64,000 bases of DNA from positions 11,222,001 through 11,286,000 of the forward strand of contig JAWMAR010000029.1 of assembly GCA_036785375.1 (NCBI GenBank), given 5' to 3'. Origin of the DNA: Leucoraja ocellata. Lineage: Eukaryota. Both the position numbers and the translations under genes were made by a program. Below are positions 1 through 64,000 of the stretch, in pieces. The stretch's first letter is position 1, and each line of letters starts with the position of its first letter. The notes under the pieces were generated by a model. That model saw only the letters and a list, made by a program, of their open reading frames with translations, had not been told where the DNA came from and did no database searches.

Positions 1-14
1 GGATTAATTTTTAC

Positions 15-189
15 TTGGAAACAATGTTTCCGGAGCTTGAGGCTGGAATTCCTGACAGCGTCTCCACTTCACAGGCAGTTGGATTGGGGCAGATAAGACC
101 TGGATTTTCTTTACGGAGATTTGCAAGGTTTTCATAATCGCCGTATCCTGTTGGATCATCATGATCAAACCACTGAGTTTTGCAGTTAC
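15..189 (-). CDS. Divergent exon A (175 nt); its exon B lies beyond the window start
   Basis: ccacag|GTAACTGC...GTTTCCAA|gtaaaa; encodes [57 protein letters not shown]. Confidence 0.85.
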
Positions 190-3100
190 CTGTGGAATGG
201 TAGAAATAGATTATGAACAACCATTTAGTCAAAGAATTGAGAATACCCGCAACATTTAATTGAATGGTTTACGGTATTTAGATATGTCTATCCATAACAG
301 TTCAGTTTTCCTTCCCGTGCCTACTTGCCCTTGAGATGTCATAGAGCCATTGTGAGATTCATAGAGCCATTTGGCCCACTGAACCCATAGAAACATATAA
401 ATTAGGTGCAGGAGGAGGCCATTCGGCCCTTTGAGCGTGCACCACCATTCAATATGATCATGGCTGATCATCCAACTCAGTATCCCGTACCTACCTTCTC
501 TCCATACCCCCTGATCCCCTTAGCCACAAGGGTCACCTCTAACTCCCTCTTAAATATAGCCAATGAACTGGCCTCAACTACCTTCTGTGGCAGAGAATTC
601 CAGAGATTCACCAGAGAATCCATGCAAACTCTGACCAACTATTTACACTAATTTGATATTCATCCATATGTTGTTTTCTCCCCCACTCTTTTATCAACTC
701 CTCTTACCACTCATGTCCAGTCTAGGGACAAATTATAGTGGGCACTTGGCTTACCAACCCACTCTTATAAAGTCATAGCACAGACACGTCCTTCAGCCCA
801 ATGTCTTCATGCCTACTAAAGTGTCTTATCTAAGCCAGACCCATTTGCCCATCCATGTCCCTGTTCATGTACTTTTTTCAGATGTTGGAAGAAATCAGAG
901 CACCAAGAAAACACGCATGGGGTTACAGGGAGAATGTAAAATATCCACACAGGCTGCACGCAAAGCCAGGATCAAAATTCTGGACCTTGTCCTTGGGACC
1001 TCGTCCTTGGGACCTCCCTCTGTAACCGGCTCCTGGACTTGCTGACTGGCAGACCACTGTTGGGTAGAATTGGTCCTAACATTTCCTCCCTCTAACCCTC
1101 AACACAGGTGACCCTCAGGGTTGTCTGACCCTTCACACTGATGTGACCTAGAAAGCTCAACAGTGTATTTACTTTCGTAGGCATCTGAGAAGATATGGCA
1201 TGCCCATGAGAATCCTGTTGAACTACTACAGATTTGCAATGGAAAGTATTTCGACGAGATGCGTCTCAGCCTGGCATGGCAACAACTCTACTCTTGACTG
1301 CTTGAAACTGCAGGAATTATAGTTATGCAAGATAGTCCATTATCAACAGCCCAGTCTATTAGCAGGAAGGCTCGAATCAAGGATATCTACAGCCCTGACC
1401 TCTCGTTTATCTTATGGGATAAGGTACTGGAGCTTGAAAGCAAGGATGTCCAGACTTAAGAACACTTTCTTCCCTATTAATACAAGTCTCCAACCAATCA
1501 CTTCTTTCATATCTCTTATTGGAGATACTGCTTTATACTCTTATTTTTATCTGTACCTCATTCATTTATTCCGTTATTGCAGCTTAATTATTTTTACACT
1601 ACAATTTTACACCATTCTGCTGTTTTGCACTCATCATCGTGTTTATTGTTGCATTTATCATTGCTGTTTACTCTGTGAACGTCATGAGAACAAATAATGT
1701 CATAGTATTTTGGTGCATACAACAATAAACTAATCTTAATTGGAATCTGAATCTGAATCTGGGAAGCTTGCACTGTGAGGCAATCACAGTTTCACAAATG
1801 TCATGATAAATACATTATTTCTCCTCTCAGTCATAGAAAACCAAAGGCATTGAAAAGAAACAGCATCCTGCGTAGTGTGTACTCCAGATTGTATGCCTGT
1901 GATTTAGATGTTTGATGTTTTGGTGATGGATGGACAGTGGATCAGTGCTTTGAATCATATAAATGGGACTGTCTCACAATGTTCCTGACATGCCCCCTGC
2001 TGGTTTGTAGTGATAGGATGCAGTAGGTGTAGTAAGTAACTACAATTGCTGGTTTAAACTGAAGATAGATTCAAAATGCTGGAGTAACTCAGCTGGACAG
2101 AAGGAAGGACAGAACTCTGGAAAGAAGGAATGGGTGACATTTCGGGTCGAGACCTTTCATCACCCATTCCTTCTCTCTAGTGATGATGCCTGTCCCTCTG
2201 AATTACTCCACCATTTTGTGTCTATCTTTGGTAGGATGGAGTAAGTTGCTTTCCTGCCATACCTTGTCTGTGAAATCTCCCCCTCTCCACCACCTGTGCC
2301 CTGTGGCTGTACATTGCTGCATTAAAGATCCAACTTAATTTGTTAAATCAGCTGTGCTGGAAGATGAATATTAATTGCCTGTTTAGCATTGTTGCCCATT
2401 GTAATGTTCACAAGTGTCTCATGGTACACTGGATAAATTATCATTCCTAAATGCAAATGTTTGGTCTGCGTTTTCCAACTCTTGAGCTGGCATGACCTCA
2501 ATATCCTGTGTTTCTACCATTCGACTCTGCAGTCAGAAAGTAATTCATTCATTATCTCAGATGTCCTCGTTGTACAACAGTGGATGAGGAGCTGGCGCTA
2601 TCTTTTCAAACGTAACGCAAACCTAGAGCTCCATTTGGTCTGATATTTTTCCTCCAAATGGAAGAACATATTCAATCAACTTGTACACATGTCTACTACT
2701 TACAGAATGATTCTGGGCAGATAAACCGGATTCTGTAATCTTCACATCGTCCATCTGTTTGCTCTGCATTCACACAAACAAATCCTGAAATAACATTGCA
2801 GCTGTTGAACACAAAATAGGAGATTGTTTAAAAAAAAGTCATTATGAATTTTGGCAATGGATAAAACAATTTATATTCTATGTAATAAAGTGGCAGAGAT
2901 GGAAATTTGCCTTTGGTCTCCAGTGCTGACCAGGTGCTGGACGATGAGCAATTGCCTCTCATACTCAGTTCCAATGACCTTGCATGTCAGCAGAATTCTC
3001 CAGTCTTCCAGCATCCAATTAGCAGTGACCAAAGATGAACTTCTATCCCACAGTTTTGAAATACAATGTAAGGAATCCATTTTTACTTGGAAACGATATC

Positions 3101-6100
3101 TCCGGAGCTTGAGGCTGGAATTCCTGACAACGTCTCCACTTCACAGGCAATTGGATTGGGGCAGATCAGACCTGGATTTTCATTTCGCAGATTTGTGATA
3201 ACTTCATAATCGCCGTGCCCTGTTGGATCATCACGATCAAACCACTGAGTTTTGCAGTTGCCTGATGAATGGCAGAAATAGATTAGGAACATCCCTTTAA
3301 GCACAGAATTAAGAAAACTCGAAATATGGGATTGAATGTTTTACTTTATTTAGGTAAAATAGTGTTATCCATGTCCCTGAACTGACCAGATGTCTTTATC
3401 ATGCCTACTTGCCCTTGAGGTATCATAGATTCACAGAGAGATATGGCACGGAAATAGTCCTTTCAACCCACTGAGGCTGCGCTAACCTTCAACCAACCAT
3501 TAATCCAATATTTTGTTCTGATATACTTGATTATTATCTCTTCTTATCACTCACCTACCAAACCAGGGACAGCTTACCATAACCAATTTACCTACCAACC
3601 TGTGCTTTAAGATGCTGAAGGAAACTAGAGCATCGCCAGGATTCCGATGTGGTCACAATAAGTACATAGAGGTCGGCATACCCGGCTCCCTAGGTCAAGA
3701 CTTACATTGTGTCTGGCACCGAGAGCCAGTGGCTCCACCAGCCATATTGACAATGAAATTGATATGATGCAGATATTGCCAAAATGATACCTTTGGGAAA
3801 TTGTTTCAGAATTTTGAACCAGGGGCCTATATGTGTGCAAGATAGTATGGTGTGTGACATGCAGGGCCATGTGGATGTCATTGTGTTTCGTCTTGCCTTT
3901 TCCTCCTGATTGTTCAAAGGAGATGGGTTTGAATTATTCAGCCAAAGAAAAACCTTGATGTTACTGTGGTGAAACATCAGAATAAATAATTGAAGCTGTA
4001 AGTGTCAGTGCAGCTCGACTACTAATCCTCAAATTTTAGTCCATCTTCCAACTGATCAAAAAGGTGGTAGGTTAATTGATCGCTGTAGATTGTCTCTAGT
4101 ATGTAAGTGAATAGGAGAACTTGCAAAAAATGATTAGAATAAAAGGGCTGCAAAGAAGGCGGAGTGATTAAGGCTGGGATGGATTTATTATTGCAAGGTA
4201 AAGAAATCTGCAACTTTAGGGATGGGAAGAGAGTACCAAGCAAAAGATGAGCTGTGATTACAATCAGTGTCAGGAACTGATCACCCACCGGTGCTAAAGT
4301 ATTCAATTGCAATTTTATAATTGCCTCATGCTTACAAAAAGATTCCGGGCAGGTGAATCGTATTCTGTAATCTTGACATGCGCCATCTCGTTGGTTGCTG
4401 TTCACACAAAAGAATCCAGTAGAAGCGTTGCAACTGTTGAGCATAGTGAAGAGGGATTTAGTTTAGTTTAGTGTAGAACAACAGCATGGAAACTGGCCTT
4501 CGGGTACCATGTACACGACGACCTTTTGTCATCTATTCATGCTAGTTCAGTGTTATCTCACTTTCTCCACCACTTCCTGTGCACTATGGGGCAATATACA
4601 AAACCCAATTAACCTCCGAAGGTAGGAGAAAACCAGAGCACCCAGAGAAAGCCCACGAGGTCAATGGGAGAACTTGCAAACCCCATTCAGACGGCACCCG
4701 AGGTCAGGATCAAACAAGAGCCTCTGTCGTGCGAGGCAGCAACTCTACTAACTGCGCCTCCGTGAGATGTGGTACAATTGATAAAATACTTAATGCACAA
4801 TGAAATTAAATAATAGAAGTACAATAATACGACTGGCAATATCTTGCACCTGGCAATGTTCTCTCCAGTCTGTGAGGCCGGAATCCCTGACGTTGTCTCC
4901 ACCTCACAGGCGATTGGATCCATGCAGATCTGACCGGGATTCTCAGATCTCAGATTGGTGAGGAGTTCATAATCTCCGAATCCTGATGGGTTATCACGGT
5001 CAAACCAGTCTGTTTTGCAGTTTCCTACTGAAAAGCATGAAAGAAAAAGTATATTCAAAGTGGACATTGGGTCAATTAGACCGGAGAGCTTTGTCATGCA
5101 ACTGCTGCTAACCTAGTTCGGCACAACTAACATGAAGCAAAGGTACACAAAAAAGCTGGAGAAACTCAGCGGGTGCAGCAGCATCTATGCAGCGAAGGAA
5201 ATAGGCAACGTTTCGGGCGGAAACCCTTCTTCAGACTCAATATTTATTCTCAGAACGCATCACATACTCAAGCACATGAGACCTGGCTCCAGCTCTCTCC
5301 ACCTTGTTCACTATTCTGTCCATCACTTTTTTCTTCTTGCCCCATATTTGTTGATATTGGTGACTGTCTCGTCTCATGACTGCCATAGATCCTGACCCTA
5401 TCACGCCTGTCATCATCACTCTCTCCTCAATAAAACCCCAACTTTGTAAATTACCAACCTCATACCATGTTCCAGAATGCCTATGAAATTCATGTCTAGC
5501 TTTCCTGGTCTTCCTCATGTCAATCCCACCTCCTGTAATCAGGAATCATTCCTGGCAGAATATTCAAATGACTCTTAAGTGAGTCACCATCCTCGGATGA
5601 GCAAGTGCTGTGAGGATCGGAGAAACGCAGAAGTTACTCCTTTGGCCAATTGAGGGGCAAAAATGATCAGGAGCAGGAGTCATAGATATGAATCTTTGAA
5701 ACTGCTCCACATTCATAGTTCACTAGCAATCTTCTACCTCAGGCCAATTTTCTAGCACTCTGAGCATATCCATTAATGTCCAGAACACAAACAAATGTCC
5801 TCGAATGTTCTCTGGAATGAAAAATGACAAAAATACGCCACCTTCTGAGTGAAACAATTTACCGTATTGCAGTCCCAAAATATCTCCATCTCATTCTGCG
5901 ACAGTGGTGCCTAAACCGGAGTCCTCAGGGAACGAGATGACTTTCTATTCCACAATCTCGAGAGAAAAAAGTTCTCGTCGAGAATACCCGTGCCGAAACG
6001 CCACCTTTCAATGAACCCATGTCTGACACGATGAGTTACTCCTGCACCTTGTGTCTTATTTTGTAACCCGGTATCTGCATTTCTTTGTATTACTAGTCTT

Positions 6101-9100
6101 TTCAATCTCTCCTCTTGCGGCAATAACGCAATTTCTGCAACCAGCCCAGTGATTCTGTGTTGCATTCACTCCATGGCATGAACAAATGTTGTTTCCTGAA
6201 TAAGATGATAACTGCAGATAACCTTGAGGAGTAGTCACTTTGGACCCTATTATCTGTATAGCAATTTTCAACTTAATTATTATGTAGGGGATTTTAAAGC
6301 ATACTTGATGAAGCTGTTAAGAGCTTTAATCTTGCTGTCAACAATGCCCGGTTTATCATGCGAGGGGATATACTCACCAGGAGGTTCGGTAACATCACCT
6401 AAAAGAAGAAACAAACAATCCAGTTAATTATCATTTGAAGTGTGTTCAGAAGTAATAAATGTGAGGCAATATCTGCCCCGTAACTGAAAGAGTCTGCATA
6501 CTACACAATGGTCTCATCAACCACTTCAGACCCCACAGAAGCAGAGAGGAGGCTTGCCACCCTCCATGTCAAAGAAGGAGGGGTGTTTAAGGTGGGGATG
6601 AATTTACTATTGGAAACTCTGGAAATCAGCAAACAGAGTGATAGGAAGAGGGTGGCTAGTCAAAATGTGAGTAGTTATTACAGTCTATGTTATAATCAGC
6701 TCCGCTCATTATTCAGTAATATTCACAAATTATATTTTACAATTGCCTCATACTCACAAAAGGAATCAGGGCAGGTGAATCGTATTCTGTAATCTTGACA
6801 TGCGCGATCAGGTTGGTTGCTGTTCTTGCAATAGAATCCAGTAGAAACGTTGCAACTGTTGAGTAGAATGTAGGGAGGTGTGATAAAGTAGTTGATAAAA
6901 CTACTGATGCTCTTTGAATGAAATAATAAAAGCGCAATATTATAGTCCGGCTATATTTTGTACCTGGCAATGTTCTCTCCAGTCTGTGAGGCCGGAATCC
7001 CTGACGTTGTCTCCACCTCACACGCGATTGGATCCGTGCAGATCTGACCGGGATTTTCAGTTCGCAGATTGGGGAATATTTCATAATCTCCAATTCCTGC
7101 TGGGTTATCACGGTCAAACCACGCAGTTTTGCAATTCCCCACTGAGGAGCAGAAAGAGAAAGTAGATTCAAAGTGAACATTGGGCCTGATGGATTGACAC
7201 AAAATGATGGGGCAAATTAGCTGGACAGGTCGCATCTCTAGAGGAAAGGAATAGGTGATGTTTCATGATGAGACCCTTCTTCAGACTGACAGTCAGGGGA
7301 GAGAAAAATTAGGGGTATGAAAAGGAACAGAACAAATCAGACCCTGACCTAATGGCATAAGAACCCACTTTGTTCATTGTTGGCTTTGGAGGGGGGGGGG
7401 GGATAACAAGTGGATACAAACAGTAAAACTAGCAGGATGGTTAGGGGAGGTGAGGGATGGAGAGAGAGGGAATGCAAGGGTTATTTCAATTAAAAATAAT
7501 GAATATTTATAATGCAGGGTGTAAGCTGAGCAAGCGAAATATGAGGTGCTGTTCCTCCAATTTGCTCTCATGACTCAAAACAGCTCTTGAACCGATACAC
7601 CATCTATTCCTTTTTTCCAGAGATGCTGTCTGACCTGCTGAGTAGCCCCAGCATTTTGTGTCTATCTTCAGAGTTAACCAGCATCTGCAAATTGTTTGTA
7701 CACATTTGGTCTTATAGACCTGATAATTTGCTAACCTTCTTAGGCACAACTTACATGAACAATATTTCTCTTCAGAACACATCACATACTCAAGTACATG
7801 AGGGTACACAAAAATGCTGGAGAAACTCAGCGGGTGCAGCAGCATCTATGGAGCGAAGGAAATAGGCGACGTTTCGGGCCGAAACCCTTCTTCAGACTGA
7901 TGGGGGGTGGGGGGTAGAAGGAAGGAAAAAGGGAGGAGGAGGAGCCCGAGGGCGGGGGGATGGGAGGAGACAGCTCGAGGGTTAAGGAAGGGGAGGAGAC
8001 AGCAAGGGTAAGCAAAACTGGGAGAATTCAACGTTCATGCCATCCGGACGCAAGCAACCCAGGCGGAATATGAGGTGCTGTTCCTCCAATTTCCGGTGTT
8101 GCTCACTCTGGCAATGGAGGAGACCCAGGACTTCTCCACTCCCCTGTCTTACTCCAATCTCTCCCCCCCTGAACGCACTGCCATTGAATCACTCCGCAAA
8201 AACCCAGATTGGGTTATCAAACCAGCCGACAAGGGAGGTACCGTGGTAGTCTGGCGCGTCGATCTCTACAAAGCTGAGGCCACGTGCCAACTCTCGGACA
8301 CCTCCTCCTACTTACCCTTGGACCATGACCCCACTGACGAGCACCAGGCCACCATATCTAGCACCATCACCAACTTCATCAATTCCCACGCCCTGCCCGA
8401 CCGAGCCTCCAACCTCATCATTCCCCAGCCGCGCACGGCCCGTATTTACCTTCTCCCCAAAATCCACAAACCCGGCTCTCCCGGCAGACCCATTGTCTCT
8501 GCTTGTTCGTGCCCCACCGAACTGATCTCCACATACCTTGACTCCATACTATCCCCCTTGGTCAAATCCCTTCCCACCTATGTTCTAGACACCTCAGACA
8601 CTCTCCGCCGCCTCCGCGCATTCCACTCTCTAGGCCCTCACCCCCTCGTCTTCACCATGGATGTCCAGTCACTCTACACCTCCATCCCCCACCAGGATGG
8701 CCTCAAAGCCCTCCGGTTCTTCCTCGACCAGAGGAGCAACCTATACCCAGCCACTGACACTCTCCTCCGCCTAGCGGAGTTGGTCCTCACCCTCAACAAC
8801 TTTACGTTTGACTCCTCCCATTTCCTCCAAACACAAGGCATAGCTATGGGCACACGCATGGGCCCCAGCTACGCCTGCCTCTTTGTCGGGTACGTTGAAC
8901 AATCCTTGTTCAATACATACCAGAGCCCCATCCCCGACCTCTACCTCCGTTACATTGACGACTGCTTTGGGGCCACCTCCTGCACCCACACACAACTGAC
9001 TGACTTCATCCACTTCACCACCAACTTCCATCCGGCACTCCAATACACCTGGACCATTTCGAAACACTTCCCTACCATTCCTTGACCTCACCATCTCCAT

Positions 9101-12100
9101 TGCAGGGGACAGACTTCTGACCGACATACACTACAAACCAACTGACTCACATGGCTATCTGGACTACACGTCTTCCCACCCTGCCCCCTGTAAAGACTCT
9201 ATCCCCTACTCCCAATTCCTCCGCCTATGCCGCATCTGCTCCCAGGATGAGACGTTCCACACCAGGGCATCGGAAATGTCCTCGTTCTTCAGGTAACGGG
9301 GATTCCCCTCTGCCACAATAGATGAGGTTCACACCAGGGTCGTATCCATACCCCGCAACACTGCTCTCTCTCCCCATCCCCGCACTCGCAATAAGGGCAG
9401 AGTCCCCCTAGTCCTCACCTTTCACCCCACCAGCCGGCAAATAAAACAAATAATCCTCCGCCATTTCCGCCACCTCAAACGTGACCCCACTACTCTCCAC
9501 ATCTTCCCATCTCCCCTTATGTCTGCCTTCCGCAAAGACCGCTCCCTCCGCAAGTCCTTTGTCAATTCTTCCCTTCCCTCCCGTACCACCCCCTCCCCGG
9601 GCACTTTCCGTTGCAACCGCAAGAAATGCCACACTTGTCCCTTCACCTCCCCCGTCGACTCCATTCAAGGATCCAAGCAGTCGTTCCAGGTGCGACAAAG
9701 GTTCACCTGTATCTCCTCCAACCTCATCTACTGCATCCGCTGCTCTAGATGTCAGCTGATTTACATCGGGGAGATTAAGCGGAGGTTGGGCGATCGTTTC
9801 GCCGAACACCTCCGCTCAGTCCGCAATAACCTACCTGAACTCCCGGTGGCTCAGCACTTCAACTCCCCCTCCCATTCCCAATCCGACCTCTCTGTCCTGG
9901 GTCTCCTCCATTGCTAGAGTGAGCAACACCGGAAATTGGAGGAACAGCACCTCATATTCCGCCTGGGTTGCTTGCGTCCAGATGGCATGAACGTTGAATT
10001 CTCCTAGTTTTGCTAGCCCTTGCTGTCTCCTCCCCTTCCTTAACCCTCGAGCTGTCTCCTCCCATCCCCCCCGCCCTCGGGCTCCTTTTTCCCTTTTTCC
10101 TTCCTTCTACCCCCCACCCCCCATCAGTCTGAAGAAGGGTTTCGGCCCGAAACGTCGCCTATTTCCTTTGCTCCATAGACGCTGCTGCACCCACTGAGTT
10201 TCTCCAGCATTTTTGTGTACCTTCGATCTTCCAGCATCTGCAGTTCCTTCTTGAACACTCAAGTACATGAGAACTGGTTCCAGCTCCCTCCACCTTGCTT
10301 TTTCCTTCTTGCCCCATATTTGCTGATGTTGGTGACTGATTCTTTCCTATTTTGTAATCCAATAACCGCTGTACTTTGTATTCCTAGTCTTTGCAATTTC
10401 TTCTCATGTGGCTAAGTCATAATTTCTGCTATCTTTCCCGTGAATCTGTTTTGCATTCCTCCCAGGACAGGGACACATTTTGTAATAAGCTGATAACTAC
10501 AAGCAACTCTCGAGGTTCATTCGCACTGAAGCGCCTTTAATCTGTTGTGGCAGTTTTTTTAACTTGGTTATTATGTAGCGGATATTAAAACATACTGGAT
10601 GAAGCTCGTAAGAGCTTTCATATTGCTGTTAACATTGCCCTCTTTATAATGGGAGTGATATACTCACCAGGAGGTTCGGTAACACCACCTAAAAGGGGAA
10701 ACAAACAATTCAGTTAATTATCATTTGAAACATGTTGAGATTTAATGATTATCAGCAGATATCTGCCCCATCTGTGCAAAAGTCTGCAGACCACACGTTA
10801 GCCTCATCAACCACAACAGAACTTGTAGAACCAGAGAAGAGACATGCCACCCTCCATCTAAAGGAACTGTCAAAGAAGGAGGGCTGTTTAAGGTGGGGTT
10901 TAATTTACTATTGGAAAGTCAGCAAACAGAGGGACAGGAAGAGGGTGCCTAAGCAAAAGGTGAGTAGTTATTACAGTCTGTGTAATAATCAGCTCCACTC
11001 ATAATTCAGTAGCTAATATTCACAAATGATATTTTACAATTGCCTCATACTCACAAAAGGAATCGGGGCAGGTGAATCGTATTCTGTAATCTTGACATGA
11101 GCCATCACGTTGGTTGCTGTTCATACAAAAGAATCCAGTAGAAACGTTGCAACTGTTGGGTAGAATGTAGGGAGATGTGATAAAGTTGTTGATAAAACTA
11201 ATGATGCTCTTTGAATGAAATAATAAAAGTGCAATATTATGGCCGGCTCTATTTAGTACCTGGCAATGTTCTCTCCAGTCTGTGAGGACGGTATCCCTGA
11301 CGTTGTCTCTACCTCACAGGCGATTGGTTCTGTGCAGATCTGACCGGGATTCTCATTTCGCAGATGGGGGAACGTTTCATAATCTCCAAATCCTGATGGG
11401 TTATCACGGTCAAACCACGGAGTTTTGCAATTCCCTACTGAAGAGCAGAAAGAGAAAGTAGATTGAAGGTGAACATTGGGTCTGACAGATTGACACAAAC
11501 GTATGGAGCAAATTAGATCCAGGTAGCACCTTTGTAGGTAAGGAATAGGGGACCTTTCATGTTGAGATCCGTCTTCAGACAGAAAGTCAGGGGAGTGAGA
11601 AATTCTGGGTATGGAAAGGTTCAGAACAATTCAGAACCTGCACTAATGGTCAAAGAGCCCACATGGTTCATTGTTGGCTTTGGAGGAGGTGATAACGAGG
11701 GGATACAAAAAGCAAAACTTGCAGGATGTATGGGGCAAGTGAGGGATGGAGAGAGAGAGAATGCAAGGGTTACTTGAATTTAAAATATTCAATATTCATA
11801 ATGCTGGGTTGTAAGCTAGGCAAGCAAAATATGAGGTTCTTTTCAATTTACATGTGGCCGAACTCTGACATTGGAGGTGACCCAGGACAGAACGAGTCTG
11901 TCTCCACTGTCAGAGTGCTTTTCTGTCCTGCACCACCTCTACTGTCAGAGTAAGGCCTTATGCAAATTGGAGTAACAGCACTTCATATTTTGTTTGGGTA
12001 GCTTACAACCCAATATTGGAACATTAATTTCTCTAATTTCATGTAATCTTTGCCTTCCAACTCTCTCCATCTCTTCTCCACCTTAGTTGTCCGATAAGGT

Positions 12101-15100
12101 TTATTATTGTGGGCTCTTTGGCCATCGGTGCCAGCTCTGCTTTGTTCTGTACGTTTTCATTCCGCTAGTTTCCCTCTCCCCTGACTCTCAGACTGAAAAC
12201 TGGTCTCCTCATTACAATCTATTCCTTTTCTCCAGAGATGCTGACTGACCCGCTTTATAATGGGATCGATATACTCACCAGGAGGTTCGGTAACACCACC
12301 TAAAAGGAGAAACAAACAATTCAGTTAATTATCGTTTGAAACATGTTCAGATTTAAAGATTGTTAGCAAATATCTGCCCCATCTGTGCAAGAGTCTGCAC
12401 ACCACACGTTGGCCTCATCAACCACATCAGAACTCATAGAACCAGAGAAGAGACATGCCACCCTCCATCGAAAGGGACTGTCAAAGAAGGAGGAGTGTTT
12501 AAGGTGGGGATGAAATTACTATTGGAAAGTCTGGAAATCAGCAAACAGAGGGACATGAAGAGGGTGGCTAAGCAAGAAGGTGAGTAGTTATTACAGTCTG
12601 TGTTATAATCAGCTTCACTCATAATTCAGTAGCTAATATTCACAAATTATATTTTACAATTGCCTCATACTCACAAAAGGAATCAGGGCAGGTGAATCGT
12701 ATTCTGTAATCTTGACATGCGCGATCAGGTTGGTTGCTGTTCACACAAAAGAATCCAGTAGAAACGTTGCAACTGTTGAGTAGAATGTAGGGACATATGA
12801 TAAAGTTGTTGATAAAACCTCTGATGCACTTTGAATGAAATAATAAAAGTGCTATAATATGGCTGGCTCTATTTTGTACCTGGCAATGTTCTCTCCAGTC
12901 TGTGAGGCCGGAATCCCTGATGTTGTCTCCACCTCACAGGCGATTGGATCCATGCAGATCTGACCGGGATTCTCAGTTCGCAGATTGGGGAAGATTTCAT
13001 AATCTCCATTTCCTGATGGGTTATCACGGTCAAACCACGCAGTTTTGCAATTCCCCACTGAAGAAGAGCAGAAAGAGAAAGTAGATTCAAAGTGAACATT
13101 GGGTCTAATGGATTGACACAACATGTTGCAGCAAATTAGCTCGGCAGGTCGCATCTCTAGAGGAAAGAAATAGGTGACGGTTCATGTCGAGACCCTTCCT
13201 CAAACTGAGAGACCGGTGAGAGAGAAATTAGAGGTTTGAAAATGTACAGAACAAATCAGAGCCTGCACTAATGGCCAAAGAGCCCACATGGTTCATTGTT
13301 GACTTTGGAGGAGGTAATAACGAGGGGATACAAACAGTAAAACTAGTAGGATGATTGCAGCAGGTGAGGGATGGAGAGAGAGGGAATGCAAGGGTTACTC
13401 CTTTGTTCAAGAGAGGGGCAAAGATGATCACAAAAATGACAGGCCTTTACGATGAATTAACACCACACATGAAGTTGGGTACTGTAGTTGCCTTCTAACA
13501 CATCAATCAGAATATCAGAAAAGAAAGTAAGAATTAGGAACAGGAGTCAGACATGTGGCCATTTGAACTAGCAATCTTCTATTTCAGGTCCATTTTCCAG
13601 CACTATCAACATATCCTTTAACGTCCAGAAAACTAACAATCACTTCTGAACGTCCTCGAATGCTCTCTGGAATCAAGAATGTCAAAAATACACCACCTTC
13701 TGAGTGACACAACTAATCGTATTTCAATCCCAAAATATCTTCCTCTCATGCTGAGACAGTGGTGCATGCACCTGGAGTCCAAAGGGACAGAGATGTCTTT
13801 CCATTCTACAATTCCTGGAGAAACATGTTCTAGTCTGAAGAATGGTCCCGACTCGAAATATCACCTATTCATGATCCCAGAGATGATGCCTGACATGATC
13901 AGTTACTCCAGCACTTTATTTCTTATTTTGTAATCCAGTATCTACTGTATTTTGTATTACTTATACTTGCAATTTCTTCTCATGTGGCTAAATCACAATT
14001 TCTGTTACCTATCCCGTCAATCTGTTTTGCATTCCCTCCATGGCATGGACACATTTTGTTTCCTTAACAAGATGATAACTACAAGCAACTCTTGAGGTTC
14101 AGTCGCATTGAAGCGCCTATAATCTGTTGTGGCAGTTTTTTAACTTGTTTATTATGTAGCGGACATTTAAACACACTGTATGAAGTTCATAAGAGCTTTC
14201 ATATTACTGTTAACATTGCCCTCTTTATCATGGGAGCGATATACTCACCAGGAGGTTCGGTAACACCACCTAAAAGGAGAAACAAAACAATTCAGTTAAT
14301 TATCATTTGAAACATGTTGAGATTTAATGATTATCAGCAGATATCTGCCCCATCTGTGCAAAAGTCTGCAGACCACACGTTAGCCTCATCAACCACAACA
14401 GAACTAGTAGAACCAGAGAAGAGACATGCCACCCTACATCTAAAGGAACTGTCAAAGAAGAAGGAGTGTTTAAGATGGGGATGAATTTACTATTGGAAAG
14501 TCAGCAAACAGAGGGACAGGAAGAGGGTGGCTAAGCAAAAGGTGAGTAGTTATTACAGTCTGTGTAATAATCAGCTCCATTCATAATTCAGTAGCAAATA
14601 TTCACAAATTATATTTTACAATCGCCTCATACTCACAAAAGGAATCGGGGCAGGTGAATCGTATTCTGTAATCTTGACATGAGCCATCACGTTGGTTGCT
14701 GTTCATACAAAAGAATCCAGTAGAAACGTTGCAACTGTTGAGTAGAATGTAGGGACATATGATAAAGTTGTTGATAAAACTACTGATGCTCTTTGAATGA
14801 AATAATAAAAGTGCAATATTATGGCCGGCTCTATTTAGTACCTGGCAATGTTCTCTCCAGTCTGTGAGGCCGGTATCCCTGACGTTGTCTGTACCTCACA
14901 GGCGATTGGTTCCGTGCAGATCTGACCGGGATTCTCATTTCGCAGATGGGGGAAGGTTTCATAATCTCCAAATCCTGATGGGTTATCACGGTCAAACCAC
15001 GGAGTTTTGCAATTCCCCACTGAAGAGCAGAAAGAGAAAGTAGATTGAACGTGAACATTGGGTCTGACAGATTGACACAAAATTATGGAGCAAATTAGCT

Positions 15101-18100
15101 CCAGGTAGCATCTCTAGTCGTCCAGTAGAAACATTGCTTCTAGTCTGAAGAAGGATCCTGACACGAAACATCACCTATTAATGATTCGCAGAGATGATGC
15201 CTGACACGATCAGTTACTCCAGCACTTTGTTCCTTATTTTGTAATCCAATATCCGCTGCACTTTGTATTCCTAGTCTTTGCAATTTCTTCTCAAGCGGCT
15301 AAATCACAATTTCTGCTGCCTTTCCCGTGAATCTGTTTTGCATTCCCTCCATGACATGGACACATTTTGTTTCCTTATAAGCTGATAACTACAAGCAAAT
15401 CTCGAGGCTCAGTCGCACTGAAGTGCATATAATCTGTTGTGGCAGTTTTATGACTTGGTTATTATGTAGCGGACATTAAAATATACTGGATAAAGCTTGT
15501 TAAAACTTTTATATTGCTGTTAACATTGCCTTCTTTATAATGGGAGCGATATACTCACCAGGAGGTTCGGTAACACCACCTAAAAGGAGAAACAAACAAA
15601 TCACCTAATTATCATTTGAAATATGTTCAGATTACATAGATACATAGAAAATAGGTGCAGGAGTAGGCCATTCGGCCCTTCGAGCCTGCACCGCCATTCA
15701 ATATGATCATGGCTGATCATCCAACTCAGTATCCCGTACCTGCCTTCTCTCCATACCCCCTGATCCCTTTAGCCACAAGGGCCACATCTAACTCCCTCTT
15801 AAATATAGCCAATGAACTGGCCTCAACTACCTTCTGTGGCAGAGAGTTCCAGAGATTCACCACTCTCTGTGTGAAAAATGTTTTTCTCATCTCGGTCTTA
15901 AAGGATTTCCCCCTTATCCTTAAGCTGTGACTCCTTGTCCTGGACTTCCCCAACATCGGGAACAATCTTCCTGCATCTAGCCTGTCCAACCCCTTAAGAA
16001 TTTTGTAAGTTTCTATAAGATCCCCCCTCAATTTCCTAAAGGAGGGGGGGGGGAGAGAGGAGGGGGGGGATGAGAAAGGAGGGGAGGGGGAGAGAGGAGG
16101 GGGGGAGAGGAGAGGGGGGTGATGGGAGAGGGGGGGGGGTGATGTGGAGAGGGGGGGGTGATGGGGAGAGGGGAGGGGTGATGGGGAGGGGGGAGAGAGA
16201 GGACGGGAGAGAGAGAGAAAGGGAGAGAGAGAAAGAGAGAGGGATAGGGAGAGAGAGGATGGGAGAGAGAGAGAGAGAGGGTGCCTTTTTACTTCAACCC
16301 AAACAACCGTTTGCAGGCAGTGCTTTTTTCCTCAAACTAACCATATTTTCATTTTCAAACCACATTATGGGTACTCACAGCTGTGGAGACATTTGTTCAG
16401 TGTCATTCAGAGCTCTGATTGAGGCACACCACTTGCAGAGACTGATTGAGGCACACTTTGCATCTCCCCTTTTCCTAATCGGCCACCATTTAGATAATAG
16501 TCTGCTTTCCTGTTTTTGACACCAAAGTGGATAACCTCACATTTATCCACATTATACTGCATTTGCCAAACATTTTCCCACTCACCCAGCCTATCCAAGT
16601 CACCTTGCAGTCTCCTAGCATCCTCCTCACAGCTAACACTGCCCCCCAGCTTAGTGTCATCCGCAAACTTGGAGATGTTGCCTTCAATTTCCTCATCCAG
16701 ATCATTAATATATATTGAAAATAGCTGGGGTCCAGCACTGAGCCTTGCAGTACCCCACTAGTCACTGCCTGCCATTGTGAAAAGGACCCGTTTACTCCTA
16801 CTTTTTGCTTCCTGTTTGCCAGCCAGTTCTCTATCCACATCAATACTGAACCCCCAATACCGTGTGCTTTAAGTTTGTATACTAATCTCTTATGTGGGAC
16901 CTTGTCGAAAGACTTAGATTAAATGATGGCAAGCAAAATAAGGGATGAAATTACTATCGGAAAGTCTGGAAATTAGCAAACAGAGGGACAGGAAGAGGGT
17001 GGCTAAGCAAAAAGGTGAGTAGTTATTACAGTCTGTGTAATACTCAGCTCCACTCATAATTCAGTAGCTAATATTCACAAATGATATTTTACAATCACAT
17101 CATACTCACAAAAGGAATCGGGGCAGGTGAATCGTATTCTGTAATCTTGACATGAGCCATCACGTTGGTTGCTGTTCATACAAAAGAATCCAGTAGAAAC
17201 GTTGCAACTGTTGAGTAGAATGTAGGGAGATGTGATAAAATAGTTGATAAAACTAATGATGCTCTTTGAATGAAATGATAAAAGTGCAATATTATGGCCG
17301 GCTCTATTTTGTACCTGGCAATGTTCTCTCCAGTCTGTGAGGCCGGAATCCCTGACGTTGTCTCTACCTCACAGGCGATTGGTTCCGTACAGATCTGATC
17401 GGGATTCTCAGTTCGCAGATGGGGGAACGTTTCATAATCTCCAAATCCTGATGGGTTATCACGGTCAAACCATGGAGTTGTGCAATTCCCTACTGAAGAG
17501 CAGAAAGAGAAAGTAGATTGAAGGTGAACATTGGGTCTGACAGATTGACACAAATGTTGCAGCAAATTAGCTCGGCAGGTCGCATCTCTAGAGGAAAGAA
17601 ATAGGTGACGGTTCATGTCGAGACCCTTCCTCGAACTGAGAGACAGGTGAGAGAGAAATTATAGGTTTGAAAATGTACAGAACAAATCAGAGCCTGCACT
17701 AATGGCCAAAGAGCCCACATGGTTCATTGTTGACTTTGGACGAGGTAATAACAAAATCCATGTCTAGTTTTCCTGGTCCTCCTCGTGACAATCCCACATT
17801 CTGCAATCCTGAATCATGCCTGGCAGAATACTCAAATTACTCTTACGTGGGTCACTTTCCTCAAGTGAACAAGTGATGTCAGAGGACCGGAGAAACGCAG
17901 AAGTTACTCCTTTGTTCAAGAGAGGGGAAAAGATGATCACAGACATTACAGGCCTTTACGATGAATTAACACCACACAAAGTTTTTATGAGTACTCTAGT
18001 TACCTTCTAACAAATAAATCAGAATATCAGAAAAGAAAGTAAGAATTAGGAGCAGGAGTCAGAGATATGACCATTTGAACTAGTAATCGTCCACTTCAGG

Positions 18101-21100
18101 TCCTTTTTCCAGCACTATCAACTTTAACAACCAGAAAACTAACAATCACTTCTGAATGTCTTCGAATGCGCTCTGCAATGAAGAATGACAAAAATACACC
18201 ACCTTCTGAGTGAAACAACTTATCGTATTTTAATCCCAAAATATCTTCCTCTCATGTTGAGACAGTACTGCATGTACCTGGAGTCCAAAGGGACAGAGAT
18301 GACTTTCCATTCTACAATCCCTAGAGAAAATGGTTCTAGTCTGAAGATGGGTCCCGAATCGAAACAGGACCTATTCATGATCCTGGAGATGATGCCTGAT
18401 ACGTTCTGTTATTCCAGCACTTTATTCCTTATTTTGTAATCCAATATCTGCTGTATTTTGTATTCCAAATCTTTGCAATTCTTTCCCATGTGGCTAAATC
18501 ACAATTTCTGCCACCTTCCCCATGAATCTGTTCCGCATTCCCTCCATGACATGGACACATTTTGTTTCCTTAATAAGCTGATAACTACAAGCAACTCTTG
18601 AGGTTCAGTCACACTGAAGTGCCTATAATCTGTTATGCCAGTGTTTTAACTCAGTTATTATGTAGCGGACATTAAAAAATACCGGATGAAGCTCGTAAGA
18701 GCTTTCATATTGCTGTTAACATTGCCCTCTTTATCATGGGAGCGATATACTCACCAGGAGGTTCGGTTAGACCACCTAAAAGGAGAAAGAAACAATTCAG
18801 TTAATCATCATTTGAAACATGTTCAAACTTAATGATTGTCAGCAGATATCTGCCCCTTCTGTGCAAGAGTCTGCACACCACACGTTAGCCTCATCAACCA
18901 CATCAGAACGCAAAGAACCAGAGAAGAGACATGCCACCCTCCATCCAAAGGGACTGCCAAAGAAGGGGGGGGGGTGTTTATGATGGGGATGAATTTACAA
19001 GTTGCCTTCTAACACATCAATCAGAATATCAGAAAAGAAAGAAAGAATTAGGAGTCAGACATGTGGCCATTTGAACTAGCAATCTTCTATTTCAGGTCCA
19101 TTTTCCAGCACTATCAACATATCCTTTAACGTCCAGAAAACTAACAATCACTTCTGAACGTCCTCGAATGCTCTCTGGATTCAAGAATGTCAAAAATACA
19201 CCACCTTCTGAGTGAAACAACTAATCATATTTCAATCCCAAAATATCTTCCTCTCACGCTGAGACAGTGGTGCATGCACCTGGAGTCCAAAGGGACAGAG
19301 ATGACTTTCCATTCTACAATCCCTGGAGAAACATGTTCTAGTCTGAAGAAGGGTCCCAACTCGAAATATCACCTATTCATGATCCCAGAGATGATGCCTG
19401 ACATGATCAGTTACTCCAGCACTTTATTTCTCATTTTGTAATCCAGTATCTACTGTACTTTGTATTACTAATACTTGCAATTTCTTCTCATGTGGCTAAA
19501 TCACAATTTCTGTTGCCTATATCGTCAATCTGTTTTGCATTCCCACCATGGCATGGACACAATTTGTTTCCTTAACAAGATGATAACTACAAGCAACTCT
19601 TGAGGTTCAGTCGCATTGAAGCGCCTATAATCTGTTGTGGCAGTTTTTTAACTTGTTTATTATGTAGCGGACATTTAAACACCCTGGATGAAGTTCATAA
19701 GAGCTTTCATATTGCTGTTAACATTGCCCTCTTTATCATGGGGGCGATATACTCACCAGGAGGTTCGGTAACACCACCTAAAAGGAGAAACAAAACAATT
19801 CAGTTAATTATCATTTGAAAGATGTTGAGATTTAATGATTATCAGCAGATATCTGCCCCATCTGTGCAAAAGTCTGCAGACCACACGTTAGGCTCATCAA
19901 CCACAACAGAACTTGTAGAACCAGAGAAGAGACATGCCACCCTCCATCTAAAGGAACTGTCAAAGAAGGGGTGGTGTTTAAGATGGGGATGAATTTACTA
20001 TTGGAAAGTCTGGAAATCTGCAAACAGAGGGACAGGAAGAGGGTGGCTAAGCAAAAGGTGAGTAGTTATTACAGTCAGTGTAATACTCAGCTCCACTCAT
20101 AATTCAGTAGCTAATAATCACAAATGATATTTCTCAATCGTCTAATACTCACAAAAGAATTCAGGGCAGGTGAATCGTATTCTGTAATCTTGACATGAGC
20201 CATCACGTTGGTTGCTGTTCACACAAAAGAATCCAGTAGAAACGTTGCAACTGTTGAGTAGAATGTAGGGACATATGATAAAGTTGTTGATAAAACTACT
20301 GATGCTCTTTGAATGAAATAAGAAAAGTTCAATATTATGGCCGGCTATATTTTGTACCTGGCAATGTTCTCTCCAGTCTGTGAGGCCGGAATCCCTGACG
20401 TTGTCTCCACCTCACAGGCGATTGGATCCGTGCAGATCTGACCGGGATTCTCAGTTCGCAGATTGGGGAAGATTTCATAATCTCCATTTCCTGATGGGTT
20501 ATCACGGTCAAACCACACAGTTTTGCAATTCCCTACTGAAGAGCAGAAAGAGAAAGTAGATTGAAAGTAAACATTGGGTCTGACAGATTGACACAATATT
20601 ATGGAGCAAATTAGCTCCAGGTAGCATCTCTAGAGGTAAGGAATATGTTACCTTTCATGTCGAGACAGAGAGACCTGATCGATTTGCTAACCGTTGGGCA
20701 CAACTTACATGAACAATATTTCTCCTCAGAACGCATCATATACTCAAGTACATGAGACCTAGTTCCAGCTCCCTCCACCTTGTTCACTGTTCTGCCCATC
20801 ACTTCACTTATTTCTTCTTGCCCCATATTTGCTGATGTTGGTGACTGTTTCCTCTCACTGCTGCCATTGGTCCTGACTCCTTCACATCAATCGCCATCCC
20901 TCTCTCCTCAATAAAATCCCAACTTTATAAATTACCAGCCTGGTACCATGTCCCAGAATTCCTACGAAATCCATGTCTAGTTTTCCTGGTCCTCCTCGTG
21001 ACAATCCCACATTCTGCAATCCTGAATCATGCCTGGCAGAATACTCAAATTACTCTTACGTGAGTCACTTTCCTCAAGTGAACAAGTGATGTCAGAGGAC

Positions 21101-24100
21101 CGGAGAAACGCAGAAGTTACTCCTTTGTTCAAGAGAGGGGAAAAGATGATCACAGAAATGACAGGCCTTTACGATGAATTAACACCACACAAAGTTTTAT
21201 GAGTACTCTAGTTACCTTCTAACAAATAAATCAGAATATCAGAAAAGAAAGTAAGAATTAGGAGCAGGAGTCAGAGACGACTTCCCATTCTACAATCCCT
21301 AGAGAAAATGGTTCAAGTCTGAAGATGGGTCCCGAATCGAAACAGGACCTATTCATGATCTCGGAGATGATGCCTGATACGTTCTGTTATTCCAGCATTT
21401 TGTAATCCATATCTGCTGTAGTTTGTATTCCTAGTCTTTGCAATTTCTTCTCATGTGGCTAAATCACAATTTCTGCCACCTTTCCCATGAATCTGTTTTG
21501 CATTCACTCCATGACATGGACACATTTTGTTTCCTTAATAAGCTGATAACTACAAGCAACTCATGAGGTTCAGTCGCACTGAAGCGCCTATAATCTGTTT
21601 TAACTTAGTTATTATGTAGCGGACTTTAAAACATACTGTATGAAACTAATAAGAGCTTTCATATTACTGTTAACATTGCCCGCTTTATAATGGGATCGAT
21701 ATACTCACCAGGAGGTTCGGTAACACCACCTAAAAGGAGAAACAAACAATTCAGTTAATTATCATTTGAAACATGTTCAGATTTAATGATTGTCAGCAGA
21801 TATCTGCCCCATCTATGCTAGAGTCTGCACACCACACGTTAGCCTCATCAACCTAATCAGAACCAGAGAAGAAACATGCCACACTCCATCCAAAGGGACT
21901 GTCAAAGAAGGAGGGCTGTTTAAGGTGGGGATGAAATTACTATTGGAAAGTCTGTAAATCAGCAAACAGGAGGACAGGAAGAGGGTGGCTAAGCAAAGTG
22001 TGAGTTGTTATTACAGTCTGTGTTATAATCAGCTCCACTCATAATTCAGTAGCTAATATTCACAAATATGTTTTTACAATTGCCTCATACTTACAAAAGG
22101 AATCAGGGCAGGTGAATCGTATTCTGTAATCTTGACATGCGCGATCACGTTGGTTGCTGTTCACACAAAAGAATCCAGTAGAAACGTTGCAACTGTTGAG
22201 TAGAATATAGGGACATATGATAAAGTTGTTGATAAAACCTCTGATGCACTTTAAATGAAATAATAAAAGTGCTATAATATGGCTGGCTCTATATTGTACC
22301 TGGCAATGTTCTCTCCTGTCTGTGAGGCCGGAATCCCTGATGTTGTCTCCACCTCACAGGCGATCGGATCCATGCAGATCTGACCGGGATTCTCAGTTCG
22401 CAGATTGGGGAAGATTTCATAATCTCCATTTCCTGATGGGTTATCACGGTCAAACCACGCAGTTTTGCAATTCCCCACTGAAGAAGAGCAGAAAGAGAAA
22501 GTAGATTCAAAGTGAACATTGGGTCTGATGGATTGACACAACATGTTGCAGCAAATTAGCTCGGCAGGTCGCATCTCTAGAGGAAAGAAATAGGTGATGG
22601 TTCATGTCAGGACCCTTCCTCAAACTGAGAGACAAGTGAGAGAGAAATTAGAGGTTTGAAAATGTACAGAACAAATCAGAGCCTGCACTAATGGTCAAAG
22701 AGCCCACATGGTTCATTGTTGACTTTGGAGGAGGTAATAACGAGGGGATACAGACAGTAAAACTAGTAGGATGATTGCAGCAGGTGAGGGATGGAGAGAG
22801 AGGGAATGCAAGGGTTACTCCTTTGTTCAAGAGAGGGGCAAAGATGATCACAAAAATGACAGGCCTTTACGATGAATTAACACCACACATGAAGTTGTGT
22901 ACAGTAGTTGCCCTCTAACACATCAATCAGAATATCAGAAAAGAAAGTAAGAATTAGGAGCAGGAGTCAGACATGTGGCCATTTGAACTAGCAATCTTCT
23001 ATTTCAGGTCCATTTTCCAGCACTATCAACATATCCTTTAACGTCCAGAAAACTAACAATCACTTCTGAACGTCCTCGAATGCTCTCTGGAATGAAGAAT
23101 GTCAAAAATACACCACCTTCTGAGTGACACAACTAATCGTATTTCAATCCCAAAATATCTTCCTCTCATGCTGAGACAGTGGTGCATGCACCTGGAGTCC
23201 AAAGGGACAGAGATGTCTTTCCATTCTACAATTCCTGGAGAAACATGTTCTAGTCTGAAGAATGGTCCCGACTCGAAATATCACCTATTCATGATCCCAG
23301 AGATGATGCCTGACATGATCAGTTACTCCAGCACTTTATTTCTTATTTTGTAATCCAGTATCTACTGTATTTTGTATTACTAATCCTTGCAATTTCTTCT
23401 CATGTGGCTAAATCACAATTTCTGTTACCTATCCCGTCAATCTGTTTTGCATTCCCTCCATGGCATGGACACATTTTGTTTCCTTAACAAGATGATAACT
23501 ACAAGCAACTCTTGAGGTTCAGTCGCATTGAAGCGCCTATAATCTGTTGTGGCAGTTTTTTAACTTGTTTATTATGTAGCGGACATTTAAACACCCTGGA
23601 TGATGTTCATAAGAGCTTTCATATTACTGTTAACATTGCCCTCTTTATCATGGGAGCGATATACTCACCAGGAGGTTCGGTAACACCACCTAAAAGGAGA
23701 AACAAAACAATTCAGTTAATTATCATTTGAAACATGTTGAGATTTAATGATTATCAGCAGATATCTGCCCCATCTGTGCAAAAGTCTGCAGACCACACGT
23801 TAGCCTCATCAACCACAACAGAACTAGTAGAACCAGAGAAGAGACATGCCACCCTACATCTAAAGGAACTGTCAAAGAAGGAGGAGTGTTTAAGATGGGG
23901 ATGAATTTACTATTGGAAAGTCAGCAAACAGAGGGACAGGAAGAGGGTGGCTAAGCAAAAGGTGAGTAGTTATTACAGTCTGTGTAATAATCAGCTCCAT
24001 TCATAATTCAGTAGCTAATATTCACAAATTATATTTTACAATTGCCTCATACTCACAAAAGGAATCGGGGCAGGTGAATCGTATTCTGTAATCTTGACAT

Positions 24101-27100
24101 GAGCCATCACGTTGGTTGCTGTTCATACAAAAGAATCCAGTAGAAACGTTGCAACTGTTGAGTAGAATGTAGGGACATATGATAAAGTAGTTGATAAAAC
24201 TACTGATGCTCTTTGAATGAAATAATAAAAGTGCAATATTATGGCCGGCTCTATTTAGTACCTGGCAATGTTCTCTCCAGTCTGTGAGGCCGGAATCCCT
24301 GACGTTGTCTCTACCTCACAGGCGATTGGTTCCGTGCAGATCTGACCAGGATTCTCATTTCGCAGATGGGGGAACGTTTCATAATCTCCAAATCCTGATG
24401 GGTTATCACGGTCAAACCATGGAGTTGTGCAATTCCCTACTGAAGAGCAGAAAGAGAAAGTAGATTGAAGGTGAACATTGGGTCTGACAGATTGACACAA
24501 AATTATGGAGCAAATTAGCTCCAGGTAGCACCTTTGTAGGTAAGGAATAGGGGACCTTTCATGTTGAGATCCGTCTTCAGACAGAGAGTCTGGGGACTGA
24601 GAAATTTTATGGTATGGAAAGGTTCAGAACAATTCAGAACCTGCACTAATGGTCAAAGAGCCCACATGGTTCATTGTTGGCTTTGGAGGAGGTGATAAGG
24701 AAGGGATACAAAAAGCAAAACTTGCAGGATGTATGGGGCAAGTGAGGGATGGAGAGAGAGAGAATGCAAGGGTTACTTGAATTTAAAATAATCAATATTC
24801 ATAATGCTGGGTTGTAAGCTAGGCAAGCAAAATATGAGGTTCTTTTCAATTTACATGTGGCCGAACTCTGACATTGGAGGTGATCCAGGACAGAACGAGT
24901 CTGTCTCCACTGTCAGAGTGCTTTTCTGTCCTGCACCACCTCCACTGTCAGAGTAAGGCCTTATGCAAATTGGAGTAACAGCACCTCATATTTTGTTTGG
25001 GTAGCTTACAACCCAATATTGGAACATTAATTTCTCTAATTTCATGTAATCTTTGCCTTCCAACTCTCTCCATCTCTTCTCCACCTTAGTCGTCCGATAA
25101 GGTTTATTATTGTGGGCTCTTTGGCCATCGGTGCCAGCTCTGCTTTGTTCTGTATGTTTTCATACCACTAGTTTCCCTCTCCCCTGACTCTCAGACTGAA
25201 GACTGGTCTCCTCATTACAATCTATTCCTTTTCTCCAGAGATGCTGACTGACCCGCTGAGTAGCTCTAGCATTTTGAGACTATCATCGGAGTAATCAAGC
25301 ATCTGCTGGTGCTTTGTACACATTTGGTCTTATAGACCTGATAGATTTGCTAAACTTGTCAGGCACAACTTACATGAACAATATTTCTCATCAGAACGCA
25401 TCATATACTCAAGTACATGAGACCTGGTTCCAGCTCCCTCCACCTTGTTCACTGTTCTGCCCATCACTTCACTTTTGTCTTCTTGCCCCATATTTGCTGA
25501 TGTTGGTGACTGTTTCCTCTCACTGCTGCCATTGGTCCTCACTCCTTCACATCAATCGCCATCCCTCTCTCCTCAATAAAATCCCAACTTTATAAATTAC
25601 CAGACTGGTACCATGTCCCAGAATTCCTACAAAATCCATGTCTAGTTTTCCTGGTCCTCCTCGTGACAATCCCACATTCTGCAATCCTGAATCATGCCTG
25701 GCAGAATACTCAAATTACTCTTACATGAGTCACTTTCCTCAAGTGAACAAGTGATGTCAGAGGACCGGAGAAACGCAGAAGTTACTCCTTTGTTCAAGAG
25801 AGGGGAAAAGATGATCACAGAAATGACAGGCCTTTACGATGAATTAACACCACACATAAAGTTTTTATGAGTACTCTAGTTACCTTCTAAGAAATAAAAC
25901 AGAATATCAGAAAAGAAAGTTAGAATTAGGAGCAGGAGTTAGAGACGACTTCCCATTCTACAATCCCAAGAGAAAAAGGTTCTAGTCTGAAGATGGATCC
26001 CGAATCGAAACAGGACCTATTCATGATCTCGGAGATGATGCCTGATACGTTCTGTTATTCCAGCATTTTGTAATCCATATCTGCTGTAGTTTGTATTCCT
26101 AGTCTTTGCAATTTCTTCTCATGTGGCTAAATCACAATTTCTGCAACCTTTCCCATGAATCTGTTTTGCATTCACTCCATGGCATGGACACTTTTGTTTC
26201 CTTAATAAGCTGATAACTACAAGCAACTCTTGAGGTTCACTCGCACTGAAGCGCCTATAATCTGTTATGCCAGTGTTTTAACTCAGTTATTATGTAGCGG
26301 ACATTAAAAAATACTGGATGAAGCTCGTAAGAGCTTTCATATTGCTGTTAACATTGCCCTCTTTATAATGGGATCGATATACTCACCAGGAGGTTCTGTT
26401 ACACCACCTAAAAGGAGAAACAAACAATTCAGTTAATTATCATTTGAAACATGTTCTGATTTAAAGATTGTCAGCAAATATCTGCCCCATCTGTGCAAGA
26501 GTCTGCAGGAGTAGGAGTCAGACATGTGGCCATTTGAACTAGCAATCTTCTATTTCAGGTCCATATTCCAGCACTATCTACAAATCCTTTAACGTCCAGA
26601 AAACTAACAATCACTTCTGAATGTCCTCGAATGCTCTCTGGAATCAAGAATGTCAAAAATACACCACCTTCTGAGTGAAACAACTTATCATATTTCAATC
26701 CCAAAATATCTTCCTCTCATGCTGAGACAGTGGTGCATGCACCTGGAGTCCAAAGGGACAGAGATGTCTTTCCATTCTACAATCCCTGGAGAAACATGTT
26801 CTAGTCTGAAGAATGGTCCCGACTCGAAATATCACCTATTCATGATCCCAGAGATGATGCCTATAATCTGCTGTGGCAGTTTATTAACTTGTTTATTATG
26901 TAGCGGACATTTAAACACCCTGGATGAAGTTCATAAGAGCTTTCATATTACTGTTAACATTGCCCTCTTTATCATGGGAGCGATATACTCACCAGGAGGT
27001 TCGGTAACACCACCTAAAAGGAGAAACAAAACAATTCAGTTAATTATCATTTGAAACATGTTGAGATTTAATGATTATCAGCAGATATCTGCCCCATCTG

Positions 27101-30100
27101 TGCAAAAGTCTGCAGACCACACGTTAGCCTCATCAACCACAAAGAACTAGTAGAACCAGAGAAGAGACATGCCACCCTCCATCTAAAGGAACTGTCAAAG
27201 AAGGAGGAGTGTTTAAGATGGGGATGAATTTACTATTGGAAAGTCAGCAAACAGAGGGACAGGAAGAGGGTGGCTAAGCAAAAGGTGAGTAGTTATTACA
27301 GTCTGTGTAATAATCAGCTCCATTCATAATTCAGTAGCTAAGAAATAGGTGACGGTTCATATTGAGACCCTTCCTCAAACTGAGAGACCGGTGAGAGAGA
27401 AATTAGAGTAATAACGAGGGGATACAAACAGTAAAACTAGTAGGATGATTGCAGCAGGTGAGGGATGGAGAGAGAGGGAATGCAAGGGTTACTCCTTTGT
27501 TCAAGAGAGGGGCAAAGATGATCACAAAAATGACAGGCCTTTACGATGAATTAACACCACACATGAAATGGGTACTGTACACAAAAAACCTGAATATCAG
27601 AAAAGAAAGTAAGAATTAGGAACAGGAGTCAGACATATGGCCATTTGAACTAGCAATCTTCTATTTCAGGTTCATTTTCCAGCACAATCTACATATCCTT
27701 TAACGTCCAGAAAACTACCAATCACTTCTGAATGTCCTCGAATGCTCTCTGGAATGAAGAATGATAAAAATACACCACCTTCTGAATGAAACAACTTATC
27801 GTATTTCAATCCCAAAATATCTTCCTCACATGCTGAGACAGTGGTGCATGCACCTGGAGTCCAAAGGGACAGAGAATTCTTTCCATTCTACAATCATTAG
27901 AGAAAAAGTTTCTAGTCTGATGATGGGTCCCGACTCGAAACATCACCTATTCATGATCCCAGAGATGATGCCTGACATGATCAGTTACTCCAGCACTTTA
28001 TTTCTTATTTTGAAATCCAGTATCTGCTGTACTTTGTATTCCTAGTCCTTGCAATTTCTTGCAGATAATCTGTTGTGGCAGTTTTTTAACTTGTTTATTA
28101 TGTAGCGGACATTAAAACATACTGGATGAAGTTCATAAGATATACTCACCAGGAGGTCCGGTTACACCACCTAAAAGGAGAAACAAACAATTCAGTTAAT
28201 TATCGTTTGAAACATGTTCAGATTTAAAGATTGTCAGCAAATATCTGCTCCATCTGTGCAAGAGTATGCACACCACACGTTGACCTCATCAACCACATCA
28301 GAACTCATAGAACCAGAGAAGAGACATGCCACCCTCCATCCAAAGGGACTGTCAAAGAAGGAGGTCTGTTTAAGGTGGGGATGAAATTACTATTGGAAAG
28401 TCTGGAAATCAGCAAACAGAGGGACAGGAAGAGGGTGGCTAAGCAAAAGGTGAGTAGTTATTGCAGTCAGTGTAATACTCAGCTCCACTCATAATTCAGT
28501 AGCTAATATTCACAAATGATATTTTACAATCGCCTCATACTCACAAAAGGAATCAGGGCAGGTGAATCGTATTCTGTAATCTTGACATGCGCGATCAGGT
28601 TGGTTGCTGTTCACACAAAAGAATCCAGTAGAAACGTTGCAACTGTTGAGTAGAATGTAGGGACATATGATAAAGTTGTTGATAAAACTACTGATGCACT
28701 TTGAATTAAATAATAAAACTGCTATAATATGGCTGGCTCTATTTTGTACCTGGCAATGTTCTCTGCAGTCTGTGAGGCCGGAATCCCTGACGTTGTCTCC
28801 ACCTCACAGGCGATTGGATCCGTGCAGATCTGACCGGGATTCTCAGTTCGCAGATTGGGAAAGATTTCATAATCTCCATTTCCTGATGGGTTATCACGGT
28901 CAAACCACGCAGTTTTGCAATTCCCTACTGAAGAAGAGCAGAAAGAGAAAGTAGATTGAAAGTAAACATTGGGTCTGACAGATTGCCACAAAATTATGTA
29001 GCAAATTAGCTCCATGTAACATCTCTAGAGGTAAGGAATAGGTTACCTTTCATGTCAAGACAGAGAGACCTGATCGATTTGCTAACCGTTGGGCACAACT
29101 TACATGAACAATATTTCTCCTCAGAACGCATCATATACTCAAGTACATGAGACCTGGTTCCAGCTCCCTCCACCTTGTTCACTGTTCTGCCCATCACTTC
29201 ACTTATTTCTTCTTGCCCCATATTTGCTGATGTTGGTGACTGTTTCCTCTCACTGCTGCCATTGGTCCTGACCCCTTCACATCAATCGCCATCCCTCTCT
29301 CCTCAATAAAATCCCAACTTTATAAATTACCAGCCTGGTACCATGTCCCAGAATTCCTACGAAATCCATGTCTAGTTTTCCTGGTCCTCCTCGTGACAAT
29401 CCCACATTCTGCAATCCTGAATCATGCCTGGCAGAATACTCAAATTACTCTTACGTGAGTCACTTTCCTCAAGTGAACAAGTGATGTCAGAGGACCGGAG
29501 AAACGCAGAAGTTACTCCTTTGTTCAAGAGAAGGGAAAAGATGATCACAGAAATGACAGGCCTTTACGATCTTTTAATTTTGCACAGTGTGTGTCTGGTC
29601 CCACACACGAACAGGGACATACATTGGACCTTGTATTATCTTATGGTTTGCCTGTGTTAAACTTGGAGGTCTGTGACAGTGTGTTTTCTGATCACATGCC
29701 GGTAATATTTGATGTTGGTTTCTCCAGTGCTGCAGTTAGACCTGTTGCGTCTGCTCGGCGCTGTCGGACCATTAACCCCTGTACTGCTGGCCAGTTCTCT
29801 GCCGCCTTCAATCAGCTCTGTGCCCCCTCTGCGTCCATTTCCATCGGTACGGAGGAGATTAGTTCTTGGTTCCACTCTTCCTGTAGAACTATTCTCGACT
29901 CTGTGGCCCCATTAAAAACTTTGCAGCCCAGAGCTGAACCCGAGCCCTGGGTCTGTGACGCAACTCGTACAGCTCGACGGGAGTGTCGCAGAGCTGAGCG
30001 AATGTGGAAGAAGGACAGGCTAGAGGTTTCATCGCAAATCCTAAAGGACAGCTGGCGAAACTACCAAAATACTGTTAAAGAGGCAAAAAGATATTATCTC

Positions 30101-33100
30101 TCTAATATAATAGTGTCTAAGCGCCACGATCCACATGCGTTATTCAAAACTATTGATTCTGTTTTAAATGCCCCACAGCCTGTCTGCCTGGAAGCATCGC
30201 CCAAATTGTGCAACGACTTCCTGCACTTCTTTATAAACAAGGTTGTTTCTATTAGGGCTCTTATCTCAGCTCCTGCCTCAGACCCACCTGTTCTGGCCCC
30301 TTGCTGGGTGGCATTTGATAAGTTTGTTCCCCTGACGCTGTCGGGTCTAGAGGATGTGGTTACCCATATCAAGCCGTCGGGTTCCCCATGTGATGCTGTC
30401 CCTCCTCTTCTTTTTAAAGAGGTCTTCCCGAGCATAGGGCATTCGGTCCTCGCCATCATAAACAGTAGCTTGTCTTCTGGGGTTGTCCCCGTAAAATTTA
30501 AACATGCTGTAGTGCAGCCATTACTCAAGAAACCTGGCCTGGACCAGACTGTCCTGGCCAATTTTAGGCCAATCTCAAAGCTGCCATTTATCTCCAAAAT
30601 CATGGAGAAAGTAGTTTATGCCCAGCTGAAACTCTTCCTGGATGAGCACAACATCCGGGAGGTCTTTCAGTCTGGTTTCAAGGCTATGCATAGCACAGAG
30701 TCGGCTTTGCTAAGGGTCTCTAACGACATCCTCCTGGCAAACGACTCCGGTAATTATGTGGTTCTTGTCTTGCTGGACCTATCTGCCGCCTTCGACACTG
30801 TGGACCATGGAATATTAATTTCCCAATTACAGCAACAAGTGGGCATCTGTGGCAGTGCCCTGGGATGGTTCAGGTCCTATCTGGCAGATAGAACCATGCG
30901 TGTAAGCCTTGGTGGCCTTGAATCCTCCTCTGCTCCCTTGGCATATGGGGTTCCACAGGGCTCAATTTTAGGGCCCCTGCTTTTCTCCCTTTATCTACTT
31001 CCACTGGGCTCAATTTTAAGAAGGCATGGCATCTCCTTTCACTTTTACGTGGATGATAGCCAGTTGTACATGCCACTCAGGAAAGAAGATAATTATTCCC
31101 TAAAATCACTTCTGTCTTGTCTTGAGGACATTAAGTCCTGGATGGCCTTAAACTTTCTGGGACTTAACGAAAAAAAGACAGAAGTGATTTTGTTCGGCCC
31201 TAATGGCTGCCGTGAACCTCCCTCTGTTGACTTGGGTCTACTTGCAGTGTTCGTAAAGCCAACAGTTTTAAACCTGGGTTTTATGATGGACGGTGATTTT
31301 AAATTAGATAAACAAATAGGCGCAGTGGTTAAGTCCAGCTTCTTTCACCTAAGGAAGCTGGCAAAGGTGAAGCCCATTCTCGAGCGGCAGCATTTTGAAA
31401 CAGTAATTCACGCCTTTATTTCATCTCGGCTGGATTACTGTAACGCGCTCTACTCTGGAGTCTCACGAGCTTCGTTGGCTCGTCTCCAGTTGGTCCAAAA
31501 TGCTGCCGCTCGCCTTTTAACCGGAACTCGAAAGAGGGAGCACATTACGCCAATTTTGGCCTCCCTTCACTGGCTCCCAGTGCACTTTCGAGTTCATTTT
31601 AAAATTCTTTTATTTGTTTTTAAATCTTTGAATGGCCTCGTCCCGCCTTACCTCTCTGAGCTGCTCCATCTATATGCTCCTACCCAGTGCCTCAGGTCAG
31701 CGGATCAGCTGTTCCTTGAGGTACCAAGGTCTAAGCGGAAGCTCAGAGGGGATAGAGCCTTTTCTGTTGCTGCCCCGGCACTCTGGAACACCTTGCCGCT
31801 GCAGATCAGACAGGCCCCTTCACTGTCCACCTTTAAATCCTCCCTAAAAACTCACTTTTATTCACTGGCTTTCGACACTGGCTGAGACATTGTTCCTGTT
31901 TTAGTGCTTTTAATGTCTTTTAATTTTTACTGTTTTTATAGTCCTGTCGCATTAATGGTTTTAGTAGTTTGTAATAACTTTTTGTTGACTTCCCATGTAC
32001 AGCACTTTGTGGTAACTGATGTTGTCTAAAAGCGCTTTATAAATAAAGTTATTATTATTATTATTATTATTATTAATTAACACCACACTTGTATTCCTAG
32101 TCTTTGCAATTTCTTCTCATGTGGCTAAATCACAATTTCTGTTACCTTCCCCGTGAATCTGTTTTGCATTCACTCCATGACATGGACACATTTTGTTTCC
32201 TTAATAAGCTGATAACTACAAGCAACTCTTGAGGTTCAGTCGCACTGAAGCACCTATAATCTGTTTTAACTTAGTTATTATGTAGCGGACATTAAAACAT
32301 ACTGTATGAAACTCATAAGAGCTTTCATATTACTGTTAACATTGCCCGCTTTATAATGGGATCGATATACTCACCAGGAGGTTCGGTAACACCACCTAAA
32401 AGGAGAAACAAACAATTCAGTTAATTATCATTTGAAACATGTTCAGATTTAATGATTGTCAGCAGATATCTGCCCCATCTATGCTAGAGTCTGCACACCA
32501 CACGTTAGCCTCATCAACCACATCAGAACTCAAAGAACCAGAGAAGAAACATGCCACACTCCATCCAAAGGGACTGTCAAAGAAAGAGGAGTGTTTAAGA
32601 TGGGGATGAATTTACTATTGGAAAGTCTGGAAATCAGCAAACAGAGGGACAGGAAGAGGGTGGCTAAGCAAAGTGTGAGTTGTTATTATAGTCTGTGTTA
32701 TAATCAGCTCCACTCATAATTCAATAGCTAATATTCACAAATATGTTTTTCCAATTGCCTCATACTTACAAAAGGAATCAGGGCAGGTGAATCGTATTCT
32801 GTAATCTTGACATGCGCGATCACGTTGGTTGGTGTTCACACAAAAGAATCCAGTAGAAACGTTGCAACTGTTGAGTAGAATGTAGGGACATATGATAAAG
32901 TTGTTGATAAAACCTCTGATGCACTTTAAATGAAATAATAAAAGTGCTATAATATGGCTGGCTCTATTTTGTACCTGGCAATGTTCTCTCCAGTCTGTGA
33001 GGCCGGAATCCCTGATGTTGTCTCCACCTCACAGGCGATCGGATCCATGCAGATCTGACCGGGATTCTCAGTTCGCAGATTGGGGAAGATTTCATAATCT

Positions 33101-36100
33101 CCATTTCCTGATGGGTTATCACGGTCAAACCACGCAGTTTTGCAATTCCCCACTGAAGAAGAGCAGAAAAAGAAAGTAGATTCAAAGTGAACATTGGGTC
33201 TGATGGATTGACACAACATGTTGCAGCAAATTAGCTCGGCAGGTCGCATCTCTAGAGGAAAGAAATAGGTGACGGTTCATGTCGAGACCCTTCCTCAAAC
33301 TGAGAGACCGGTGAGAGAGAAATTAGAGGTTTGAAAATGTACAGAACAAATCAGAGCCTGCACTAATGGCCAAAGAGCCCACATGGTTCATTGTTGACTT
33401 TGGAGGAGGTAATAACGAGGGGATACAAACAGTAAAACTAGTAGGATGATTGCAGCAGGTGAGGGATGGAGAGAGAGGGAATGCAAGGGTTACTCCTTTG
33501 TTCAAGAGAGGGGCAAAGATGATCACAAAAATGACAGGCCTTTACGATGAATTAACACCACACATGAAGTTGGGTACTGTAGTTGCCTTCTAACACATAA
33601 ATCTGAATATCAGAAAAGAAAGTAAGAATTAGGAGCAGGAGTCAGACATATGGCCATTTGAACTAGCAATCGTCTATTTCAGGTCCATTTTCCAGCACTA
33701 TCAACATATCCTTTAACGTCCAGAAAACTACCAATCACTTCTGAATGTCCTCGAATGCTCTCTGGAATCAAGAATGTCAAAAATACACCACCTTCTGAGC
33801 GAAACAACTAATCGTATTTCAATCCCAAAATATCTTCCTCTCATGTTGAGACAGTGGTGCATGCACCTGGAGTCCAAAGGGACAGAGATGACTTTCCATT
33901 CTACAATCCCTGGAGAAACATGTTCTAGTCTGAAGAATGGTCCCGACTCGAAATATCACCTATTCATGATCCCAGAGATGATGCCTGACATGATCAGTTA
34001 CTCCAGCACTTTATTTCTCATTTTGTAATCTAGTATCTACTGTACTTTGTATTACTAATACTTGCAATTTCTTCTCATGTGGCTAAATCACAATTTCTGT
34101 TACCTATCCCGTCAATCTGTTTTGCATTCCCTCCATGGCATGGACACAATTTGTTTCCTTAACAAGATGATAACGACAAGCAACTCTTGAGGTTCAGTCG
34201 CATTGAAGTGCCTATAATCTGTTGTGGCAGTTTTTTAACTTGTTTATTATGTAGCGGATATTTAAACACACTGTATGAAGTTCATAAGAGCTTTCATATT
34301 ACTGTTAACATTGCCCTCTTTATCATGGGAGCGATATACTCACCAGGAGGTTCGGTAACACCACCTAAAAGGAGAAACAAAACAATTCAGTTAATTATCA
34401 TTTGAAACATGTTGAGATTTAATGATTATCAGCAAATATCTGCCCCATCTGTGCAAAAGTCTGCAGACCACACGTTAGCCTCATCAATCACAACAGAACT
34501 AGTAGAACCAGAGAAGAGACATGCCACCCTCCAACTAAAGGAACTGTCAAAGAAGGAGGAGTGTGTAAGATGGGGATGAATTTACTATTGGAAAGTCATC
34601 AAACAGAGGGTCAGGAAGAGGGTGGCTAAGCAAAAGGTGAGTAGTTATTACAGTCTGTGTAATAATCAGCTCCACTCATAATTCAGTAGCTAATATTCAC
34701 AAATGATATTTTACAATCGCCTAATACTCACAAAAGAAATCAGGGCAGGTGAATCGTATTCTGTAATCTTGACATGAGCCATCACGTTGGTTGCTGTTCA
34801 CACAAAAGAATCCAGTAGAAACGTTGCAACTGTTGAGTAGAATGAAGGGACATATGATAAAGTAGTTGATAAAACCTCTGATGCTCTTTGAATGAAATAA
34901 TAAAAGTGCAATATTATGGCCGGCTCTATTTTGTACCTGGCAATGTTCTCACCAGTCTGTGAGGCCGGAATCCCTGACGTTGTCTCCACCTCACAGGCGA
35001 TTGGATCCGTGCAGATCTGACCGGGATTCTCAGTTCGCAGATCGGCGATCGTTTCATAATCTCCATTTCCTGATGGGTTATCGCGGTCAAACCACACAGT
35101 TTTGCAATTCCCCACTGAAGAGCAGAAAGAGAAAGTAGATTGAAAGTAAACATTGGGACTAACAGATTGACACAAAATTATGGAGCAAATTAGCTCCAGG
35201 TAGCATCTCTAGAGGTAAGGAATAGGTTACCTTTCATGTCAAGACAGAGAGACCTGATCGATTTGCTAACCGTTGGGCACAACTTACATGAACAATATTT
35301 CTCCTCAGAACGCATCATATACTCAAGTACATGAGACCTAGTTCCAGCTCCCTCCACCTTGTTCACTGTTCTGCCCATCACTTCACTTATTTCTTCTTGC
35401 CCCATATTTGCTGATGTTGGTGACTGTTTCCTCTCACTGTTGCCATTGGTCCTGACACCTTCACATCAATCGCCATCCCTCTCTCCTCAATAAAAACCCA
35501 ACTTTATAAATTACCAGCCTGGTACCGTGTCCCAGAATTGCTACAAAATCCATGTCTAGTTTTCCTGGTCCTCCTCGTGACACTCCCACATTCTGCAATC
35601 CTGAATCATGCCTGGCAGAATACTCAAATTACTCTTACGTGAGTCACTTTCCTCAAGTGAACAAGTGATGTCAGAGGACCGGAGAAACGCAGAAGTTACT
35701 CCTTTGTTCAAGACAGGGGAAAAGATGATCACAGAAATGACAGGCCTTTACGATGAATTAACACCACACAAAGTTTTTATGAGTACTCTAGTTACCTTCT
35801 AACAAATAAAACAGAATATCAGAAAAGAAAGTAAGAATTAGGAGCAGGAGTCAGAGACGACTTCCCATTCTACAATCCCTAGAGAAAAAGGTTCTAGTCT
35901 GAAGATGGATCCCGAATCGAAACAGGACCTATTCATGATCTCGGAGATGATGCCTGATACGTTCTGTTATTCCAGCATTTTGTAATCCATATCTGCTGTA
36001 GTTTGTATTCCTAGTCTTTGCAATTTCTTCTCATGTGGCTAAATCACAATTTCTGCCACCTTTCCCATGAATCTGTTTTGCATTCACTCCATGACATGGA

Positions 36101-39100
36101 CACATTTTGTTTCCTTAATAAGCTGATAACTACAAGCAACTCTTGAGGTTCAGTCGCACTGAAGTGCCTATAATCTGTTTTAACTTAGTTATTATGTAGC
36201 GGACATTAAAACATACTGTATGAAACTCATAAGAGCTTTCATATTACTGTTAACATTGCCCGCTTTATAATGTGATCGATATACTCACCAGGAGGTTCGG
36301 TAACACCACCTAAAAGGAGAAACAAACAATTCAGTTAATTATCATTTGAAACGTGTTCTGATTTAATGATTGTCAGCAGATATCTGCCCCATCTATGCTA
36401 GAGTCTGCACACCACACGTTAGCCTCATCAACCACATCAGAACTCAAAGAACCAGAGAAGAAACATGCCACACCCCATCCAAAGGGACTGTCAAAGAAAG
36501 AGGAGTGTTTAAGATGGGGATGAATTTACTATTGTAAAGTCTGGAAATCAGCAAACAGGGGGACAGGAAGAGGGTGGCTAAGCAAAGTGTGAGTTGTTAT
36601 TACAGTCTGTGTTATAATCAGCTCCACTCATAATTCAGTAGCTAATATTCACAAATATGTTTTTACAATTGCCTCATACTTACAAAAGGAATCAGGGCAG
36701 GTGAATCGTATTCTGTAATCTTGACATGCGCGATCACGTTGGTTGGTGTTCACACAAAAGAATCCAGTAGAAACGTTGCAACTGTTGAGTAGAATGTAGG
36801 GACATATGATAAAGTTGATGATAAAACCTCTGATGCACTTTAAATGAAATAATAAAAGTGCTATAATATGGCTGGCTCTATTTTGTACCTGGCAATGTTC
36901 TCTCCAGTCTGTGAGGCCGGAATCCCTGATGTTGTCTCCACCTCACAGGCGATTGGATCCGTGCAGATCTGACCGGGATTCTCAGTTCGCAGATTGGGGA
37001 AGATTTCATAATCTCCATTTCCTGATGGGTTATCACGGTCAAACCACGCAGTTTTGCAATTCCCCACTGAAGAAGAGCAGAAAGAGAAAGTAGATTCAAA
37101 GTGAACATTGGGTCTGATGGATTGACACAACATGTTGCAGCAAATTAGCTCGGCAGGTCGCATCTCTAGAGGAAAGAAATAGGTGACGGTTCATGTCGAG
37201 ACCCTTCCTCAAACTGAGAGACCGGTGAGAGAGAAATTAGAGGTTTGAAAATGTACAGAACAAATCAGAGCCTGCACTAATGGCCAAAGAGCCCACATGG
37301 TTCATTGTTGACTTTGGAGGAGGTAATAACGAGGGGATACAAACAGTAAAACTAGTAGGATGATTGCAGCAGGTGAGGGATGGAGAGAGAGGGAATGCAA
37401 GGGTTACTCCTTTGTTCAAGAGAGGGGCAAAGATAATCACAAAAATGACAGGCCTTTACGATGAATTAACACCACACAAGAAGTTGGGTACTGTAGTTGC
37501 CTTCTAACACATCAATCAGAATATCAGAAAAGAAAGTAAGAATTAGGAGCAGCAGTCAGACATGTGGCCATTTGAACTAGCAATCTTCTATTTCAGGTTC
37601 ATTTTCCAGCATTATAAACATATCCTTTAACGTCCAGAAAACTAACAATCACTTCTGAATGTCCTCGAATGCTCTCTGGAATGAAGAATGACAAAAATAC
37701 ACCACCTTTTGAATGAAACAACTTATCGTATTTCAATCCCAAAATATCTTCCTCTTATGCTGAGACAGTGGTGCATGCACCTGGAGTCCAAAGGGACAGA
37801 GATGACTTTCCATTCTACAATCATTAGAGAAAAAGTTTCCAGTCTGAAGATGAGTCCCGAATCGAAACAGGACCTATTCATGTCCTCGGAGATGATGCCT
37901 GATACGTTCTGTTATTCCAGCATTTTGTAATCCATATCTGCTGTAGTTTGTATTCCTAGTCTTTGCAATTTCTTCTCATGTGGCTAAATCACAATTTCTG
38001 TTACCTTTCCCATGAATCTGTTTTGCATTCACTCCATGGCATGGACACATTTTGTTTCCTTAATAAGCTGATAACTACAAGCAACTCTTGAGGTTCAGTC
38101 ACACTGAAGCGCCTATAATATGTTATGCCAGTGTTTTAACTTAGTTTTTATGTAGCGGACATTAAAACATATTGTATGAAACTCATAAGAGCTTTCATAT
38201 TACTGTTAACATTGCCCTCTTTATAATGGGAGGGATATACTCACCGGGAGGTTTGGTAGCACCACCTAAAAGGAGAAACAAACAATTCAGTTAATTATCA
38301 TTTGAAACATGTTCAGATTTAAAGATTGTCAGTAAATATCTGCCCCATCTGTGCAAGAGTCTGCACACCACACGTTGGCCTCATCAACCACATCAGAACT
38401 CATAGAACCAGAGAAGAGACATGCCACCCTCCATCCAAAGGGACTTTCAAAGAAGGAGGGCTGTATAAGATGGGGATGAAATTACTATTGGAAAGTCTGG
38501 AAATCAGCAAACAGAGGGACATGAAGAGGGTGGCTAAGCAAAAGGTGAGTAGTTATTACAGTCAGTGTAATACTCAGCTCCACTCATAATTCAGTAGCTA
38601 ATATTCACAAATGATATTTTACAATCGCCTAATACTCACAAAAGAAATCAGGGCAGGTGAATCGTATTCTGTAATCTTGACATGAGCGATCACGTTGGTT
38701 GCTGTTCACACAAAAGAATCCAGTAGAAACGTTGCAACTGTTGAGTAGAATGTAGGGAGGTGTGATAAAGTAGTTGATAAAACTACTGATGCTCTTTGAA
38801 TGAAATAATTAAGTGCAATATTATGGCCGGCTCTATTTTGTACCTGGCAATGTTCTCTCCAGTCTGTGAGGCCGGAATCCCTGACGTTGTCTCCACCTCA
38901 CAGGCGATTGGATCCGTGCAGATCTGACCGGGATTCTCAGTTCGCAGATTGGGGAAGATTTCATAATCTCCATTTCCTGATGGGTTATCACGGTCAAACC
39001 ACACAGTTTTGCAATTCCCTACTGAAGAGCAGAAAGAGAAAGTAGATTGAAAGTAAACATTGGGTCTGACAGATTGACACAATATTATGGAGCAAATTAG

Positions 39101-42100
39101 CTCCAGGTAGCATCTCTAGAGGTAAGGAATATGTTACCTTTCATGTCGAGACAGAGAGACCTGATCGATTTGCTAACCGTTGGGCACAACTTACATGAAC
39201 AATATTTCTCCTCAGAACGCATCATATACTCAAGTACATGAGATCTAGTTCCAGCTCCCTCCACCTTGTTCACTGTTCTGCCCATCACTTCACTTATTTC
39301 TTCTTGCCCCATATTTGCTGATGTTGGTGACTGTTTCCTCTCACTGCTGCCATTGGTCCTCACTCCTTCACATCAATCGCCATCCCTCTCTCCTCAATAA
39401 AATCCCAACTTTATAAATTACCAGCCTGGTACCATGTCCCAGAATTCCTACGAAATCCATGTCTAGTTTTCCTGGTCCTCCTCGTGACAATCCCACATTC
39501 TGCATCCTGAATCATGCCTGGCAGAATACTCAAATTAATCTTACGTCAGTCACTTTCCTCAAGTGAACAAGTGATGTCAGAGGACCGGAGAAACGCAGAA
39601 GTTACTCCTTTGTTCAAGAGAGGGGTAAAGATGATCACAGAAATGACAGGCCTTTACGATGAATTAACACCACACAAAGTTTTTACGAGTACTCTAGTTA
39701 CCTTCTAACAAATAAATCAGAATATCAGAAAAGAAAGTTAGAATTAGGAGCAGGAGTCAGAGACGACTTCCCATTCTACAATCCCTCGAGAAAAAGGTTC
39801 TAGTCTGAAGATGGGTCCCGAATCGAAACAGGACCTATTCATGATCTCGGAGATGATGCCTGATACGTTCTGTTATTCCAGCATTTTGTAATCCATATCT
39901 GCTGTAGTTTGTATTCCTAGTCTTTGCAATTTCTTCTCATGTGGCTAAATCACAATTTCTGCCACCTTTCCCATGAATCTGTTTTGCATTCACTCCATGA
40001 CATGGACACATTTTGTTTCCTTAATAAGCTGATAACTACAAGCAACTCTTGAGGTTCAGTCGCACTGAAGCGCCTATAATCTGTTTTAACTTAGTTATTA
40101 TGTAGCGGACTTTAAAACATACTGTATGAAACTAATAAGAGCTTTCATATTACTGTGAACATTGCCCGCTTTATAATGGGATCGATATACTCACCAGGAG
40201 GTTCGGTAACACCACCTAAAAGGAGAAACAAACAATTCAGTTAATTATCATTTGAAACATGTTCAGATTTAATGATTGTCAGCAGATATCTGCCCCATCT
40301 ATGCTAGAGTCTGCACACCACACGTTAGCCTCATCAACCTAATCAGAACCAGAGAAGAAACATGCCACACTCCATCCAAAGGGACTGTCAAAGAAAGAGG
40401 AGTGTTTAAGATGGGGATGAATTTACTATTGGAAAGTCTGGAAATCAGCAAACAGGGGGACAGGAAGAGGGTGGCTAAGCAAAGTGTGAGTTGTTATTAC
40501 AGTCTGTGTTATAATCAGCTCCACTCATAATTCAGTAGCTAATATTCACAAATATGTTTTTACAATTGCCTCATACTTACAAAAGGAATCAGGGCAGGTG
40601 AATCGTATTCTGTAATCTTGACATGCGCGATCACGTTGGTTGCTGTTCACACAAAAGAATCCAGTAGAAACGTTGCAACTGTTGAGTAGAATATAGGGAC
40701 ATATGATAAAGTTGTTGATAAAACCTCTGATGCACTTTAAATGAAATAATAAAAGTGCTATAATATGGCTGGCTCTATATTGTACCTGGCAATGTTCTCT
40801 CCTGTCTGTGAGGCCGGAATCCCTGATGTTGTCTCCACCTCACAGGCGATCGGATCCATGCAGATCTGACCGGGATTCTCAGTTCGCAGATTGGGGAAGA
40901 TTTCATAATCTCCATTTCCTGATGGGTTATCACGGTCAAACCACGCAGTTTTGCAATTCCCCACTGAAGAGCAGAAAGAGAAAGTAGATTCAAAGTGAAC
41001 ATTGGGTCTGATGGATTGACACAACATGTTGCAGCAAATTAGCTCGGCAGGTCGCATCTCTAGAGGAAAGAAATAGGTGATGGTTCATGTCGAGACCCTT
41101 CCTCAAACTGAGAGACAAGTGAGAGAGAAATTAGAGGTTTGAAAATGTACAGAACAAATCAGAGCCTGCACTAATGGCCAAAGAGCCCACATGGTTCATT
41201 GTTGACTTTGGAGGAGGTAATAACGAGGGGATACAGACAGTAAAACTAGTAGGATGATTGCAGCAGGTGAGGGATGGAGAGAGAGGGAATGCAAGGGTTA
41301 CTCCTTTGTTCAAGAGAGGGGCAAAGATAATCACAAAAATGACAGGCCTTTACGATGAATTAACACCACACATGAAATGGGTACTGTAGTTGCAAATCTG
41401 AATATCAGAAAAGAAAGTAAGAATGAGGAACAGGAGTCAGACATATGGCCATTTGAACTAGCAATCTTCTATTTCAGGCCCATTTTCCAGCTCAATCTAC
41501 ATTTCCTTTAACGTCCAGAAAACTACCAATCACTTCTGAATGTCCTCGAATGCTCTCTCGAATGAAGAATGACAAAAATACACCACGTTTTGAATGAAAC
41601 AACTTATCGTATTTCAATCCCAAAATATCTTCCTCTCATGCTGAGACAGTGGTGCATGCACCTGGAGTCCAAAGGGACAGAGATGACTTTCCATTCTACA
41701 ATCCCTGGAGTAACATGTTCTAGTCTGAAGAATGGTCCCGACTCGAAATATCACCTATTCATGATCCCAGAGATGATGCCTGACATGATCAGTTACTCCA
41801 GCACTTTATTTCTTATTTTGTAATTCAGTATCTACTGTACTTTGTATTACTAATACTTGCAATTTCTTCTCATGTGGCTAAATCACAATTTCTGTTACCT
41901 TCCCCATGAATCTGTTTTGCATTCCCTCCATGGCATGGACACATTTTGTTTCCTTAACAAGATGATAACTACAAGCAACTCTTGAGGTTCAGTCGCATTG
42001 AAGCGCCTATAATCTGTTGTGGCAGTTTTTTAACTTGTTTATTATGTAGCGGACATTTAAACACCCTGGATGAAGTTCATAAGAGCTTTCATATTGCTGT

Positions 42101-45100
42101 TAACATTGCCCTGTTTATCATGGGGGCGATATACTCACCAGGAGGTTCGGTAACACCACCTAAAAGGAGAAACAAAACAATTCAGTTAATTATCATTTGA
42201 AACATGTTGAGATTTAATGATTATCAGCAGATATCTGCCCCATCTGTGCAAAAGTCTGCAGACCACACGTTAGCCTCATCAACCACAACAGAACTAGTAG
42301 AACCAGAGAAGAGACATGCCACCCTCCAACTAAAGGAACTGTCAAAGAAGGAGGAGTGTTTAAGATGGGGATGAATTTACTATTGGAAAGTCAGCAAACA
42401 GAGGGACAGGAAGAGGGTGGCTAAGCAAAAGGTGAGTAGTTGTTACAGTCTGTGTAATAATCAGCTCCATTCATAATTCAGTAGCTAAGAAATAGGTGAT
42501 GGTTGATGTTGAGACCCTTCCTCAAACTGAGAGACCGGTGAGAGAGAAATTAGAGGTTTGAAAATGTACAGAACAAATCAGAGCCTGCACTAATGGTCAA
42601 AGAGCCCACATGGTTCATTGTTGACTTTGGAGGAGGTAATAACGAGGGGATTCAAACAGTAAAACTAGTAGGATGATTGCAGCAGGTGAGGGATGGAGAG
42701 AGAGGGAATGCAAGGGTTACTCCTTTGTTCAAGAGAGGGGCAAAGATGATCACAAAAATGACAGGCCTTTACGATGAATTAACACCACACATGAAATGGG
42801 TACTGTAGTTGCCTTCTAACACATAAATCTGAATATCAGAAGAGAAAGTAAGAATTAGGAACAGGAGTCAGACATATGGCCATTTGAACTAGCAATCTTC
42901 TATTTCAGGTTCATTTTCCAGCGCAATCTACATATCCTTTAACGTCCAGAAAACTACCAATCACTCCTGAATGTCCTCGAATGCTCTCTGGAATGAAGAA
43001 TGACAAAAATACACCACCTTCTGAGTGAAACAACTTATCGTATTTTAATCCCAAAATATCTTCCTCTCATGCTGAGACAGTGGTGCATGCACCTGGAGTC
43101 CAAAGGGACAGAGATGACTTTCCATTCTACAATCATTAGAGAAAAAGTTTCTAGTCTGAAGATGGGTCCCGACTCGAAACATCACCTATACATGATCCCA
43201 GAGATGATGCCTGACATGATCAGTTACTCCAGCACTTTATTTCTTATTTTGAAATCCAGTATCTGCTGTACTTTGTATTCCTAGTCCTTGCAATTTCTTG
43301 CAGATAATCTGTTGTGGCAGTTTTTTAACTTGTTTATTATGTAGCGGACATTTAAACATACTGGATGAAGTTCATAAGAACTTTCATATTACTGTTAACA
43401 TTGCCCTCTTTATCATGGGAGTGATATACTCACCAGGAGGTTCGGTAACACCACCTAAAAGGAGAAACAAAACAATTCAGTTAGTTATCATTTGAAACAT
43501 GTTCAGATTTAATGATTGTCAGCAGATATCTGCCCCATCTATGCTAGAGTCTGCACACCACACGTTAGCCTCATCAACCACATCAGAACTCAAAGAACCA
43601 GAGAAGAAACATGCCACACTCCATCCAAAGGGACTGTCAAAGAAAGAGGAGTGTTTAAGATGGGGATGAATTTACTATTGTAAAGTCTGGAAATCAGCAA
43701 ACAGGGGGACAGGAAGAGGGTGGCTAAGCAAAGTGTGAGTTGTTATTACAGTCTGTGTTATAATCAGCTCCACTCATAATTCAGTAGCTAATATTCACAA
43801 ATATGTTTTTACAATTGCCTCATACTTACAAAAGGAATCAGGGCAGGTGAATCGTATTCTGTAATCTTGACATGCGCGATCACGTTGGTTGCTGTTCACA
43901 CAAAAGAATCCAGTAGAAACGTTGCAACTGTTGAGTAGAATGTAGGGACATATGATAAAGTTGTTGATAAAACTACTGATGCACTTTGAATGAAATAATA
44001 AAAGTGCTATAATATGGCTGGCTCTATTTTGTACCTGGCAATGTTCTCTCCAGTCTGTGAGGCCGGAATCCCTGATGTTGTCTCCACCTCACAGGCGATC
44101 GGATCCATGCAGATCTGACCGGGATTCTCAGTTCGCAGATTGGGGAAGATTTCATAATCTCCCTTTCCTGATGGGTTATCACGGTCAAACCACGCAGTTT
44201 TGCAATTCCCCACTGAAGAAGAGCAGAAAGAGAAAGTAGATTCAAAGTGAACATTGGGTCTGATGGATTGACACAACATGTTGCAGCAAATTAGCTCGGC
44301 AGGTCGCATCTCTAGAGGAAAGAAATAGGTGACGGTTCATGTCGAGACCCTTCCTCAAACTGAGAGACTGGTGAGAGAGAAATTAGAGGTTTGAAAATGT
44401 ACAGAACAAATCAGAGCCTGCACTAATGGCCAAAGAGCCCACATGGTTCATTGTTGACTTTGGAGGAGCTAATAACGAGGGGATGCAAACAGTAAAACTA
44501 GTAGGATGATTGCAGCAGGTGAGGGATGGAGAGAGAGGGAATGCAAGGGTTACTCCTTTGTTCAAGAGAGGGGCAAAGATGATCACAAAAATGACCGGCC
44601 TTTACGATGAATTAACACCACACATGAAATGGGTACTGTAGTTGCCTTCTAACACATAAATCTGAATATCAGAAAAGAAAGTAAGAATTAGGAACAGGAA
44701 TCAGACATTATGGCCATTTGAACTAGCAATCTTCTATTTCAGGTCCATTTTCCAGCACAATCTACATATCCTTTAACGTCCAGAAAATTACCAATCACTT
44801 CTGAATGTCCTCGAATGCTCTCTGGAATGAAGAATGACAAAAATACACCACCTTTTGAATGAAACAACTTATCGTATTTCAATCCCAAAATATCTTCCTC
44901 TCATGCTGAGACAGTGGTGCATGCACCTGCAGTCCAAAGGGACAGAGATGACTTTCCATTCTACAATCATTAGAGAAAAAGTTTCTAGTCTGAAGATGGG
45001 TCCCGACTCGAAACATCACCTATTCATGATCCCAGAGATGATGCCTGACATGATCAGTTACTCCAGCACTTTATTTCTTATTTTGTAATCCAGTATCTGC

Positions 45101-48100
45101 TGTATTTTGTATTCCTAGTCCTTGCAATTTCTTCTCATGTGGCTAAATCACAATTTCTGTTACCTATCCCGTGAATCTGTTTTACATTCCCTCCATGGCA
45201 TGGACACATTTTGTTTCTCTAACAAAATGATAACTACAAGCAACTCTCGAGGTTCAGTTGCACTGAAGCACAGATAATCTGTTGTGGCAGTTTTTTAACT
45301 TGTTTATTATGTAGCGGACATTAAAACATACTGGATGAAGTTCATAAGAGCTTTCATATTACTGTAAACATTGCCCGCTTTATAATGGGATCGATATACT
45401 CACCAGGAGGTCCGGTTACACCACCTAAAAGGAGAAATAAACAATTCAGTTAATTATCGTTTGAAACATCTTCAGATTTAAAGATTGTCAGCAAATATCT
45501 GCCCCATCTGTGCAAGAGTCTGCACACCACACATTGGCCTCATCAACCACATCAGAACTCATAGACCCAGAGAAGAGGCATGCCACCCTCCATCCAAAGG
45601 GACTGTCAAAGAAGGAGGGCTGTTTAAGATGGGGATGAAATTACTATTGGAAAGTATGGAAATCAGCAGAGGGACATGAAGAGGGTGGCTAAGCAAAAGG
45701 TGAGTAGTTATTACAGTCAGTGTAATACTCAGCTCCACTCATAATTCAGTAGCTAATATTCACAAATGATATTTCTCAATCGCCTAATACTCACAATAGA
45801 AATCAGGGCAGGTGAATCGTATTCTGTAATCTTGACATGAGCCATCACGTTGGTTGCTGTTCACACAAAAGAATCCAGTAGAAACGTTGCAACTGTTGAG
45901 TAGAATGTAGGGAGGTGTGATAAAGTAGTTGATAAAACTACTGATGCTCTTTGAATGAAATAATAAAAGTGCTATAATATGGCTGGCTATATTTTGTACC
46001 TGGCAATGTTCTCTCCAGTCTGTGAGGCCGGAATCCCTGACGTTGTCTCCACCTCACAGGCGATCGGATCCGTGCAGATCTGACCGGGATTCTCAGTTCG
46101 CAGATCGGCGATCGTTTCATAATCTCCATTTCCTGATGGGTTATCACGGTCAAACCACGCAGTTTTGCAATTCCCCACTGAAGAGCAGAAAGAGAAAGTA
46201 GATTGAAAGTAAACATTGGGTCTGACAGATTGACACAAAATTATGGAGCAGATTAGCTCCAGGTAGCATCTCCAGAGATAAGGAATATGTTACCTTTCAT
46301 GTCGAGACAGAGAAACCTGATCGATTTGCTAACCGTTGGACACAACTTACATGAACAATATTTCTCCTCAGAACGCATCATATACTCAAGTACATGAGAC
46401 CTAGTTCCAGCTCCCTCCACCTTGTTCACTGTTCTGCCCATCACTTCATTTATTTCTTCTTGCCCCATATTTGCTGATGTTGGTGACTGTTTCCTCTCAC
46501 TGCTGCAATTGGTCCTCACTCCTTCACGTCAATCGCCATCCCTCTCTCCTCAATAAAATCCCAACTTTATAAATTACCAGCCTGGTACCATGTCCCAGAA
46601 TTCCTACAAAATCCATGTCTAGTTTTCCTGGTCCTCCTCGTGACAATCCCACCTTCTGCAATCCTGAATCATGCCTGGCAGAATACTCAAATTACTCTTA
46701 CGTCAGTCACTTTCCTCAAGTGAACAAGTGATGTCAGAGGACCGGAGAAACGCAGAAGTTACTCCTTTGTTCAAGAGAGGGGAAAAGATGATCATAGAAA
46801 TGACAGGCCTTAACGATGAATTAACACCACACAAAGTTTTTATGATTACTCTAGTTACCTTCTAACAAATAAAACAGGATATCAGAAAAGGAAGTTAGAA
46901 TTAGGAGCAGGAGTCAGAGACGACTTCCCATTCTACAATCCCTGGAGAAACATGTTCTAGTCTGAAGAATGGTCCTGACTCGAAATATCACCTATTCATG
47001 ATCCCAGAGATGATGCCTGACATGATCAGTTACTCCAGCACTTTATTTCTCATTTTGTAATCCAGTATCTACTGTACTTTGTATTACTAATACTTGCAAT
47101 TTCTTCTCATGTGGCTAAATCACAATTTCTGTTACCTATCCCGTCAATCTGTTTTGCATTCCCTCCATGGCATGGACACAATTTGTTTCCTTAACAAGAT
47201 GATAACTACAAGCAACTCTTGAGGTTCAGTCGCATTGAAGCGCCTATAATCTGTTGTGGCAGTTTTTTAACTTGTTTATTATGTAGCGGACATTTAAACA
47301 CCCTGGATGAAGTTCATAAGAGCTTTCATATTACTGTTAACATTACCCTCTTTATCATGGGAGCGATATACTCACCAGGAGGTTCGGTAACACCACCTAA
47401 AAGGAGAAACAAAACAATTCAGTTAATTATCATTTGAAACATGTTGAGATTTAATGATTATCAGCAGATATCTGCCCCATCTGTGCAAAAGTCTGCAGAC
47501 CACACGTTAGCCTCATCAACCACAACAGAACTAGTAGAACCAGAGGAGAGACATGCCACCCTCCATCTAAAGGAACTGTCAAAGAAGGAGGAGTGTTTAA
47601 GATGGGGATGAAATTACTATTGGAAAGTCAGCAAACAGAGGGACAGGAAGAGGGTGGCTAAGCAAAAGGTGAGTAGTTATTACAGTCTGTGTAATAATCA
47701 GCTCCATTCATAATTCAGTAGCTAAGAAATAGGTGACGGTTGATGTTGAGACCCTTCCTCAAACTGAGAGACCGGTGAGAGAGAAATTAGAGGTTTGAAA
47801 ATGTACAGAACAAATCAGAGCCTGCACTAATGGTCAAAGAGCCCACATGGTTCATTGTTGACTTTGGAGGAGGTAATAACGAGGGGATACAAACAGTAAA
47901 AGTAGTAGGATGATTGCAGCAGGTGAGGGATGGAGAGAGAGGGAATGCAAGGGTTACTCCTTTGTTCAAGAGAGGGGCAAAGATAATCACAAAAATGACA
48001 GGCCTTTACGATGAATTAACACCACACATGAAGTTGGGTACTGTAGTTGCCTTCTAACACATCAATCAGAATATCAGAAAAGAAAGTAAGAATTAGGAGC

Positions 48101-51100
48101 AGGAGTCAGACATGTGGCCATTTGAACTAGCAATCTTCTATTTCAGGTCCATTTTCCAGCACTATCAACATATCCTTTAACGTCCAGAAAACTAACAATC
48201 ACTTCTGAATGCTCGAATGCTCTCTGGAATCAAGAATATCAAAAATACACCACCTTCTGAGTGAAACAACTAATCGTATTTCAATCCCAAAATATCTTCC
48301 TCTCATGTTGAGACAGTGGTGCATGCACCTGGAGTCCAAAGGGACAGAGATGACTTTCCATTCTACAATCCCTGGAGAAACATGTTCTAGTCTGAAGAAT
48401 GGTTCCGACTCGAAATATCACCTATTCATGATCCCAGAGATGATGCCTGACATGATCAGTTACTCCAGCACTTTATTTCTCATTTTGTAATCCAGTATCT
48501 ACTGTACTTTGTATTACTAATACTTGCAATTTCTTCTCATGTGGCTAAATCACAATTTCTGTTACCTATCCCGTCAATCTGTTTTGCATTCCCTCCATGG
48601 CATGGACATATTTTGTTTCCTTAACAAGATGATAACTACAAGCAACTCTTGAGGTTCAGTCGCACTGAAGCGCCTATAATCTGTTGTGGCAGTTTTTTAA
48701 CTTGTTTATCATGCCTGGCAGAATACTCAAATTACTCTTACGTGAGTCACTTTCCTCAAGTGAACAAGTGATGTCAGAGGACCGGAGAAACGCAGAGGTT
48801 ACTCCTTTGTTCAAGAGAGGGGAAAAGATGATCACAGAAATGACAGGCCTTTACGATGAATTAACACCACACATGAAGTTTTTATGAGTAGTTACCTTCT
48901 AACAAATAAATTAGAATATCAGAAAAGAAAGTTAGAATTAGGATCAGGAGTCAGAGATATGACCATTTGAACTACTAATCGTCCAGTTCAGGTCCTTTTT
49001 CCAGCACTATCAACTTTAACAACCAGAAAACTAACAATCACTTCTGAATGTCTTCGAATGTGCTCTGCAATGAAGAATGACAAAAATACACCATCTTCTG
49101 AGTGAAACAACTTATCGTATTTTAATCCCAAAATATCTTCCTCTCACGTTGAGACAGTACTGCATGTACCTGGAGTTCAAAGGGACGGAGATGACTTTCC
49201 ATTCTACAATCCCTAGAGAAAATGGTTCTAGTCTGAAGATGGGTCCCGAATCCAAACAGGACCTATTCATGATCCCGGAGATGATGCCTGATACGTTCTG
49301 TTATTCCAGCACTTTATTTCTTATTTTGTAATCCAATATCTGCTGTAGTTTGTATTCCAAATCTTTGCAATTCTTTCCCATGTGGCTAAACCACAATTTC
49401 TGCCAACTTCCCATGAATCTGTTTTACATTCCCTCCATGACATGGACACATTTTGTTTCCTTAATAAGCTGATAATCACAAGCAACTCTTGAGGTTCAGT
49501 CACACTGAAGCGCCTATAATCTGTTATGCCAGTGTTTTAACTCAGTTATTATGTGGCGGACATTAAAAAATACTGGATGAAGCTCGTAAGAGCTTTCATA
49601 TTGCTGTTAACATTGCCCTCTTTATCATGAGAGTGATGTACTCACCAGGAGGTTCAGTTACACCACCTAAAAGGAGAAACAAACAATTCAGTTAATCATC
49701 ATTTGAAACATGTTCAGACTTAATGATTGTCAGCAGATATCTGCCCCTTCTGTGCAAGATTCTGCACACCACACGTTAGCCTCATCAACAACAACAGAAC
49801 GCAATGAACCAGAGAAGAGACATGCCACCCTCCATCCAAAAGGACTGCCAAAGAAGGGGGGGGGTGTTTAAGATGGGGATGAATTTACTAGTTGCCTTCT
49901 AACACATCAATCAGAATATCAGAAAAGAAAGTAAGGATTAGGAGCAGGAGTCAGACATATGGCCATTTGAACTAGCAATCTTCTATTTCATGTCCATATT
50001 CCAGCACTATCAACATATCCTTTAACGTCCAGAAAACTAACAATCACTTCTGAACGTCCTCGAATGCTCTCTGGATTCAAGAATGTCAAAAATACACCAC
50101 CTTCTGAGTGAAACAACTAATCATATTTCAATCCCAAAATATCTTCCTCTCATGCCGAGACAGTGGTGCATGCACCTGGAGTCCAAAGGGACAGAGATGA
50201 CTTTCCATTCTACAATCCCTGGAGAAACATGTTCTAGTCTGAAGAATGGTTCCGACTCGAAATATCACCTATTCATGATCCCAGAGATGATGCCTGACAT
50301 GATCAGTTACTCCAGCACTTTATTTCTTATTTTGTAATCCAGTATCTACTGTACTTTGTATTACTAATACTTGCAATTTCTTCTCATGTGGCTAAATCAC
50401 AATTTCTGTTACCTATCCCGTCAATCTGTTTTGCATTCCCTCCATGGCATGGACATATTTTGTTTCCTTAACAAGATGATAACTACAAGCAACTCTTGAG
50501 GTTCAGTCGCATTGAAGCGCCTATAATCTGTTGTGGCAGTTTTTTAACTTGTTTATTATACAGCGGACATTTAAACACACTGTATGAAGTTCATAAGAGC
50601 TTTCATATTACTGTTAACATTGCCCTCTTTATCATGGGAGCAATATACTCACTAGGAGGTTCGGTAACACCACCTACAAGGAGAAACAAAACAATTCAGT
50701 TAATTATCATTTGAAACATGTTGAGATTTAATGATTATCAGCAGATATCTGCCCCATCTGTGTAAAAGTCTGCAGACCACACGCTAGCCTCATCAGCCAC
50801 AACAGAACTAGTAGAACCAGAGAAGAGACATGCCACCCTCCATCTAAAGGAACTGTCAAAGAAGGAGGAGTGTTTAAGATGGGGATGAATTTACTATTGG
50901 AAAGTCAGCAAACAGACGGACAGGAAGAGGGTGGCTAAGCAAAAGGTGAGTAGTTATTACAGTCTGTGTAATACTCAGCTCCATTCATAATTCAGTAGCT
51001 AATATTCACAAATGATATTTTACAATCGCCTAATACTCACAAAAGGAATCGGGGCAGGTGAATCGTATTCTGTAATCTTGACATGAGCCATCACGTTGCT

Positions 51101-54100
51101 TGCTGTTCATACAAAAGAATCCAGTAGAAACGTTGCAACTGTTGAGTAGAATGTAGGGAGATGTGATAAAGAAGTTGATAAAACTAATGATGCTCTTTGA
51201 ATGAAATAATAAAAGTGCAATATTATGGCCGGCTCTATTTAGTACCTGGCAATGTTCTCTCCAGTCTGTGAGGCCGGAATCCCTGACGTTGTCTCTACCT
51301 CACAGGCGATTGGTTCCGTGCAGATCTGACCGGGATTCTCATTTCGCAGATGGGGGAACGTTTCATAATCTCCAAATCCTGATGGGTTATCACGGTCAAA
51401 CCATGGAGTTGTGCAATTCCCTACTGAAGAGCAGAAAGAGAAAGTAGATTGAAGGTGAACATTGGGTCTGACAGATTGACACAAATGTTGCAGCAAATTA
51501 GCTCCAGGTAGCATCTCTAGAGGTAAGGAATAGGGGACCTTTCATGTTGAGATCCGTCTTCAGACAGAGAGTCAGGGGACTGAGAAATGTTATAGTATGG
51601 AAAGGTTCAGAACAATTCAGAACCTGCACTAATGGTCAAAGAGCCCACATGGTTCATTGTTGGCTTTGGAGGAGGTGATAAGGAAGGGATACAAAAAGCA
51701 AAACTTGGAGGATGTATGGGGCAAGTGAGGGATGGAGAGAGAGAGAATGCAAGGGTTACTTGAATTTAAAATAATCAATATTCATAATGCTGGGTTGTAA
51801 GCTAGGCAAGCAAAATATGAGGTTCTTTTCAATTTACATGTGGCCGAACTCTGACATTGGAGGTGACCCAGGACAGAACGAGTCTGTCTCCACTGTCAGA
51901 GTGCTTTTCTGTCCTGCACCACCTCTACTGTCAGAGTAAGGCCTTATGCAAATTGGAGTAACAGCACTTCATATTTTGTTTGGGTAGCTTACAACCCAAT
52001 ATTTGCACATTAATTTCTCTAATTTCATGTAATCTTTGCCTTCCAACTCTCTCCATCTCTTCTCCACCTTAGTCGTCCGATAAGGTTTATTATTGTGAGC
52101 TCTTTGGCCATCAGTGCCAGCTCTGCTTTGTTCTGTACGTTTTCATACCGCTAGATTCCCTCTCCCCTGACTCTCAGACTGAAGACTGGTCTCCTCATTA
52201 CAATCTATTCCTTTTCTCCAGAGATGCTGACTGACCCGCTGAGTAGCTCTAGCATTTTGAGACTATCATCGGAGTAATCAAGCATCTGCTGGTGCTTTGT
52301 ACACATTTGGTCTTATAGACCTGATAGATTTGCTAAACTTGTCAGGCACAACTTACATGAACAATATTTCTCATCAGAACGCATCACATACTCAAGTACA
52401 TGAGACCTGGTTCCAGCTCCCTCCACCTTGTTCACTGTTCTGCCCATCACTTCACTTTTGTCTTCTTGCCCCATATTTGCTGATGTTGGTGACTGTTTCC
52501 TCTCACTGCTGCCATTGGTCCTCACTCCTTCACATCAATCGCCATCCCTCTCTCCTCAATAAAATCCCAACTTTATAAATTACCAGCCTGTTACCATGTC
52601 CCAGAATTCCTACAAAATCCATGTCTAATTTTCCTGGTCCTCCTCGTGACAATCCCACATTCTGCAATCCTGAATCATGCCTGGCAGAATACTCAAATTA
52701 CTCTTACGTGAGTCACTTTCCTCAAGTGAACAAGTGATGTCAGAGGACCGGAGAAACGCAGAAGTTACTCCTTTGTTCAAGAGAGGGGAAAAGATGATCA
52801 CAGAAATGACAGGCCTTTACGATGAATTAACACCACACATGAAGTTTTTATGAGTACTCTAGTTACCTTCTAACAAATAAATCAGAATATCAGAAAAGAA
52901 AGTAAGAATTAGGAGCAGGAGTCAGAGATATGACCATTTGAACTAGTAATCGTCCACTTCAGGTCCTTTTTCCAGCACTATCAACTTTAACAACCAGAAA
53001 ACTAACAATCACTTCTGAATGTCTTCGAATGCGCTGTGCAATGAAGAATGACAAAAATACACCACCTTCTGAGTGAAACAACTTATCGTATTTTAATCCC
53101 AAAATATCTTCCTCTCATGTTGAGACAGTACTGCATGTACCTGGAGTCCAAAGGGACAGAGATGACTTTCCATTCTACAATCCCTAGAAAAAATGGTTCT
53201 AGTCTGAAGATGGACCCCGAATCGAAACAGGACATATTCATGATCCCGGAGATGATGCCTGATACGTTCTGTTATTCCAGCACTTTATTTCTTATTTTGT
53301 AATCCAATATCTGCTGTAGTTTGTATTCCAAATCTTTGCAATTCTTTCCCATGTGGCTAAATCACAATTTCTGCCACCTTTCCCATGAATCTGTTTCGCA
53401 TTCCCTCCATGACATGGACACATTTTGTTTCCTTAATAAGCTGATAACTACAAGCAACTCTTGAGGTTCAGTCACACTGAAGCGCCTATAATCTGTTATG
53501 CCAGTGTTTTAACTCAGTTATTATGTAGCGGACATTAAAAAATACTGGATGAAGCTCGTAAGAGCTTTCATATTGCTGTTAACATTGCCCTCTTTATCAT
53601 GGGAGCGATATACTCACCAGGAGGTTCGGTTACACCACCTAAAAGGAGAAAGAAACAATTCAGTTAATTATCATTTGAAACATGTTCAGACATAATGATT
53701 GTCAGCAGATATCTGCCCCATCTATGCTAGAGTCTGCACACCACACGTTAGCCTCATCAACCACATCAGAACTCAAAGAACCAGAGAAGAAACATACCAC
53801 ACTCCATCCAAAGGGACTGTCAAAGAAAGAGGAGTGTTTAAGATGGGGATGAATTTACTATTGGAAAGTCTGGAAATCAGCAAACAGGGGGACAGGAAGA
53901 GGGTGGCTAAGCAAAGTGTGAGTTGTTATTACAGTCTGTGTTATAATCAGCTCCACTCATAATTCAGTAGCTAATATTCACAAATATGTTTTTACAATTG
54001 CCTCATACTTACAAAAGGAATCAGGGCAGGTGAATCGTATTCTGTAATCTTGACATGCGCGATCACGTTGGTTGCTGTTCACACAAAAGAATCCAGTAGA

Positions 54101-57100
54101 AACGTTGCAACTGTTGAGTAGAATGTAGGGACATATGATAAAGTTGTTGATAAAACCTCTGATGCACTTTAAATGAAATAATAAAAGTGCTATAATATGG
54201 CTGGCTCTATTTTGTACCTGGCAATGTTCTCTCCAGTCTGTGAGGCCGGAATCCCTGATGTTGTCTCCACCTCACAGGCGGTCGGATCCATGCAGATCTG
54301 ACCGGGATTCTCAGTTCGCAGATTGGGGAAGATTTCATAATCTCCATTTCCTGATGGGTTATCACGGTCAAACCACGCAGTTTTGCATTTCCCCACTGAA
54401 GAAGAGCAGAAAGAGAAAGTAGATTCAAAGTGAACATTGGGTCTGATGGATTGACACAACTTGTTGCAGCAAATTAGCTCGGCAGGTCGCATCTCTAGAG
54501 GAAAGAAATAGGTGACGGTTCATGTCGAGACCCTTCCTCAAACTGAGAGACCGGTGAGAGAGAAATTAGAGGTTTGAAAATGTACAGAACAAATCAGAGC
54601 CTGCACTAATGGCCAAAGAGCCCACATGGTTCATTGGTGACTTTTTCAGGAGGTAATAACGAGGGGATACAAACAGTAAAACTAGTAGGATGATTGCAGC
54701 AGGTGAGGGATGGAGAGAGAGGGAATGCAAGGGTTACTCCTTTGTTCAAGAGAGGGGCAAAGATAATCACAAAAATGACAGGCCTTTACGATGAATTAAC
54801 ACCACACATGAAATGGGTACTGTGGTTGCCTTCTAACACATAAATCAGAATATCAGAAAAGAAAGTAAGAATTAGGAGCAGGAGTCAGACATGTGGCCAT
54901 TTGAACTAGCAATCTTCTATTTCAGGTCCATTTTCCAGCACTATCGACATATCCTTTAACGTCCAGAAAACTAACAATCACTTCTGAATGTCCTCGAATG
55001 CTCTCTGGAATCAAGAATATCAAAAATACACCACCTTCTGAGTGAAACAACTAATCGTATTTCAATCCCAAAATATCTTCCTCTCATGTTGAGACAGTGG
55101 TGCATGCACCTGGAGTCCAAAGGGACAGAGATGACTTTCCATTCTACAATCCCTGGAGAAACATATTCTAGTCTGAAGAAGGGTCCCAACTCGAAATATC
55201 ACCTATTCATGATCACAGAGATGATGCCCGACATGATCAGTTACTCCAACACTTTATTTCTCATTTTGTAATCCAGTATCTACTGTATTTTGTATTACTA
55301 ATACTTGCAATTTCTTCTCATGTGGCTAAATCACAATTTCTGTTACCTATCCCGTCAATCTGTTTTGCATTCCCTCCATGGCATGGACACATTTTGTTTC
55401 CTTAACAAGATGATAACTACAAGCAACTCTTGAGGCTCAGTCGCATTGAAGAGCCTATAATCTGTTGTGGCAGTTTTTTAACTTGTTTATTATGTAGCGG
55501 ACATTTAAACACCCTGGATGAAGTTCATAAGAGCTTTCATATTACTGTTAACATTGCCCTCTTTATCATGGGAGCGATATACTCACCAGGAGGTTCGGTA
55601 ACACCACCTAAAAGGAGAAACAAAACAATTCAGTTAATTATCATTTGAAACGTGTTGAGATTTAATGATTATCAGCAGATATCTGCCCCATCTGTGCAAA
55701 AGTCTGCAGACCACACGTTGGCCTCATCAACCACAACAGAACTAGTGGAACCAGAGAAGAGACATGCCACCCTCCATCTAAATGAACTGTCAAAGAAGGA
55801 GGAGTGTTTAAGATGGGGATGAATTTACTATTGGAAAGTCAGCAAACAGAGGGACAGGAAGAGGGTGGCTAAGCAAAAGGAGAGTAGTTATTACAGTCTG
55901 TGTAATAATCAGCTCCATTCATAATTCAGTAGCTAAGAAATAGGTGACGGTTGATGTTGAGACCCTTCCTCAAACTGAGAGACCGGTGAGAGAGAAATTA
56001 GAGGTTTGAAAATGTACAGAACAAATCAGAGCCTGCACTAATGGTCAAAGAGCCCACATGGTTCATTGTTGACTTTGGAGGAGGTAATAACGAGGGGATA
56101 CAAACAGTAAAACTAGTAGGATGATTGCAGCAGGTGAGGGATGGAGAGAGAGGGAATTCAAGGGTTACTCCTTTGTTCAAGAGAGGGGCAAAGATGATCA
56201 CAAAAATGACAGGCCTTTACGATGAATTAACACCACACATGAAATGGGTAGTGTAGTTGCCTTCTAACACATAAATCTGAATATTAGATAAGAAAGTAAG
56301 AATTAGGAGCAGGAGTCAGACATATGGGCATTTGAACTAGCAATCTTCTATTTCAGGTTCATTTTCCAGCACAATCTACATATCCTTTAACGTCCAGAAA
56401 ACTACCAATCACTTCTGAATGTCCTCGAATGCTCTCTGGAATGAAGAATGACAAAAATACACCACCTTCTGAATGAAACAACTTATCGTATTTTAATCCC
56501 AAAATATCTTCCTCACATGCTGAGACAGTGGTGCATGTACCTGGAGTCCAAAGGGACAGAGATGACTTTCCATTCTACAATCATTAGAGAAAAAGTCTGA
56601 AGATGGGTCCCGACTCGAAACATCACCTATTCATGATCCCAGAGATGATGCCTGACATGATCAGTTACTCCAGCACTTTATTTCTTATTTTGAAATCCAG
56701 TATCTGCTGTACTTTGTATTCCTAGTGCTTGCAATTTCTTGCAGGTAATCTGTTGTGGCAGTTTTTTAACTTGTTTATTATGTAGTGGACATTAAAACAT
56801 ACTGGATGAAACTCATATGAGCTTTCATATTACTGTAAACATTGCCCGCTTTATAATGGGATCGATATACTCACCAGGAGGTCCGGTTACACCACCTAAA
56901 AGGAGAAACAAACAATTCAGTTAATTATCGTTTGAAACATGTTCAGATTTAGATTGTCAGCAGATATCTGCCCCATCTATGCTAGAGTCTGCACACCACA
57001 CGTTAGCCTCATCAACCACATCAGAACTCAAAGAACCAGAGAAGAAACATGCCACACTCCATCCGAAGGGACTGTCAAAGAAAGAGGAGTGTTTAAGATG

Positions 57101-60100
57101 GGGATCAATTTACTATTGGAAAGTCTGGAAATCAGCAAACAGGGGGACAGGAAGAGGGTGGCTAAGCAAAGTGTGAGTTGTTATTATAGTCTGTGTTATA
57201 ATCAGCTCCACTCATAATTCAGTAGCTAATATTCACAAATATGTTTTTACAATTGCCTCATACTTACAAAAGGAATCAGGGCAGGTGAATCGTATTCTGT
57301 AATCTTGACATGAGCGATCACGTTGGTTGGTGTTCACACAAAAGAATCCAGTAGAAACGTTGCAACTGTTGAGTAGAATGTAGGGGCATATGATAAAGTT
57401 GTTGATAAAACCTCTGATGCACTTTAAATGAAATAATAAAAGTGCTATAATATGGCTGGCTCTATTTTGTACCTGGCAATGTTCTCTCCAGTCTGTGAGG
57501 CCGGAATCCCTGACGTTGTCTCCACCTCACAGGCGATTGGATCCGTGCAGATCTGACCGGGATTCTCAGTTCGCAGATTGGGGAAGATTTCATAATCTCC
57601 ATTTCCTGATGGGTTATCACGGTCAAACCACGCAGTTTTGCAATTCCCCACTGAAGAAGAGCAGAAAGAGAAAGTAGATTCAAAGTGAACATTGGGTCTG
57701 ATGGATTGACTCAACATGTTGCAGCAAATTAGCTCGGCAGGTCGCATCTCTAGAGGGAAGAAATAGGTGACGGTTCATGTCGAGACCCTTCCTCAAACTG
57801 AGAGACCGGTGAGAGAGAAATTAGAGGTTTGAAAATGTACAGAACAAATCAGAGCCTGCACTAATGGCCAAAGAGCCCACATGGTTCATTGTTGACTTTG
57901 GAGGAGGTAATAACGAGGGGATACAAACAGTAAAACTAGTAGGATGATTGCAGCAGGTGAGGGATGGAAAGAGAGGGAATGCAAGAGTTATTCCTTTGTT
58001 GAAGAGAGGGGCAAAGATGATCACAAAAATGACAGGCCTTTACGATGAATTAACACCACACATGAAGTTGGGTACTGTAGTTGCCTTCTAACACATAAAT
58101 CTGAATATCAGAAAAGAAAGTAAGAATTAGGAACAGGAGTCAGACATATGGCCATTTGAACTAGCAATCTTCTATTTCAGGTCCATTTTCCAGCACAATC
58201 TACATATCCTTTAACGTCCAGAAAACTACCAATCACTTCTGAAAGTCCTCGAATGCTCGCTGGAGTGAAGAATGACAAAAATACACCACCTTCTGAATGA
58301 AACAACTTATCGTATTTCAATTCCAAAATATCTTCCTCTTATGTTGAGACAGTGGTGCATGCACCTGCAGTCCAAAGGGACAGAGATGACTTTCCATTCT
58401 ACAATCATTAGAGAAAAAGTTTCTAGTCTGAAGATGGGTCCCGACTCAAAACACCACCTATTCATGATCGCAGAGATGATGCCTGACATGATCAGTTACT
58501 CCAGCACTTCATTTCTTATTTTGAAATCCAGTACCTGCTGTACTTTGTATTACTAATCCTTGCCATTTCTTCTCATGTGGCTAAATCACAATTTCTGTTA
58601 TCTATCCCGTGAATCTGTTTTACATTCCCTCCATGGCATGGACACATTTTATTTCTCTAACAAAATGATAACTACAAGCAACTCTCGACGTTCAGTCGCA
58701 CTGAAGCACAGATAACCAGTTATGCCAGTGTTTTAACTTAGTTATTATGTACCGGACATTAAAACATACTGTATGAAACTCATAAGAGCTTTCATATTAC
58801 TGTTAACATTGCCCTCTTTATAATGGGATCGATATACTCACCGGGAGGTTCGGTAGCACCACCTAAAAGGAGAAACAAACAATTCAGTTAATTATCATTT
58901 GAAACATGTTCAGATTTAAAGATTGTCAGCAAATATCTGCCCCATCTGTGCAAGAGTCTGCACACCACAAGTTGGCCTCATCAACCACAACAGAACTCAT
59001 AGAACCAGAGAAGAGACATGCCACCCTCCATCCAAAGGGACTGTCAAAGAAGGAGGGCTGTTTAAGATGGGGATGAATTTACTATTGGAAGTCATCATAT
59101 TGGAACTAAAAATGTACAGAACAAATCAGAGCCTGCACTAATGGCCAAAGAGCCCACATGGTTCATTGTTGACTTTGGAGGAGGTAATAACGAGGGGATA
59201 CAAACAGTAAAACTAGTAGGATGATTGCAGCAGGTGAGGGATGGAGAGAGAGGGAATGCAAGGGTTACTCCTTTGTTCAAGAGAGGGGCAAAGATGATCA
59301 CAAAAATGACAGGCCTTTACGATGAATTAACACCACACATGAAGTTGGGTACTGTAGTTGCCTTCTAACACATCAATCAGAATATCAGAAAAGAAAGAAA
59401 GAATTAGGAGCAGGAGTCAGACATGTGGCCATTTGAACTAGCAATCTTCTATTTCAGGTCCATATTCCAGCACTATCAACATATCTTTTAACGTCCAGAA
59501 AACTAACAATCACTTCTGAATGTCCTCGAATGCTCTCTGGAATCAAGAATGTCAAAAATACACCACCTTCTGAGTGAAACAACTAATCGTATTTCAATCC
59601 CAAAATATCTTCCTCTCATGCTGAGACAGTGGTGCATGCACCTGAAGTCAAAGGGACAGAGATGTCTTTCCATTCTACAATCCCTGGAGAAACATGTTCT
59701 AGTCTGAAGAAAGGTCCCGACTCGAAATATCACCTATTCATGATCCCAGAGATGATGCCTGACATGATCAGTTACTCCAGCACTTTATTTCTTATTTTGT
59801 AATCCAGTATCAAATCACAATTTCTGTTACCTATCCCGTCAATCTGTTTTGCATTCCCTCCATGGCATGAACACATTTTGTTTCCTTAAGAAGATGATAA
59901 CTACAAGCAACTCTTGAAGTTCAGTCGCATAGAAGCGCCTATAATCTGTTGTGGCAGTTTTTTAACTTGTTTATTATGTAGTGGACATTTAAACGCACCG
60001 GATGAAGTTCATAAGAGCTTTCATATTACTGTTAACATTGCCCTCTTTATAATGGGATCGATATACTCACCAGGAGGTTCGGTAACACCACCTAAAAGGA

Positions 60101-63100
60101 GAAACAAACAATTCAGTTAATTATCGTTTGAAACATCTTCAGATTTAAAGATTGTCAGCAAATATCTGCCCCATCTGTGCAAGAGTCTTCACACCACACG
60201 TTGGCCTCATCAACCACATCAGAACTCATAGAACCAGAGAAGAGACATGCCACCCTCCATCCAAAGGGACTGTCAAAGAAGGAGGGCTGTTTAAGGTGGG
60301 GATGAAATTACTATTGGAAAGTCTGGAAATCAGCAAACTGAGGGACATGAAGAGGGCGGCTAAGCAAAAGGTGAGTAGTTATTACAGTCTGTGTAATACA
60401 CAGCTTCACTCATAATTCAGGAGCTAATATTCACAAATGATATTTTACAATCGCCTAATACTCACAAAAGAAATCAGGGCAGGTGAATCGTATTCTGTAA
60501 TCTTGACATGAGCCATCACGTTGGTTGATGTTCACACAAAAGAATCCAGTAGAAACGTTGCAACTGTTGAGTAGAATGTAGGGAGGTGTGATAAAGTAGT
60601 TGATAAAACTACTGATGCTCTTTGAACGAAATAATAAAAGTGCTATAATATGGCCGGCTCTATATTGTACCTGGCAATGTTCTCTCCAGTCTGTGAGGCC
60701 GGAATCCCTGACGTTGTCTCCACCTCACAGGCGATTGGATCCGTGCAGATCTGACCGGGATTCTCAGTTCGCAGATCGGTGATCGTTTCATAATCTCCAT
60801 TTCCTGATGGGTTATCACGGTCAAACCACGCAGTTTTGCAATTCCCCACTGAAGAGCAGAAAGAGAAAGTAGATTGAAAGTGAACATTGGGTCTGATGGA
60901 TTGACACAAAATTATGGAGCAAATTAATTCCAGGTAGCATCTCTAGAGGTAAGGAATATGTTACCTTTCATGTCGAGACAGAGAGACCTGATCGATTTGC
61001 TAACTGTTGGGCACAACTTACATGAACAATATTTCTCATCAGAACGCATCATATACTCAAGTACATGAGACCGAGTTCCAGCTCCCTCCACCTTGTTCAC
61101 TGTTCTGCCCATCACTTCACTTATTTCTTCTTGCCCCATATTTGCTGATGTTGGTGACTGTTTCCTCTCACTGCTGCCATTGGTCCTGACTCCTTCACAT
61201 CAATCGCCATCCCTCTCTCCTCAATAAAATCCCAACTTTATAAATTACCAGCCTGGTACCATGTCCCAGAATTCCTACGAAATCCATGTCTAGTTTTCCT
61301 GGTCCTCCTCGTGACAATCCCACATTCTGCAATCCTGAATCATGCCTGGCAGAATACTCAAATTACTCTTACGTCAGTCACTTTCCTCAAGTGAACAAGT
61401 GATGTCAGAGGACCGGAGAAACGCAGAAGTTACTCCTTTGTTCAAGAGAGGAGAAAAGATGATCACAGAAATGACAGGCCTTTACGATGAATTAACACCA
61501 CACAAAGTTTTTATGAGTACTCTAGTTACCTTCTAACAAATAAAACAGAATATCAGAAAAGAAAGTAAGAATTAGGAGCAGGAGTCAGAGACGACTTCCC
61601 ATTCTACAATCCCTAGAGAAAAAGGTTCTAGTCTGAAGATGGGTCCCGAATCGAAACAGGACCTATTCATGATCTCGGAGATGATGCCTGATACGTTCTG
61701 TTATTCCAGCATTTTGTAATCCATATCTGCTGTAGTTTGTATTCCTAGTCTTTGCAATTTCTTCTCATGTGGCAAAATCACAATTTCTGCCACCTTTCCC
61801 ATGAATCTGTTTTGCATTCACTCCATGACATGGACACATTTTGTTTCCTTAATAAGCTGATAACTACAAGCAACTCTTGAGGTTCAGTCGCACTGAAGCG
61901 CCTATAATCTGTTTTAACTTAGTTATTATGTAGCGGACTTTAAAACATACTGTATGAAACTAATAAGAGCTTTCATATTACTGTTAACATTGCCCGCTTT
62001 ATAATGGGATCGATATACTCACCAGGAGGTTCGGTAACACCACCTAAAAGGAGAAACAAACAATTCAGTTAATTATCATTTGAAACATGTTCAGATTTAA
62101 TGATTGTCAGCAGATATCTGCCCCATCTATGCTAAAGTCTGCACACCACACGTTAGCCTCATCAACCTCATCAGAACCAGAGAAGAAACATGCCACACTC
62201 CATCCAAAGGGACTGTCAAAGAAAAAGGAGTGTTTAAGATGGGGATGAATTTACTATTGGAAAGTCTGGAAATCAGCAAACAGGGGGACAGGAAGAGGGT
62301 GGCTAAGCAAAGTGTGAGTTGTTATTACAGTCTGTGTTATAATCAGCTCCACTCATAATTCAGTAGCTAATATTCACAAATATGTTTTTACAATTGCCTC
62401 ATACTTACAAAAGGAATCAGGGCAGGTGAATCGTATTCTGTAATCTTGACATGCGCGATCACGTTGGTTGCTGTTCACACAAAAGAATCCAGTAGAAACA
62501 TTGCAACTGTTGAGTAGAATATAGGGACATATGATAAAGTTGTTGATAAAACCTCTGATGCACTTTAAATGAAATAATAAAAGTGCTATAATATGGCTGG
62601 TTCTATTTTGTACCTGGCAATGTTCTCTCCAGTCTGTGAGGCCGGAATCCCTGACGTTGTCTCCACCTCACAGGCGATTGGATCCGTGCAGATCTGACCG
62701 GGATTCTCAGTTCGCAGATTGGGGAAGATTTCATAATCTCCATTTCCTGATGGGTTATCACGGTCAAACCACGCAGTTTTGCAATTCCCTACTGAAGAGC
62801 AGAAAGAGAAAGTAGATTGAATGTAAACATTGGGTCTGACAGATTGACACAAAATTATGGAGCAAATTAGCTCCAGGTAGCATCTCTCGAGGTAAGGAAT
62901 ATGTTACCTTTCATGTCAAGACAGAGAGACCTGATCGATTTGCTAACCGTTGGGCACAACTTACATGAACAATATTTCTCCTCAGAACGCATCATATACT
63001 CAAGTACATGAGACCGAGTTCCAGCTCCCACCACCTTGTTCACTGTTCTGCCCATCACTTCACTTATTTCTTCTTGCCCCATATTTGCTGATGTTGGTGA

Positions 63101-63999
63101 CTGTTTCCTCTCACTGCTGCCATTGGTCCTGACCCCTTAACATCAATCGCCATCCCTCTCTCCTCAATAAAATCCCAACTTTATAAATTACCAGCCTGGT
63201 ACCATGTCCCAGAATTCCTACGAAATCCATGTCTAGTTTTCCTGGTCCTCCTCGTGACAATCCCACATTCTGCAATCCTGAATCATGCCTGGCAGAATAC
63301 TCAAATTACTCTTACGTGAGTCACTTTCCTCACGTGAACAAGTGATGTCAGAGGACCGGAGAAACGCAGAAGATACTCCTTTGTTCAAGAGAGGGGAAAA
63401 GATGATCACAGAAATGACAGGCCTTTACGATGAATTAACATCACACATGAAGTTTTTACGAGTACTCTAGTTACCTTCTAACAAATAAATCAGAATATCA
63501 GAAAAGAAAGTAAGAATTAGGAGCAGGAGTCAGAGACGACTTCCCATTCTACAATCCCTAGAGAAAAAGTTTCTAGTCTGAAGATGGATCCCAAATCGAA
63601 ACAGGACCTATTCATGATCTTGGAGATGATGCCTGATACGTTCTGTTATTCCAGCATTTTGTAATCCATATCTGCTGTAGTTTGTATTCCTAGTCTTTGC
63701 AATTTCTTCTCATGTGGCTAAATCACAATTTCTGTTACCTTCCCCATGAATCTGTTTCGCATTCCCTCCATGGCATGGACACATTTTGTTTCCTCAATAA
63801 GCTGATAACTACAAGCAACTCTTCAGGTTCAGTCGCACTGAAGCACCTATAATCTGTTATGCCAGTGTTTTAACTTAGTTATTATGTAGCGGACATTAAA
63901 ACATACTGTATGAAACTCATAAGAGCTTTCATATTACTGTTAACATTGCCCTCTTTATAATGGGAGGGATATACTCACCAGGAGGTTCGGTAACACCAC
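15..63999 (-). CDS. Internal part of a multi-exon gene encoding a poly-CysD (Mucin2_WxxW-like / CILP-like domain) tandem-repeat protein; at least 23 complete domains plus one half domain; start and stop lie outside the window
   Basis: Recurrent exons with canonical splice sites and compatible phases (A: 1->2, B: 2->1, microexon: 1->1; 178+98+21=297 nt). The translation matches the WxxW/CysD pattern W-F-D-x-D-x-P-x-G-x-G-D-Y-E...LR...IC-x-x-P...C...GF-x-C-x-N-x-x-Q...C-x-DY-x-IRF-x-C. That this is a single transcript is inferred, since no start or stop exons are seen between units. Confidence 0.85.
386..612 (-). mobile_element. CR1 LINE 3'-end fragment
   Basis: Nearly identical to 15640-15862, which encodes the CR1 ORF2 C-terminus ([18 protein letters not shown]...). 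Confidence 0.8.
640..980 (-). mobile_element. Degenerate tRNA-derived SINE relic
   Basis: Motifs resemble the better-preserved copy at 4455-4765 (gaaatcagagcacc...gggagaatgtaaa...ccacacag...caggatcaaa). Confidence 0.45.
990..1760 (+). mobile_element. Decayed Rex1/Babar-clade LINE 3' portion with an internal deletion
   Basis: Hand translation gives [20 protein letters not shown] and [17 protein letters not shown]...[10 protein letters not shown]...AWHGN, matching Rex1/Babar RT motifs (CNWILDFLTGRP; TGxPQG; KAQQRLYFLRRL...WYGN). Ends in AATAAA plus (gaatct)n. Confidence 0.7.
2062..2228. mobile_element. Short palindromic remnant of two inverted Penelope-type pLTR ends
   Basis: aagatagattcaaaatgctggagtaactcag...gaaggaatgggtga is an imperfect reverse complement of tcacccattccttc...gaattactccaccattttgtgtctatctt; related to 10141-10221. 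Confidence 0.7.
2704..3261 (-). CDS. Divergent CysD unit: exon A 3087-3261, exon B 2704-2801
   Basis: AG/GT ends; exon B encodes [32 protein letters not shown]. Confidence 0.85.
3425..3745 (-). mobile_element. Degenerate SINE relic
   Basis: Similar layout to the 4455-4765 SINE, heavily diverged. Confidence 0.4.
4336..5027 (-). CDS. CysD unit: exon A 4850-5027, exon B 4336-4433 (A-B intron enlarged by a SINE)
   Basis: AG/GT ends; [24 protein letters not shown]... and [32 protein letters not shown]. Confidence 0.85.
4455..4765 (-). mobile_element. tRNA-derived SINE in the A-B intron
   Basis: Minus strand begins ggcgcagttagtagagttgctgcctc (A-box-like), then gtttgatcctgacc (B-box-like), and ends in (ctaaa)n. 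It enlarges the ~107-nt intron to 416 nt. Confidence 0.75.
5137..5237 (-). mobile_element. Solo Penelope pLTR fragment carrying a hammerhead-like core
   Basis: Highly similar to 7803-7898; interrupts the catgaa|caatattt site that is contiguous in other units. Confidence 0.75.
6378..63999 (-). CDS. Set of 30 copies of a 21-nt linker microexon, (C)GVTEPP. Lowest coordinate of each: 6378, 10668, 12279, 14249, 15559, 18755, 19757, 21709, 23669, 26387, 26993, 28150, 32375, 34344, 36289, 38245, 40195, 42139, 43434, 45404, 47376, 49646, 50653, 53618, 55587, 56875, 58842, 60071, 62023, 63979
   Basis: Minus strand reads ttgtttctccttttag|GTGGTGTTACCGAACCTCCTG|gtgagta: a pyrimidine tract plus AG and a consensus donor. 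Phase 1-1, with length 21 kept in all copies. Confidence 0.8.
6758..7141 (-). CDS. CysD unit: exon A 6964-7141, exon B 6758-6855
   Basis: AG/GT ends, open frames; PAGIGDYE and [13 protein letters not shown] variants. Confidence 0.85.
7866..7897 (-). ncRNA. Second copy of the hammerhead-like motif, on the host gene's sense strand
   Basis: Exact reverse complement of the 10127-10158 core. Confidence 0.55.
10127..10158 (+). ncRNA. Minimal hammerhead-ribozyme-like motif in the Penelope pLTR
   Basis: CTGAAGA-A-GGGT(TTCG)GCCC-GAAAC-GTC: CUGANGA box, stem II with UUCG tetraloop, GAAA box, GUC triplet. Stems I and III are rudimentary. Confidence 0.6.
11055..11437 (-). CDS. CysD unit: exon A 11260-11437, exon B 11055-11152
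   Basis: AG/GT ends; [11 protein letters not shown] type. Confidence 0.85.
11488..12252. mobile_element. Old palindromic Penelope-derived element (two inverted 3' ends); fuller copies at ~24490-25310 and ~51475-52295, shorter copy at ~7190-7690
   Basis: Left and right arms are imperfect reverse complements. The right arm contains aaattggagtaacagcacttcatatttt, matching the Penelope 3' end at 9933-9960. Confidence 0.7.
12368..12495 (+). mobile_element. RTE-clade LINE 3'-end relic, present in essentially every cassette (representative copy)
   Basis: [21 protein letters not shown] resembles the C-terminal CxxC...GLxSHxRxH motif of RTE ORFs, followed by an aagaagg-type tail; broken by stops in many copies. 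Confidence 0.55.
12675..13057 (-). CDS. CysD unit: exon A 12880-13057, exon B 12675-12772
   Basis: AG/GT ends; [11 protein letters not shown] type; 107-nt intron. Confidence 0.85.
14637..15019 (-). CDS. CysD unit: exon A 14842-15019, exon B 14637-14734
   Basis: AG/GT ends; [11 protein letters not shown] type. Confidence 0.85.
15635..16912 (-). mobile_element. 5'-truncated CR1 LINE with an internal segment replaced by foreign sequence
   Basis: RT motifs [29 protein letters not shown] (aagtttgcggatgac on the minus strand), [15 protein letters not shown] and C-terminal [10 protein letters not shown]...VVNLWNSLP. Short ctatg-type tail; agatta on both flanks is a possible short TSD. Confidence 0.9.
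16041..16281 (+). repeat. Polypurine (G/GA) low-complexity tract
   Basis: Almost pure G/A, with long G runs and (GA)n. Confidence 0.95.
17110..17492 (-). CDS. CysD unit: exon A 17315-17492, exon B 17110-17207
   Basis: AG/GT ends; [11 protein letters not shown] type. Confidence 0.85.
17840..17935 (+). mobile_element. Tiny CR1 ORF2 relic embedded in the cassette intron (representative copy)
   Basis: [15 protein letters not shown] resembles the CR1 motif EDWRxANVTPLFKKG. Confidence 0.5.
20153..20535 (-). CDS. CysD unit: exon A 20358-20535, exon B 20153-20250
   Basis: AG/GT ends; [11 protein letters not shown] type. Confidence 0.85.
22095..22477 (-). CDS. CysD unit: exon A 22300-22477, exon B 22095-22192
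   Basis: AG/GT ends; [11 protein letters not shown] type. Confidence 0.85.
24057..24439 (-). CDS. CysD unit: exon A 24262-24439, exon B 24057-24154
   Basis: AG/GT ends; [11 protein letters not shown] type. Confidence 0.85.
28545..28927 (-). CDS. CysD unit: exon A 28750-28927, exon B 28545-28642
   Basis: AG/GT ends; [11 protein letters not shown] type. Confidence 0.85.
29571..32074 (+). mobile_element. Young 5'-truncated L2-clade LINE with open ORF2 (29591-31885: end of APE endonuclease + RT)
   Basis: GHTLDLV...SDH (APE end), [23 protein letters not shown]...[74 protein letters not shown] plus (TTA)n tail. Interrupts the cctttacgat|gaattaacacc site of other units. Confidence 0.93.
32770..33152 (-). 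CDS. CysD unit: exon A 32975-33152, exon B 32770-32867
   Basis: AG/GT ends; [11 protein letters not shown] type. Confidence 0.85.
34732..35114 (-). CDS. CysD unit: exon A 34937-35114, exon B 34732-34829
   Basis: AG/GT ends; [11 protein letters not shown] type. Confidence 0.85.
36684..37066 (-). CDS. CysD unit: exon A 36889-37066, exon B 36684-36781
   Basis: AG/GT ends; [11 protein letters not shown] type. Confidence 0.85.
38640..39021 (-). CDS. CysD unit: exon A 38844-39021, exon B 38640-38737
   Basis: AG/GT ends; [11 protein letters not shown] type. Confidence 0.85.
40581..40963 (-). CDS. CysD unit: exon A 40786-40963, exon B 40581-40678
   Basis: AG/GT ends; [11 protein letters not shown] type. 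Confidence 0.85.
43830..44212 (-). CDS. CysD unit: exon A 44035-44212, exon B 43830-43927
   Basis: AG/GT ends; [11 protein letters not shown] variant. Confidence 0.85.
45795..46177 (-). CDS. CysD unit: exon A 46000-46177, exon B 45795-45892
   Basis: AG/GT ends; [11 protein letters not shown] type. Confidence 0.85.
51041..51423 (-). CDS. CysD unit: exon A 51246-51423, exon B 51041-51138
   Basis: AG/GT ends; [11 protein letters not shown] type. Confidence 0.85.
54013..54395 (-). CDS. CysD unit: exon A 54218-54395, exon B 54013-54110
   Basis: AG/GT ends; GKCKTAW variant. Confidence 0.85.
57268..57650 (-). CDS. CysD unit: exon A 57473-57650, exon B 57268-57365
   Basis: AG/GT ends; [11 protein letters not shown] type. 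Confidence 0.85.
60466..60848 (-). CDS. CysD unit: exon A 60671-60848, exon B 60466-60563
   Basis: AG/GT ends; [11 protein letters not shown] variant. Confidence 0.85.
62409..62791 (-). CDS. CysD unit: exon A 62614-62791, exon B 62409-62506
   Basis: AG/GT ends; [11 protein letters not shown] type. Confidence 0.85.
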
Positions 64000-64000
64000 C

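Follow-up and report, generated by a model that had tools for sequence, protein, structure and literature searches.

Between the tandem exons of a large gene of the skate Leucoraja ocellata lies a 21-nt segment, here termed M, which the initial annotation had taken for a hidden microexon that completes the last cysteine of each encoded domain, is under selection and could, through regulated skipping, expose a free thiol for intermolecular disulfides. This raises the question of whether M is a genuine exon, whether it serves as a switch or as a fixed part of the protein, and from which source it was derived. The window, a stretch of 64,000 nt (contig JAWMAR010000029.1:11222001-11286000), covers the middle of the gene, which resides on the minus strand, and for a view of the whole gene 200 kb of flanks were added to it.

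Results

Architecture of the gene

The gene begins with the ATG exon, followed by one exon of 34 nt, the 21-nt leader exon and 47 intact pairs of an exon A (178 nt) and an exon B (98 nt) in tandem, with a stop codon immediately 3' of the last Cys-Pro. Counting one microexon per interval, the encoded protein comprises about 4,600 residues. In the 5' block, exon A encodes the N-terminal two thirds of a CysD domain with three cysteines. In the 3' block exon A is 3 bases shorter and starts with GC or GT in 9/9 cases, and exon B completes the same cysteine directly from A, in a tight F-C-N-C junction formed without a microexon. The direct F-C-x-C junction of the 3' block is also found in shark and skate models. 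The features are collected in Table 1.

Table 1. Features of the array; positions refer to the window unless the contig is named
Feature	Position	Strand	Remarks
Exons A, 5' (linker) type, n=22	4850..62791	-	178 nt, start TG or TA
Examples of 5'-type exon A	12880-13057, 11260-11437, 6964-7141, 4850-5027	-	
Exons B, n=23	2704..62506	-	98 nt, 4 Cys + first base of terminal Cys codon
Examples of exon B	12675-12772, 6758-6855, 4336-4433, 2704-2801	-	
First two exons A, 3' (ancestral) type	15..3261: 3087-3261, 15-189	-	175 nt, start GC/GT
M copies (low coordinate)	6378, 10668, 12279, 14249, 15559, 18755, 19757, 21709, 23669, 26387	-	21 nt each
M copies, continued	26993, 28150, 32375, 34344, 36289, 38245, 40195, 42139, 43434, 45404	-	21 nt each
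M copies, continued	47376, 49646, 50653, 53618, 55587, 56875, 58842, 60071, 62023, 63979	-	21 nt each
M copy with RNA contig support	12279..12299	-	joined to the end of exon B and to exon A (at 11437)
Leader microexon, likely parent of M	contig 11337399-11337419 (outside window)	-	21 nt
Retroelement with reverse-transcriptase stretch	7800..10260 (bounds approximate, read from sequence)	+	insertion in the M-to-A intron, interval 36; does not belong to the gene

Several further observations concern the array itself. Variants of exon A (such as the IFPN, TITD/TIAD and TFPH types) are mixed along it (window 15-63999) rather than arranged in blocks, as expected under unequal crossover or gene conversion, and the number of copies may be subject to polymorphism or to assembly effects. 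A tandem CAG|TAG acceptor precedes 12/38 of the A exons in the 5' block (e.g. window 11437/11434 and 5027/5024) and could drop one codon; in the observed contig the first AG was used. The second interval, of 11.9 kb, contains a decayed half copy of exon B whose donor is mutated and, next to it on the 3' side, an intact microexon (contig 11326913-11326954). Antisense retroelements with RVT_1 frames occupy array introns at window 29477-31882 (+) and 8012-9082 (+), and outside the window, on its upstream side, there are more long frames near contig 11297175-11299349 and 11329725-11333878.

In the Leucoraja RefSeq annotation, this single gene is split into at least five models (P0004, P0010, P0130, P0134, P0135), whose names range from 'mucin-5B-like' to 'CILP2-like', and the present gene structure corrects this. 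Read-through of the exon B donor also yields T|GT, a cysteine, and in most units then meets a stop codon within the next 2-11 codons, which accounts for truncated RefSeq models such as P0014.

Identity and predicted fold of the domains

Both exons match Pfam family PF13330 (Mucin2_WxxW), exon A with 40.0 bits and exon B with 32.3 bits at a cut-off of 22.4. An AlphaFold2 model of the two-domain Leucoraja ortholog P0010, calculated with 81 sequences, reached pLDDT values >90 in the domains and of about 70-80 in the linker at a pTM of 0.52, and its top 8 structure matches were the CysD domains of MUC5B, MUC2 and MUC5AC (PDB 6tm6, 8oer and 8ov0; Foldseek E 1.7e-05 to 6.5e-03, profile E 1.6e-11). 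The predicted structure thus has the CysD beta-sandwich fold. A single-sequence AlphaFold2 model with a pLDDT of 44.7 was discarded. The ten cysteines and full WxxW motif of mammalian CysD are not found in the skate domains, which have 8 Cys and C-K-T-A-W instead. Upstream of the domains, the ATG and two short hydrophobic exons form a putative signal peptide, called by eye and by its match to P0014, and between ATG and stop codon there is no room for a VWD domain, a long PTS region or a cystine knot, so that the predicted product consists of a signal peptide and tandem CysD domains only.

The orthologs, which are named si:dkey-205h13.2 or mucin-5AC, likewise carry essentially PF13330 alone. 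Nine 3' exon-A peptides are 98.6% identical to Amblyraja XP_032903886 (488/495), and the identity is 99% to Leucoraja and Amblyraja proteins and 72.9% to a Scyliorhinus protein named si:dkey-205h13.2. Judged by sequence, the gene qualifies as the ortholog of the fish poly-CysD 'Mucin-5AC', zebrafish si:dkey-205h13.2. According to the accessible part of PMC11765562, members of this family are secreted and consist of 2-27 CysD domains in a chain; zebrafish si:dkey-205h13.2 is reported to be expressed in neuromast support cells, and its loss to shorten the lateral-line cupula. Orthology to the zebrafish gene makes it likely that the skate protein is secreted and contributes to the gel of lateral-line cupulae. 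Poly-CysD relatives were also retrieved from lizards, geckos, a caecilian and axolotl (P0045, P0047, P0048, P0049, P0061, P0078, P0105), which extends beyond the fishes in the table of PMC11765562, as far as that source is accessible.

Copies, junctions and splice sites of M

A fuzzy search retrieved 30 copies of the 21-nt segment at 6378-63999 on the minus strand, each between ag and gt(g/a)ag, and zero copies on the plus strand of the window at the equal mismatch limit. M is a phase 1-1 exon. As the initial annotation had it, the final T of exon B and the initial GT of M join to T|GT, the codon of the terminal cysteine, followed by GVTEPP, and skipping of M would create T|TG or T|TA, a leucine, with the frame kept and 7 Cys left per domain. 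All 21 complete B-to-A intervals above position 5027 contain at least one copy (15 single, 4 double, 2 triple), and both intronic deletions described near M were recovered: at the 12279 copy the intron follows the reference intron for about 30 nt past the donor and then diverges, and at the 28150 copy about 45 nt are lost, starting about 11 nt past the donor. For the whole gene, M is found in 37/37 intervals of the 5' block (24 single, 9 double, 4 triple), with 54 copies that all start with GT after TAG and contain zero indels and zero stops; two M-like chance matches devoid of GT ends had been dropped from an initial 56. In the 3' block a splice-site scan, a search allowing 7 mismatches and blastn located M in 0/9 intervals. 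Exact matches to the M pattern number 36 in the genome, every one of them inside this locus.

At its donor, M agrees with the consensus in 8.0 of 9 positions, compared to 6.0 for the donors of exons A and B, and its acceptor side has a pyrimidine tract of 0.88 and a long AG-free zone. Regulated microexons range from 3 to 27 nt, and the SRRM4 motif is a UGC just upstream of the acceptor. M keeps the frame and falls into this size range, and the motif is largely absent: tgc occurs in the last 14 intron bases of 4/54 copies, all of which lie at the gene's 5' end. In 13/37 intervals there are 2-3 intact copies of M with intact sites that are jointly in frame and stop-free, and these extra copies derive from a few recurring breakpoints that delete A+B and spare M.

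Conservation of M

The copies in the array are recent duplicates and not independent counts, so that the following figures are descriptive: across 33 aligned units, pi is 0.044 for the M body, 0.079 for the upstream intron, 0.039 for exon A and 0.033 for exon B. The M body by itself is unexceptional, with 11% of 313 upstream 21-nt windows equally conserved, but M together with its splice sites (59 nt) has a pi of 0.025, lower than all 275 upstream windows. Compared to the flanking intron, the yardstick set by the initial annotation, the body is moderately more conserved, and the body with its splice sites clearly more so. Together with the uniform GT starts, the lack of indels and stops in the 54 copies, and the retention of the linker in skates, sawfish, electric ray and stingrays, this sequence record supports the proposed selection on M.

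Pairing of the terminal cysteine

Among 503 regex-parsed domains from 129 related proteins, Cys1 and the terminal Cys are both present in 442 and both missing in 39, with only one of the two in 22. Cys1 is kept in 107/126 first domains, which have no preceding domain, and the terminal Cys in 64/98 last domains, which have none following; in the last domain of the present gene both are missing. Counts over adjacent domains are concordant in 299/315 cases and by themselves do not discriminate between pairings. It is likely from this co-occurrence, seen in related sequences parsed by regular expression, that the terminal Cys pairs with Cys1 of its own domain, in which case skipping of M would break a structural bond. 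A disulfide map of MUC2 CysD2 from mass spectrometry (PMC3195396) is contradicted by a crystal structure (PMC7599080), as far as these sources are accessible, and neither was used for the assignment.

Domains 1 and 2 (near contig 11336830 and 11335145, upstream of the window) have a Cys-Cys before the first Trp and contain 9 Cys each. Amblyraja P0014 shares this feature, and several sharks have a Cys in the leader stretch instead. If inter-chain thiols exist, these extra cysteines, being constitutive, are better candidates for them.

Likely origin from the leader microexon

The leader exon is also 21 nt long and of phase 1-1. The region of M aligns to that of the leader in register, at 65-67% identity (E 1e-21 to 9e-18) along some 200 nt. 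This stretch comprises about 55 nt before and 120 nt after the leader exon and the same positions around M. Local scores of 160-174 for leader and M compare to 63 +/- 13, with a maximum of 102, in 1000 random windows. In addition, the last 350 nt of the M-to-A intron match the leader-to-A1 intron (E 4e-32), which brings the range of identities to 64-67%, and in the three 3'-block introns tested no homology to the leader introns was detected. Note that the skate leader exon starts with AT, not GT, and is identical to M at 10/21 bases. The intron homology makes it likely that M arose in rays as a tandem duplicate of the gene's own leader microexon.

Such an event would have been a tandem duplication of leader, A1 and B1 that started about 55 nt upstream of the leader exon and ended about 300 nt downstream of B1, and it would have placed a phase 1-1 exon between a B and an A exon. 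A GT start would keep the split cysteine codon intact in the new exon. The A exons of the 5' block would be one codon longer because they descended from A1, and such an exon A would no longer be able to supply the terminal cysteine, rendering M obligatory. The linker unit would then have expanded in skates, where extra copies of M would be remnants of units that lost A+B, each adding GGVTEPP to the spacer. With such a Pro/Thr spacer, the junction would be looser than the tight C-x-C of sharks, and the spacer is likely a site of O-glycosylation.

Distribution in sharks and rays

In protein models, the linker is present in Leucoraja, Amblyraja, Rhinoraja, Pristis, Narcine, Mobula and Hypanus, and absent from those of eight shark genera, where the junction is tight throughout, with one residue between the two cysteines in 67/69 and three in 2/69 cases. 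In six of the eight shark genera, a stretch of seven codons occupies the leader position. Provided that the models are correct, this distribution dates the origin of the linker to early rays. Of the 18 linkers in Amblyraja XP_032903886, 4 are double, and doubles and one triple were found in the Amblyraja and Pristis models. Teleost models also have short variable linkers, with a C7-to-W distance of 11-16 in most.

In stingrays the linker takes a different form. It consists of one or three 8-residue blocks in Mobula, and in Hypanus it is a PTS tract of 8-residue blocks that run in register from the terminal cysteine. Of 43 Hypanus blocks, which are copies of each other and not independent counts, the 28 PTS-rich ones all start with Ser or Gly (28/28), as the split codon N|GY requires. 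Interruptions of the tract start with S-E-Y-I, the sequence that a read-through of the M donor gives in skate models as well. These features fit an interpretation of the stingray blocks as tandem 24-nt copies of M. We lean slightly towards the broader view that in rays a copy of the leader became an obligatory linker, and that further copies built the exon-per-repeat PTS tracts of stingrays, giving a spacer of settable length.

Inclusion of M in transcripts

Inclusion was evident from run X1, a set of assembled contigs whose RNA status was guessed by index and from which rare variants drop out. Two of its contigs read from the end of B (8 nt) through M (21 nt) into A, the plus strand showing CT..AC at the intron ends, and a third spans the A-to-B joint and continues beyond B into the letters of the start of M. 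The raw-read runs X22, X23 and X24, with 3-5% of each read, were nearly all repeat-derived, and X23 held 2 reads on the A-to-B joint. Far from being hidden, as initially thought, M is already included in public RefSeq models of skates, sawfish and electric ray, and among the parsed junctions of 13 batoid protein models, which are predictions and could share one bias, 41 linker junctions have the cysteine and 0 are without it. M is a real, spliced-in exon that completes the terminal cysteine.

Regulated skipping, in which some cells would omit M and thereby leave 7 Cys and a free thiol that cross-links gel chains (Cys1, if it indeed pairs with the terminal Cys), draws on the size of M and on a frame that is retained in 37/37 intervals. 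The frame is kept, however, because M originated as a phase 1-1 exon, and the strong donor and acceptor side described above speak against omission. The joints of run X1 that were listed (15 of 25; 8 of 294 pieces) include no B-to-A skip joint, so that of the comparison of inclusion and skipping called for at the outset, the inclusion joints materialized and a skipped counterpart did not appear in this set. Unpaired thiols usually lead to ER retention, which also counts against skipping. Moreover, in MUC2 CysD all disulfides are intramolecular and dimers are non-covalent, according to the accessible part of PMC3195396. We consider the exposure of a thiol by skipping highly improbable; M is likely constitutive, and likely a fixed spacer rather than an on/off switch.

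The number of copies used might vary instead, with at least one M always included and spacer length, not cysteine number, as the spliced variable. The 13 intervals with multiple intact copies and the doubles and the triple of the Amblyraja and Pristis models are in line with this, and variation of this kind has been suggested for the exon-per-repeat PTS of chicken Muc13 (PMC1552070, accessible part), but no M-to-M joint is present among the listed joints of run X1, and extra copies that stem from recurring breakpoints may be neutral passengers. This possibility, which we regard as rather unlikely, is compatible with a linker recycled from the leader and differs only in whether the choice of copies varies. 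We attach very little weight to another origin of M, either by intron gain in a longer exon A or as an ancestral linker that both the 3' block and sharks have lost. Teleost models with their short variable linkers would agree with it, but intron gain does not lead one to expect homology to the leader introns on both sides of M, and the tight junction is common to eight shark genera. With good confidence we thus favor M as a spliced-in, obligatory linker exon of a 47-domain CysD gene that was recycled from the leader exon.

Discussion

The gene family was already in print and M in annotation; new are the homology of the introns of M to the leader introns, the tandem duplication proposed for rays, the absence of M from the eight shark models and the apparent growth of the stingray linker into 8-residue PTS repeats. 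A description of M or its origin was not found in the literature covered by our search, which lay outside supplements and most subscription papers. The locus offers a case in which the birth of an exon appears traceable, with a leader recycled as a linker and locked in place by a split cysteine codon, and with the old and the new junction both preserved in a single gene. Should the stingray tracts indeed be copies of M, rays provide a graded series, from none to one, several and dozens, for the origin of CysD-PTS mucins, and a compact poly-CysD chain would have turned into a CysD-PTS mucin, a PTS domain caught at birth. If so, the same series bears on the tuning of a sensory gel by spacer length, a question that has been raised for mucins in general (10.1101/2020.03.08.982447, accessible part).

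Comparison with known systems

SRRM4-type microexons are tissue-regulated. M resembles them in its length of 21 nt and in keeping the frame, but it has strong sites and no sign of skipping among the listed joints and parsed models, and its role is that of a structural linker repeated along a secreted protein. With the CysD domains of MUC2, MUC5AC and MUC5B, the skate domains share PF13330 and the predicted fold, but they have 8 rather than 10 Cys and only the second Trp of WxxW. Unlike gel-forming mucins, the skate gene is without VWD, cystine knot and long PTS, and each domain is distributed over two or three exons.

A close counterpart is the fish Mucin-5AC of PMC11765562, which like the skate gene has a signal peptide and then only tandem CysD. 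The skate example with 27 CysD in that paper is XP_032903886, and it has the same linkers as the present gene; the accessible part of the text does not discuss linkers or the exon structure in rays. The 47 domains found here contrast with 27 in XP_032903886, a model that starts inside a domain so that 27 is not a full count, and the 8 Cys per domain with 6 in most teleost domains seen. A precedent for Pro/Thr/Ser repeats made from small exons is chicken Muc13, with one exon per repeat in its PTS domain (PMC1552070, accessible part). Chicken Muc13 is a transmembrane protein, however, whereas M of the skate gene in addition completes a cysteine codon and appears traceable to a leader exon.

Follow-up and report, generated by a model that had tools for sequence, protein, structure and literature searches.

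Extra linker microexons in a CysD tandem-domain gene of the skate Leucoraja ocellata: probable remnants of deleted domains and candidate spacers of graded length

The window, by which we mean the whole 64,000-nucleotide stretch of Leucoraja ocellata DNA that was analysed, holds on its minus strand (15..63999, by exon scan) 24 of the 47 CysD/WxxW domains of one tandem-domain gene, which overruns both window ends and extends, in window numbering, from a start-codon exon at about 116463 to a stop codon at -22384. The two exons of the domain, A and B, both score above the cut-off of Pfam PF13330, and a single locus of this type was found in the genome among 53 candidates scored. The start-codon exon and a hydrophobic exon for a putative signal peptide were located upstream through their likeness to skate and sawfish N-termini, and the last domain closes on the stop codon, as in the relatives. 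In sequence comparison, the closest relatives are named members of the si:dkey-205h13.2 family, exon A being 75% identical to the catshark protein so named and 93-100% identical to skate models. We identify it as a relative, in skate, of this fish CysD-only cupula mucin. Full gene models of the relatives contain CysD domains only; no VWD domains were found, and the spacer of the skate gene lies in microexons. The predicted fold of the sawfish relative matches the CysD of MUC5B, MUC2 and MUC5AC; a sequence search of solved structures returned MUC5B as its sole match, a weak one (E 0.075).

The reference repeat unit measures 1960 bp (21709..23668, minus strand) and runs from an intron through exon A (22477-22300, 178 nt), a 107-nt intron, exon B (22192-22095, 98 nt) and a further intron to a microexon, M (21729-21709, 21 nt). 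Its exon joins are seen in RNA-type contigs of related organisms, which join B, M and A directly. Self-similarity within the array amounts to 90-97% over kilobases. Within the window, we count 30 M, 24 A and 23 B, and the 23 B-to-A intervals carry one M in 15 cases, two in 4, three in 2 and none in 2. Over the whole gene, which has 47 domains and 54 M, 24 of the 46 intervals are single, 9 double, 4 triple and 9 devoid of M, which leaves 17 extra microexons. The young array ends with a last microexon reading DVTEPP (6378..6398, minus strand), and is followed by an older 3' part, starting at 15..4433 on the same strand, in which B and A are joined with no microexon between them and the last Cys codon is carried by exon A. 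The same direct joining appears in skate gene models, and a strict scan of the old 3' intervals found a microexon in 0 of 9.

A preliminary description of this DNA had reported eight extra microexons in six inter-domain intervals, and the count of M against intervals bears it out. All 14 positions that it listed are 21-nt exons on the minus strand, preceded by AG and followed by GTGAGT. In four intervals, a first microexon is followed by one extra: 60071..60091 by 58842..58862 (GATEPP), 56875..56895 (GVTGPP) by 55587..55607, 43434..43454 by 42139..42159, and 19757..19777 by 18755..18775 (GLTEPP). Two intervals hold triples. The first consists of 50653..50673, whose final letter A would give Ser if another M follows, with extras in the middle (49646..49666) and last (47376..47396) places; the second consists of 28150..28170 (GVTGPP), behind which about 45 nt are deleted starting 11 nt from its donor, with extras at 26993..27013 (middle) and 26387..26407 (last). 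The copies show 0-3 mismatches in 21 nt and their flanks also match, which excludes a chance origin. The same pattern of extras is found in the rest of the gene. Spacing is indeed encoded in seven-residue steps, with every combination in frame; three of the seven residues of each unit are Pro or Thr, and this skate, with a maximum of three units per interval, lacks a long Pro/Thr/Ser tract.

The linker is tied to the last Cys of the domain that precedes it. Exon B ends in T and M begins with GT, so the last Cys codon of the domain is split across the B-M join. Were B spliced directly to a young A, Leu would result at 37 of 37 young junctions, and at least one M is kept at all 37. At least one M is required, since it completes this codon, and zero copies are no harmless option, as the last Cys codon would be lost. 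The first and last Cys vary together: across 211 domains of 15 proteins, 196 have both, 12 neither, 3 the last only and none the first only. Sequence comparison also traces M to the gene's own exon 3, which adjoins the signal peptide.

All 15 extras of the young array lie behind one of four junctions, which delete 530, about 710, 964 or 1127 nt. Each of these deletions spans A and B and is in frame, with 1-2 nt of microhomology at the clean junctions. The 530-nt junction occurs ten times in the young array, and its minus-strand copies in the window lie at 55935..55936, 47724..47725, 42487..42488 and 27340..27341, the last being the most diverged. The 964-nt junction occurs twice (49889..49890 and 18998..19000), the 1127-nt junction once (26506..26507), and the ~710-nt junction twice (59090..59109, with about 18 nt of filler, and a second copy outside the window). 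The ten 530-nt copies differ from each other by 0.6-3%, one of them by 8-10%. Global alignment splits the ~710-nt deletion and leaves two old extras outside the window unplaced. From these junctions, the extras are best described as linker exons left after four in-frame deletions of the domain's two exons from the 1.96-kb unit; the deleted units were later recopied, likely through unequal crossing-over. Duplication of microexons alone was rejected, since a deletion junction accompanies each of the young extras. Random placement of 11 deletion sizes, hand-picked from the array, with assumed flanks and with the two older extras outside the window set aside, gave P=0.0012 for none being disruptive and P=0.028 for all four exon-removing deletions taking A and B rather than M. 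Selection may remove deletions that break the frame or take a sole M, and tolerate the loss of A and B. The microexon would have multiplied since, of the deletions that remove exons, only those that excise a whole domain and spare its linker are tolerated.

Gene models of other batoids, which are predictions, hold similar arrangements. In Amblyraja radiata, 4 of 18 linkers are double. The sawfish Pristis pectinata has one triple of diverged units with Gly at each join, its linkers being low-confidence and unstructured in the predicted fold, and Mobula hypostoma has six triples. Stingray models, in which exon structure is read from the protein, string together eight-residue units, 9 in one run and 16 in another, that share the junction signature; the Hypanus sabinus model has a long Pro/Thr/Ser-rich tract, from whose protein alone an exon-per-repeat layout is deduced. 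In related rays, copies of this small exon appear to have built up into a long mucin-like tract. Models of 12 shark species contain no microexon linkers. Linkers were inspected in 27 of about 110 newly found proteins, with a pattern that mis-parsed some. The tandem use of M is supported by the predicted genes of two other batoids. The preliminary description had also spoken of a nascent Pro/Thr spacer built one exon at a time. The stingray models back a spacer built of exons, but its stepwise growth does not hold, as the extras stem from deleted domain exons and not from the addition of single microexons.

We lean towards a reading in which all the copies of a cluster are included in the transcript, so that the extras, as linkers left by the four recopied A and B deletions, would probably give spacers that are fixed in the genome, measure 7, 14 or 21 residues and part the CysD domains of what is likely a gel protein of the cupula. 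Neighbouring domains would probably stand one to three seven-residue units apart, because the deletions took domains and spared linker exons; longer Pro/Thr spacers would loosen the domain chain and add predicted O-glycan sites. The extras share the splice sites of the ordinary copies, 15 of 15 having the commonest acceptor and GTGAGT, and splice-site decay is absent in 17 of 17 over the whole gene. Their splice sites are better conserved when all variants are counted (3/46 against 50/175, P=0.002), not distinguishably so for singletons (2/46 against 20/175, P=0.27), and these statistics rest on four founders. Their coding letters vary as much as the intron (6/21).

A less probable reading, which still deserves serious weight, is that cluster copies are skipped randomly or variably, as noise or by regulation, so that each interval would yield transcripts with differing numbers of units, from one to three and never zero. 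Microexons are often weakly included, and skipping the extras would cost neither frame nor Cys. The contig sets of four organisms (A-D), classed as RNA by guess and yet joining exons across introns, read solely B-M-A at the junctions; none of these organisms is known to be L. ocellata or to carry extras, and the contigs drop variants. No M-M join is listed in the four sets, the contig running unbranched through B and M; this would point to skipping if organisms A-D do have extras. One raw RNA run (X23), of which about 5% was covered, yielded 4 reads at ≥95% and 2 reads over the A-B join, too few to bear on M-M joins. Shark models list isoforms differing by whole 91-residue domains, and this type of locus may therefore splice flexibly. 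Against skipping, the same contigs list no B-A skip join, which suggests that single copies are efficiently included, and the extras share sites and near flanks with these single copies; the models of other batoids also include every copy.

The absence of M-M joins from the RNA contigs would also suit a third account, which we hold to be unlikely, in which no interval ever uses more than one copy and the extras persist as silent leftovers of young deletions. The singleton test fits it, as copies young enough need no selection to keep intact sites. However, no sequence difference that would silence the extras was found, none of the 17 shows decay, and diverged tandem units are present in the sawfish, devil-ray and stingray models.

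Mutually exclusive splicing, which the preliminary description had raised and which would select among GVTEPP, GLTEPP, GATEPP and GVTGPP linkers, seems very improbable. The tandem exons are homologous and differ slightly in sequence, as such a system would have it. Its usual enforcing devices are a very short intron, which imposes a steric limit, a frame penalty or RNA pairing, and none was found in the window clusters: the introns between copies measure 585-2249 nt, far above the steric limit, double inclusion keeps the frame, and the longest inverted match in the six cluster intervals is 12-14 nt, not above shuffles. Moreover, the same variants occur at single-M positions, and the models of relatives hold both copies. 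Mutually exclusive exons are defined as never together in one transcript (PMC9741552), and the RNA contigs, from organisms of which none is known to be this species, show no two copies together.

Assembly error is hardly credible: the order and copy number of so self-similar an array may be imperfect, but there are four distinct junctions, private differences per copy and doubles in another skate's model, and the divergence of the ten 530-nt junction copies, together with the presence of that junction in a DNA run (possibly the assembly's own sample), makes an artefact unlikely; the junction is absent among the joints listed in two thin-cover DNA runs (X17, X20), and its absence from contigs is uninformative.

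Taken by itself, the evolutionary series is reasonably well founded. In it, the 21-nt exon that follows the signal peptide would have been duplicated together with the first domain and would have taken over the last Cys codon of the domain before it, which made its own loss impossible; it would then have turned Pro/Thr-rich and multiplied, from none in sharks to 1-3 units in skates and sawfish and 9-16 in a stingray. We regard as doubtful the wider proposal, in which the series amounts to rays and skates building up a mucin domain de novo along a new path and in which splicing of spare copies also lets one animal tune the spacing of cross-links, hence the stiffness, of the lateral-line cupula gel. 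If all copies are simply included, the extras would amount to tolerated structural drift of modest functional weight. The value of the locus lies in its readable breakpoints, which show how a mucin-type spacer is acquired by a secreted protein made of domains only, and in the batoid stages that appear side by side, which makes the origin of a PTS region directly testable.

The product, with its 47 repeated domains, is likely a mucus protein of the lateral line. According to the accessible parts of PMC11765562, zebrafish si:dkey-205h13.2 is expressed in neuromast support cells, is required for cupula length, and sets that length and startle latency; by analogy, the skate protein may act in the cupula as well. 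The two genes would share a signal peptide, putative in the skate, followed by tandem CysD/WxxW domains only, as judged from the exons located, but the skate gene has 47 domains and batoid-type microexon linkers of variable number. These parts make no mention of such linkers; they list an Amblyraja radiata protein (XP_032903886) with 27 domains. As in MUC2, MUC5AC and MUC5B, domains of CysD fold are parted by Pro/Thr spacers, and CysD dimers have been proposed as cross-links setting pore size (PMC3195396, in part). The skate domain nonetheless has 8 rather than 10 Cys and is spread over two exons, no VWD was found, and its spacer lies in microexons instead of a single large PTS exon. Titin PEVK, an unrelated protein, likewise has short, repetitive, homogenised exons encoding a Pro-rich spacer of variable length, and there alternative splicing is established (sections of PMC6469411). 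That a secreted protein has acquired Pro/Thr/Ser repeats within a particular lineage recalls mucinization through exonic PTS repeats, except that, relative to the cases in the portion available of PMC9417175, the repeat here consists of an entire microexon, which descends from the exon adjoining the signal peptide; the terms "microexon", "multiple exons" and "exon duplication" are absent from the main text of that paper. In exon layout, the gene resembles the PTS domain of chicken Muc13, a membrane mucin whose PTS region forms a single long block and in which each Pro/Thr repeat unit is one near-identical exon; the authors of that work raised the same idea of length control by splicing (excerpts of PMC1552070). 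In the skate gene, one to three units stand instead between folded domains, stem from deleted domain exons and include one copy that is obligatory for the Cys codon, and it would offer a clean test of the length variation by splicing envisaged for such exon-per-repeat PTS domains.

The repeat unit of the array is 1960 bp long and consists of exon A (178 nt, phase 1 to 2) and exon B (98 nt, phase 2 to 1), which match Pfam Mucin2_WxxW and form one CysD domain, and the linker microexon M (21 nt, phase 1 to 1). The microexons reported in the preliminary description were all recovered; on the minus strand, each consists of 21 nt between AG and GTGAGT. Within the window there are 24 A, 23 B and 30 M, and the 23 B-to-A intervals hold one M in 15 cases, two in 4, three in 2 and none in 2. 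Taken with 200 kb of flanking DNA, the scope of all whole-gene counts, the gene comprises 47 domains and 54 M, and its 46 B-to-A intervals are 24 single, 9 double, 4 triple and 9 without M. Neither a stop nor a lost Cys was found in the young A and B exons, those of domains joined through M (0/34 affected).

The gene family itself is already known. Exon A shares 93-100% identity with models from Leucoraja erinacea and 75% with catshark si:dkey-205h13.2, whose family, according to the available sections of PMC11765562, is made of CysD domains and a signal peptide and nothing else; these sections also describe a zebrafish member expressed in neuromast support cells, the mutant having shorter cupulae, and list a 27-domain member from Amblyraja radiata. 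In the predicted fold of the sawfish protein P0007 (mean pLDDT 63), the domains are ordered, linkers 118-126 and 218-239 are of low confidence, and the fold matches that of the MUC5B, MUC2 and MUC5AC CysD domains, with a best E of 6e-5. The genome search found one locus of this gene type. Other WxxW arrays, with unsplit domains, lie among contigs C252, C801, C11 and C399, and the same group holds two open frames of >5000 aa resembling mucin central exons.

The introns also contain mobile elements. At 29477-31885 (+) lies a LINE-type element whose 802-aa open frame matches Pfam RVT_1; the unit that ends at 73643, beyond the window, carries an insertion matching it in size and place, so the element was probably copied along with the array. 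A broken reverse-transcriptase element at 8012-9917 (+), with weak RVT_1, is presumably Penelope-like from its motifs. A G/A-rich simple repeat with an RT fragment (RVT_1) lies at 16038-16918, between exon B 17110 and microexon 15579. Finally, a 138-nt element at 12108-12241, 25111-25244 and 52094-52227, 76% similar to a stretch of the unit's long intron but inverted, is probably a dispersed repeat.

The last Cys of the domain spans the splice join: T ends 48/48 B exons or remnants and GT starts 54/54 M. Direct joining of B to a young A gives Leu, not Cys, in 37/37 cases, and M therefore cannot drop to zero. In the old 3' part, where B joins A directly, exon A has its start 3 nt further downstream and opens with GC or GT, so that it encodes the last Cys unaided, and skate models there read F-C-N-C. 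Over 211 domains of 15 proteins, first and last Cys are both present in 196, both absent in 12, with 3 last only and 0 first only; this covariation, which represents few independent events (11 of the 12 domains with neither are a shared terminal domain), suggests that the two pair with each other. Young A starts read TAGG in 12/38 cases (e.g., 5027), which places a further AG 3 nt inside the exon; if B were joined directly to A at that AG, the codon would be Trp, or a stop at 5027, and never Cys.

All 15 extra M of the young array, those beyond one per interval, lie in units with an internal deletion spanning A+B. Deletions of 530 nt (10 copies, 4 in the window), ~710 nt (2 copies, 1 in the window), 964 nt (2 copies, both in the window) and 1127 nt (1 copy, in the window) carry them all, and the window's eight extras therefore represent four events, recopied. 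Clean junctions show microhomology of 1-2 nt. For two older extras, both beyond the window, the alignment is too poor to assign a deletion class, and one interval retains a remnant of B that lacks an acceptor. Recopied deletion units are seen inside multi-kilobase higher-order repeats, and unequal crossing-over would be the route. When 11 hand-picked deletion sizes were placed at random, with assumed flanks of 40 nt (acceptor) and 6 nt (donor), P was 0.0012 for zero disruptive events and 0.028 for four A+B losses vs no M-only loss. In DNA run X17, a low-depth joint at 21757-22115 would cut into exon B (depth 11.5 vs ~1000), being noise or a rare broken unit.

In the flanking DNA, the 21-nt exon 3 (115419-115399) follows the start exon and the exon for the signal peptide. 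The introns on either side of it can be aligned in register with the introns around M, with scores of 165-197 against shuffle maxima of 76-84 for 3/4 M copies tested and 94.5 against 80 for the fourth (blastn E 1.7e-12). The young array thus descends from a first-domain module including exon 3, which, judged from these alignments, is likely the ancestor of all linker microexons. Shark models (12 species) have one-residue linkers, rarely three, and never Pro/Thr, while batoid models (7 species) bear inserts of 7 or 8 residues. Linkers are short in the 24 bony-fish and tetrapod proteins inspected, except in the lizard WxxW proteins P0078 and P0082, whose long Pro/Thr linkers are perhaps a separate gain. 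Isoforms in shark gene models (P0001, P0017-P0022; P0002, P0024; P0006, P0041) differ by multiples of 91 residues, i.e., whole domains, through domain skipping or a mapping artefact. The devil-ray models P0054 and P0044, whose contigs are equal in length, look like two ends of one gene, and the stingray P0125 has a long Thr/Ser tract in an 8-residue register.

We lean toward the extras being genome-fixed spacers, every copy of which is included. The commonest acceptor and GTGAGT are found in 15/15 young extras, and their splice-site conservation is significant over all variants (P=0.002) and not over singletons (P=0.27). In relatives, tandem units are known from gene models, the exon structure of the rays being deduced from protein: 4/18 linkers are double in Amblyraja radiata, the sawfish has one triple of diverged units with Gly at every join, triples of 8 residues occur six times in Mobula P0054, and in Hypanus P0125 eight-residue units follow one another in runs of 9 and 16. 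The P0125 units, which as repeats are non-independent, start with Gly or Ser (an N+GT codon) in 26/26 cases, and the runs end in E-Y-I, the read-through signature at the M donor in skate models.

Variable skipping of copies is a weaker but serious candidate, against which stand these tandem units and the splice sites of the extras. In its favor, as in that of single use, no M-M join is listed for the contigs of four RNA-type runs (organisms A-D, none known to be this species), which show A-B and M-A joins and no B-A join. A 327-nt contig of run X10 covers A-B-M-A, and 161-nt contigs of X1, X5 and X7, by their length, traverse M unbranched; variants are lost in such contigs, X1 having one B form vs 18 forms in this genome's 34 copies. 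That one copy only is used per interval, which the same missing M-M join would fit and the relatives' tandem units would not, we consider improbable. Mutually exclusive splicing, as defined in the accessible text of PMC9741552 and raised in the preliminary description, found no support and is very doubtful: inter-copy introns in the window measure 585-2249 nt, there is no frame penalty, and inverted pairing is not above shuffles. An assembly artefact deserves still less credit. DNA run X15, which may come from the sample that was assembled, shows the 530-nt junction as a joint at depth 124; the joints listed for DNA runs X17 and X20, the latter thinly covered, do not include it.

Our search, with most subscription papers outside it and only two papers naming the gene, found no literature on microexons in this gene; PMC4948705 and PMC11912381, in the portions available, provide general background only. 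Non-covalent CysD dimers are reported, and proposed to set pore size, in the available part of PMC3195396, and by analogy linker spacing may have a role in gel mesh. Precedents exist, within the accessible texts, for an exon-per-repeat PTS in chicken Muc13 (PMC1552070) and for a spliced spacer in titin PEVK (PMC6469411), and the acquisition of PTS repeats has been described as mucinization (PMC9417175). What is new here is a linker microexon that originated from the exon following the signal peptide, is held in place by a split Cys codon and has been multiplied by domain deletion; in stingrays, as their protein sequences read, it has apparently expanded into a mucin tract.
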